Source of the DNA: Blasia pusilla
Taxonomy: Eukaryota
Assembly (NCBI GenBank): GCA_050084515.1
Contig: CM114271.1
Location: 29,326,001-29,390,000 of the forward strand
DNA: 64,000 nucleotides
Reading direction: 5' to 3'
A model generated the notes under the pieces. It ran no database searches. It was given only the letters and a program-made list of their open reading frames with translations, and had not been told where the DNA came from. The translations under genes and the position numbers were made by a program. Of this stretch, positions 1 through 64,000 are shown in pieces (positions within the stretch are counted from its first letter, which is position 1; every line of letters begins with the position of its first letter).

Positions 1-3000
1 GTCTTTCACACCCAAGTGACTTGTTGACCAGGTCACCCGCCCCTGGTAACCTATGCACGCAGGTTACCAAGGGAAGGGCTATTTTTAGGAGAAGAGCCTT
101 TTGGCTCTTCCCAACCCTATATAAGAGAGGAAGATGGCTTTCCTAAGCCATCTTTCTCGTGTTGGGCCGTTGGAGCACCTTTCTTGTATATGTGTGAGAT
201 AGGACTAGGGTGCTAGCGTCCAGATTCCTTGATAGCACAGGGTGGACGAGGCTTGATATGTCGATGTAGATTGAGGAGTGGAGTTTTAGGCCGGGTATGC
301 CGTTTTTACTACTCTTTATTTTTACATGAGAAAGATGTCAGGGGGCTGGTGGGAATTCGTTGTTTGCAGGTAGGCAAGCGAGTTGCCTTGGTCGGGAGCC
401 CGTGGAGACGTTGGCTAGCATTGTATTTGTCATTTTTCTGTTTGGAAGGCCTTGGGCGGAAGCGCTGTCCGTATTTCTCAGATTTTGCTGGTGCGGATTG
501 ATTGGGGACAACAACAGGGTATAGTGCAGGTTGTGACGGCAAGTATAGCGTCGTCTAATAGCGGGAATGTCGAGATTTAGCAAGAAGGAGAGTTAGGGCA
601 TGCAGCCGCCGGGGGGTTGTCAAGTAAAGGGCGGTTAGGTCACGAAGGCTAGGGTTAGGGTGACGTGCGGCGACGGCACCCCCCCCCCAAAAGTTGGGGA
701 GGCCCATAGGGGTGCGGGCCAAGCCCCCCCTCCTTCCCCCCCGCATTTAGGGCCAGATTTTCCCCCCTCCAACGTGGTAGGACCGGATGTGGTGGAGTTG
801 TAGGGGCTGAAGGTGGTAGCGCAATCCGACACGGTACCATAGTTGGCGGGAGTGATGTGGTAAAGTCGGATGTAGTCCGAAGGGAAGACATGGTTGGGAG
901 CCAACCAGGGTGAGTCAGGTTACATGCACGGAGAGGTTTGCACGACATGATGTTTTTGGGGCGCGACAGGGCGTTGCGAGAGTTGACGATGGAGGGGCAG
1001 TGCACATGATGCCGATAGGTTGTCCGCATCTGTTGACGGAAGGATCGACGTGTTGGTCGAGGAGAATTTTGTGTTGCGGAGGTTGTCATATCACGTGGAG
1101 GAGTACATGTTGACGGTGCAACAGGTTGGAGGCCGTGATCAAGTTACCCATTCGAGTCCCTTTTTCCGCACTTATCGTGTGTGATTGAGAGTGTTGGGTA
1201 TCGGGTAGTAGCTGGTGCTAGGTGGTTGTAGTGATGGTGAGGAGTGTAGATTCTGTTCATATGTAGCATGTGGGTGGATTTACGGCGGTTGCCGAGTAGG
1301 GGTTGCGTGTATGACCCGAGAGAGTGTCACTAGGTTAGGTGAGTCAGTTGGGAGGCTTATGGTGAGCCCAAGTGTTGAGTGTGCGTGAGGCCGGGTATGT
1401 CATCACGGGATTGATGTTAGCATAGGTGAGCTAGTGAGGAGTGTGGGAGACTCTCGGTGAGTCTGAGTGCTTGAGCGGGTGAGACAGGGTTTGTCATCAC
1501 CGCGTTCTTCCAGGGTTCAGAAGAACAGGGTAATGGGAGCAGTAGTAGTGGTGTGACACGGAGTGGAGTGAGATACCGAGGGGTTACCAGTGAGGAGCTA
1601 CCTCAACATCCATCCGTGGCTGGATCGTCATCACTAGACATTGGGTCTGGTGACGAGATCATAGACAGAGACAGTAGTACTTGGCAGGAGATGGACGACA
1701 TGGGCCATCGGGGCATGCGTCGTTTCTCGGGTGCAGTGGGCACCAATGACTTAGATGATTTTATCCAGGAGTTTGACATTTGTGGTGCGACTTCCAAGAG
1801 ATACGGACCCCGACACGGTTCAACCCTTTCATGGCCTGGAAGGGGTTGTTCCAACACTTGGAGGGTCCTCCAATGGATGACTACATGGAGTTTCGATCAC
1901 TATATTCAGTAGAGATCGATGCCTGGAGGATGTATTGGGCTCCAGGGTATGTGTCCACTAGTGGTTGCGTGGCACATGATGGGATTGTGAGAGGAGAGAG
2001 ACCCACACCATCAGACCGGAGACTAGATGGAGAGAAGGATAGTGAGACAAGCGATGTGGCAGAGACCTTTGGTGGTAGAGGGCCACCCAGCTTTAGCCCC
2101 ACAGTGGAGTTCTTCCGACAGTTGGGGAAGAGCTACCAGGGCATACTCACCGACAAGCTGAAGAGTCTACAGGATTTTCAGCGACGATCGGATGAGAGTC
2201 TGAGAGAGGCATTCACACTCATGAGGAGGCTGATCACTGCTACGTATGGAGTGACTGAGGTGTAGTCAGCCCAGTATTGGTACGAGGTTCTGGACCGAGA
2301 ACTACGGAGGAGAGTCCGAGATACAGTGCTGATTCACACAGCGAAGCCCACATTGACGGTGGTCTTTGAGTTGTTTGAGCGTATTGAGCTCAACATGAGT
2401 GAGGAGCAGGTAGTGATCACTGGATTTTCTCGAGAGTCGACGGGTCCATGAGCGACGGTCACCCCACAGGTGCCACAACGAGCACTAGTACCATGGGAGC
2501 GGGCCAGTGTGCCCAGAGAGCAAGGCGGGTACCGTGAGCCTATGAGGCAACGACCCGTACCTACATATGTTTCCTGCAGGGACCGATGTGGTCTTGTTGG
2601 ACGTGTGGAGAGGCCCATAGGCAGAGAGACTGCCCACAGCATGCCAGAGGACCACCAACGCCTCCGATTGCTCAGGAGCCACAGAGGATGGTCCCACCAT
2701 AGCACCAGTGTGACTATTGCCACAGATATGGTCACACTAGGGATAGATATTTTGACCTTCGCCGAGGGGCACGTCCAGAGGTAGGATGAGGGCTTGGGGG
2801 CGGTCGTCCTCGAGGAGGTCGGGGAGTCCTTCTTGGACGTGTTGGTAGAGGACCACCACCAGCCACAGGAGATGGAGCAAGAGCACCAGAGCCGACACTT
2901 CTCTCACGCATTGATCAATTGGAGCAGAGAATTGATGCCATGAGGATGATGCGGCTTAGGGAAGGCACGGAGCTACGAGCAGCTAGTGTGACTCCAGCTT

Positions 3001-3364
3001 CTACCTCTTACCCTGACCCGGGTAAGGATCTCGCCAGTATGGGATTTATGTGTAGTGCAGCCCAAATTGAGGTAGCTGCAGTGGTGCTGCAAGAGGCACC
3101 GAGCCATCGAGAGGTGGAGTTGAGATTGACCCACTAGAGGGGACAGATGGGCGGCAGGCCAAGGTTCCACGACCCGTGGCCTCCTTGCGGGAGAAGAGGG
3201 GGGAAAGGGGGGGGGGATCATACTCATACATATGATCTCCATGTATATGTATGAGTTGATTTTTGTACATGTGTGGATCGACCCGTGTGTGGGAAAGATC
3301 GGTGTTGTGTGGTGTAGATATGACCAGCAATGTATGTTCTGTAGCGATATGTATGCGCACGACA
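1..3364 (+). mobile_element. Non-autonomous Gypsy-related retroelement, family F1 copy 1 (module A partial, gag, module B); left end lies outside the window
   Basis: 1-310 aligns with 24760-25085 and 50290-50580 (TATATAAG at 118-125, AGATGGCTT/AAGCCATCT hairpin). 1140-2800 aligns with 36240-37900. Purine tract at 3191-3217. Ends in terminal motif ...TATGCGCACGACA at 3364. Confidence 0.8.
1553..3137 (+). pseudogene. Frameshifted gag-like ORF with two zinc knuckles
   Basis: ORFs 1553-1912 and 1780-2265 join as LDDFIQEFD/WCDFQEIRTPTRFNPFMAWKGLFQHLEG. Manual translation gives CWTCGEAHRQRDC (~2597) and CDYCHRYGHTRDR (~2710). Homologous copies at 36610-37880 and 42600-43570. Confidence 0.75.
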
Positions 3365-3829
3365 GCAATCTTGCTCTTCCAAGTGGGAAATATCTTCATC
3401 AAATATGACGTCATGGCTCATAACCACCTAGTGATGCCCTAAGAAGAAGAGCTTATAACCTTTCTCTCTAGTGTCATAGCCACTAAATATAAATTGCACA
3501 CTTTTATCATCGAGTTTTCTTTTTCAATTTTGTTGGTAAAGATACATGAGCTACACACCCAAAATTGGAAAGGTATGTGACATTTGGTTTGACACTAGTG
3601 AAGACTTCTTCAAGTGTTTTGTCTTGCAAAACCCTTATTGGGCATTTTTTCAAGATGTAGATAGTCACGCTTCCTCAAACCATAATACTTATCTCTAGGA
3701 AGAGGCCTCTTCCTAGAGATAGGTGGGGAGATCTTGCCCCTACGGCATGCGCCTCACCATCTCTATTACCGTAACTGTCATGAACACCAAGACAAAGTCT
3801 GTGTCCGCAGACATGTCCATGTCCGTGCG

Positions 3830-4610
3830 GGCGTGGGAACCTGGATGCGGGGCCCGCACTCGAGCCCGCCCGGAGTCCACACCCGTTGCGTGGTCCGCAT
3901 CCTGACCTAGGGTGGGCTCGGTACAGGCTTGAGGCCTGCCTTGCTAGCTTGGAACCCTCACCTACCTGCGCTCTGCCCGCGTTTGCCCGCTTGGAGCCCG
4001 CACCTAGCCGTCCAGAGTCTGCGTCCAATCATCTTTGAGCCCGCGCTTGCCCGCCCTAGCCCGCACTTGCCCACCCAGAGCCCGCGCCCAATTAGCCCTA
4101 AGCCCGCGCTTGCCCGCCTTGAGCCCGCACATGCCCGCTCGGAGCCCGTGCCCAATCAGCCCTGAGCTCGTGCCTGTCCGCTCCGAGCCTGCACCTGCCC
4201 GCCGGAAGCCCGTGCCTGCCTCGAGCTCGCACTTGCCCGCTCCGAGCCAACATCTGCCCGCGCCTGCCTGCCTCGAGCCCGGACCTGCCCGCTTGGAGCC
4301 CACACCCAATCAACCAAGAGCCCGCACCTACCCGCCTGAGCCTGCACTTGTCCGCCTTGAGCCTGCGCCTGCCCGCTCAAAGCCCGCCTAGAGCCCGCCC
4401 TACGGGCCATGCAACGGGTGTAGGCTCCGTTAGCCCGGGTCTACGTGGCGGGCTCGGGTGCGGTCCGGGCATGTCCGAGGACCTGTTTGTTTCCGTGCAA
4501 CCTTAGGTTGTGGGCTCTACGCGGGCTCCAAGCGGGCTTGGATGCAAGCCGGCATGTCCAGACTTGTCTGTCTCATGGATGGATTTGTTCCTTTCCGTGC
4601 AACCTTGATC
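3830..4610. repeat. GC-rich array of GAGCCCGC/CTTGCCCGC motifs, probably DNA-transposon subterminal repeats
   Basis: Dozens of short degenerate motifs. CGTGCAACCTT occurs at ~4495, ~4596 and ~7321. A similar array lies at 49500-49770. Confidence 0.6.
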
Positions 4611-4939
4611 AAGTGGCAAGGTACAATATGTTATTAGACTAAGTTGATGACCATTCAAGATCTATGTTGGTCTATTACTTGCAACACAAACCAAATGTAT
4701 TGGGTTTACTCAAGAAAATCAATCTACAACAATAATGGAATCCTTGCATCTCCATTTTAGCGAGCTTCTCTCAATGGTGAAGATGAATCTTAGATAATTA
4801 AACAAAAAGAGGGGGAAAATTCATAGGGAAAGCCTTTAAGAGTTTTTGTTGTGATTATGGCATTTGTCATCAATTTACTACTGCCTACTCCCCACAATAA
4901 AAGAAAGTGTTATAGTGTTTAGAGTAGGAATTAAATCAT

Positions 4940-5225
4940 AAATCCTAAACCCTATGCAAATGCATAAACCCTTAACCCTAAGCCTAAGCATCACAAACCC
5001 TAAGCCCTAACTTAAAGCCATTAACCCTAAACCCTAAGCCATAAACCATAATCCTTTACCCCTAAACCCTAAACACTAAAAATCCCAAACCCGAAACCCT
5101 AAGCCATAAAGCCTAAACCCTAAGGCCGAAGTCATAAACCCTAAACCCTAAGTGTATGCCAAAAAAGCCTAAACACTTAAAACCCTAAACCGTAAGCCTT
5201 ATCACTGAAAACCCTACACCCTAAG
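4940..5225 (-). repeat. Degenerate plant telomere-like array (CCCTAAA)n
   Basis: Many AAACCCT/AAGCCCT variants. Confidence 0.75.
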
Positions 5226-5756
5226 TCATGGATAATTATACTAGATCTAGGTATTAATTCATTGGCCATATACACAAAAAATATAGATCACTCTCAAGGG
5301 CCATTCCACCCCTTGGTTCGTCAAATGACTAATGGAAGAATGTATTTACTATTCCAAACCATACACCTCAAGTTGTAAGCCCTAAACGATAAGTCACACA
5401 CACTTAGATAATGTCATATTTTTCCGATAATCATACAAGAACAAAACCGGGTTTTCTAAAAGACGATATTTGTCAATCGTTGCACATTGATAATATATAA
5501 AGATTTACTTGGTTATTTTTCTGAAAATTATTAGGCCATCCAATAGTGGGAATTTATACTTTTTTTAAAAACCCATTATTACAAATTTGATCCCTTAGAA
5601 AATCTGATTTTGTTCTGATATTGATATTCATAGACACAAGGTTGAAAATTTGTGGGTGTTTCTAGATTAGTGTCGCTATCGTCAATTGTAGTTGGAATTT
5701 TCAAGTATTATCACTGAAGAATTTATTCCAATCAAGGATGACATTGTATTGTCGAT

Positions 5757-5980
5757 ACCTTAGGATTGAGGGCTTAGGGTTTAGGGCATATGGCTTAGGT
5801 TTGAGGGTTTAGGACAAAGGGTTTAGGATCTAAGGCTTAGGGTTTAGGATGTAGAGTATATAGCTTAGGTCTTAGGATGGAGGGCTTAGGGTCTAGGATT
5901 AAGGGTTTAGGGTGTATGACTTGGGTGTAAGGGCTTAGGGTTTGGATTTTAAGTATATAGCTTAGGGTTTAGTATCAAGG
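5757..5980 (+). repeat. Degenerate plant telomere-like array (TTTAGGG)n, inverted relative to 4940-5225
   Basis: Many TTAGGG/TTTAGGA/CTTAGGG variants. Confidence 0.75.
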
Positions 5981-6451
5981 GTATTTGAAGGATATAGGAT
6001 GTGGCGCCTTCTATAAAGGATTTCGTTAATCCCTTTTTTATCTAATGTCCAAATGGATTTAAGCTTTTGGCTTCAAAACATAAATTGGTACATTTTGGAA
6101 TAACTTCCAAGTTTAGATAATCATGTGACTATTATTAATTCTACTTGTTGCCATTTAATCATTGCTATGTGTGGCTGTGATTTCATGCAATTTTGAGGTA
6201 GATCCTTACAAAGAGTAGCTTGGGCCTAACACAGATTCAAACAAGTTAAGCATAAGCACAATCATTTATTCTATAAGTTCATACAACATGTGTAACTAAA
6301 TAATATACAATTTAAATTTGATGTGGTCCGAGAAATAATAGATAGTCCATAGAATTGATTATACAAAGAAATAAGATTAGACAAATATTTATATCTAGAG
6401 ATCTATTATGACAACCCAAATCACAATCTAATAAATTGCGATTATGCAGTT

Positions 6452-7050
6452 TCAAATCTTGATATGGTATTATTTATCGGGTTCGGATATGTTTGTAACT
6501 TAATCATGGGATCCTCCTAAATTTTGGGAGGAATGGAAAAAAAAACTTAGTCGCAATTTTTTGATAATTTTAATAAGAAATTTTTACAAAAATTCCAAGT
6601 TTGGTTTTCAATTTTCCGAAAAAAAAATGGAATAACACCAAAAATATTCATGCTTCCTCAAACCATAACACTTAGAAGAAATTTTATTTTTTTATCAACT
6701 TTTAGTTTTAAATCATAGATGATAACAAACGTGTATATCATGAGATCTATTATAAAAAAATTATGTCATAATCTTTTAGTTTTAATTTTTTTATTATATT
6801 CTAAGTGTTTATGGTTTGAGTAAGAATAAATATTTGTAGTGCAATTCCATTTCTAATTTTTTATGTGAAATTGACAACCAAACTTGGAATTTTGACTCTT
6901 ATTATTTTCATTTATTTTGAACAAAATAAAAATTATGAAATAACTTGCAGCTCAGTTTTTTTATCCATTCTTCCAAAATTTTAGAAAGATCCCATTATCG
7001 AGTTATGAGCATATCCAAACCCAATAAATAATACCATACCAAGGTATGGA
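6452..7050. mobile_element. AT-rich foldback/MITE-like long inverted repeat
   Basis: 6452-~6690 is the imperfect reverse complement of ~6790-7050 (ATGGTATTATTTATCGGGTTCGGATATG vs CATATCCAAACCCAATAAATAATACCAT; CCTCAAACCATAA vs TTATGGTTTGAG). Confidence 0.75.
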
Positions 7051-8564
7051 ATTACATTCTAAGCTTTGATTATTTGCTCATTATGAAAATGATATCTTCT
7101 ATATACAACATCATCAATCCTCAACAAAAAATATTGAAGCGGGTGCAAGCCAACCGAGGGCTCACAAACCGTACACCCATTCAATCCCTTACCACCTTCC
7201 TTAATCCGATTCTCGATCTGTTTTGGGATCTTAAGCCTACACAGGCCATTGGGGTATCGAAAAAACTTGGGCGGAGGATCTGTTGGGCATGTTTGTCCTA
7301 TGAACAGACAAGTCCATTTGCGTGCAACCTTGGATGGATTTCATCAAAAGAAAAGTTTGGTTTTTTTTCACTAGATATAATTAAAAATAACTTGTATAAA
7401 AAATGACTCAAATTATATCTTTGTTAGTTTAATTTCATTCTTATAAGTAATGACTTATCAAACCAACATAGTCATATCCCCATTACTTATAAAGTAATTA
7501 TACTCATATACAGCATAATGATTTTTCTTAAAATTATGAATATCATTAAATATTATACAAGAAACATGATTGAATGGAACAGGTTGAGATTTCATATTTT
7601 ATTTTCAAAAAATTTCATAAATGGTATGAACCTTAAGGAGAAGGAAATTTTCATTTTAATTTTGGAATTAAACTCATATGATGAATCGAGTGAAAAAATG
7701 CATTTTCATTGATAATTTTCATAGCAATGATTCTTTCTCAAAATCAATATTTAATGCTGGATTTCTATTTTATTTCCTTAAAAAATGAATCCACATATTT
7801 CTTGTTCATTTATGAAAAATTTGACAAACTTTCAAAAAAATATTATTACAAATTCAATGAAAAAAAGAAGATAAGATATTTATCAAGAATAATAGTATTG
7901 GGCTTACTATCATTATGTTGCAAGATGAATTTATTTTAATATTTTTTGGAATATTAAATTTATTACTTATTAGAAAAACTTTTTTTTTGGCAATCTTGGA
8001 ATGAATTTTCTACTTGAATAGTTTAGACCTCTCATTATTTTTTAAGATATTACTTTCAAAAAAAATCTCAAATATTTTTATTTTCAATCCTGGATTTCTC
8101 ATTTCCTTTCTTTAAAAAGATTTCACTTCAATCACTCACTCCTTATCTTTCCCTGTAAACCTTAAGTTTACATATTTGTAAAAAAATTTGACTACAAACA
8201 TGAGTTTAGAAGGAAGAAATGCTTACCAAGATTATATAAAGGGAATTCACATTATCTGTTCGGTGAAAGATGCATAAGATTCATAAGATTTAAAGTAGTA
8301 GACTCTAATAGATGAGCACACGAGAAGGATGGAACTTGTTTAATAAAATCTTGGATTTAACAAACAGATGTAATTTTTGCAATAGATGTTAAATACTAAT
8401 GCTTCACAATATTATCAAGTTTTTTTGGATCATTTAAAATAATTATAAGTAAGCAAGGGAGGGTCAATAGGAAATAAAATTAGGCAAAAAAAGTTATTCA
8501 AGGGAAATTTTTATTGGCATATTTTAATTAAGTCTACGTAAAATAGGGAGGGTCAAATAGGAGC

Positions 8565-11500
8565 CTAGCCATACGTGATATATGGGGCATATGTAATATG
8601 ACATATGGTATGTGCATCTTTGAATTCAAGAGTCATGGTTTCTAAGCAAAGAATCAAATTTACATCTCTTTTAACAAAATCATTAGTGTCATATAGGAAT
8701 TTGAAGTTTCTATTTAGACCCGTACGTTTAAGCCAGTTAAACACTTCTCTGCAAGCAAAACCTTCTATAGTACTTGAATTTATTTTATCCAAGTCAAATG
8801 GCTCTCTACATCTTCCCCACTTACTACCATATTTTTGTTGGATTATTTGCACTCTACCAAACCAAGAAACTAATCTTGTAGATGATGTAGTTTGAGCTTG
8901 AGTCGTAATTCTGGTATAATTTTTCCTTCTGGTATATCCTCTTGAAATAAAACTACACTATCCACACCTACATCAAGCAAACATGTAGGAACTCCTATTA
9001 AAGAGAAGTGACTTTGAACATTCTCGGGATTGTAATACAAACTTTGTTGTACATTGATTAATCTATACTTAAAAAATAAAGGATTTCCACAAAATTGGCT
9101 AGCAAGAGTGGATTTATATATTCTAGCTATTACCTTCAAATTCCAGCTAGTTGAATATTGATAAAATTTGGGTTAAGCATTGAATCATTGAGAATTTCCC
9201 CAATCACATGGCAGACTTTGTGTGTTGCATTCTCCATATCATCTCTCCTATCAATCTCCATGGGTTCTTCAACATTGGTAGCAACCATGTTAACTAATTG
9301 CCTCTCCAAATTTTGTTGTCTTGATGCATCAACATTTTTTGTCAACCACACCTTCAAAGGGGTGAAAGCTTTTTCATCATGGTCAATAAGTGAATCCAAT
9401 AATTTATGATCTCTAACTTTTTTGGAGCCATTTTCCCTCTCCCTTCCAAGGAAACCTCTTTCACTCTAGTTTGCTCTCTAAATGAAGGTGTACATACTAT
9501 GTGGATGCATGCTCAACTGAATGCATAGATTTCTAGCAAACCTTCTTGTAAAGCCTCCACCACCTGGTCATTGGTGGCTATCATTGAGAAATCTCCAAGA
9601 TTAGCTACTTCACCAAGTTTCAATGGATGCGCGTAACTTATGCCATATAAATTCTTGCTTGGAATAACATCGAGATAATTTTAAGCCCTCCTCACCAAAC
9701 TCCATGGTTGACAATCTATTCAAACCAATTTTAGAGTCTAATAGAGTGGAGGAATCGTAGTTTCTCTCATGCCCACTCATACCATCCGTATTGAAGAAGA
9801 AAATCTCCATAGAATCAAACCCACATGAGTGCAAAGTTGTAGGGAGATTTGGATAGCAATCTCTAAATAATATTAGAAAGAAAACTGAAAAATATAGAGA
9901 AATTTGTACATCATAGAAAGCCTACAAGGTAGCCATATTTTTCTCACCAAATACCACGTTATTTCTTGCCTCTGCATGAGGTGGAGCTTTCAACCAATGC
10001 ATCCATAATCTAGAAAAGAAGGATACCTTGGGTGTCTTCCTCACTCTCTCAAAAAAATTCAAAGTAAATGAATAAAATATATCTATGTAATCATAACACA
10101 CTTGAAGGTATGATTAAGTCACCAACACCCTTTCATGCAACTCATTTTTCCTATCTTACATTTTTCTCAAACACTCTAAAGTGAGGCTATAATTTATACC
10201 TCACTTCACATGCTCCAAGGTTTCATGATTCATGCCCATGGCCATTGGTTTTGGACACCTATCTAGTGGGTTTATAAGTGTCTTGCCACAATGGGGAGGA
10301 TCATGGTCTGCTAAACCATATACATGTCCATTTGGTAGAATAGAGATGTGTATGGCTCCAACCAACCCAATCAATACCAAAGCGAGGTCCTACTTTGCTT
10401 CAATAAGATTTCATCATGATTTTTCTCCTACGTGAGCCATCATCACTAGTATATCTTATCAAGGATCCAACATCCACCCTACAATACTCATCCCACATGG
10501 TCTTTAATTCTTGCCATTAATTCCAAACCCTTTTTTTTTAACCTTAGGCTACTACATGTACATGTTGCCCAAATGGCTAACTTAGGTAGTTTATTATGTG
10601 GAAAATTACATATAATAACTCATGCATAGAGTCTTGAACAATGACTCATAAAAGAACCAAATTTTTTCTCATAACTTGGAGAACCATTTCCGACCTGAAC
10701 CTCCAAACCATAGAAGTAGACATGATAGTCAATTATCCCACAAAGACCAATAAGTGTGTCCCATTTTGCTTCCCATACGCAAATATACATGTGAAACTAC
10801 ATTGATGGATAAAAAATTATGAGACATTCCAAACCCTTCATAATCATATGAGGGTTGGAAAGAAAATTATTCACTCACCTCACTCAAGGTTTGATTCAAG
10901 TTTCATTGTATACATGCAAAAATTACAAAAACATCTCCAATAATTTTGGCCTCTTCTTTGCCACGCTTTGTATCCGTCCAATTTCCTTGAAAATAGTAGA
11001 TCTCAATCCACTTCTAAATGGAACCAAGTTGGCTCTATCTCTCTTCAATGTCCTAACTAAAGGTCCCGACAAGTTTATGTGAAAGCACTGAGTAGTTTTT
11101 TATTCCCCAAATTGAAGAAGAGTTTGGGCTGCAACTGTGCCCCATTTACTATACCGTTTTCCGTTACCTGATCCATAGTTTTTAAGACTCAATATGTTCT
11201 ACCCCACATCCTTTATGAAATCCCATAGGACTTCCTTCCCACCAGATGCACCAGCTCTATAAGCTATAACAATGTTACGACATAATGATAATACCTCTTT
11301 ACAACTAGCAAAGCTTTGGACTAACTTTGGAAGTTTCGGCTTTCGAGTCCTAAGAGCACATACCCTCTTCATCAACAAAAAATCATCCAAATCATAATTT
11401 TCCCTATTGAAAGTTCACCTTAGAGATATGAGTTTTGAGCTCTGGAATTGTCTAATATCTCAATCTCTAGCCCTTGTTTGTATCCCCATGACCCCACTTG

Positions 11501-11700
11501 ACATTAACATTTATCTCCCTTATCACCCTCTTCCTAAAATCAGATTTCTTGGCCAATGAATGGCAATAATCATAAGTGAGGTCATCATCACCACTAATTG
11601 ATACTTAACATGTCGGAATAATCCATCTACATGCACAATGGTGCCATAAAGAGGATTGAAGATTGAATTTTCCTTTCATGTACGGCTCTGCATATTAGCT
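8565..11700 (-). pseudogene. Decayed DDE transposase, P-element/THAP9-like motif order
   Basis: Minus-strand manual translation gives, in order, YNET.IK (~10900), TSDDGSRR (~10440), DHDPPHCGKTLINPLD (10308-10261) and CGFDSMEIFFF (~9810). Fragmented ORFs at 11199-11390, 9610-9834, 9136-9399, 8870-9139 and 8565-8852. Confidence 0.5.
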
Positions 11701-12499
11701 ATTTCCCATAGATTTATTATGCAATAAACCCCTTGATATTCAAAGGTTTTCCTTCATCTTTAATAACAAGTTGAATTTTCTTTCCATAATCTCCAATAAA
11801 GAGTGGACAAGGATAAATTAAAACTAGCTATTGGATTCTCAACATCCACTCCTCTGAGCACCGTTGATTTGATCGGCCCCCTTGTATGAGGAGAAGCCTA
11901 GATTGATGGTTCCGACTTAGACGTCGAAGGAGTCATAGTAATATGACGTAGGTGGTTTACGGAGTAGCGTTACTAGGTTTATCTAACCCTATATTGATGC
12001 AATATAGGGTTAGATAAACGTAGGGTAATTTTTCTATTAATAGAAACGAAGAAAAATAGGCAAAAACCTTAGTTTTCCCGAGTAGTGAAATAGTCGGGAG
12101 CCGCAGCGGTAGCGCATTCTTGTATGTCGAGTTATCTCCCAGTTCAGGTTCCATCGAAGCTCTTCTGTGAGCGCACGGACGGACTAGGCCACTTTGTATC
12201 TCTAAGTTTTGTAAAGATTTCAGTGATTTAGTCACTTTCTGCTTTTCTCACACCAGCTTCCTCACGTGATAATATTGCTACTGTGTTGGGACTGGCCCAT
12301 TAGGATTTTCAACATCTCCATCAACTTTAAACCACTTAAATAATGACTTTTGGACATTTTCCCTCTTCAAGGACTTGGGATTTCTACGTGGATTCCTAAT
12401 TAAATTGTAGATATAGAGAACTCTTCAAATTATTCACTTAAGCACTCACAGTAGGATGATGCCTTGCACTTAGTAAATGTTGGCCTAGGTTATACTTAA

Positions 12500-14350
12500 G
12501 ATTATGTTCGATATGACAAAGGTTCAATTTCTTCCCGTCAAATAGACATCCGACCTTGTGCATGAAATGATTCAATCTAGGGTGGATGTATCTCCAAGTA
12601 TTTCAATATCAGGTTTCAATCATTTTGCTGTAGAGCTTATTCTTCTTTACCATCAACAGTCCACATTCAACCACTTTTGTTGAAAGTTCCTTCAAGTGGT
12701 TTTCCCCTCTAGGGATCTCAATATCCTCAAGCTACGAGTTTCTATTCAAAAAAAATTTTGATGGTATTTTTCAATTTTCAAATGATGAGCCTTAAAGTTT
12801 CCAAATATTTGTAGTATCATCCTTGTATCATTTCAATTAGGATATTTCCTAAGTCTTCCCTACATTCTTTGCATGTAAGCCTCCCGTGGGACTTGCTAAC
12901 CACATTCCAAGTTCTCACCACCCAATTGAGGCCCATTGGATCCGTCTCAACTTTGGATATGAGCTCTAGATCTTACTAGTTCTTGAGCAAAAGATGTAGA
13001 TATTAGACTTAAGGCACTTCCTCGAGTAGATGGGGGAGTATGTAAGGACTTCGAAAGCACCTTGGATGTTATTTAGATTCTCAATAATGACCTCTAGTTT
13101 TCCAAGATCTAATAGTTTCATTGACACTACCTCTTTGGTGCAATACATTGGTTCCATTATATATAGCTTTGCCCAAGTCTCCTACCTATTTATTTGCCTC
13201 AAAGTCTCTATTGACTCTCCCATCATCTTAATCCCAAAAATGTAATTCACTCTTGAAGTTAGTTTTGGCTAGGCAAGAACGTAGATTACTTAGTTTCTCA
13301 TTTGGTTTGTGGAATAAGATGCCTTATGCTTTAAAATTTGTGGGATTAGATATAACATCCATTCTGAAAAATAATCTAACTTTGGTGCCCATAGTGATAA
13401 TGTTGTGTCATGATTTGAGAGACCAAGAAGTCTGAAAGTGTACGTATATTCTAGATTGATTTGTAGTTGTTTATATTATGTAATCACTCAGATATCCCCA
13501 AATCATGTTATTATATGTACAATCCTTCTTTAAAAAATGCACCATTCCATCTCAATAATATCATTAGGATGTGTTAATTCCTATTGAAAGACCGAGGTTT
13601 ATCTCTACTAAACTATCATGCATATGCATATCTATCCCAAACGCCATAAACATCACTAGAGTGCACAATATAGGAAAATTAGTCCTTTCTTGATTGTGTT
13701 ACAGATTCTTTGTGGCCGAGAAGGTCAAACATAATCCCTAACGAGCAAAAAGCGACCGAGTTAATTAAGACTAAATTAGGAATAGATAGGGGCAAGTTAG
13801 GTAGACACCTCCTCACAAAACAATAAGACTAGTAATAACCAAAATTTCTCCATACGAGTGTGTTGGTGGGAATTGTAAGGCCAATGTAAAGAAGAGAAGA
13901 AGCTAGACAAAGATGCACTCCTCACTATGCCAATCGAAGAAAGGATGAGATTTTCTAAAGGGAACAATCCATTAGCAGATACCAAAGTGGCTCTCCATGG
14001 TAGCTCACTTGACATGTAATCTAAAGCTCCCCAATTGTGATATTAAGCTCTGCAATTGTGAACTGCATGTTCATGGTCTCTATTCCTCTAATCTAGGTTT
14101 CCTTGCAGAAATTCTACAGAACTTTGTCTTGGTATAATTTTGAACGCCCTCAAATGAAGTTCCTATCTCAATGAGGCACTTAGCCAAGGGTCTTGCACTA
14201 TCCCCTTCCTTTGCAGTCACTCCCTCCCCATCCACCTCAAACATGAACAGTTGGATCTTCCAAGATCCATGGGATGGTCTCATCAAAGATGTCCGAAGAG
14301 GGTACCCTAAAAGTAACCCAAAACACTATCTGAGCTGCTCCTTTCAATGG
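12500..14350 (-). pseudogene. Heavily decayed coding-like TE remnant, possibly LINE
   Basis: Co-oriented short minus-strand ORFs (12966-13157, 13797-14015, 14080-14286) with many stops; no intact diagnostic motif. Confidence 0.25.
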
Positions 14351-16699
14351 CCAAGATTAGGCTGCCACATTGAATGTATTCTTCTTATTTCAAATCGGTA
14401 TGTATATTGTAAACATAGTTAAAAAAAAATAAAATTTCCAATGATAAACTTTTGTAGCCACTCATGTAACTATTGGATTATCTTTCAACTTTATGTGACC
14501 CAATAAAATCTACAACTTATGCCCCTACCCTTCACCCTTGGGCAAGATGGAGGGCGTAGAAAGGCAAGGGGAGGTGCAATGAGGTGTAAGGTGCGAAGCA
14601 AGGCGGGGGACGGTGGCTTAGGGGCAAGACACGTTAGATGGGGCAGGGATGCCGCTTGCCATGCTCCGCATCCCGTGCCCTATTGCACGGAACTTGCACC
14701 GCACGCCTCCCTCTGCCTCCAATCTCCCATTGGTAGAGGATAGGAAAAGTTTCCCATTCAAACAATTCTATCGTATGGACGGACTTAAGTCATAGACAGG
14801 GGCATGGACTTTCCCCGCGTGCGACGTTGTACATGAGTGAGGTTCATAGTCTTATATTGTTTTTCTAAAAGTATTATTTCTAAAAAATAACAAGTGGAAT
14901 AGGATAAAAGAGTATTGGCATCCTAGAGAATAATTTAAAAGAGGTCTAATCCCTTATGAGAGAAATATTCACTTGATTCAAAAATGAAATCCAAACCAAG
15001 CAAAAGAAGCAAAAATAAAACCACTTTACAAGTGAAGAAAACCACAAATTTGACTCTACTTTGTGATTGATATATTTAATTAGAAGTATTTACATACCTC
15101 TAATTAAATTTTCTTCTTCAAGATGTATTTTCAAGATCCGACCCATTCATAAAATCCTTTGTCACGTGTAATTTAATCAACAATATGCATTGTTAATTAA
15201 ACTCCACCACAAATCCAAGTCCATGTAATGGCCCAAAATATTTCCTATCCATCCTCCACCTATATGTAAGATCTCATAGGTGGAGTATCTCAAAGTAGTG
15301 TTTTCTAGAAAACACCACTTTAAGAGGTGGAGAAAGCATCATGAGATATAGTAGGTAGGCTTGGGTCGGGTATATAGGTAGGTTTGGGTTTGGGAATTTT
15401 CTTGTGTTTTGGTAGAATTCTTCTCCCCACCTTGAGGGCGGGGAGAAGAACTCTAGGAGTGTAAGATGCAAGCCCATTTTAGGAAAAAACATTTGTGCGG
15501 AAGAAAATTTTGTAGGTGTGGACATGGATATGAGAAGTTATCCACGTTGTAGACATGGACTTTGTCACCATACAACCCTGTGAAAAACATGGCTCTTACT
15601 TCACCAAGTATTGAAATTTCAGTTAGATCTTTTGACCATACAGGACATACATTTTCGGCAAAAGAATTCTCGATAGGTGTAAGTAAGGATCTATATTATT
15701 ATTGGAGTGTGCCCTTTCATTTTTCAAACATGTCTCGTTTCACACTTGGCACTTTTTCAACCAATAAAATGGCTTGCTTTCTTAACCAACAAGATAGTTT
15801 AGAATCAATTTAAAATGACACTTGAGAATTATGGAGGTAATTTCAACCCTAGGTTACACTAGTGTTGTCTAATTATCATGGTAGAAGGAAGACTTAGTAC
15901 ATAAACTTCTTGAGAATTGATTAAGCTCTCATTCTTGTTGCATGTACTTAAAGGCATATTTAGTTTCAAAGAGGAAGAAATTGTTGGATGTCATATATAT
16001 AATGAAGCTAGCCAATGTGCGAGAGGACCTAATATAAATAAATAATGTGCCCGAATCTGAATTTAATGTATGAATTTTATCTTTTAAGGTTAATTTGCCT
16101 TTCAAATGGATATATAATAAGAAGAAGTGGAATTCTTCTAATGGCAGTTGAACCTCAACTTTTTCTGTTGCTAATCGAGTCAATGATGTGTTTGTGGCTT
16201 AATCAACCCATTTCTAATTTGTATGCAGAGTTAGAGAGGAATCTAGGAAGTTTTTGTCGTAACAAGTTCCCTTGTTTGTGATAGTTCAGCCACTGAACTG
16301 AAGGGCCTTGATTAACCCTCGCAGAAGCCTTCTCATATTTTAGCAGAGGCACACGGAGGTGATCTTGGATCTCTTAAAGGGGAGGTAGTTTAAGGGATTC
16401 TAGGCTGCCAAAGAAGAAATACTCGCGATGAGGGAGGAAATAAGCAATTTACAGGAACAATGAAAATGGGTCCTCGGTGTTTTGGGATCAGAACCCAAGA
16501 ACGAACTCAATAGACCGCATGCATTGACAAACATCACATTTTTGACAAGAAAGATTGACAAAAGTGAGAGAAAGCTGAAAAAGGCAAAGCGCAATGCCTT
16601 GTTCGTAGCCTCTATATTCTGCTTCGCCTCAGAACTCTAAGCTTTGTTTCACGTGGACTTACCCATCAAGACGTGCGAAAGAGTGACTAGAAAATTGAA

Positions 16700-17956
16700 G
16701 GCAAGCTTACAAAATTAGCACCGATTATGGCTTCAAGGTTTCTCCAAGGAGATTCACCTATCTTGATGGATCATATTGCCCATGTAGAGGAGGGGGACTT
16801 GTTATTTCAACAAAAATTGAGATCTGCACGAGCTCTTCTTCCTCTTGCTACACAAGTAATTCTACCCCTTTTCAATCAACTGATTACGGAAGGGCTTGAT
16901 CGACTTCAAAAGCATATCTCTGAGAATTTGCATCAAATCAACTTTTCCAGCATTCTCTCCAAGACATCCTTTGACACTAATCGAGCTCGTCTACGTTCAT
17001 GTGCAGGTACCAGAGCGGGGGCGTGGCTTACTACAAATCCTATTATTCTTCCATTTCCTCTTCCTCGAAGTATATTCTCGACAGCTATGCGATTACGTCT
17101 TGGACTTCCCCATCATTCTCTCTTAGGTGTGTCGAATTGTGTATGCGGGGATCCCATTGATGCCAAGGGTATCCATATTCTCCGATGTGCACATGGTGGA
17201 GAACCAACGACCACACATGATGTCATTAGAGAGGCGGTAGCATCGGTGGCTCGTATTGCAGTATACATCATTGGGCAAGAGCAACTCCACGTCCTACCTT
17301 CAACCACACAAGCAACCTTTCGTCGGAAAGTGGATCTTGTTATGTCTCGAGGTGGATTCCAGACACTAGGTGATGTGGTGGCTGCTGATCCAACACGTTG
17401 TGACTTGGTGTGTCGAGCTGCACATACCAAAGGTTTGGCGGCCGAAACTGCAGCAAGAATGAAGGAGTTAAGTTATGTTGTAAGACATGTGCCTGATGGA
17501 TTATTTCCTTTTGCAGTGGAAGTATTCGGTCATTTACATGTGTCTTTTGATACTTTCCTGAAAACATGTGCTCACCACTCCCTCGAGAATCATCACCTTG
17601 CCCCTTCCCGTAGTCCTTCTCTCTCGGTAGTTACTCCTTATTTTTGGCAATGCATCTCAGTGGCCTTACAACGTGCACAAGCCTTGGCATTGATACGTCG
17701 TGCGGAGGTGGTGGGGGATCGTCCGCCTCGTCGTCCATTCACGACTGACCAACCACTTGTGTTCTTGTCAGATTTGTTTCAAGCTATCAATCGTGTAGCT
17801 CGTTGAACCGGTGTTTGCGTTGGCTTGTTACCATTTTCTTTTTGCATTCTTGTATGCATTTTTTGACTCCTCTTTTGAGTTGTAATTACCTTTCTTTGTC
17901 CTCTTCTGAAATTTATTTTATAATAAAGTGGATATATATATATATTTATTTATTTA
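16700..17956 (+). mobile_element. 5'-truncated CRE-like non-LTR retrotransposon
   Basis: RLE ORF, then a ~120-bp T-rich 3' UTR, AATAAA at 17922-17927 and a (TA)n/(TTTA)n tail; no RT domain upstream. Confidence 0.7.
16727..17806 (+). CDS. C-terminal part (zinc finger plus restriction-like endonuclease) of a CRE-clade non-LTR retrotransposon polyprotein
   Basis: 359-aa ORF with RARLRSCAG..AGAWL, AMRLRLGLP, CVC..H...C finger, HDVIRE, RKVDL..D nuclease core, FPFAVEVFG and ISVALQRAQA; this layout is typical of CRE/RLE elements. Confidence 0.8.
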   Translation: MASRFLQGDSPILMDHIAHVEEGDLLFQQKLRSARALLPLATQVILPLFNQLITEGLDRLQKHISENLHQINFSSILSKTSFDTNRARLRSCAGTRAGAWLTTNPIILPFPLPRSIFSTAMRLRLGLPHHSLLGVSNCVCGDPIDAKGIHILRCAHGGEPTTTHDVIREAVASVARIAVYIIGQEQLHVLPSTTQATFRRKVDLVMSRGGFQTLGDVVAADPTRCDLVCRAAHTKGLAAETAARMKELSYVVRHVPDGLFPFAVEVFGHLHVSFDTFLKTCAHHSLENHHLAPSRSPSLSVVTPYFWQCISVALQRAQALALIRRAEVVGDRPPRRPFTTDQPLVFLSDLFQAINRVAR

Positions 17957-19389
17957 CACAATAGTATTTAAGAGCTTAAGCACTAAAGATAAGTGATCAC
18001 ACTCATAATGCTTTTATTACTTTAATGTGATATCAGTAAGAGAGTGCTAAAGACGTTGAAAAGGAAAGCTCTGGAAATAGGACTGAAAGATCTGTTTGAG
18101 GCCCGCTTCAAAATAGAGGAATCCTGTTAAAGAAGCTTTAAGCCTTCTGGTGAGAGATTCAATGTTGATCCGTTAGTTCAATTGGTACCAATGGAGTGGC
18201 ACTTTAAACGATGGTGAGAATCGCCTTATGTAGATGAGTTATTGTTTTCTGTCATTGTTTGCACTTCCCCATCAAATATATTCATGACGAGTCAATAATA
18301 AAATTCCTCCACGCGAGGACCCTTCAGTGGAGGACGACAACAGCAGTGCTTCACCTGACGGACAGACAGCATTGGAATAGTTGGATCTTTTAAAAATTCG
18401 AAGTCCAGATACCATGGGTTTTTGTGGGTTAAGCCAAATATAACTTGTTATACTTGCCTGAAAATCCCCACTCATAAATTTCATTAATCTCTCAGAACTA
18501 TCTAAAGAGACCATAAATAGTTAATCCGCCGAAAAGAAAGACACGGCCTTAGCTTCTGCATGTGACCAACTAATGACAAAAGTAAGTATAAAAGACAACT
18601 ACCATCAACTCTTACACAAATCAGAACCCAAGGACCAACCATTTAACCATGCTCATAATTTATCTCGAAGACATCTTCGATCAGCACAAATCTACATTAT
18701 TAATGAAACACAAAAGGGCTACTATAAATGTACAGTAAAAAGAAAAAAAATCTATAAAAATTGAAACACCAAAGCTAATTTTCACCTTAGTTTACTTGCA
18801 TGCGAGTCTCCACACAATTCCAAACAGATTTTCAAATAATTTTTCTAGGTCACAACTGATGACGTTAGTCACGAAGCAAACGATACTCGTTACAATTGGT
18901 TTTACAAGATTGGTTCACTCTACGCCACTGCATACGGAGTTCTTACTAGTCACTTTTGATATCACAAAGAGCCCAATCTCAAGAGTGATTCTTAATTTTT
19001 TTGACTGATAAGCATATCAGTGAATCACGGAGGAGAAAACAAATGTCCCCGGCAAACTTCCTAAATCTGGATCTCTGCTGGCGAAAACTTCCACATGACT
19101 TAGGGGCTCGAGTTCAGTCGACAATGTAGCGGGCCTGTTTCACCTCAATTTTCGATAGTGATAGCTCGGAATTATCTTAATATTCAACTGGTCGGGTGAA
19201 TTGTGTGCTTGCCTGGCTCGCGCCGAAAATCCAGATGTAGAAACAGAGTTTTCTAAAAAATGTGCACAAAAGTGAATATTTGGACGTGTCATATGAAGTT
19301 CACTTCACTCAAATTTCTGGGCAAGCGGCGGATTCGCTGCAGATTGTGCAATGACAGGATTGATATCCGGAAATCCGTTTAAGGAACAT

Positions 19390-20700
19390 AAATGGTCAAG
19401 AGAGATCGATTTTCAACGAATATACATGTAGAGTTATATTTTTCAGTTTAAGTCCAGGGATTTCTAATTCGTCTGGCAGACTCTGGCTGACATAAGATTT
19501 CTCACGAATACACACACGCGCAGAATCGATATTAGAACCCATTCGCGCATCCTCGGCCATGCCTAATCCGTCATGGACACCGGTCATATTCCGCATTCAC
19601 CGTTTACAGATTCCACTGACAGATTTCGTTCTAAGAACATGTCCACATGGTCAAGTGAGATGCATATTCTCATCCGAGTAGAACTCCGAGAGACTCCTTC
19701 CTCCTAGTAGAGGAGAGAGTCTTTCGGAGGTCCCAGTAGCAACTCTTCACCATACCCGCGAGCATTGGAAGATAACATACAGGTAAGGATCCAGAGTTGA
19801 AGAGAACCCGAACGTTGTCGTGAATGTGGAGTAACCAGTAGTAAGCTTGGATATTTGGTGACGGCAGATTAAAGAGACGAGATCCACGACGTTGTTTATC
19901 TTGTGGTAACCCTGTGCTTCATCGATAGCGTTCGCGTCAGTTAAGTTTTGGGTCGATCAAACATGGTGGATGTTCTTACGCTACCTATACGAAGATGAGA
20001 AACTTTGAAATTTACAGAGAAATTGCTCGCCCGATGGAGTCGATAGATCTACATCCACCATCCTCCGCATATATAATTTTTCTACAGAATTTCAAACAAC
20101 CCGGGAAGTGCTCGGGTCTTCGAGTGTGCGTGAGGGAATCTCGAAAAGCAGAGGGTTACAACATTTGAATGTCGTGAAGATTAATCGCAAGTGTTGTCGA
20201 TAATTCACCTCTTGAAATTTACTTCGACAAGGTGGGATGGAGGTCGCGAATAGGACAGGTTGCGATCCGAAAAAGATAATTGATGGGTTGAAGAATTTTC
20301 AGCCTCCACCGCTTCATTACTTCGAAAAACATCTTCTGTGATCAACGAAAGTCCAAACTTATTCAGCGCATTCGAACGTACCCCAATCCATCATGGCCTG
20401 GAAGCTGGTAGGCTCCGAGAGCTCATGAACATAGCTGATCCAAGTTTGATCTGCTAAAACGTTTTCGAAGTTAACGACATGGCTCGATCATACACCTTTT
20501 GGTAAGAACTCTTAGTCTTACCTGTGTAGCCCTAATCACTACTATGAACAGGTCACATGATACTATTTAATGAATCCTACTCTCGGATAATCAAATACTT
20601 GGCTTGACCGTTCTAAATCACAACCGTGACTTTACCAACAATGGGATCCCCAGGGACTTATTTCTTTGCTACATAGCTAACTTTCGATACTGACGACTTC
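19390..20700 (-). pseudogene. Possible decayed Ginger/KRBA2-like integrase (transposase)
   Basis: Manual translation gives VHSSD*GYTGKTK (~20550-20510), KFGLSLITEDV, IATCPIR (CxxC-like, ~20255), RMVDVDL (~20055) and SVESVNG (~19610), in HHCC-DDE order but with many lesions. Confidence 0.35.
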
Positions 20701-23339
20701 AAATGTCAAATTTAGAGTAATACGTACTTCTCTGAAGATTCTCTTGATCAATTTGCTTCATCAGGCACCTAGTTGGCTAGCGTCGCGATCCGGACGCCGC
20801 GGGAGCTCGGTTGACGATTAATTCAAGCTCTGATCAATGTGTGGTAGATGTCGCGTGGTCTCATCCTGCTCGCGGAAATCCAAACAGGTTCAACATGTCA
20901 ATTTGAAGTCTGAAACAAGTTCAACAGCTGTGAACTTTCTCGTGGGATCGGAAAGTGCGAAGAATTTGATGAATCGAATCGAATACTTTTCAACTCAAAA
21001 TTGTCTAACAAAATGAAGTAGGAGCGTGCCAATTTGTTGAGAAAGAGACATTGAAAAAAACGAAAACATCTGAAAAATAACAAATCAAGACCAAGCAATG
21101 AAGAAGCCAATGGTCAGCATCCGACGAAAATCAGGGTCTCACCGGAGTGAGATATTATGTCAGACAGATCCCGGCATATCGTTGCATACCCCTGGACACC
21201 GGACTCGACATGCTCGTGACGCTAAATCGAGGGATAACTTGGAGGGCGATCTGGCTCGGGTCGGCCCAGGACAGATCCACATAGGAAAGTCTTCTTCTTA
21301 CACAACATATTCCTAGTATGGAATAGGAATGAGTCCAGACAGAGAACTACCCTCCCCTGAACAGCTCGTCCGAGATATACTGTAACCCTCTCGATTACTT
21401 GAAATGAATCAAGTACAACCTTCCAGAGGCTCCCGAGTTCATGGTCCCAGCGACCAGATCGTAGGTAGTTTACTGGAATCAGGACACGTATTCATAAAGT
21501 ACGGAGCACATGGTACAACAATCCAAACGTGACTATGGCGATCAGGAATCTGGACCGAAGAAACCCTGACTAGAAAGCTCGAAACCCATAAAAAGCCGAC
21601 TGCAGGCATTTAGGGTGAGAAAGCTGGCGACTAAGAATACCAAACAGTGGAATGACTGGAGTCGTAATATCAGATCCCCAAAATATCTGGATCTAAGAAT
21701 AAGGATGACAGGCTCGCCACTCTCTTCGAGCTCTGGGCCCCGCCGCGTCCCTATCTGGACAGCCCCCTGGATCTGGCTCATTTGAGCCTACGTAGGCTGA
21801 AATATTTGGTGACGAAGAAATTGGCCACGACCGCAATGATCTGAGGTAAGATACGGTGAGGTAGAAAGAAACTGCGAGGCGCTGGCCTCGCAGCGTTCTT
21901 AACTAAAATGTGCTCTGATCACGTTAGGGCTCGCCCTGCGCACTCTCCTTTGCGGCGATCTCGTGCATGGCACGAGAACCTACTCGTTAGGCGTCTGGTT
22001 CCCATGCAAGCAAGGCAAGCCCTGGCCCACCAACACAAGTTTTCCAGTCGATCTGGGCGGAAGAGTCCACCCACCCAACCAACAGCGCGCGTTCACACGC
22101 TGTAGACTAAACTTTTGAATTTCCTCCCCGACGATATCTGAAGACATCTCATAGCGGGCAGACCAGAGTGCGTTGATTACCTTCCCGATGCTTTCGTGGC
22201 TCGATTTTATCTCCTATGGCTGCGATCCTCCGACTAGCTAACGTCAACGTTTTGCTTAATTCATCAAAATAGCTTGATTCATGTCACGTCAACATTGGCC
22301 CATGAGTGATCTAGGTAGATGTCTTGGGATTGGGCTCGGCCCTCCACTTTTCGCAATCTATACCGGTAACAATACCCGGCATCAAATTTTAGGATATGAA
22401 AATTTCAACAATCTCAAAAAAATTGTATACAAATACTAAATTTCACACATATGAAAATTTTGATTAATTTTAATTTAGCTTATGACCATAGAATAAACAT
22501 TCTTAGCATAAATAGCCTTTTTCACTTTAGGTCATCAAATGAATAGAATGCATGGAGTCTACTCTTAACAAGCCAATATGTGATTGCACATGAGAAAATA
22601 TTAGATTTGAAAAGTAGATACCAACTCTCTCTCTCTAATGTTTTATTTATTAATCGTCATTCCAAAAACATGATGAATACTAAATTGAAATCTTCGCAAA
22701 TCAAATGATAGAGAGGAATCAAGTGCAATCAATGAAATGCGTGGAATGAACACTCAAACTCCAATGCTTTGTCCTATGATAATTTTTGCATCTATAAGAT
22801 ATCACCAAGCAAGTCCCATCTCTTATTCATTTGCTCCATTCATATTTCATAATAGTTTTATCCGAGCTCTGATCTTCAAAGTCAAACAATGAGGTGGAAA
22901 TCCAAATGGTAAACATGTGTTCAAAATTTCTCTTGGATAAACAAGCCTCATCTCCTTGTTGGAAACAAAATCAGCACTCAAGAAAGTATGCTTCTATAAA
23001 AACAAAAGAAATCATTAATGATAATCGAGATGATAGCAATACGATCATGAAAATATATTCATGATATTTAAGAGCATAGATATTACCTCTCCTCGAAATC
23101 GAGACAGAATTTTGGAATCAATAATATCTTCCATTAAAAAGGAAGTCCCAAAGTATGCGCATTCTACAATGAAGGCGCAGGCGCTGATTAGAAAGGCTTT
23201 AAATCAACAACATTTTTTGTAGCACATCGAAAAAATGAACTAGCACTCCAGCATTGTGTGATAGATATCCACATATCGAGTACAAACGACACTGATCATT
23301 TTGAAATTAGTTGTGCAAAATTTGAACCAGCAAATGCAT

Positions 23340-24590
23340 TTCTCTCAAAAAATGATCATGGTTGAAGATAAGTAATGGATTCAAACTCAATCTGACACAA
23401 TATGTTCTTCTAGACTCCTTTGATCCTGTCCACATCGCACAAAGTGAAATTCTCCTTCAACTCAAATACTCTGCATCTAAAGGTTACTCCCAAATTTAGC
23501 CCTGAAATGTAGTGAGACTTGCTTCCAGCAAAGCCTACCCTAACGACTTATGTGCCTTAGAGGTTGACAAACCCAACTTCTTCACGAAACTAAAACTAAG
23601 AAAGGAGTGCGCAGCACTTGCATCAACAAGCAACATCACATCGCAATCAATAATCTTGGATCTTAGGTACGATAGATTGGCGTCCTCTTGGTAATTTTAA
23701 GGGATATTTCCTGAGCTCCTGCCAACAGTATCTTAACAACAAACGCAATCATACTCCATTACTAACCTTAGGCTCTTCAAACACCTCTTGGCCATGTGCC
23801 CTGGTTCACCACCATTATAGCAAATCACTTCAGTGTTCTCTAACTTAGGCTGTGTGAGTTCTAGCTATATCAGGAACTTGTTCACTTTCTAAGACCGCCC
23901 CATTCCTATGAATGGCGTCGGAAAATTTTTCTTACAAAGCTTCTTGCCATAACTAGAAGCTTTGTCTGACCCAAGCTCAACGATCCGCTAACTCTGGTAG
24001 GCCATCTGCTTAGTCATCAACCTCACCAAGTCCATCATCTGGACATAGAAGGACATGTCACTTGAGTTTGGAGCTGGCGCCGAAGGCCCCGCCGAAAGAT
24101 TTGAGTTTAGGACATCCTCGTGTCTTGGGCTTGACGCTTTGGGAGTCGCTATCTCCTCCTTTGGCCCACGGTCAGTGATTGGCTCAACTTTTTTAGCTTG
24201 ACTCGCGGCTTCCTTGGTTCTATAACCTTGGAGGCCATTCTAGAGTCCTTGCCTTCTGAGATCTCCTCCTCGTCTCTTGCATCCCTCCCCGAGCGTTGAG
24301 GTCTCCCTTCTACCTTACGTTCTTCTAAAACGTCCAAATCTCCCACGACCCCAAGTTCACGCTCGCCAAGGATAAGCTCTGGTACCACGTGTTGTGTGCC
24401 TACTCTCCTTGAACGTAAATCCTCACTGTTGCAGAAATGTGCGTTTAATAGGACATACTCTTAATGTTGATCTGCATCCAAACACACACTCATGTTAGTC
24501 GGGTCTGGGTCAATCTGCGCTCTAACTCTCTGAGTTCTTAACTCGGCCTCTCATCAAGCTCAACCTTCCTAGTTTCTCGCTTTACAACTC
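23340..24590 (-). mobile_element. Truncated canonical Ty3/Gypsy element: LTR end, PBS, gag zinc knuckle, aspartic protease
   Basis: Minus strand: ...CACAACA (ends 24390), then CG, then TGGTACCAGAGC. Downstream are CYNGGEPGHMAKRC (~23820-23783) and LLVDASAAHSFL (~23633-23598). Confidence 0.75.
24376..24387 (-). promoter_or_regulatory. Primer-binding site (tRNA-iMet type)
   Basis: TGGTACCAGAGC is one mismatch from the canonical TGGTATCAGAGC and lies 2 nt after an LTR-terminal CA. Confidence 0.8.
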
Positions 24591-25678
24591 TGTCACATCT
24601 TATTTCGACGTAGGTAGAGTTCTATCTCGTCGACGTCATAGAGAGTCAGCAGGTTGTTTGGGTGTTACTTCATCTCAAGATGTCCAATGAGGTTGGCGAC
24701 AGGTCTGTTGTGTTGAGAACGTTGCTTACGGCGATTTCCCTATTTTGATTTTAGTCTGGCAGGTGACCTGGTGACTGAGTCAATGATCACCTAGTAACTT
24801 GTGCACACACGTTACCGTTGGTAGGGCTAGTTCTGAGGGAAGTGCCTTTTGGCTCTTCCCAAGGGTATAAGAGTGAGGAAGATGGCTTTCCCAAGCCATC
24901 TTTCTCACGTTGAGCTTTAGGAGCGCCTCTCTTGCATAGACAGATGTGGGTGTGTAGGAGTATAGGAGTTAGGGTGCTAGCATCCTGATTCCCTCATAGC
25001 GGAGGATGGATGTATTTTGATATGCCGATGTAGATTCATAAGTGGATATTTCGGTCGGGTGAACCATTTTTACTACTCTTGATTTTACATGAGAAAGATG
25101 CGAGGATGTAGGGGATTTGTTGTTTGCAGGTAGGCAAGCGAGTTGCCTCGGTGGGGAGCCCTTGGAGACGCTGGTTGATGTTTTTGTTGTCATTTTTCTG
25201 GTCGTTTAGGGTTTAGGGTTTAGGGTCATGCTCGGAAGCGCTGCTCATTTTTCTCATATTTTCATAGATAGAGGATTAGGATAGAGCACCAGCGGAGTGG
25301 TGGACAGGGTGCTCGAGTGTAGCACAAAGTGTAGCGTTGACGGGAGAACATCGAGAATAGTTGGGAATGTTGAAAGAGGAAAAGATAGGACTAGTTTTAG
25401 GTCTGGTAGCCACCTTGAGTTGGAGTGGGGTCATGGACACCTAGGTCGTTTGTAGGCGGCCTAGGAAGAGTTGCGAAGTGGGCGGCTAGGTTGTAAGGTT
25501 TAGGTTGCATAGGGTTGGGAGTTGCCACGGATGGAGGCACATAGGGATCCACAAAGCGAGAATGGAGGAGAGCTACAGAGCCAGGGAGGTCCGTCCGGGT
25601 AAACTCCTAGGGCCGTGGAAGGCCGCGGGTGCAGCTACGTTGAGCATAGGGACGCAGAACCTCCCCACTTATGTAGAG

Positions 25679-28600
25679 CAACTTCCGAGGAGAACCCAAG
25701 CTGCGAGTAAAGCTAGCCGGGAAAAAAATGAAATTGCCGCCTCCTGGGAGAAACCTTCGGTCAAATTTCCGGGTCACGTCTTCCCCTTTCCGGCAACTGG
25801 CTGGTCGTGAGATTAGATGTCAGAATTTGGCTATTTTCCGGGAGGATGTCGGCAAATTTTTTTCCATATGTAGGCAGCCGGAATATTGTTGGTAAGCATT
25901 TTCAGGGGGCCGAAGTCGTGCCGGGTTAGTATCCGACTGCCGGTAAACGGACACTACTATATCCGTTGGATCAGTCCGAGGAGGAGATGTAAGCCGTCCG
26001 ATTAAGGCTCCAATTTTGGGCAAGCCGCCTCCAACGGCTCAAGTGCTCCACATCCGAGGAGTCCAAAGACTCCAAAGTCCGAGACTCCAAGTTTGTCCGA
26101 CTCTCAAGGGGGCCGAGGGGGGTAGTGGGTTGGGTGGAGGTCGGGGTGCTCACTTCGTGTTGCTGCTGTGCGATTGATCCTCTTGTCGTTTCCTCTCTCG
26201 AGTGTGGACTCTTTGTGTTTCGTTCTTCGTTGCTCGTTTGTTTCCCCTCTCGAGAGTCTATTCTCGATTCTCTTGCTGTGTACTCGCGATTTCTCTGCTG
26301 TGAGATTATCAAGTCTCGACTTGTTCGTTTGAGTCTCAGCAGCTGTAGGAGGTTCTCGAAGTGAGAGGTGGAGGAATTTTTGTTTAGGAGTCGACCTGTT
26401 TACTCAAGACTGGCCATTCTGAACTTCTGAAGTCGAGGGGAGAATCATTGTCGTTGCATAGAGCTCGGCTCGTCTATCAACTTGTCACGATTCTAGCTAT
26501 GCGCGGTAGTAGTAGGTGTCTTCACTCTCGACGCTTGGTTTGCGGCTGACAGTTGGTGTGGACACTTGCTCTTGCCGGGCTGTGAGCTCGTGAATTTGGA
26601 CTCTCGGCTTTTGTGGCTATTTCTTGATTCTTGTCTAGCGTTGGTCCGGGCCTCTATGAAACGACTTTCGTTGCATCTCGCCATTTCCTAAACTCGTTGT
26701 AGTAGCCGTGAGCTTAGTTAACTCCCTCGGACGTTCTTTCCCATCTTTCGGCCCAATCTCTCAACCCGCAATCCCAAGACCCAACTCCGCATGTACAACG
26801 ATTGTGCAGATTGGTATGCCCTCCATATACTTGGTTTACACACGATCGGATCATTGTTTAGACACTTTTCTGTTTTTCATTGCTTCATTCACCGGTTTTA
26901 GACCTGTATTTGTTGTCCTTCCGCAACTCCCTTCGCTTTGCACTTGCGCATTGTATCACTTTCCTTCTTGAAAATAGGGTATCAATTTTTGTTTAGGGGT
27001 GGGAACTTTGGCTTAAAGGTCTTAAGCCTTACTTGTACTACACTAGATTAGGTTGTCCCTTGTTTTCTTGGACATCGATTGTGTCTCATAGATGGCTAAG
27101 AGACAGCGAACTATGAGCGAGATGTTAAACAAAGAGGTAGGCCATGACCTTCCAGAGGATAGAAGTTGCTCAGAGTCATCAGATGGACAGGAAGTTAACA
27201 AATCATGCTCTCCTTCTGAAGCCCAGATTGAGAAGAATCCATTGGCTTGGAAGGATGTCTGGTACTCCTTATTTGATTGGATAGAGTTCCATGTAGAATC
27301 CAGTAGAATATTTTGTAAAGTTTGTAGAAAGGGGAAGGGCAAGAATTCTTTCGCAAGAGACGGTGCTATAAACTGTAAGGTTTCAGCCTTCACTGATCAT
27401 GGTAAATCTAATGAGCACATGAAGCTTTCTTGGGCTGCTAATGTAGGAAACAAGTCCATGGCCAAGGCCATTGCCACTTCTAATCGTACTTGTGACACTG
27501 CCTTATTGACATTGTTTGAATGTGCTTATTTTATTGCGAAGGAATCAATGGCTTTTTCCAAATTTACGAACCTGTGTAAGTTGCTGCTGTCGGTAAATGC
27601 ACCCATTACTCGAGATTTGTACCAAGATGAGAAGAGTTATGTACATATATGTTACTACATTAGTGAGGTTTTGCATAGAAGAACTCTTTTAAAAGTACAA
27701 CAATCTTCTTTCTTTGGGATAGTAATAGATGAGTCTACTGATATTTCAGTAACGGGTCATCTGGTGGTATTTGCAACTTACTTACAAGAGGGGCAAGTGG
27801 AGAATTCTTTTCTAGGATTGCTGCAATGTCCAGGGAAGTGTTCTAATGCAATTACCAACAATCTTATAGAGTTGATCAAGGACTCTGGACTAGATAGTTC
27901 TAAAATGGTAGCTTTTGGATCAGACGGAGCCTCCACAATGGTAGGTGGTCAGAATGGAGTAGCAAGTCAATTGAAGCAGAAGGTAAACCCTTTTTTGCTC
28001 TCTGTACATTGCGCTGCACATAGGACCAACCTTGCTGCTTTGACAGCAGCCAAAGGACCAGGGTGTAAAGATGTATCTATAGAAATAGACTCTCTCTTGA
28101 ATGCTATAGCTAGATATTTTAGGAAATCTTCAAAGAGGAAGTGTGGGCTTGCTGCTTTGCAGGAGAAGTTGAATGATTCTCAAAGAGTGATGAAAAGATA
28201 TCACAAAATTTGTTGGTTGTCACGATGGCAAGCCGTGACTACTTTGTGTGACTCGTTAGAGTCTGTCCTCATATATTTTAGGGATATTCCCCACTCCGAA
28301 GATGATGGTAATGCTGCTAATATGTACAACAAGTTAAGATCATTTGAAATGATCTATCAGTTGTACTTCTTGGCAGATATCTTGTTTATACTTGCTAACT
28401 TGAGTAAGGTATTCCAATATAAGTTTGTAGATGTTAGTACCATTGGTAGTATTGTGAATTCTGAGGTAGCCTCTATTACAATGAACTTTGTGATGGAGAA
28501 TCATAACTTGAATGCTTCTACATTCTCTGAGGCAACAGGTTATCATCTCTTACTTGATTTTGGACCCCCTAGAGGATATTTAAAACGATTGCAATCTGAG

Positions 28601-29969
28601 ATTAGGGGTAGAAAGTACCACAACATTGAAATGTTGAGGGATCATACTGGAAAGGATTTGCACGCTGCTCTAACTTTCCAGAAGAGTTATGCTGAGAATG
28701 TATGTGCGGCCTTACATGATCGATTCAGGGACAATAATCTGATTGGTGCAATGAGGATTATGAATTCTCTACATATGCCCTCTAGGCTAGTAGGGTTGAA
28801 CAGTTGGGGTTGTAAGGATGTAGATGATCTCTGTGCACATTTTGGAAGGGATGCTCCTCTCAGGGGTCATCTGCAACCTGTTGTTGTGAACTCAGGAGTT
28901 GTGAAACTAGAGTTTCAGTCATTTAAGCTCATGGCCTCAACAAAATGGAAAGACAAGAACTTTCGAGATCTCTGGACAATGGTAAGTTGGAGCCCATCCT
29001 TGCAATGTAAGTTCTCAAATTTGCTGGTATTAGCCAACATTGCTAGGGTGCAATGCGTGAGTACTTCGATTTGTGAGAGAGCATTCTCTGTGCAGAATAT
29101 GATAAAGACAAAGTGTCGAAATAGATTATTGAGTAAGCATTTAGATGTTGTTCTTAGGATAGCCTTGGACGGGAAGATTGTTGACTATGAGGATCTATTG
29201 GTTGAATCGGTAGTGCTTTGGAAAAACTCTGCACACTTTAGGTATGTGTATGCTAACCCAGAGAGATATGTGAATGATGTGGACACCATAGTAGAGGCTG
29301 CAATTGTAGAAGATTCTCCAAGTGCACCAGTTTCAGATGTTTAGTAGGTAGGGAGGGAGGGAGAGGTGAGAAGGTAGGGTCCCTTTTGTAGTACATGAAA
29401 GGTTTTGTGATAAAACCTTTCATGTACTATGAAGGGGTTGGATCCTTGGTTCCCAAATGGTGGGAAGCCTGGCCATGTTCAATTCCGGCCAAGGATGTGA
29501 AATTGTGAATGTGGGATAGAAGGAGTGAGGACCTGAGAAACTTGGATGATCCTTGGCTCCCAAGTGGTGGGAGGCTTGCCAGGTTCAAATCCTACCAAGG
29601 AAGTTTTAAGAAGAGAGGTAAGATTTTTTAGATGAGGGTAGAATTCTAAAGACTTTGAGAAGTTTGGGCTTAAGAGAGGATTGTGGACTTTGGAGAGGAT
29701 TGTTGCACAATGAAGTTCCTAGAGAAAACTTTTCGCGGCTATATTAAGAGTTTTCCGGATATTTACCGGGGCCTTTCAAATGAATAGGAAACTTGCCGTT
29801 TAAATATTGAAATATTCAGAAATTTTTTGTAGCAGGATTAAATCATCAAAAATTTACTGCCTACTTCCAAAACAGCCAATTATTACCGAACGAAATTTCC
29901 AAAAATCCGACCTCGGACATCAAAGACCGATAACTCACTGCTTCCTGGAGAAAAACTCCCCGGACCCTG
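25679..29969 (+). mobile_element. hAT DNA transposon copy 1 (autonomous structure)
   Basis: Perfect 8-bp TSD ATGTAGAG at 25671-25678 and 29970-29977. Imperfect TIRs CAACTTCCGAGGAG / CTCCCCGGACCCTG. Transposase ORF inside. Confidence 0.93.
27092..29344 (+). CDS. hAT-family transposase (ZNF862-like, N-terminal TTF-type zinc finger)
   Basis: 750-aa open ORF with IFCKVC...HGKSNEH, IDESTD, FGSDGAS, HCAAHR, (C)WLSR, CERAFS and IKTK.RNRL. Confidence 0.92.
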   Translation: MAKRQRTMSEMLNKEVGHDLPEDRSCSESSDGQEVNKSCSPSEAQIEKNPLAWKDVWYSLFDWIEFHVESSRIFCKVCRKGKGKNSFARDGAINCKVSAFTDHGKSNEHMKLSWAANVGNKSMAKAIATSNRTCDTALLTLFECAYFIAKESMAFSKFTNLCKLLLSVNAPITRDLYQDEKSYVHICYYISEVLHRRTLLKVQQSSFFGIVIDESTDISVTGHLVVFATYLQEGQVENSFLGLLQCPGKCSNAITNNLIELIKDSGLDSSKMVAFGSDGASTMVGGQNGVASQLKQKVNPFLLSVHCAAHRTNLAALTAAKGPGCKDVSIEIDSLLNAIARYFRKSSKRKCGLAALQEKLNDSQRVMKRYHKICWLSRWQAVTTLCDSLESVLIYFRDIPHSEDDGNAANMYNKLRSFEMIYQLYFLADILFILANLSKVFQYKFVDVSTIGSIVNSEVASITMNFVMENHNLNASTFSEATGYHLLLDFGPPRGYLKRLQSEIRGRKYHNIEMLRDHTGKDLHAALTFQKSYAENVCAALHDRFRDNNLIGAMRIMNSLHMPSRLVGLNSWGCKDVDDLCAHFGRDAPLRGHLQPVVVNSGVVKLEFQSFKLMASTKWKDKNFRDLWTMVSWSPSLQCKFSNLLVLANIARVQCVSTSICERAFSVQNMIKTKCRNRLLSKHLDVVLRIALDGKIVDYEDLLVESVVLWKNSAHFRYVYANPERYVNDVDTIVEAAIVEDSPSAPVSDV

Positions 29970-30464
29970 ATGTAGAGATGCAGAGGCTAAGAGGGTTGTA
30001 GCAACGTCCGAGGAGAACCGAGGCTGCGAGTAGAGCTGGCCGACTGGAATTGGAAATTACCGACTGGAATTGGAAATTACCAGCAGCATTTCCGAGGGTT
30101 GCCTACCTTCTTCCGAAAAGTGGCTGGCTGCGTTATTATCTCCCGGATGTTTGTTGGTTACAGGGAGAATCTGGTCGGTAAATGTCCGTTCCCGGGAGGT
30201 ATTGCCGGAATAGTACTGTTTTGCATTTTTGACTAGCCGGATTATCACCGGGGTACTAACCGAGCGTCGGCAAATTGAGAAGATGGGAGGGCAAGGTGGA
30301 AGCTTTTGAATGGACCCTGACCACTTCGTGACGTCCGTTAGATTCTTTCTGGGCGTTTTAAGCCGTCCGCTCTAGGCCAAGCCGCTTGTGGGGTAGTGAT
30401 GCGAGGTAGTGATGTCCAGATGCATATCCGGAATCCGGATTCCAGAATCCGGAGGGTCCGAGAC

Positions 30465-31450
30465 TCCAAGGTGGTAGTGGGTCTAGTGAAACCGAGGGGT
30501 GCCATTTCCCTCTCAGGATTCTCAGCCCGCGCTTGAGTCTCAACTCTCTAGTTCTCTCTACGATTGTCTCATCGCTTCGTGACATCGTCTCTTCGTGACA
30601 TCGTCGCTTCGTCTCGTTGCTTCGTCTCGTTTCTTTCTTGCTCTCACTTTGTGCAAGACAGTGCAGCAGCAGCGGCTCTTCGGGACCCTTGTGTGAGACA
30701 GTGAGAAGTTGATCTCGTGTGACTCTCGACTTTCGACTGTCAACTTTCGCAGCTCGCTCTGTCCGGACTCTTGGTCTTATTGTGGAAGATATTGCGGCAC
30801 TACGGGGGACTCTCGAGTTGAGTCTCGACTTTCATTTTGAGGCACTACGGCAGCGCGGCTATAGCTCTCGCTCTGTGTCTGGAGTCTCGCTATGTGGCTG
30901 CGACTCTCGACTCTTGCTCTGCAGCTCGGACTTGTCAATGAATGACTACTGTGGTCAGTGGGTCGAGTGAAGCTGAGGGATGCCATTTCCCTCTCAGGAT
31001 TCTCAGCCCGCGCGTCTCGAGTCTCCACTATCATCTCTTTGTCTCGTCGCTTCGTGACATTGTCTCGTTTCTTTGTTGCTCTCACATTGTGCGAAACAGT
31101 GTGGCAGCAACGTCTCTTCATCTCGTCTCTTTGTTGTTCACATTGTGCGAGATAGTGCTGCAGCAGCGGCTCTACAAAACACGGGTGTGAGAAAGTGGGA
31201 AGTTGAGAACGTGTGACTCTCTCGACTTTCGACCGTCAACTCTCGCAGCTCGCTCTGTCCGGACTCTTGGTCTTGTTTTGTGCAAGATAGTGCGGCACTA
31301 CGGGGGACTCTCCCAGCTCGCTCTTTCCGGACTCTTGCTCTTGTTGTGCAAGATAGTGCGGCACTACGGGGGACTCTCAAGTTGAGTCTCGACTTTCATT
31401 TTGAGGCACTACGGCTGCGCGGTTGTAGCTCTCGCTCTGTGTCTCGCTCA
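30465..31450 (+). repeat. Internal direct duplication in the 5' region of hAT copy 2
   Basis: 30470-30900 is repeated at 30950-31450 (e.g. GCCATTTCCCTCTCAGGATTCTCAGCCCGCGC; GCGGCACTACGGGGGACTCTC occurs 3 times). Confidence 0.8.
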
Positions 31451-32059
31451 GAGTCTTGCTATGTCGACTCTGTTGACGCTTTCTTTCCTTTCATGACTAG
31501 CCCGCTACAATGCTGTTGCGTATCAACGACGAATCTCGCTGCATTGAAACAGTGGAGTAGCCGCAGCACCTGAGATTCGGATCTCTCTCGAACGCTGTGA
31601 AATTTGCTCTTCCTAGAAATCTGTATTCAGCTCCGTAGTCTGTCAAGGATCCGATTTGTCTGTCTGCTCGGCAATCTTCTGATTTTTCTGTCGAGCCACT
31701 TCCGGTTGTACAACATTTTTGCACATTAGTCAGGCCTTTGGATAATCCATTTCAACGAGAGTATTACAGTACTCACGATCTCCTTTAGCATGCTATGTGT
31801 TAAGACAGAATTTAGAACTTGACAGGTTTCTTATCACAATTTCTGAGGCTTTCGATTTGCTCTTTTACAGGCTTTAGAATTTGAGTTGATGCCCTTCTTT
31901 CCTCTTCGTTATTGTTTACTTTTCGTGATTGCAAACAGACTTTTGTTTTCGGGTAAGGGTGGGAACTTGTGACTTAAAAAGGTCTTAAAGTTCCTTGACC
32001 TAAACTACACTAGGTCAATTCCAACCTCTATCTGCTTGGATATTATTGTTCTGTCATAG

Positions 32060-34315
32060 ATGGCTTAGAGACAGCGAACTATGAGCAAGATGTTAAACAA
32101 AGAAGTAAGCCAAGATTTTCCAGAGGACAGAAGTCGGTCAGGTTCAGGATCATCGGATGGGTAGGAAAATGAAAAATCTAGTGCTCCTTCTGGAAGTCAA
32201 GTCGAGAAGAATCGATTGGCTTGGAAGGATGTATGGTACACGTTATTTGATTGGATAGAATTTCATGTAGAATCCGGTAGAATATTTTGCAAAGTTTGTA
32301 AACAGGGGAAGGGCAAGAATTCCTTTGCAAGAGATGGTGCCATAAACTGTAAGGTTTCGGCCTTTACAGATCATGGTAAATCTAATGAACATGTGAAGCT
32401 TTCTTGGGTTGCAAATATAGGAAACAAGTCCATGGTCAAGGCCATTGCCACTACTAATAGGACCTATGACACTGCTTTGTTGACTTTGTTTAAGTGCGCA
32501 TATTTTATTGCGAAGGAAGCCATGGCTTTTGCCAAATTTCCGAATCTGTGTAAGTTGCTTCTTTCTGTGAATGCACCAATTACCCGAGATTTATACCAGA
32601 ATGAGAAGAGTGGTGCTGAAATGTGTTATTATATTAGTCAAGTGCTATATAGAAGAACCCTTCTGAGAGTGCAACAATCCCCTTTTTTTGGGATCATGAT
32701 TGATGAGTCTACTGATATTTCAGTAACGGGTCATCTTGTAGTATTTGCAACATACATACAAGAGGGGCAAGTGGAGAATTCTTATCTAGGATTGCTGCAG
32801 TGTCCAGAGAAGTGTTCCAATTCAATTACTAACCATCTTATAGAGTTGATCAAGGATTGTGGACTAGATAGTTCTAAGATGGTGGCTTTTGGATCAGATG
32901 GAGCCTCCACTATGGTAGGTAGTCAAAATGGAGTAGCTTCTCAGTTGAAGAAAAAGGTGAATCCTTTTCTGCTGTCTGTGCATTGCGTTGCGCATAGAAC
33001 TAACTTAGCTGCTTTGACAGCAGCCAAAGGAGTAGGGTGCAAAGATGTATCTATAGAAATAGATTCTATCTTGAATACTATAGCTGGATACTTTAGAAGG
33101 TCTTCAAAGAGGAAGTGTGGTCTTGCAGCTTTGCAGGAGAAGTTGAATGATTCTCAAAGGGTCATGAAAAGATATCATAAAATTCGTTGGTTGTCGCGAT
33201 GGCAATCCGTGACTACTTTGTGTGATTCATTAGAGTCTGTCCTTACATACTTCAGGATATTCCCGTCAAGAGGCGATGGTAATGCTGCTAATATGTACAA
33301 CAAGTTGAGATCATTTCAAATGATCTACCAGTTGTATTTTTGGGCAGACATTTTGTGTATACTTGCTAACTTGAGTAAGGTTTTCCAGTACAAGTTTGTA
33401 GATGTTAGTACCATTGGTAGTATTGTGAATTCTAAAATTGCCTCTATTACAATGAACTTTGTGATGGAGAGTCATGACTTGAATGCTTCTACATTCTCGG
33501 AGGCAACATGTTACCATCTCTTACCTGATTTTGGACCCCCTGGTGGTTATTTAAAACGATTGCAATCTGAGATCAAGGGTAGAAAGTATCATAGTATTGA
33601 AATGTTGAGGGATCCTAGTGGAAAGGATTTACTTGTTGCTCTAACTTTCCAGAAAAGTTATGTTGAGAATGTATGTGCGGCCTTACAAGATCGATTCAGG
33701 GACAATAATTTGATAGGTGCAATGAGGAATTTGAATGCTCTACATATGCCCTCAAGGCTTGTGGGGTTGAATAGTTGGGGTTGCAAGGATGTTGATGATC
33801 TTTGTACACATTTTGGAAGAGATTCTCCTATGAGGGGTCAATTGCAACCTGTTGTTGTGAATCCAACAGCAATAAAACTAGAGTTTCAGTCATTTAAGCT
33901 CATGGCCACGACAGAATGGAAAGACAGGAACTTTCGAGATCTGTGGGCAATGGTAAGTTGGAGTCCATCCTTGCAATGTAAGTTCTCAAATTTGCTTATA
34001 TTAGCTAACATTGCTAGGGTACAATGTGTGAGTACTGCAATTTGTGAGAGAGCTTTCTCTGTGCAGAATATGATTAAGACAAAGTGTCGTAATAGATTAA
34101 CGACTAAGCATTTAGATGATGTTCTAAGGATAGCATTGGAGGGGAAGATTGTTGACTATGAGGATCTTTTGGTCGAATCGGTACTGCTTTGGAAAAATTC
34201 TGCACACTTTAGATATGTGTATTCTAATCCTGAGAAATACGTGAATGACGTGGACACTCCAATAGAGGCTCCAAGTATAGAAGATTGTCCAAGTGCACCA
34301 ATTTCAGATGTTTAG
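32060..34315 (+). pseudogene. hAT transposase copy 2, N-terminus disrupted (699-aa ORF remains from 32216)
   Basis: The ATG homologous to copy 1 at 32060 is followed by TAG stops at 32066 and 32162. The rest is collinear with copy 1 and retains IDESTD, SDG, RWLSR and CERAFS. Confidence 0.85.
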
Positions 34316-34791
34316 TAGGTGGGGATGGAGGGATGAGAGGTTAGGGTCCCTTTTCTAGTACATTAAAGGTTTTGTGTGAAAACCTTTAATGTACTATGAA
34401 GGGGTTGGATCCTTGGTTCCCAATTGGTGGGAAGCCTGGCCAGGTTCAATTCCTGCCAAGGATGTGAATGTGGGATATAGGGGGAGTGAAGACAGGAGTA
34501 CCGGGACTTAAGAAAAATGTCAAATGGATGATCCTTGGCTCCCAAGTGGTGGGAGGCTTGCCAGGTTCAAACCATGCCAAGGAAGAAAGTTGAGATGGTG
34601 ACTTTGGAGAGTTAGGATGTTTGGTTGGTAAAGTTTCTATAGCATCCAAGTTATGCAGAGGAAAAAAATTCATTATTATCTTCCATTACTATCTTCCATT
34701 ACCGATTAAAATCTGTAAGTTGTGCTTCAGACTCCTGGTATGCCAATGTCAAAGAAGAAATTCATTACTTTTTGCTTGTGCTCTCATGTAG

Positions 34792-34896
34792 GATGCAAAT
34801 AAACAGTCACACAGGGGTTTCGGCTTTGTAACCTTTTCTGATGAAGGTGCTGCTGAACGTGTTGCTCTCCGCACACACGAGCTTCTTGGTCATCAG
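34792..34896 (+). other. Captured host exon encoding part of an RRM RNA-binding domain
   Basis: AG at 34790-34791, then 105 nt encoding DANKQSHRGFGFVTFSDEGAAERVALRTHELLGHQ, then GT at 34897-34898. Contains the RNP1 octamer RGFGFVTF. Absent from hAT copy 1. Confidence 0.85.
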
Positions 34897-37800
34897 GTCT
34901 GACTTCTAGGTCCCTTAGATATGAGCTTTGTTAATCTAGATAAGGAGTGGCTATCCAAGAGTGGCCCAAGTTGCGTTATGTCCCCCAATGCCCGGATTAT
35001 GTCCCCAATGCCGGTTATTTTGAAATTGAGCCGGAAATTGGCTGGCGCCTTTCAAAAGAATAGGAAATGTGCTCTTAAAAATTTTTTATTTTCAGAAATT
35101 GACTGTAACAAAATTAAAATATCAGAAATCTACTGCCTGTTTTAAAAACTATCTTCCATTACCGATTAAAATCTGGGAAAATCCGATTCCGGTTAGGAAA
35201 AACGGTAACTAGCTGGTACCGAGGAAAAAACTCCCCGGACCCTGGGCTGCAGGAGTCGGGTAGAGTAGAGTGCGGGGCCCAAAGGGAGGCAACTGGGTCA
35301 TGGGAGCACAAGGCTAAGGGTGGAAGGTGAATGGACACGGGCTCATAGGGAGCCACGTGCACGCATTAAATGAGGACGGAGTTGGGGTGTGCTAGAAGGG
35401 CAGCAAGAAGGAAGAGAGAAGGGGACGGGGAAGGAGGAGGAAGGAAGCGGGCCAAGGCTTTCCCCGCCCTCCCCACACACACAAATTTAAGTCTAGGTCC
35501 AAAGAAGGTGGGATGAGAGAGAGGGTCAGGCAGGGCCGTGCATAGGCTAGCGAGCCCTAAGACGCGGATAAGGAGGGTGATGCGACTAGCCAGGGGGGAC
35601 GGAGATCCGGAGGAGTCTGGTGAAGGAAGGAGTGAGGATGGGGGTCGGGGGCCCTAAAGGAGAAAATGCCAAGGAAGGAGGTTAGAGGTTGCTCGCGGAT
35701 GGAACTAGGTTGGTCGAGAAGAGAGGAGAGCGACTGCATAGGGATGCGGGCTAGTAGGAGCGCCGGAGGGTGAAACAGGCCAGGGAGTAAGGCTGACGGA
35801 GTTGGCCAGACGTGGTAGCTATGGTCCGAATGTGGTAGGGCCGGCACTAACGTAGTAAAGCCACTATGGACATGGTTGCGTAGGCTGACTATGGTATGTG
35901 AGCTATTAGGGTAGGTAGGTTACCATGGTTAAAGTTTGTTGGTAGTTGGGATCCAGGGTTGATTCTAGTTACCATGGTTGGAGAGTTTTCCGATAGACGT
36001 CATGTATTGGCAAGCATGGATGGAAGTTGTGTGTTTAGTTTGACTGCGACCAGAATGGTTGATTTGCACTGAAAATTAATGATGGAGAGTTGACAAAAAA
36101 ATGTTGGTATGTTGATGCCGAGGGGTTGTCTGCATCTGTTGACGAGAGGTTCGAGGTGTTGTTCGAGGAGAGTGTCGTGTCGTAGAGGTTTCCGCACCAC
36201 ATGGAGAAGTCAAGGTTGATGGTGGAGAAGATTGAGGGCGGGCGTGATCAGGTTACCCATTCGAGTCCCTTTTCCCGCACTTATCTTGTGTGATTGAGAG
36301 TGCTAGGTATCGGATAGTTGCTAGTGTTAGATGGGATGGGCATAGCGATGCTGACGAGTGTAGACTCCTTTCATGTGTAGCAAGTTGGTGGATATATGGT
36401 GGTTTCCGAGTAGGGGTCGTGCGTATGACTCAAGAGTGTTAGTAGTTTAGGTGAGTTAGTTGGGAGGCTCATGGTGAGCCCGAGTGTTGAGTGTGCGTGA
36501 GGCCGGGTATATCATCACGGGATTACCATTAGCATAGGTGAGCTAGTGAAGAGTATGGGAGACTCTTGGTAAGTTTGAGTGCTTGAGCGGGTGAGACAGG
36601 GTTGTCATCATGACGTTCTTCCAGAATTCAGAAGAATGGGGTAGTACAAATAGTGGTAGTGGAGTGATACGGAGTGGTGTGAGGTACCGAGGGGTTTTGA
36701 GTGAGGAACCATCCAGACTCCCATTAGTGGCAGGATCGTCATCACTAGACAACGGGTTTGATAATGAGATCGCGGACGAGGAAAGTGATAGGTGGAGAGA
36801 GATGGATGACATGGGCCATCTGGGCATGCGTCATTTCTTGGGTGGTGTAGGCAACGTAGATTTAGATGACTTCATCCAGGAGTTCGACACATGATGCGAC
36901 TTCCAGGAGATACAGACCCCTACGCGGTTTAACCCTTTTATGGCATGGAAGGGGTTCTTATAGCACTTGGAGGGTCCGCCGATGGATGATTACATGGAGT
37001 TCCAATCTCTATACTCTATAAAGATTAATGCTTGGAGGGTGTATTGGGCTCCAAGGTATGTGTCCACTAGTGGCCGCGAGGCGTATGATGGGGTAATGAG
37101 AGCAAAAAGACCTACACCATCAGCCCGGGAACTAGATGGAGAGGATGGAAGTGAGAGTGGTGAGGTGGGAGAGACCTCTTATGGTAGAGGACCACCAAGT
37201 TTCAGTCTTATAGTGGAGTTCTTCCGATAGTTGGGGAGGAGCTACCATGGCGTGCGGAATGATAAGTTGAAGACTCTACAGGATTTTCAGCGGAGATTGG
37301 TTGAGTCTAAGGGAGACATTCACTCGCATGCAACGGTGGATCGTTGCCACATATGGGGTGATTGAGGCGCAATCGGTAGAATATTGGTATGGGGTGCTAG
37401 ATGAAGAGCTATGGAGGAGAGTTCGAGATGCGATGTTGCTTCATATGGCAAAGCCAGATTGAACGTGGTCTTCGAGTTTTTTGAGCGGGTAGAGCTCAAC
37501 ATAAGTGAGGAGTAGGTGATGACCACGAGATTTTTTTGGGATACGACAAGCTGAGGAGTAGGAGTAGACCCACAGGTGCCCCACTATGCAGTGGTACCAC
37601 GAGAGCGGGCGGATGGGCCTAGATAGCGGGACAGGTATCATGAGCCGATGAGGCAACAGCCCGTACCGACATATGTTTCCTAGCAGGGACTAGGGTTGGA
37701 TTGTTGGATGTGTGGTGGGTCACATAGGCAGAGGGATTGCCCATATGCATAAGAGAGGGCCACAGGAGCCTCCGATTGCTTAGGATCCACAGAGGATGGC

Positions 37801-38739
37801 CCCACCACAGTTGCAATATGATCATTGTCACCGATATGGTCACACTAGGGATAGGTGTTATGATCTTCTTTGGGAGGTACGTCAAGAGGTAGGCATAGGA
37901 CTTCGGGGCGAGAGAGTTGGTGGAGATCTAGTTGTTGGATCCCTTTGTATATGCGTGAGTATTTTATTTTTTTGTGGATCTACCCGTATGTTGGGGAGAA
38001 GATCGGTGTTGTGTGATGGGTAGATGTGACCAACGATGTGGGTTGTGTAGCAAGGTGTATGCGCACGACAACATAGGCTAGTCTCTCATGACTTGGGACA
38101 AACTTTCTAGTTGGTTTAAGAACCTCAAACAACATTTACACGCCTAGCGGTCCCAACTATCCAATGGACCTCCAATGAGTCCCTAACCGAGACTGACTAA
38201 AATGAGTCACGGGTCAGATACCAAATGTGGCTTTTGAAATCCACTCCCTTAGATTAGGTTTGGGTTTTGAGTCCCAACGCCAAACTCCCATTTCGCACCC
38301 TTGAGTTGCCCTTTAGCGCCTAAAGTGGGATTTGGATCCCAAGAATCCTTGGAGACACTCCCCCTTACTACTAATTTTGGGGATCTCCACCCTCCCCCTA
38401 ACTTTGGGGAAAAGACAGTCATGCCCCTCATTCAGGCCCTCAACCCAACTCTCCATACAATCGTTTTCAAAAAATATCTTAGCTTCTACTTGTGCATTTT
38501 TGGAGATCTTTGGTGTGTTGGAATTGGCTTGCATAAGCTTTCTAACGTCACCTTTCTTTCCCCAAACGTATCTTAGAACTTAACGTTATGGTCCAAAATA
38601 CAATCAAACTCCAAACGGTAGTCGTGTTCGAATTCTGGTTCTGACCTCTTTGGCAACCAACCTTCCTAGACTCAACTTATCTCAAGTCTTGGTTCATCTT
38701 TGGTCTAGGTTTCTTCATCACCACCATAAACGCATGAAA

Positions 38740-40320
38740 TGCACAAACTCTTCTTCTCTTGGGAGAAGAAGCAAAGAGCACAAAATGTGGAAGACCTATA
38801 ATCATCATAATGGACACTAACCCTATTGCTATCGGGTGGGCAGTTGGGCCAAATATTGCAGAAGGAAGAAGGTTTGCAACAAGGTTTGGAGCTTGTGCAC
38901 TCACAGAACAATAGAGGAGGTATCCTAAGGTAAAGAAGGTGCTTTGGGGAGTTGTGACTGCAATGAAAGTTGAGAAGGAGTATCTTATGGGAGCTTATGT
39001 ATTGCTTGAGGTTGATTGTCTACCTTTGTTACGTATGATTACAAATTGTACAACTCCTGATATAGCCATGTTACGTTGGATAGCCTAAATTAGGTCCTTG
39101 AATCCACAACTTATGCATATAGCTGGGAAAGAGAATTCAGTGGCTCACATGTTGTCTAGAGCTAGATTGAGTCAAGAAGAAGATATGGAGGCAGTTGAGA
39201 TAGATGTAGATGATGTATATGTGTGGCAAGTGTCATCTCGAGAACAGAATGGCATAGAGGATGTTCTAGCCTTCAAAGAGAATTTTTATGAGGGCAAGTT
39301 AAAAGAAATTGGGCGTTGTTTAAGCACTCTTCAAAGAGACGGAGGATGGATAGACAAGTTCAAGGAGATTCGACATAAGACGTATGGCTATCTACTACAA
39401 GATGGATGTCTTTGGAAGAGGCCAAAGAGGAGAGATGGAATGCCCTTGAGGGTGGTGGATGACAATGGGACAAAAATGCAAGTGCTCTAAGAATTCCACA
39501 ACTCTTTATGGGCAGGACACAGAGGTTGCCCATAATTGGGAAACTTTCACCAAGATAAAAGAGAGGTATTGGTGGAAAGGCATGTACAAGGATGTTGAGA
39601 GATATATTGGGTCATGTGTTGAATGTCAATTTCAATAAAAAATCTGGGTGAGAGACGGACTTAAACTCATGTATCATTTTTCTATTCATCATTAGTGGGT
39701 TATAGATCTAGATGCTATGCCACTAGGTTTTTGGGGAATGCCTTACCCAGTCCTAGCACGTGAAGAGTTGTCAAACTTTGTAGAAGGGAGGTCTTTACAA
39801 GCTAAAACAACAGAGCCTATACTTAGAAGATATTGTTGCTCAATATGGGAGTGTGGGGAGAATCCGTGCAAATAGAGGTGAGTTGAATGCGGAGGAAGCA
39901 TGAGAGTTCTTCAAGAGATATGGAGTCTAGCTAAGATTAACAACCTCCATAAATCCGAAGGCAAACGGCAAGAGAGAAAGGAGACATCCGCCAATCATTC
40001 AAGCATTAGTAAAGGCATGTGGAGACCGTTATGCTGATTTGCCTAGATTGATTCCATTGGCTTTATGGGCAAATAGAAGCACTCACAATACCGTTCCAGG
40101 GTTCATGCCCACAGAGTTGATGACGGGTCAAAAGTCAATAATGCCAGAAGAAGGAGATATTCCCACTTGGATAGGTTTGTCGTGGGAGAACGAGCTTGAT
40201 AAGAAAGAGCTCCTAGCATTTGAAATGCAGCAGCTAGAGCAGCGTGAAGGAGATATCCCAGAAGCATTAGTCAAAATAAAGGAAGCAAGGTTGAAAAATA
40301 AGGAGTGATTCAACAAACTC
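38740..40320 (+). pseudogene. Decayed Ty3/Gypsy pol fragment (RNase H plus integrase)
   Basis: DTNPIAIGWA..., VDCLPL, LRWIA, IAGKENSVAHMLSR, H...AGHRG, ERYWWKGMYKDV...SCVEC, LALWANRST..GFMPTEL. Confidence 0.8.
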
Positions 40321-40399
40321 ACCAACTTCAGAAGGCTCCAAATGAGCCTCATCCGATGTATACCCCCCTTGGGCACCTCCATAGGTGACATGTACACAC

Positions 40400-40860
40400 A
40401 CATCACCTCCCTCCTAGCAGATCACTACCCACCTATAGGACACCCATACTTATTATTAGCTCCCTAACAACAACACATGTGGTCCCCTCATGAGACCAAC
40501 TACCAACTAACCCACGACCCTACATGTCCAAGTGGAGCCATACATGGTTGGGAAGGTCAACCTCTCCAAGGTTGCCACTCTTCATAAAGGGAAGGATGAC
40601 CTACACTCGTAGGTAACCTCCTAAGAGCAGGTCATACATGATCTCTCAAAATAGAGAAGTACAAGGCCCATCTAAAGCCTTAATACTTTCTCGCCCTACA
40701 CCTCATCTACCATGACATATACCTCCAACAGAGGGAGAGCTTGAGAGCTCATTCTCTCTTTGTTGAACCTCGTGGCATGCATCACGCGACACAGCCATGG
40801 TCCTCCTTGCCTTTTGTCTGTAACCCAAGCCTCTCATTAGGGAATTGGGTTTGGTTTGAC

Positions 40861-40929
<69 letters not shown>

Positions 40930-43900
40930 TGTGTGTGTGTGTGTGTGTGCACACCATGGAGAGCTTGTTGTCAGACCTTGGAGAGATTTGATTGATTTAC
41001 AAAGAGAGAATGAAGGAGTGAGAGAGCTTCAATCGAGGACCCCGCTAGTGACTTGCTGTTGTTGCAGGTTGGCGTCCGTGTTCCCCGTTGATCGGCTTGT
41101 GGGAGTGCTCAACGGAGCAAGAACCACTCAATTTTGTTGTTCAAATTTTTGTTGGGAGAAACAAGCGGGGAAGCGCTGTTGAAATTTGTGTAGGAGAGTA
41201 GAATTGAAGGGCTTTACAACTGTCCCCATCATTTTTTTTTTGGAATATCCAATGGAAAAGAAAAAATATTTTTGTAGATCGAGAAGCTGTGCACCCTCTA
41301 CAACCCTGGTGTGTGATTTGGAGCTGTGACCATAAAGTTATGGCCGATTTTGAAAATTGCCATGGATAGACCAATTTTTGGGTAAAAATCGTCAAATCCT
41401 AAACCAACCGCCGCCGCCGCCGCCACCACCAACCGCGCTGTCACTATCTATATCATCATCATCGTCCATAGTATTTCCCTCACCATCCACGCTATCGCTG
41501 CCACTTGCCACCACCGTCGTTGTTCAAGGCCGCGGCACCATTTAGGGCCACCTCAGGCCGTCGTCGTACCCGGACAGGGTTGAGCCAGTATGTGTCAGTA
41601 CCACTTGTACATTCCCCGACTTCAAAAAGGTAAACTTTTGATTCATGGGGTCCCAATTCCTTTTCCACTTTACTTTGTCTAGAGATTGGAGCCGCTCGAC
41701 GATGATCGAGTACCGTGCCGTGACACACATAGCCGCAACGTTGCCGCCGATTGCCGCGCCATGCCGCTCGTGATTGCACCTCACTGTCTCAATCATGGAG
41801 CCGCACCATCACTGAGTAGCAAAGCTCCCCAATGATGCTATTGAGGAGGGTATGTTGTTGAGTGCCTCACCCCATTCTCGAGTGCCGTGCCGTTTGTAGT
41901 CGTTCCATGTTGCACCGTACTATTGGATCCGCACCGCACTGCACATCAAGGAGATTTGAGCATAGTTAGTACTAGAGGAGTACAACTTGCTGATTGGAGG
42001 ATTTTATTTTCACGACCGAGTTGGGATTGAGGCTTGCAGTTGGTGAGGGGTGACATTGACATTGTTGTCAGGATACCCATGTATTCTAGTCTTTCGTCCT
42101 ACACGTGTGAGAGAATTTCGAGTATTGGGTAGTTATTTGAGATATTGAGTTTCATGTGGATGCTAAGAGCATCCATGATGTATGGTTTTAGGGGACATAG
42201 ACCTATGTGAGATGTTGAGGGTATGTTCTATAGATGGGACGATAAGATAGCAGTTGATTTTCCGCACCATGGCACTTGTTGCTGCATAATATACGTCTCA
42301 GTGAGAGGGAGTCTAGATTGAGTGTCGTATGTCTAAGTTGAGGGCTTGAGAGTGATTGCATGAGAGGGTCACAAGGATCATCACTTCATCCTTTTGGGAC
42401 TTTGAGAGGCAAGGTTGATGGACCTGAGAGTTGCTCTAGAGGATTTACGCGGAGTGGCGCGAGGTTTCAAGGGTGTCCACGTGAGGAACTGCCTTGACCT
42501 CCTTCTATGTCGTCTTAAGACAAGGAGGAAAGCATAGAGGATTTTTTTTAGTGCATTACCGTACACATTGAGTGGTCCCACCGCTTGGGAGTACAAGATA
42601 TATGACCCGGGTAGAGGAGTGAGTAGGTTTCCGGGTGCTATAGGCACGATAGAGTTGCACGACTTCATTGCAGAGTTTAGGAGTTGGTGTGATTCACAAC
42701 GGCCTAGGAACACCACAGAGTTTAACCCGTTTACAGCATAGAACGGTATGTTCTAGAATTTAGAGGGGGCGCCCATTGAGGATTACCATAAGTTATCCTA
42801 GAGATATGCCCACACTATGTGTCATGGATGGAACCGCTCCTAGATGAAGAGGAGGAGTAAGGAGATGCTACTTCCTCTTCCACTAATGGTGTGTTTGGAG
42901 GGATAACTTGAACTGAAGCAATTGCATCATGTAGTCGGGTTTGTCCTAGGTTCAACTCGGTGGTTAAGTTCTTTAGAGTTGCGGACGAGCTACCAAGGGG
43001 TACGAACGTGAAAGTCGCAGAGCATCCACAACTTCCATAGGTGCCCGAGTGAGAATTTCCGTGAGGCCTACACTCACTTGCTTCGTTTGATTAGCGTCAC
43101 TTAGGGGATGACAGAGTCCCAGGCTATCCAAGCATGGTACGCGATGCTTGACCAAGACCTGCGAAAATGAATGAGGGTTGGGGTACTTCTTATGCACACC
43201 TCACCTACGTTGACTGATGTTTTTAAGACCGTAGAGAACATTGAGCGCAACATGGCTGAGGAGAGCGTAGCAACCATAGGTTCTGCACAAGAACAGTCAC
43301 GATTGCTTGCACCACCAATGCAGCAACATGGATTTTGAGAGAGGTCTATGGCACCACAAGCTTAGGGATGATACCAGTAGGACGTGCCACAAAGACCTAC
43401 GCCATCCTATGCGGCTTGGCATGTGGTGGTGCCCATCATCAACGCGCTTGCACCCATGGCGGTAGTGGAGGCGTGTCTTAGCATTGAGGAGGAGACGGGC
43501 CTGTACCTAGAGTGTACCAATGTGATCATTGTTAGCAATGTGGGCATACACGCGCTAGGTGTTTCAACCTACATCCCGTGGGGGAGGTAGAGTTCCGTTA
43601 CCTAGACGCGTCAAGGGAGACGCTCGGTGTGAGGCTGGGATGGCTGCTTAGATACAGCAGTTGCAGCAGATTGCCGCTATGGCATTCAGGTGACCTGACG
43701 CCGGATCAATGGCATCGACAGCATATGAAACAGCCAGAGACATGAAGGATCCTAGTTGGATGTGCGGGATCGTATAGATGGAGATAGCCATTGTTGTTAC
43801 ACGTGAAGCAGCAAGAGACATGGAGGATTCTGGTTGGATGTACGTGACTATACACATGGGGGCACCCACTGTTGTTATGCGTGGAGTAGCCATAGAGTTG

Positions 43901-46892
43901 GATTCATAGAGAGGGGAAGCCAAGAAAGAGACCAGGCTTCCTCAGTCTTTTATGTTGTCTGAGGCGATGAGGACCCCATCAATAGGTCCTGATCAAAGTT
44001 CTCGGAGAGTTGATGTTGTTGGTGTGCACGCATAGAGGGTGATGGGAGAAACATGTGCGACCACTCCTAATGCTCATGCTCGAGAGGAGCATGTGTCTAG
44101 TACATTGTCCCGGGCGACCACTACTATGTTACGCGCTCCATTTTTTTCTGCTTCCGATGTTATGACATTGGGAGGTACGCCTGCCAAGGTTTTCTGACTA
44201 GCCACTACACTATGTAAGCGTGCAATTGGTGTTCTTGCATCACGATCAGAGGTGATTTCAGAGGAGGTGATGGACCTGGCCTTGGAGCCTGTGCTTGGTC
44301 CGTCCACCTTAGATTCATGGGAGGTTGCGGTTTCCAGGTGTTGTGTTGGTGGATAAACGAGGAGAGATTTCCTAGTTGGTGAGTCCAAGAGGTAGATTGT
44401 TCATCTACAGCGCATCTTGTTAGATTTGGGAGTGCAACCCCTGATGTTGGGGAAGGCGACATTCACAGGTTTGGGCCTAACTAGGGCGAATGTGGAGCAT
44501 TGTCCATTCTGGATACAGACATCCTTGGGTGGAGTGGGTACCAAAAAATTTATCACATGAGAGGAGGTTGTGGTGAGAATTTTCCTATGACATCTTATAG
44601 ATGAGTCCGTGGTGCGAGCCAATATGATAGTGATCGATGTTGAGTCCTATGACGTCTTGGTTGGTGGAGCAGTGTTATACCCGATGGGGTTTATTGGATT
44701 ACTGGGAGGAGTGATTGTCCTACGGACCACAATAGTAGTCAAATGATGGGCGACTTAGCTCATTCCTCGTTTGATTCACGGGTGGAACGATCGAGCGACG
44801 GCCAAGAGATATGGCGACATTAGTAGCATTCAACAACATCATCATGTGGCCTAATGATTTGATTGAGGGGCATATCCATGCAGAGGAAACACTTGCACCT
44901 AACACTTCTAGGGAGAGGAGTGTTATGGTAGCTGCATCATTCTGTGGAGGAGCGGTGCCGTTGTGGGGCTTGAGTGAAGAGCTTCGACTCTTGGCCGATG
45001 GGCATATGCACACAGCGTGGAGTGAGGTGTTTGCACGAGAGCATGATGGATGAGAGGAAATCGAGGAAGCGGTGAGTGCTACTATGGCCCCCTTGGACAC
45101 CACACCAATTTTGTGGCGCATCCCAGAGAAGGATATTTGCGAGTTGGATCTCTTTGGAGGGATCAACACTTGATTAGTTTTTGTTTTGGAGGGAGGACTG
45201 CATGTGCAAACAGTACTTATATGTTGAGATTGATGATGCTGCAAGGCACGCTTCACTTCACCATGTGGTGCAAGGCACAAACCAATTCACCACTACATCT
45301 CCGATTTCCCAACTTGTTATCCACGTCCGCTATATAGGGGTACTAGAGTTTCCTACCGAGTGATATTTCATTGTTGGGGGCGTAAGACTTGGAGCGAGTA
45401 TGGACCATAGATTTTTTCATTACTGGTTGGTCGTGTCAAGGCAAGTCGAGTGTTGGACGAGGTAGCGGTTTGGCTGACACTCGATCGAGGTTATTTTGGG
45501 AGATGATGCGCGCGGATCTTGCAACACTTGTAGGAGCATCAGTAGCTTTCTCTTGCATACATTCTCTTGGGCGATTCGAGGTGCCTTGTGGTGACGAGTG
45601 CACATCAAGTTTACGCATGGATCGACCCACAGTGTTGTTGGATGCAATTAGTGTAGGTTCATGAGGACATCTTGCGTATCTTTGGTGGACCAACTTGGTG
45701 CCACATGAGGTATTGCGGAGGACGTATGCGAGACTGGAGCACCCCTCCCATTTGTTGGTGGATTCAATTCTAGATCTTAGTCGTCAATCATAGGAATTGA
45801 GCCACGAAGATCAACCATCGTTGACTGTGGCCAATAGGATTGGCAAGCCTTGGGCAACCTTTCCCACAATTGTAAGCTTTTCTACTTCCTATGCATTCAA
45901 GGAGGTCGTGCTTGGCTTGGTTTGGGATGACCAGGTACTACGGTTGGTGGAGCCCAATGCCAATGAGTGAGAGTGAGCAATGGAATTCCCCACATGAGTG
46001 ACGGCAATATGGTCATTATCAAAGGTATCATGACATCATGTCTTGGGTCAAGCGATGGACCTGAACTACTTGAAATCTTAGGAGTAGTTGAGCAACGTTG
46101 TTTGAGGTTGCGACACATGACAATTGTTGCGTTGGTGAGCCCTCTGCCTACCAAGATGGTTGAGGCACTGGCTTGGGGCAAGATCCGAGGAGATCGACAA
46201 ACCATTGACAACATGGGTCGTCGGGAGAGACACCCTTGGACTTCTTGGGATTTTTTGCAGGTACATTGAGAGATAATAGCCATAACATCGAGCGTGGTTC
46301 AAAGTACTACACGTGGAGGAGATGAAATTTTGCAATTTGTTGTAGGGGAGAAGTCAAGTTATGTTGTTCGAGATGGGGTTGCACCATAGCAACCACCGAT
46401 ACCCATGCCCAAGAGTCTTACCGTAGTCACGATGGAGACTTAAGAGTCGTATCACGTCTGATAGGATACATCAACAAAAGTTTAGTAGAGCGCCTTCAAA
46501 AATACTGGAGGATAGCCTCAAGAGGTCAAAGATGACCTGCTAAGGCCACGGGTAACCTAAGAGAGCAAGTTTCCCCTTTGTCTCAGCTCATTTGAAGCCA
46601 CATAGATAAACTTACTATTTTAGATAAGTTTCTATTTGGAGTATAATCTACTTTCTAATTTTGGAAGTGCCCTTGATCCACTACAACAAGTCAAGAGCCA
46701 AGGAGGTGACCTACAAGCATAGATTACCTTGGAGAGGGCTTGGGAGAGGGAAGGGGATATACCTCCAAGAGAGAGAGCTCGAGAGCTCATTTTCTCTTTG
46801 TTATACCTCTTGGTATGAGGCAGCGGAGCTATGGTCCTCCTTGCCTTATGTGTTTAACCCAAGTGCCTCATTAGGAGAGTGGGTTTGGTTTG

Positions 46893-46947
<55 letters not shown>

Positions 46948-47119
46948 TGCACACCATGGAGAGCTTGTTGTGAGAGATTTGATTGATTTTAATTGGAGAT
47001 ATTTTGGTACTTCTTATCTCGTTGTATGGATTCCATGAGTTAGAATGGGATTGTGTATATTTGTGTGTATGTTTAATTACAATGATATATGATGTGTAAC
47101 GATGTGTATCTGCACAACA
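40400..47119 (+). mobile_element. Gypsy-related retroelement (family F3, related to F1): A', gag, protease, decayed pol, A', B'
   Basis: 40595-40996 aligns with 46531-46990, both containing (GA)n. Gag at 42600 (ELHDFIAEFRSWCDSQ..FNPF) is homologous to F1. Protease-like ILLDLGVQPLMLG at ~44415. The right copy starts TATCACGTCT (46450) and ends TGTATCTGCACAACA (47119). Left boundary uncertain. Confidence 0.7.
40863..40949 (+). repeat. Compound microsatellite (GA)n(GT)n within a terminal repeat
   Basis: Direct reading; the paralogous (GA)n is at 46897-46943. Confidence 0.95.
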
Positions 47120-47302
47120 TCCAGATATGGGCCCTAAGTTGACAATTGGAGAGCGGTGCCGAATACATCAGTTTCTTAGGGGTCATAGGAGTTGTTTTGC
47201 ATTAAGTATGCATGATTTGGGTACACAGAAGGCTGTCCAGGGATCTGCATTGAGTTTTCTAGTGACACGTCGATCTTTCAACGACTCTATAAGTATAGTG
47301 AC

Positions 47303-48360
47303 ATGGAGAGGGCTCTGCTTCAATGTAGCAACCAAGACTTGGTTGGAGGAGGACTAATGGAGATGTCGCATGGAGAGTATGCATTTGCCATTATCATGCC
47401 TACCAAGAGAGATGTGCATGCCATGTGGACGCATAGGCAGATGTGTGGAGATTACCGACCTATCAATCAGCAGACAAAGTCCGATAGGTTGCCATGGCCA
47501 CCCGTGAGGAGATCTTTGATGTTATTGGGCATGCATTCAGTATGTCTTCAGTTTGTTGGATCTTCGAGCCGGATACCATCATTAATGGGATTGGCCAACT
47601 TCTATCGATGGTACGTCAAGGGTTTCAGTTTGATTGTGAAGCCGTTAACCTTCTTGACTAAGGTGGATTGGGAGTGGCAATGGGGGCATGAGCAAGAGAA
47701 AGCATTTCAGTTGCTCAAGGAAAGGTTTACGTGTGCGTTCATATTGAGGAGACCGATCAGGGTTTGTCCATTGCAATTGCATATCGATTGGAGCATGTTG
47801 GGGCTTGGATTCATGCTCATCCAGCATGACGATGAGGGTAGAGAGTTCATGGTGGTTTACGCTAGTTGCTTGAACAATACTGCAGAGGCGAAGTATAACT
47901 TGTATGAGGATGAGTGCTTGGCTGCAGTGTGGGCTATCGCGCATTTAAGGTGTTATCTATTCGGCAATCCCTTTACCATTATCACTGATCATCAAGCACT
48001 TATGTGGTTGATGGACTCCGACAAGCTTATAGAGAAGCTTGCAAGGTGGGCTCTTTGTTGCAGGAGTATAATTCCTAGGTGGTGCATGGATTTGGGACGT
48101 TCAACCAGGATGCAAATGGTTTGAGTCGTAACCTATGCCTCAGTCAGCGAGATGCGATTGGAACTCGTTGGCATGGAGAGAATGATGAGGAGTTGGTTCC
48201 AAGATGGCACGCATCAGCCTATTTGGGCTTGTTGGCTATGGAGAGCCAAAGGGTTGAGACTTCGATAGTGAGGTCTGATGGAGAGTGCTTAGATTTAGAG
48301 GCCGGTGAGGAGATGACAGATGGCCGACATATTCCCGAAGATAAAGTAGTCTTGGATTAG
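47303..48360 (+). pseudogene. Internally deleted Ty3/Gypsy pol fragment (RT N-terminus fused to connection and RNase H)
   Basis: MCGDYRPINQQT, GLANFYR..VKGFS, LHIDWS..GLG, VVYAS, ECLAAVWAI, TIITDHQAL, KLARWAL. The YxDD RT core is missing. Confidence 0.85.
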
Positions 48361-49949
48361 CTGCGTACTGGCCAACAAGCACGAGTATGCAGCTACTCCA
48401 AGATAGCTAAAAATGAGTTAGCAAAAATTACCTACTCATTATTTGACTCGATTCATTAAACCTTCAATGAAAAGAGGATCTTTTCATTTTCCAAATTGTC
48501 GGAGTATCTCATCTTGAGATAAAATTTTGTAAACTTCATCCCCATGGTGTATCTTGCTCTCTTCAAAAGTTTATGGAAAAAAGAATTTTTGACCAAAAGC
48601 TCAGAAATTGCTAAGTCAAAACATTTTAAAATAGACGCACACCATTAAACCTTTTAGCAAAAGATGGGTCGATTGATGGATGAAGCATTTTTCCACCACA
48701 AATCATAACTCGCCATGAAACTATCGCTCCCTTGGTGGTAAGGAAAGTTTCTATAACTTGCATAGAATATATTTTTGAAACTAAATGGGCGATAAAATTT
48801 TCTCTCCATAAAATGACACTTTCCAATTTGACCTTCAATATAAAAATCATTGCTTTATTAGTGAGAATGTTACAAAAAGGAATATCTTCAAAATAATATT
48901 CTTCCAATAATCTTTACAAAACAAGTATGCTACAACTATTTCTTAATCCGTTTCACTAAAATCACCAATTGCTCTACTAGTCTAGGTCTATTGTGGGTCC
49001 GATGGGTTAAGATGTAGATGATAATTTGACGACTCAAGAGTTATAAGTGGGATAGATTACCAACGATTTCCCATTGCAATTGTTTCATCATCGGAGGAAA
49101 TGTATGAACTATCCATGCCATTATTGATGGGTTGAGAGTTTGGAACAAGGTGATTGACAATATCATTATCATTAGGCTCATCTACTAAGGCCACTCTTTC
49201 AATATTCAAAGATTGTGGAGGATAATCCCTCATAGGTTCACTAGACTTGTGGAATAATTTTAAATTCCTAGTGGTGTGACAATCCGAAGGTCGTAGGTTG
49301 TGTTAGCAAAATTTTTGGGTAGATCCACTTCAATTGAAGTCCTCCGTTGTTGCTCTTCCTTGTGCTTTCAAATCCAATGTTCCATTACATCGTCATCTTC
49401 GTCTCTTCCAAGCCCCTCGGAGTCAAATTTTTCAATGTCACCAATATGAATATCATGCCTTCCTTCGGTGCCATAAATTCCTCCCTTGGTGCTATAAGTC
49501 CGCCAAGCGCGTGATAGGCCCGCCCTTAGCTTGGGTGCCTGTGCTTGGCCCGCCTCCAACGTGCACTCAATGTGCAAGCCCGCGCCTGGCCTGCACCCAG
49601 CTCGCTAGGCCCGTGAGGGAGCCCGCCCTTATCCCATGTGGCGACTGTGGCCCGCCTTTAGCCCCCACCCTTCATCAGAGCCCGCACTTGTTCCCGTAGA
49701 TGGAGCCTGCATGATTGACAAGGGCACCAAAGAAACCCGGGCTGGCGATAGGTTTTCCATGTCCATTTTCATAGAACCTTTACCATACATATTGTGTGGC
49801 ATTGTGTGGAGCAGGGTATGAGAGTGTTAGATCTCCCAGAGGGATCAACACAAAGGCTATTTTCAATGTTGGAGTTTTGTGGGGATGAATCGGATAACAA
49901 CACCCATGGTGCTAGATGTGTATATGATAGTAGATCAATTCATGTACAT

Positions 49950-50723
49950 ATGCGTTTTCTTTCTGGAGTTAGGAGGACCCAACTGCCAGCTAGGGATTGG
50001 TTTTGGGGTCTCGGTATTTTGTTGATGAGTGGATCGACCCATGTGTTGGGAAGATTGGTGTTGTTTGGTATGTTGATGTGACCAGCGATGTGGGTTGTGT
50101 AGCAATGTGTATGGGCACAACAGCTGTCACATCTTAGTTAGATGTAGGTAGAGTTCTATTGCGTCGACACCATAGAGGGTCAATAGGTTGTTCAGATGTA
50201 GCTTTGTCTTGAGGTATCGGATGAGGTTGGCGATAAGTTTGTTGCATCGAAAACATCGTTTATTGCAATTTTGCTATTTTGGTCTTAGTCAGTAAGGTAT
50301 CCCATTGACCGAATCAATGGTCATCTGGTAACTTGTGCACGTAGGTTACCGTTGAAATGACTATTTCTGGGGAAAGATCCTTTCGGCTCTTCCCAAGAGT
50401 ATAAGAGAAGGAGAGATGGCTTTCTCAAGTTGAGCCTTAGGAGTATCGCTCTTGTCTATGTATGTAGGAACTAGGGTGTTAGCGTCTAGATTCTCTCATA
50501 GTAGAGGGTGGATGTGGCTCAATATGTCGTTGTAGATTCAAGAGAAGAGTTTTGGCCGGGTAAGCCATATTGTTTTGATTTTTTGTTGTGGGGTCTCTGT
50601 GTATATGGGTGAGTGTATTTCGTTTATGAGTGGATCGACCCATGTGTTGGAAAGATCAGTGTTGTGTGGTATGTGGTGTGTAGATAACGATGTGGGTTGT
50701 GTAGGGATATGTATGCGCATGAT
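49950..50723 (+). mobile_element. F1 terminal modules in B-A-B order, without internal domain
   Basis: B ends GGGCACAACA (50122), followed by GC. A starts TGTCACATCTT (50125) and runs directly into a second B ending GCGCATGATA (50723). Confidence 0.75.
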
Positions 50724-50861
50724 AATCATTAGCCAATTTTTAAGTAATACAACAATATCACTCAAATAAAAAATAAAAAGGAAGTAAACTCCAAAGTTAT
50801 CCATTATAGAATTATAAAAGAATCTTTTTTTGTTTTGGGATATTTTACTTTCAATATATCA

Positions 50862-51812
50862 CTAGTATTAGCCCGTGCGATGCACGGCTTTATATTACAA
50901 CTCCTAATGAAATATAAATAAATATAAAACTGAAAATATCAAGTGTCAAGAGGAGATAAGTTTGCAAAATGAAGAGGCCCTCTCTAGTCTATATTATTAT
51001 GGGAGACTTCCTTCTTGATTTGCAAACATCTCTTTGCTTGACATGTGGCAAGTGGGCACCAAGAAAATGTTTCACATGCTACGGGAAGTAAGAAAAAAAA
51101 ATTGAATTTATGTGTAGAATCATTAATCTCTTCCCTTCACAGGCTATACACTAGCTCTTCAAACACTTTTTTATTTCCCGTGCATCGCACATACACCTTA
51201 CAAGTAATAAGTAGTTGTTGCACGTGCTCAGCTCCGGTGAAAGAAGAGCCATCATGAGATCTTCGATCCTCATCTTGCACGCTTCTCCATCTCAGTTAAA
51301 TGAAACTAAGTTTTTAAAGAGGACATGTGTCATAAGCGAAGGCTACTTAAAATGAAAGATGTCAAACGTAGAGATATTTGTTGCTAAGACCCCTATTGCC
51401 AAGAATGATATGGATATACTCAAATCTCCACTGTGGGATGAGTTTATTTTGATTGTAAGTCTCAAAATCAAACATTTCAAAGATGGAACATATACTTGAG
51501 AATACTTCAAATACACGAGAGGAATGCGATTTTTATCATGGTGGGATCAGAAAAGTATATTCACATGAAATATTCAAAAACCGTAACAAACTACACTAGT
51601 ACGGTGCCCGTGCGATGCACGAGAATAAAATTTTTTTGTAGAAATTTTGTTAGTATATGACTTGTTGCACACAAATTCAATTTTTATTTTTTTGTTTGCT
51701 TAAGGAGGAACATTTTCTTGTCTAGTTGCCAAGTTTCAAATAGAGAGGTGTTGGCAAATCAAGAAGGCAATCTCCCATATTAATTTAGATGTTGCCCGTG
51801 CCATGCACGCCT
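50862..51812. mobile_element. Cluster of short non-autonomous Helitrons
   Basis: Minus-strand 3' ends with a CGTGCATCGCACG hairpin followed by CTAG|T at 50862 and 51596. A complete minus-strand unit at 51596-51789 starts A|TC. A homologous plus-strand unit spans ~50988-51204. A further hairpin lies at 51795-51810. Confidence 0.75.
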
Positions 51813-52569
51813 AACATAGTTTCCTCAATAGAATGGCTTAAAAAAAGATGGCGATGATATTTTTTAAAACTTATACTTAAAAATTTTAAATAGATTTAAT
51901 TTCAAGTTTTAGGTATAATTTCCATTTTTATAAATCTCAAAAGAGTAACAAAATCACCTTTAGATAATATCTATCTCCCCTAAATAATTCCATTCCTCCC
52001 TAAAAGTTCCAACAAAAATTATTCTTCCCCTAACACTCTACCCACCAAAATCAAATTGACTAAAAATTTTTAATTAATTTTAATTAACAAAATCATTTTC
52101 CTTTCCCAAAATATAATATGTGAATTAATACGATTAATTTTTAAAATAATCACATAATTAATTTCAAATTTTCAATATAACCCTTATTTTATAAAATTTT
52201 AGAAGAGGAATAGTATTTCACTCTTTTAAGTAATTATAGTAATTAAATAATTTAAAATTTAAATGCTATCCCAATCCCTTAAATAATTTTTGATTTCCAT
52301 AAAATTTGATGTATTCCTTCTCCATTAAAATTTATTATCCCTTTCCATCACATGCCAATTAGAACATAAATTTTTAAAAAAAAATTTAAAAAATTTCATT
52401 TTATTATTATTTATAATAACCCATTATGATATTAAATAAATTATAAATTAATTCATAAAATATTTTTTATTCAAATCCTTACGAGTTTTTTCTACTTGGT
52501 TTAAATAGTAAAATTAATTATTATTATTTGAATCCCCCTCCTTTTAACCTCCCCTGCCATTTCCTAAGG

Positions 52570-52718
52570 GCAACCCTAAACCGGGTTAGGCGTTGAGCTA
52601 GCCCGAAGAATTTGAGAATTCCCGATTTCTCAGTTACCGGCTAAAAATCGACGTTTTTGGCAGGGGTGCCCCTCGGTTTTATAATGGCTGGTTGTCAAAA
52701 AAAACTCCCCGGACCCTG
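52570..52718 (+). mobile_element. Orphan right end of the same hAT family
   Basis: AAAAACTCCCCGGACCCTG ending at 52718 is identical to the ends at 29969 and 35244; no matching left end found. Confidence 0.65.
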
Positions 52719-55420
52719 ACCGTCACCACGGGAGGAGAGGTTCCCAAAACCCTCTAGATGAACTACTGCAATATTGGGAAAGATGTTTCATATGAAAATG
52801 TGTTTAGTATATACCACTTTTTCCAGTTTTACATGTGAATGTGAGCATCAAATGGAATTCGGGACAGCAGCCTGACTCTGGTTCGAACTGAACTTCAATT
52901 TTCCGGATTGCCTTTCCTTCTAACTTTGCTCTTTCGGGAGCCCTCCGAGAAATCGATTGCACATTAGGGTTCTGGCATTGAAAGTTTCCAAAATCCAAAC
53001 ACTCGAGTCGGGAAGGCCACGATCCTCGGCAATCGCGGAGAGAAAAAAATTACAGAACAGCGAGCGAGCACGTCTGGCTCAGAGTCAAACATCGTTATTC
53101 TCCGAAACAGACTTTCTGTTGAACATGATGGTGAATCGAGATTCACGTAACCCTAGCGCTAGAAACACGGTCTTGGGGATGTCTTCCCATGGTAGATCCC
53201 GGCGCGCACCACAGCATGATGTGATGGATAGGGTAGAGAAAAGAAACTAGTTGACGCTGTCCACTGGAGTCTCCACATTCCCTGAGGGATAAGTTGCCGC
53301 GGCTCTTCATGCGATTAGTTTCCTCTCGACACGGCGCAGGCACGGGTCGGCAGCAGCCCGGAGGTCACTGGACGCGTGCAAACGACATGCCGAGCCTCCT
53401 CCGCAAGAGACAAGATTGTGGTGGACCGATGCTCAGCAACCAATCGCACGACTCTGCTCAGTGCTATGTGTACATGTGATCTCCAGTGTTCTCCATTTCA
53501 CTAAGTTCACTTTGAACTGGTGCGTGGCGAGTTTTCGAATTTCCTTCCTGGATAGAAGCTATGCGCTTTTGGAATTTGGAGGCATTTTTCTTCCGTCCGT
53601 GTTTCCTGATTGAGGCCACTAATTAATAGCACTCCATAGTCATCCATACGCTTGTTATCAAGTATCTCGCCACCGGAACATTCTTCGCCTGTCCTTCCAA
53701 GTTCACGCTGTCTATTTGTGACAATCCGGGAGAGACAGACGGTCTCTGGGCTGTGAGCTTCTGGGCAGGGTAAAGTTCAACAGTCACCGGGGACTTCTCT
53801 TGACCCTTGCGTTACAGCTAACTAGCTTCCAATGCAACTCCTCTTCATGATCAGCTGTGACATTCTGAAAATCGTGGGTCACTCTGTGATATGTGATTGG
53901 GAGTGTCATGGAGTTGACTCACATTCCCGTCGACGATCTCTAATCGCAGTGGACCCACACGAACCGATGTCCCTGTATAATTATATAAAATCAGAAAGTA
54001 GTCAATGTTTATTCTGAGTCTAGCATGAAAACTCTACTTAGCGAAGTCTGAGACTCAAGCGAACATTTCGGAAATCCGAATGGCAAGTCTCCAGCCTAAG
54101 CTACGTAGGCATCTTTTTTGAACAATCTTCAGATTCTCAAGCACTCCATTTGAACGTCCCAGGATTCCCGAACATTTGTCAAAGAAATATTCCGTTCTAT
54201 TATGAGTCATCATGAGCAGCGAAGAAAGGAAAGTAAGGGTTGCGATGTAAGTGCCTACGCACGTCTTCAATGGAGCGGAGTGGCCCCTCAGAACCGTGTG
54301 CTCATAAGTATGGACGTGATCATTCGTCACCTGAGGCCTGCTGCCAGTCGAGTTCTGTCCGGAGAAATGAAAGCTGTACTTGCTTCAATGCGGCCTTTCC
54401 CTTTGCCATATACTGTACTTTAGTTCGCTTGACGTAGACAGGACAAGGGATATGCCACCCTCGGCTTACAGTATTGAAGTTCAACTTAACCTTCAGGAAT
54501 CAGGAGTAACAGTTCCCCAGAGCAGATCACCCACAGCTCATATTGGAACGTACTACTTATATAAGAGGTTGGTCGAGGGCCCGAACAGCTACTGTAGCGG
54601 TTCTCTCTAACCTAATCAAACCTACGGCTACCTTCATCGGCGTAGATAGTGGCATTCGACTTGCTACTCCAGCCCTACGGAGCCCCGTACGCCTATTTTC
54701 AGTTACTGGGACCTTTCCAGGTGGACGCTGTCTTGTGTGCCATTTTCCACCATAAAACTCACTCTGAACAAATACCAAACGTTTGGCCATTTGTAAAGAA
54801 CCACCGGGCCGCGCAAACGCCGCGCGGAGGAGGTACAGTTAAAGGGAAAAAAGCGTGGGGAATCAGTTGGAGGATGGATGTTCTGTGGAGCTGGCCTCGG
54901 CGCGATGGATGTACATTGGATATTGATCAATATGGATACTTCATACCCCTGCCCTTTTTGGGAGCTTGCCCCCCTTTCCTACGGTGCTTTTGCCGCGGTT
55001 TCTACGCAGCGTTTGTGGTCGCTCTGGTAGAGCGACTATAAGAGATGCATGCAGGGTATGTAAGAGCTGGGCATGCAGTAGTATGTACAACGCTCACCGT
55101 ACACAGTCCGAATGGTAAGCCTCTGTCTGTCTCTCTCCGTTCGGCTCGTGTTCCAATGGTAAATCAAGTTGAAAATGTGGTTTCTCTTCTTTTGTGAATA
55201 CTTTCCGAGTATTGGTTTTCCACTTTCTAAATGCTCATCCGCCTTCAATGTGTAGTGTGCTGTACTGATCGACCGAACACAGGTTGTTGGAAAAAGCTGT
55301 GGCCCGAGTGATCTCTCGATTACCTGGGTTGGGTTCTACATCTCTTGTCGACCTGAGACAGGCTTGCAAGAGTGAAGAATATTCAGTTGAACAGTCGCAG
55401 TTAGAGATCGAAGTAGTACA

Positions 55421-57549
55421 ATGGCCGGGGCGAAAGCATTTCGGTGCGTGCTGTTTTTGTGGCTGTTGGTATGCGCTTCGGCATCTGCTGGGCACTCTAG
55501 CACTGACATGGACGATCATGAACCCACAGCCCCGGTCAATGGTTCTGTGTGTCAGTCCATGGAGCCATCCCCTTCGTTGGAACCATTTGTAGATGAGCTC
55601 ACGACGCCTCCTGTGATTGATATCTCCGACGGTCTCCAGGTCACTCTTGGAGCGTACGTAATCAAGCAGGTTGGTCTCCTGATTCTTCAGCCCATTCCGC
55701 TCCCAGAGTGTCAGTTTGAATAATTTCATGCAGGCTAGAAATGGTCTACTGGCGATCGAGAGCCGAAGCTGATGATTTGGATCCAAGCCTAAAGTTCATC
55801 GCACGGTTGAATGATACGTATTTCATGTGCAGATAATTGTGATACCAGCATGTACAGCCCGCTAGTACCGATGAGCAGATTAACGTTTTGAGCGAAGAGC
55901 TTGTAAGGACTAGTTGATAATTAAATCAGACGCCAGAGAAAAATGGAGAATCTGGTAAGATTGTAACGATTAGATTGTTTGTGTAATCGACCCCACATGC
56001 TCGCTTGAATTTGCAGAAACTCCACCGGGATCTACCAGTAACCACCATGTACGCTTACGGAACCAGCCAGGAGACGGCTTCATCCCCGGGTCCGACACTG
56101 CAGGCGAAGAGAGGCGTTGAATCGTACGTTCGATGGGAGAATCACATCAGCCACACGGAGCATTTTCTCACGGTCGATGATACTATCCACTGGGCCAAAC
56201 CATTAAAGGGCGGAGTCCCTATGGTGACCCATCTCCATGGAGGAGAAGTTTTGAGCGAATCAGACGGGTACCCGGATGCGTGGTACACCTCTTCCGGAGA
56301 TGTTGGACCTTCGTACACCACCATGAATTACACTTATGCCAACTCCCAGCCACCTACGCTTCTATGGTATCATGATCACACGGTGGGAATCACTCGCCTC
56401 AATATGTTGGCTGGTTTGAATGGTATGTACGTAATCCGTTCTCCGGGCGAGGAGCCCCAGAGCCTGCCCAGTGGACACTTCGAAAAGCTTTTGGTAATTC
56501 AAGACAAGCAGCTGCACGAGGATGGCAGCATCAACTTTCCTGCAATTGGTGTGTCGCCTGGAGTGCATCCCAGCTGGTGCCCGGAGTATTACGGAGATGT
56601 TATACTCGTCAATGGCAAAGCGTGGCCATATATGAACGTTTACCCGACGAAGTACCGATTCCGCATGGTCAATGCCGCCAATGCCAGGTACTTCGTGATG
56701 TCTCTGAGCGTGACCAAACTGCGCTTCATCCAGCTCGGAACAGACGGTGGATTTCTGCACAAGCGCCGCTTGCTGAAGCAACTCACTATAGGCCCGGCTG
56801 AGCGGATCGACTTCATCATCGACTTCGGAAAGGTCGAGCCTGGCATGTCCGTGTACCTCAACAACTCCGGCAACGCCCCGTACCCAGGTGGTGATCCCGT
56901 CAGCCCCACAGCATCATTGGTCATGAAATTGAACGTCATCGCACCTCCGGAGAACATGACAATCCCCAATCCCGCAATCCCGAAGGAGCTCTCACCCAAA
57001 GTGCAAATCAGCACTGCGGGAGTGATCCGCAAGCGTATGACTCTCGCGGAATTTGACGATGGAAAGGGCAACCCCATAGGCTCGCTCATCAATAACCTGA
57101 GGTGGAGAGATCCTGTCACTGAGACCCCCCAGCTCAACACCACCGAGGTATGGGAGATCATCAATCTCACGGAGGACGCGCATCCCATCCACGTGCATCT
57201 GATTTCTTTTCTGGTCAGACGCCAACAATCTTTCGACACCGAGCGCCAGGCTGCGGGCAACTGCACTTTCGATCTAGAGTACCCGGATCCCCAGAGCTGC
57301 TACAGCGAGTACCCTCAGGGCCCCGAGAAGCACCATCTCGGTTGGAAGGATACCGCCACCGTCTACCCCGCCAAGGTCACAACATTCGTGCTCCGCTGGA
57401 CCACCCAAACCAACGAGCCCTTCACATTCGACGCCACCATCGGGCCTGGGTACGTATGGCATTGTCACATTCTCGATCACGAAGACAACGATATGATGCG
57501 ACAACTGAAGATTCTCCCAGCAAAAACGGCATGCAATGGCACTCGTTAA
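55421..57549 (+). CDS. LPR1: Multicopper oxidase/ferroxidase, LPR1/LPR2 (CotA/bilirubin oxidase-like) family; exons 55421-55669 and 56017-57549, about 593 aa
   Basis: Signal-peptide-like N-terminus and LEPFVDEL in exon 1. Phase-0 GT-AG intron at 55670-56016 joins IKQ|KLHRDLP. Copper motifs THLHG, WYHDH, HPIHVH and WHCHILDHEDNDMM are intact. The symbol denotes the family; orthology is not established. Confidence 0.93.
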
Positions 57550-58463
57550 CTATTCAGTGATTGCACACAGTTTCTCAATTGCAATCTTGAGAATGTATGA
57601 TAGCATATCCGCCGATCCAAAACATAACGAGAGCGAACTCTTTCTCAAAATTGGATACAAAAATGAAAACTGATGGCGTGTGAAGTAACTAGTGATGGGT
57701 TGATTTTCTCGTGGGACCGCTTCCATGTGTATTTTGGCATCGCCAAATTCAGGCACCATTTGTGACTAGATTTCAAGCCTCTGGACTTGGACTCTCCACT
57801 AAGGAGAGTCCAAGTTAAGCGGTTGAGAGAAATTTCTTTGTGTATAGTCATTACTTATGTAGGATCATGAATAGACGATGCTGCTGACTAGGATGGGTGC
57901 CGGAGGAAAACATGAAAAACTGAGCAGGGTAGTTTTAGAACTATGAGCTTTCAGGTGTCAGCAAGGAACTCTCGATAAAAATCCTTTCATGAGGATCCAA
58001 AGATGTCCATTACGATTCACGAACAACAGGGAGAAACAAAGAGAGATTGATCACTATGCTACCGCCTAGAAAAACAGAGCCTGGTCCTGGGAAAGTGAGA
58101 GCCATCTATCAGCTCCTGTATAGTCAAAATTATAAGAAACTCAAATTCATGAGTCTTTGTCGACGTCAGACGAACAAGCGAGAATATGCATACATGTAGT
58201 CGATGAGCCTCTTTGAGGCAATGGGAGTATTCATATCAATAAGGTAGATCCAGGAAATTCTGGATTCTCTCCTCTGAAGTTCCGATATATTCTGTGCTCA
58301 ACATGTTCGTCGGTCGTAAGCTCTTTTAGTGCTCATTCACATCTGCATACCCTCGAGGCATGCAGGGCACACTTCTCTGTAAATGTGTTCGTATCTCCAT
58401 TCACTCTCACTGTGCGCAGATTCAGACAGCGCGACCGAAGCTAAGGTTTCTCCGAGGCATTTG

Positions 58464-59261
58464 TAATAAATAACAATATTGTTCAATTTGTAGCTTCTCC
58501 GAGGCACTTGTACATCACTCAAAACTAGACATCTAAGGTAAACTACCGAAAGAAGAGGAAACTTAGCTCCAATCAGGCGTTGCACTGACTGTTTTTAGTC
58601 AGTGCAACAAAACCTGGAAAACAAATCCCGCGAGTTTTCGGCGTACAATTGCAGATCGAGCCATAGTGTGTTTCTTAAAATTGATCATAGTTGTAGATCT
58701 TTAGACGCTGATTAAAATAGTCGATGCAAAGACTGCTGAACAGGGTAAAGATGCACTTCGACAAAAACGAGTGATGGAAAACCCATCGGAAGTACAAACC
58801 ATCTGAACAGACCGCTCCTACAATCGCTCAGTGCCTGGACGATTGACCTGCTTAGAGAGAGCTCTAAAGCACTGTCAGTACACATTCCACCTGTTCGGTA
58901 GAAAATGAGGACACGAATCGTAGTCAGTGCCACTGCCAGTGAGTGCCTTATCTGTCCGGATGGTTCACACTTTCCACGCTGAGCACAAATTGAACAATAT
59001 TGTTATTTATTATTACGAGAGGGCCGAGCTAGTTCTGCCAACGGACGGATGTATGGAAACTGCTGCGGTGGCCCAGAAAGAACTCTTCATCTGAGTCGAA
59101 TCCCCGGTAGAGTCAATGCTAGTGTCGCACAATCAGCATCTTCGCCTTTGGTAATGGAATCCAATGTAGAGCTAATAATATCTTAAGGCGCAAGTACATC
59201 ACGATAAACAAAGATGCACTTCGATAAAAACGAGTGATGGAAAACCCATCGGAAGTACAAA
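58464..59261. repeat. Interleaved 28-bp perfect inverted repeat and 52-bp direct repeat
   Basis: IR at 58464-58491 / 58985-59012. DR at 58747-58798 / 59210-59261 (1 mismatch). Confidence 0.8.
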
Positions 59262-62200
59262 AGAGGGGGACTCAAAGAGTCAAAACCTGAAGGCCACAAC
59301 ACGACCAGAAAAGGAAGAAGGGGGCATTCCCCCTAACGACGAAGAGACAATATCAGCAACAACAAGAGAGCTATGCAAACGATAAGCATGCAAACGTGCG
59401 ACACCTTTTAGTTCCGACGAGGTTTCGACTTAGTCAGCCCCATTGTTTAGTGTCCAACGCGATTGCCCCCAAACCTTCCTAATTATTCTCTTCAATTTAG
59501 TAACTTACGTGGTTGGCCTCCACTCTTAGCTTAGCCCCGGAGTCACCCGTAACTTAACGAGTACCAGTGGACAGTCTACTAGGCTCGCCACTACATGTGG
59601 TGTTTGCAAGTAAAGAAGAATATAAATTAGACCTTTAACCTAATTGATATGAAGTGATAGTTGCTAAGAGGGGTAGGGAATTCAAGGAGGAAAATTTAGG
59701 TTGCTTGGTCATGCCGGAAGTGAATGAAGCACTCTTAACCCATAATGATGAAACTTTAGTGGACGCCCGATTGAATCTTACCAACAAAGCTGGATTATAC
59801 TGGTACGATATGGCATCCGATCTATTTGTGAGCTTCTATTCCTACTGACTTGGAGAAGTTCACTTTTTGATTTGTAATAAAAAACTATTTTTATAAATGC
59901 ACTGACTGGAAAATATTTTTTTCATTTTGGAACAGCATGAGTATTCATTGTTGGTCTTTCATGGAATAGAAAGAGAACAATCATGCTCAATGACAAAACT
60001 AAATGAAATATGAAACTTGGGTGTGAAGTGATAAGAATTTTGGGCCATAGTGTGAACATCTTTGGAAAGGGGGCCAATTAGAAATATTAATTAGCATGTG
60101 GGTGCTTGCGTTCAAATGTGAGTATAGAAATTTTTAAATTTTTCGTAAATTTTAAGTTTTTTAAATCTTAAAAGAGTAATAACCTTTTATTTTTCTAAAT
60201 AATTATATTTTTATTACAATTTGAATAATATTGAGCTCTCCTAAATAATTTCAGTCTTCCATAAAATTTTAAATAATACCTACTCTTCCCCCTCCACTCC
60301 CAAATTTGCATACGGACAAAGTCCAAGTCTGCTAACATACCTATGCTTGGAGATATACGTCTGTCCTATAGAAGGAATTGTTTATGTGGGCCTCATCTCC
60401 CCCCATCATGAATGCATGAAACACTTGAAATGCTCATCGCGTTTGCGTCTCACCCTTGTGTTTCTCTAACTCCATCCTTGCGTGAGCCTGCTAGAGTTCG
60501 GATGTTTCGCTTGGCGCTCGTTTGGTTACGAGGGTCGCAATAAAGAAGGAGCATGTTTATACCTCCTAGCCTAAATGCATTAGCCATTGGCACCTTTGCC
60601 ACACTAATTTGAAAGAGAGATAAGAAACATTTCAACAAGGTCTTTCTCATGTGGATTCTATGAGAGAACATGCAATGATTGGAGGAGGAAATTAGACGTG
60701 TGCCATGAGAGAATACTGGCAAAGTGCATGGCTTACATATTTCTAATTTTTGGCTAGAGAAAAAAATGATAAATATGCTCAAGAATTGCAAGCATTATTG
60801 GAAGAAAATTAAAGGTAAAAGGTGGCCATGATTTTGGAATGCTAGAGTGCAAATGTGAAGGCAAATAGAATTATGTGGGATCAAGGAGTCTTTCCCACTT
60901 TATAACTACTTGACTCAATAAAAAAAAAATTCGCGGTTTTTGCTATCTCCCAAGCTTGGTTTTATTTACAATGTCATATAGATCACCAAAAACAATTTAC
61001 ATATGATGTCTATTGATAAAACAACCTTATGACATTTTTAAATTATAGGTTGTAAATTACTAGTTCATGATAGGATGCTTTGTCAAGTCAATGGACATCA
61101 TGTAATTTATGACGTCTCAAATGAGGGCCCTCTTTAGAGTATTCCAATTTTACTACATCAAGGAAACCCAAATTTGCAAGCTTCACCAAATCACCCTTCA
61201 TAAGTTTACAATATCTTGAAAGTCATTAATGTTTTTCATCTAGTTTTTTTTCCAACTTTCTTCAACAAAAAAGTTCCCTCTCTCTAATGTGAAATTTTCT
61301 GCATAAATGAGAAAAAAAGAATTGTCTCCCGATTGAGTAGAAAAAATTATCTAGCTATTTCAAAATTTCAGAAAGAGTTGGATAGATTTTTGGCCCTAGT
61401 AACTTCTTCTTTTCTTTTTTTGGAGTTTGTGAATGGTATTTTTGAATATATACAGAATGAAAGCATCGCACATACTTACAATAATATATAATACAAGAAT
61501 GGTTCCACTTGGAAGAACAATAGTAATCATTATAAACATAGATTCTTGTGAATAACTTATTGGAAAGAGAAGTATTTCAAGAACCTGAAAAAATAAATAA
61601 ATTGGGTTTGTCTGCTATGCACGAATGCCTATTGACAATTATATCAAGAGCGGCATATAAGAAGGTTTTCAAGAAGAGAATAGTCTTTGAACATTCTTTC
61701 AATATTTGTATGAACTTGTTTACCAAGCGACATGTAGGGCATCTTTAGGCGTGTAACCCATAGACAACCATGGGGTCAAGAACACCAATTTTTCAAATAG
61801 ATAATACATTATCTCATTTTACCATTGGACAACATTGAACAAACCCTTGAATAATCCAATTTTCCAACTAAAAAATCACTAGAAAGTGGGGACCTTTCAT
61901 CCCCAAAGGTTTGGGGATGAAAGTCATGATAGCAAGGAGGCTGGACCCATGAGATGTTATTTACTAGTGGTTGATGCTCAAAAGTAAATAGGTGTGACTA
62001 ACTAAGTAGATAGGCCAGGTATGATAGTAATATATACAAGAGTGTTGTGGTGATCCGCAAATTTTTAAAATTCTAGTCTAGTCTTTCCGTTCCTCATTTA
62101 ATTTTCTTCTCTTAACTTAACTCCCACTCCCTTCCTAATATAATTTTCTCCTCTTAATTTAACTCCCTCTCTTAAAATGCAAAAGCCATAACCATCTCAG

Positions 62201-64000
62201 GACAGGATTTCATTACCCCCGGGTGATGAAGCAGCTTAATTACCGCTTAGTTTTGGCTCGTGTGTGAATTAGCTAGGTCTGTGGTAACGGAGACAAATGG
62301 CGTTTCACGTTAGCATTTAGGAATTATTGGAGTCGGATGTACCTGGATATCCAACTCGGATATGCAGATTATTGAAACTTATATGCGCGCGGTCAAGGTG
62401 AGCATGGAACGTCGTACGTGGGAGGGACATCATTATTCCAAGAGGGCGCGGTACCCAAAGTCGCGGATTCAAGAATACGATTCGAGCCAAGAAAGTTCAT
62501 GGTTGGTTCGGGCGTGGTTAACCCTCTTGCGTATCACCGTTGCTGTAGTTAGATTGGTTTCATAATCAGCTTTGTCTCACCCTTGACCTGGATCAATCTC
62601 AAGCTGATAGTGGCTGCTGTAGTACATTCGTTTCACCGTCAATCTGCTTTGTCACTTGCGGCGTCATAGGGAAGGTTTGTAGCACATAATTGGGAGGGAA
62701 GTGGGTCCAGAAAGGAACTCCAAGTGGAGCCGCTTCGGAAATTTTTGAAGATTGCTGCATAGAGAGCCAAACATTTTGAGGAAGCTTTTTTTTCCTTGCA
62801 GCGTTGTAGGTGTTTTGACTCTTACATGTTGAACAAGCAAACCTACGGCGATCGGGGAGCATTTCACATTAAGGAGCGAAGCCGCGGGTTTTTGGTATGT
62901 TTCCCATGTTTGGCTATTAGGTAGGAATTAACTCGCTTGGTACATTTCCACACTACTTGATTATCTATGAATCATTCACAACTATGAGATTCAATGAGCC
63001 ATGGAGTCGATGCGCCTAATTTGCAATTTTTTTGTTGTCATGATTGCAATTCCTCACACCTTCCGAATCCTACACATTTTTCCTAGCATTCTTGTCTCCT
63101 TAAACCCTGAATCTTGGCAGTCGTTTAAGTGGTCACTTGTATGAAGACTTTTTGTGGATGTTTCCAAAGTTGCAAATCCCATCTATAAATACATGTATGG
63201 TTTGTATGTGTGCATTTTCACCACAATCCTTGTTGAAATGAAAACCAAATAAATGTACTCATTCAGCAGCAAAGCCACTACAGCTTCCACTCCCTCTCAT
63301 ACCAGCCTTGTAGACTCACAAGCAAAGAAAAGCTTTTAGGGGAAGTGGATGACATGTAAGTCTGAGATCAAGAATTCAGGTTAAGAACAACAACCCAGCC
63401 TTTATGAATTGTTTTAAACGGTGGACCAAAAGTGAATTGCCATGGACTGCAAGTTTGAAAAACTCTAAATGAATTTATCCTTCAACATTGCCATGGTCCT
63501 ATTCAGTGTCGAGTTTGATGCATAGACTAGGTTGAATAGATGGACCATGCACCATGTATGTGTGCAGCAAAATCCCTTGCCACCACATAACCATGAGTAT
63601 TTGGATATAGGTTTAGTCAGATACTTACAGGTCATGGCATAGGAAGGGTTGGTAAACATAAATACCAACCACTGATGTTGTCATGGAAAATGATACCTAC
63701 TTGTATAAATGCATATGGAATAGATTACACACTCAGATCCGACGCTAAATTCTCTTACTCTTGATGAATGTGTGGTAGTGTTCCTCGAGGGGTTCAATAG
63801 CATCCATTGTAGTTGTAGGGTGCATTGAGTAGGCTGTAGGGTGGCTATGGGCATCCCAACTACCAAAATTCTAGATGTAGGGCAATTTAGAGATCTACAG
63901 ATTGGGTTTAGGGGTTCGGAAAATATCAATAAATATTTGTATGGAAGGGCATGTAATGTTAATACGTGGGTGAACAACATATTCCACAGCAACGGTGACC

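Follow-up and report, generated by a model that had tools for sequence, protein, structure and literature searches.

The terminal modules A and B in the window, by which we mean the whole 64,000-nucleotide stretch of Blasia pusilla DNA analysed here, probably (at about 0.7) derive from a streptophyte Ty3/Gypsy lineage that carries a C5 cytosine methyltransferase (DNMT) in its pol gene and is bounded by split direct repeats. The window copies are pieces of Ty3/Gypsy elements of the 'Gypsy-DNMT3' kind, and their asymmetric termini are a real trait of the lineage and not the result of decay. All of these copies are old and broken (71-86% between copies, nested), and no complete element lies within the window; the full plan derives from related metagenome loci and short-read junctions. 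In better-preserved metagenome relatives it reads A1-PBS-gag-DNMT-RT-RNaseH-integrase-PHD-Grun-B1-NN-A2-B2, with the protease placed in brackets between gag and DNMT in the inferred plan, gag-(protease)-DNMT. The lineage is very abundant in the source species: with both strand classes summed, depth reaches roughly 900-2200, against about 3 in the bin of lowest coverage.

As a preliminary description had claimed, three window elements, all on the plus strand like every feature given below, have a module A upstream of gag. Module A of the first element, el1, spans 1..322 (76.9% to el2 by blastn), about 200 nt being lost at the window edge, whereas that of el2 starts with TGTCAC at 24591 and runs to 25085/9 (blastn, sequence). 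Both contain a TATA box (118-125 and 24866-24873) followed by a hairpin. The third element, which bears the DNMT, retains a 5'-truncated module (A', 40717-40998, delimited by sequence and a divergence boundary) that lacks its first ~310 nt; 910 reads show a loose end at 40731. The sharp divergence of left and right A copies after GATTT(T) was likewise reproduced, and similarity beyond the A' boundaries does not exceed that of shuffled controls. The motif TTGCAGGT(A/T)GGC occurs in all three leaders, and a TGG-type PBS after A is absent from them. A profile built from B finds exactly five copies in the window, all on the plus strand (E 8e-41 to 1e-22) and none between A and gag.

The decayed gag of el1 (1007..2802) encodes two CCHC-type knuckles, is 78% identical to the el2 gag and matches the gag of the metagenome locus L056. 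Pfam pol domains are absent after it, and el1 is thus a non-autonomous, gag-only copy. It ends with a purine/G run (3190-3217) and module B (3218-3364, B profile), which terminates in GCACGACA and is followed by an unrelated flank. In el2, which shows the 'A...B' form, gag (36113-37910) passes directly into module B (about 37920-38070, B profile). Both are gag-only non-autonomous relatives, and since their flanks are unrelated, their termini are real. Nested in el2 are two hAT transposon copies (26986-29603 and 31946-34585; Pfam zf-C17orf113, DUF4371 and Dimer_Tnp_hAT), 86% alike and not parts of the retroelement. The adjoining Gypsy fragment of a different lineage (38071..40310; RNase H, integrase H2C2 and core by Pfam; 23% identity to P0001) is merely a flank of el2; it is well transcribed (RNA depth 114-152).

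In the DNMT-bearing element, gag (42420-43571, tblastx versus el1 gag) is followed by a region upstream of the DNMT (44096-44692, tblastn of the Marchantia DNMT-RT protein P0005) and by the C5 cytosine methyltransferase domain (45293-46072, Pfam DNA_methylase and tblastn of P0005); the stretch from gag to DNMT (42420-46441) contains many stop codons. The preliminary description let this element end at 47119. Instead, 46447..47120 is a separate A'+B' unit of 674 bp (A' 46447-46991, B' 46992-47119), located between DNMT and RT of a longer element. A joint 46441->47121 that skips this unit is found in 839 WGS reads (415+424), 44 RNA reads and 7 contigs, and P0005 matches colinearly across the 46447-47120 gap (tblastn). 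The unit is an independent one, inserted into the pol gene of the longer element, which continues with an internally deleted RT, RNase H and the beginning of an integrase region (47121..48369; Pfam RT_RNaseH E 5e-27, tblastn). Truncation occurs at ~48369, and depth falls from ~1100 to ~25 per strand class at 48343.

The 3' tail of an F1-type element (49677..50724, blastn and B profile), which begins with the end of the internal region, had previously gone unrecognized as such. It comprises the G run CTAGGG (49990-49995), B1 (49996-50122), the spacer GC (50123-50124), A2 (50125-~50582) and B2 (~50583-50724), both B copies being assigned by the profile. B1 is an internal copy, so the statement that B always marks right ends does not hold. 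Within this tail (49996-50724), the B end, GC and the A start form the palindrome ACAGCTGT.

The RT-RNaseH open reading frame is most similar to Gypsy polyproteins of liverworts (Calypogeia, Marchantia, Riccia) and of Closterium; an rve domain is present in 33 of 54 RT-RNaseH homologues and a DNA_methylase domain in four of 54. P0005 is colinear with window positions 44096-48192 (tblastn), and its DNMT part shares 47% identity over 268 aa with the window DNMT (tblastn), whose Pfam DNA_methylase (PF00145) match has an E value of 6.6e-4, under the curated cut-off. Between A1 and B1 of locus L017 we find DNA_methylase, RVT_1, RNaseH, Integrase_H2C2, rve and PHD. The pol order RT-RNaseH-DDE integrase together with a CCHC-knuckle gag (window gag and RT_RNaseH, L017 pol) is that of Ty3/Gypsy elements, and the C5 DNA methyltransferase domain within a Gypsy pol (window, L017) is that of Gypsy-DNMT3. 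The homologues and L017 carry a PHD finger at the C-terminus and no chromodomain. A tyrosine recombinase domain (PF00589, Phage_integrase), for which the preliminary description had proposed a search, was found neither in the window elements on either strand nor in L017 nor in any of the 54 homologues. The predicted domains identify the integrating enzyme as a DDE integrase and not a tyrosine recombinase.

The profile scan covered all 80 loci and located group-M modules in 37, representing 36 distinct loci. Their 3' ends read B-A-B in 17, B only in 15 and B-A in one; two are cut by the locus end, and in one the 3' end is absent from the locus. Self-comparison of 29 loci revealed A1...B1-A2-B2 in nine distinct ones. 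The A-coding-B-A-B plan is seen in the window tail (49996-50724) together with the left ends, in nine complete group-M loci and in L056 from a second family. B never follows A1, and it is never found upstream of A1 (0/16 related loci), as the earlier claim that it is not copied to the left end would have it, and the A-to-leader junction is alike in 16/16 left ends. Identities of A1/A2 and B1/B2 run in parallel within each element (80-94%). A G run lies directly 5' of B1; B terminates with CACGACA, followed by a 2-nt spacer and the A start TGTCA, while the last base of A2 adjoins the first base of B2 exactly. The element termini are TGTC...GACA. Reads from the source species agree: their consensus runs from B through GC to TGTCAC (941 reads) and has the G run 5' of B (1978 DNA reads, 98 RNA reads). 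This run is short and does not match a classical purine tract. Identical U3-R-U5 LTRs at both ends were not found; the left end is A only, the right end B-NN-A-B or B.

Complementarity between the bases immediately following A1 and a site S within A, about 25-32 nt downstream of a TATA box, explains the missing tRNA primer site. Putative S and PBS lie at 149-158 and 328..337 in el1 (10 nt), at 24897-24907 and 25090-25100 in el2 (11 nt), and at 40749-40763 and 40999-41013, directly after the A' end, in the third element (15 nt). Shuffled sequences reach the observed length in 10/2000, 5/2000 and 0/2000 cases, respectively. In L005, L014, L018 and L056 the complementarity extends over 11-16 nt (0-1/1000 shuffles). 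L030 is marginal (23/1000), and in five of ten scored loci (L010, L017, L022, L050 and L025, the last with a misplaced boundary) complementarity is not above chance. All six sequences folded show S and PBS paired with each other in their minimum-energy structure. The pairing is preserved across four different sequence pairs, and this covariation points to Tf1-like self-priming. Transcription probably starts at S, with the RNA 5' end priming the minus strand as in Tf1; the single RNA start place listed in source-species RNA reads lies elsewhere. The earlier proposal of non-standard priming thus stands insofar as no tRNA appears to be used, but the self-complementary PBS directly after A suggests a mechanism of a known kind, that of Tf1/Sushi/Tcn1.

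A 4-bp target duplication flanks the A1 start and the B2 end. It is perfect in 3/12 loci, and at least three of four bases match in 7/12, compared with 0/132 and 5/132, respectively, in mismatched-locus controls. L056 is flanked by CATA/CATA and a solo unit in L052 by AAGT/AAAT. Scoring of duplications, also suggested earlier, was thus informative in related loci, but not in the window copies: neither el2 (ACTC/ACAT) nor the 674-bp unit at 46447-47120 has a recognizable one.

According to established retroviral strand-transfer rules, the positions of the PBS and the plus-strand primer set the ends of the cDNA. Plus-strand priming at the G run, with a self-primed minus strand, would here create a linear cDNA with the repeat B-NN-A. 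Its ends (A end and B start) might then be joined, as a circle or following integrase cutting, and the integrase would act on the repeat nearest the PBS, opening it at the conserved palindrome GACA-NN-TGTC. If the ends are joined and this palindrome is used, integration yields the cDNA in circularly permuted order, opened by the DDE integrase at an internal site. We put this forward tentatively, at somewhat less than even odds. If true, a split-repeat logic for which only elements with a tyrosine recombinase (DIRS) are otherwise known is here reproduced by a retroviral-type integrase. The 'A...B' copies el1 and el2 and the 'A+B' unit at 46447-47120 could be one-repeat products of this same step or later B1xB2 and A1xA2 recombinants; about half of the 3' ends carry a single B, which fits both. 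The other permutation, A|B-NN-A-internal-B, occurs in 0 of 15-16 left ends, whereas a random cut of a two-repeat circle predicts equal numbers. Unless the choice of site is biased, the joining model is therefore incorrect.

This single permutation would be expected if reverse transcription alone built A1...B1-A2-B2, the B1-NN-A2 junction serving as a bridging template in the manner suggested for DIRS, PAT and Ngaro, and the integrase inserted the finished linear DNA through its TGTC...GACA ends. The repeat plan is indeed that of PAT/Ngaro (PMC4157794), and TG...CA-type termini with a 4-bp duplication suit a linear substrate. However, with the PBS following A1 and the G run preceding B1, the strand-transfer rules place the cDNA ends at the B start and the A end; no primer could be derived for synthesis starting at the A start or the B end, and at the A2|B2 junction the first base behind the G run is joined precisely to the last one ahead of the PBS. 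We consider this route unlikely, yet clearly less so than the remaining alternatives.

The age, nesting and breakage of the window copies would also suit ordinary LTR elements with A+B at both ends that lost the left B and the PBS by deletion or chimerism, the outcome against which the preliminary description had cautioned. Better-preserved copies elsewhere do not have A+B at both ends. The A-to-leader junction is common to two diverged families and to all 16 related left ends, a functional-looking PBS stands right after A, and the read consensus leads from B to GC and A, not to a PBS. The asymmetry is thus heritable, and such losses are a most improbable explanation. Equally improbable is a place in the DIRS order, among the PAT/Ngaro-type retrotransposons that use a tyrosine recombinase. 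The split direct repeats A1-B1A2-B2 and a methyltransferase, albeit an adenine methyltransferase in DIRS elements, would speak for it, but Phage_integrase is missing from the window elements, from L017 and from all 54 homologues, and rve and H2C2 domains and the 4-bp duplication contradict it. Alternatively, B could be a short conventional LTR and A a 5' untranslated region starting with the PBS (B-NN-A-internal-Grun-B), so that A-starting copies have lost their 5' LTR. The G run 5' of B, the CA end of B with its 2-nt spacer, resembling a U5/PBS border, and the frequency of B->GC->A in reads agree with this layout. It is very improbable in view of the left-end census, the target duplication adjoining the A1 start, A2-B2 following B1 in 17/36 loci, and the covarying PBS after A and not at its start. 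Finally, B might not be inherited by gag-only copies but supplied in each cycle by helper strong-stop DNA jumping onto the non-autonomous RNA. Lacking pol, el1 and el2 must use helper enzymes; autonomous copies, however, share the same plan, and under the self-priming layout strong-stop DNA would carry the A end, not B, which leaves this explanation very little room.

Non-autonomous LTR elements such as TR-GAGs keep gag and the terminal modules while pol is absent. In this respect el1 and el2 resemble them, but they carry A at the left end and B at the right end instead of two LTRs. Among self-priming Gypsy elements, Tf1, Sushi and Tcn1 lack a tRNA PBS (Lin and Levin 1997, Atwood-Moore 2006, cited in PMC6317226) and likewise have a PBS directly after the repeat, complementary to the presumed transcript 5' end; they differ by two identical LTRs and a chromodomain, compared with split repeats and an integrase ending in a PHD finger here. 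The PAT/Ngaro/TOC-type DIRS elements have split repeats A1-internal-B1-A2-B2, with the internal repeat pair downstream of the enzymes, and some encode a methyltransferase (PMC4157794). The preliminary description set this comparison aside, although the architecture is exactly A1-internal-B1-A2-B2, here in an element that has a DDE integrase and a target duplication of 4 bp. In contrast to the DDE integrase (rve + H2C2), the 4-bp duplication, the TG...CA-type ends and the C5 methyltransferase observed here, PAT/Ngaro/TOC elements use a tyrosine recombinase without target duplication, and the methyltransferase of DIRS-order elements is adenine-specific (PMC4157794).

As to novelty, which the preliminary description had left to a literature check, there is a precedent. 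The alga Klebsormidium nitens harbours KnitGypsy-Dnmt3 (de Mendoza et al. 2018, PMC5890265), which has DIRS-like repeats, A-coding-B-A-B, with Gypsy domain composition, a plan noted in 2018 in one line of the Fig. 4c legend. The likeness, drawn from the published description and not from sequence, comprises a Dnmt3-type C5 methyltransferase lying within a Gypsy pol, and a streptophyte host (PMC5890265). The excerpted account confines the repeat plan to the legend and mentions neither PBS, G run, termini and target duplication nor a mechanism (PMC5890265). Unlike in that account, the lineage described here has reached a very high copy number in a liverwort genome and has given rise to gag-only derivatives.

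The terminal asymmetry of these elements is genuine, and its preliminary description was largely right. Self-comparison and a profile search place module A at 1-322, where the window edge truncates it, and at 24591-25085, 40717-40998, 46757-46989 and 50125-~50582. They also bear out that module B occurs exactly five times and never between A and gag, its copies all lying on the plus strand and ending at 3364, 38070, 47119, 50122 and 50724. The gag-only elements 1 (1-3364) and 2 (24591-38070) are 77-78% alike across A, gag and B in self-comparison, and their termini are real because their flanks are unrelated. A Pfam domain search of the window elements found pol in neither of the two and showed that element 2 is enlarged by two hAT transposon copies. 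For A′, the A module of the second family, similarity beyond its boundaries does not exceed that of shuffled controls.

Within element 2, a tandem duplication of 4.97 kb, its copies 86% alike, carries the two hAT-type transposase ORFs (27092-29344 and 32165-34315, plus strand; 750 and 716 amino acids, open from stop to stop). RNA reads cover both and show sharp loose ends at 34790 and 34896 (agreement ~1), which point to splicing or to a variant transcript. The leader of element 2 contains three to four plant-type telomere units (TTTAGGG) at 25200-25232, and that of element 1 a shorter TTAGGG-like stretch near 650. Elsewhere in the window, a 520-amino-acid open frame with three multicopper-oxidase domains, laccase-like (55987-57549, plus strand), is probably a single-exon host gene; a 371-amino-acid frame (16691-17806, plus strand) has no Pfam match.

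A ~1% sample of one whole-genome (WGS) run was compared with 31001-51000 at a likeness of at least 80%, together with two RNA sets and one set of DNA contigs. A joint from 46441 to 47121, with five bases between, is present in 415 + 424 WGS reads, 44 RNA reads and 7 contigs. Thus, most genomic copies of the third, DNMT-bearing element lead from its interior directly into the reverse transcriptase (RT) at 47121, and the full-length A′ plus B′ at 46447-47120 are a unit of their own, 674 bp long, that was inserted into this element. The gap is bridged colinearly by a Marchantia protein (DNA_methylase, RVT_1 and RNaseH domains), which matches 44096-46072, with 47% identity in the methyltransferase part, and then 47121-48192. 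Since 839 WGS reads skip the unit and this protein is colinear, the third element does not end at 47119, where it had initially been delimited. Its left A′ at 40717 lacks the first ~310 nt, and 910 reads diverge from the window upstream of 40731. A purine tract at 46730-46756 was rejected as the polypurine tract of a 3′ LTR, as the reads and the loose end at 40731 put it inside A′ in most copies. The presumed R region of A′ holds a (GA)n and (GT)n microsatellite (40855-40958 and 46888-46947) of unequal length in the two copies, and the DNMT-bearing element has a tandem duplication with a 78-bp period shortly downstream of gag (43722-43902).

Where B ends at 38070, 941 reads continue by consensus as GC and then TGTCAC, the same arrangement as at 50122-50125; the agreement of 0.42 is in line with flanks adjoining roughly half of all B copies. 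Upstream of B (46992), 1978 DNA and 98 RNA reads carry internal sequence ending in a G run, as at 49970-49995. Pol is entered at both 38071 and 47120, but it was rejected as the regular sequence after B: most reads pass from B into GC plus A or into diverse flanks, and the left flank of element 2 has no pol. Tandem arrays were likewise set aside, as was segmental duplication, the flanks of elements 1 and 2 sharing no similarity. Read depth is ~900-2200 (both strand classes summed) over gag-DNMT-RT-RNaseH versus ~3 in the least covered bin, so that the family is, by this rough estimate, very abundant, with perhaps a thousand or more copies; raw RNA reads cover it, and it is thus transcribed. 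The highest RNA depth in 31001-51000 (114-152) falls on 38071-40310, a piece of another Gypsy lineage with RNase H and integrase; every read there departs from the window sequence at several positions, so these transcripts come from other copies.

Better-preserved relatives reveal the complete arrangement. With an alignment of 20 homologues, 80 loci were retrieved from metagenome contigs, and self-comparison of the 29 with long pol matches gave the order A1...pol...B1-A2-B2 (numbered from left to right) in 9 distinct loci. One of these, L056, is colinear with gag, pol and B of the window and belongs to a different family from group M, whose A and B profiles, scanned over all 80 loci, matched 37 (36 distinct). 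The 3′ ends of the 36 read B-A-B in 17, single B in 15 (at least 550 nt of sequence after B being required) and B-A in one; two are cut by the locus end and one has none. In the same scan, B lay upstream of A1 in 0 of 16 left ends. Ten elements, nine of group M and L056, are complete as A-int-B-A-B and five as A-int-B. Between A1 and B1, L017 encodes a gag knuckle, DNA_methylase, RVT_1, RNaseH, Integrase_H2C2, rve and PHD. L001, L015, L023, L040 and L063 are full-length and pol-bearing with one B at the right end, a form about as frequent as A-int-B-A-B; such copies may have integrated directly in this form or may have arisen by B1xB2 recombination.

The closest homologues of the RT-RNaseH ORF are Gypsy polyproteins of the liverworts Calypogeia, Marchantia and Riccia, and of Closterium. 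Among 54 homologues, the rve integrase domain is found in 33, the C5 DNA methylase PF00145 in four and a PHD finger in several. A tyrosine recombinase is present in none of the 54, nor on either strand of the window elements, the minus strand having been included in the search.

In the related loci, B1 is immediately preceded by 6-9 G; B ends in CACGACA, followed by two variable bases and the A start TGTCATG. The window junction, GCACGACA / GC / TGTCAC, thus forms the palindrome ACAGCTGT at 50120-50127. At its last base, A2 adjoins exactly the B base that follows the G run at B1, and A1 is followed by the leader. Conservation between diverged families covers the A start and B end but neither the B start nor the A end. 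Relatives show a 4-bp target duplication at the A1 start and the last B end, perfect in 3/12 and retaining at least 3 of 4 bases in 7/12 (mismatched-locus controls: 0/132 and 5/132); none is recognisable at the window copies. L056 has CATA/CATA, and a solo A-B unit in L052 has AAGT/AAAT at its two sides.

The bases immediately 3′ of A1, the primer-binding site (PBS), are complementary to a site S within A (window type: CATCTTTCTCA). The match comprises 10, 11 and 15 nt in element 1, element 2 and the DNMT-bearing element, lengths that arose in 10, 5 and 0 of 2000 shuffles, respectively. It spans 11-16 nt in L005, L014, L018 and L056 (as long a match arose in 0-1 of 1000 shuffles) and is weaker or lost in L010, L017, L022, L030 and L050; L025 was scored with a wrongly placed boundary. 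As the paired sequences differ among four families, the pairing covaries. A TATA box lies 25-32 nt upstream of S in all three window copies, a spacing that holds in six of eight group-M loci scored (L005, L014, L017, L018, L030 and L050), and S pairs with the PBS in 6/6 RNA folds begun at S. Judged from sequence, this is the layout of Tf1/Sushi self-priming, in which the PBS is complementary to the presumed 5′ end of the transcript, with S as the putative RNA start. A passage of PMC6317226 describes self-priming as known from Tf1/Sushi and predicted for the plant Tcn1 and TAR elements. A leader motif, TTGCAGGT(A/T)GGC, is conserved in both families 25-60 nt downstream of the PBS (364-375, 25124-25135 and 41061-41072); it lies in a small hairpin in RNA folds and possibly serves packaging, dimerisation or primer structure.

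Retroviral strand-transfer rules are an established basis for predicting cDNA ends from primer positions. Applied to a PBS that follows A and a plus-strand primer that precedes B, they would yield a linear cDNA with the repeat B-NN-A, bounded by the B start and the A end. The chromosomal copy begins at the A start, ends at the B end and includes an abutment of A end and B start; it is thus a circular permutation of the expected cDNA. We tentatively propose, with a probability of about 0.4, that the cDNA ends become joined, either as a circle or via host repair after integrase cutting and insertion. The main rival, DIRS-like bridging synthesis, would directly yield the linear A1...B1-A2-B2 form; however, an RT-only path to the A2/B2 junction was sought on paper and none could be derived, and we consider it unlikely. 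A helper-derived U5 and B alone as a short LTR were also considered and set aside.

If the cDNA ends are joined, integrase would act at GACA-NN-TGTC, the conserved junction in the repeat closer to the PBS. The other permutation occurs in 0 of 15-16 left ends, which could be explained by the PBS-proximal repeat becoming double-stranded long before the distal one. Copies of the A...B form, like the A-B units, would have arisen as one-repeat products or through later recombination.

The preliminary description left the novelty of these elements to a literature check. The kind is already on record: a figure legend in De Mendoza et al. 2018 (PMC5890265) gives KnitGypsy-Dnmt3 of Klebsormidium nitens DIRS-like repeats, A-coding-B-A-B, with the domains of a Gypsy element, and a 2026 preprint mentions a streptophyte 'Gypsy-DNMT3' in passing. 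The window copies add one more member. A search for Gypsy-DNMT3 names, or for split direct repeats with Gypsy and integrase, found no paper treating the mechanism, the supplements of PMC5890265 lying outside this search. Compared with the published passages considered here, this analysis adds a putative self-priming PBS with a G run, the palindromic junction and the 4-bp duplication, as well as the argument for a permutation; with these, the mechanism can be put to the test.

The lineage offers a testable system for how cDNA ends get defined and whether integrase can use an internal junction or a circular or joined intermediate. Standard LTR finders search for a pair of identical LTRs, a PBS for a tRNA and a purine tract. 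In the genomes of bryophytes and charophytes such elements will be overlooked or wrongly delimited, and a source of DNA methyltransferases carried by retrotransposons will be lost from view with them. Split direct repeats have so far been regarded as diagnostic of retrotransposons with a tyrosine recombinase. A passage of PMC4157794 defines PAT and Ngaro, within the DIRS order, by the arrangement A1-B1-A2-B2. The present lineage shares these split direct repeats with PAT and Ngaro but has a DDE integrase, makes a 4-bp target duplication and carries a putative self-priming PBS; the family is abundant and transcribed.
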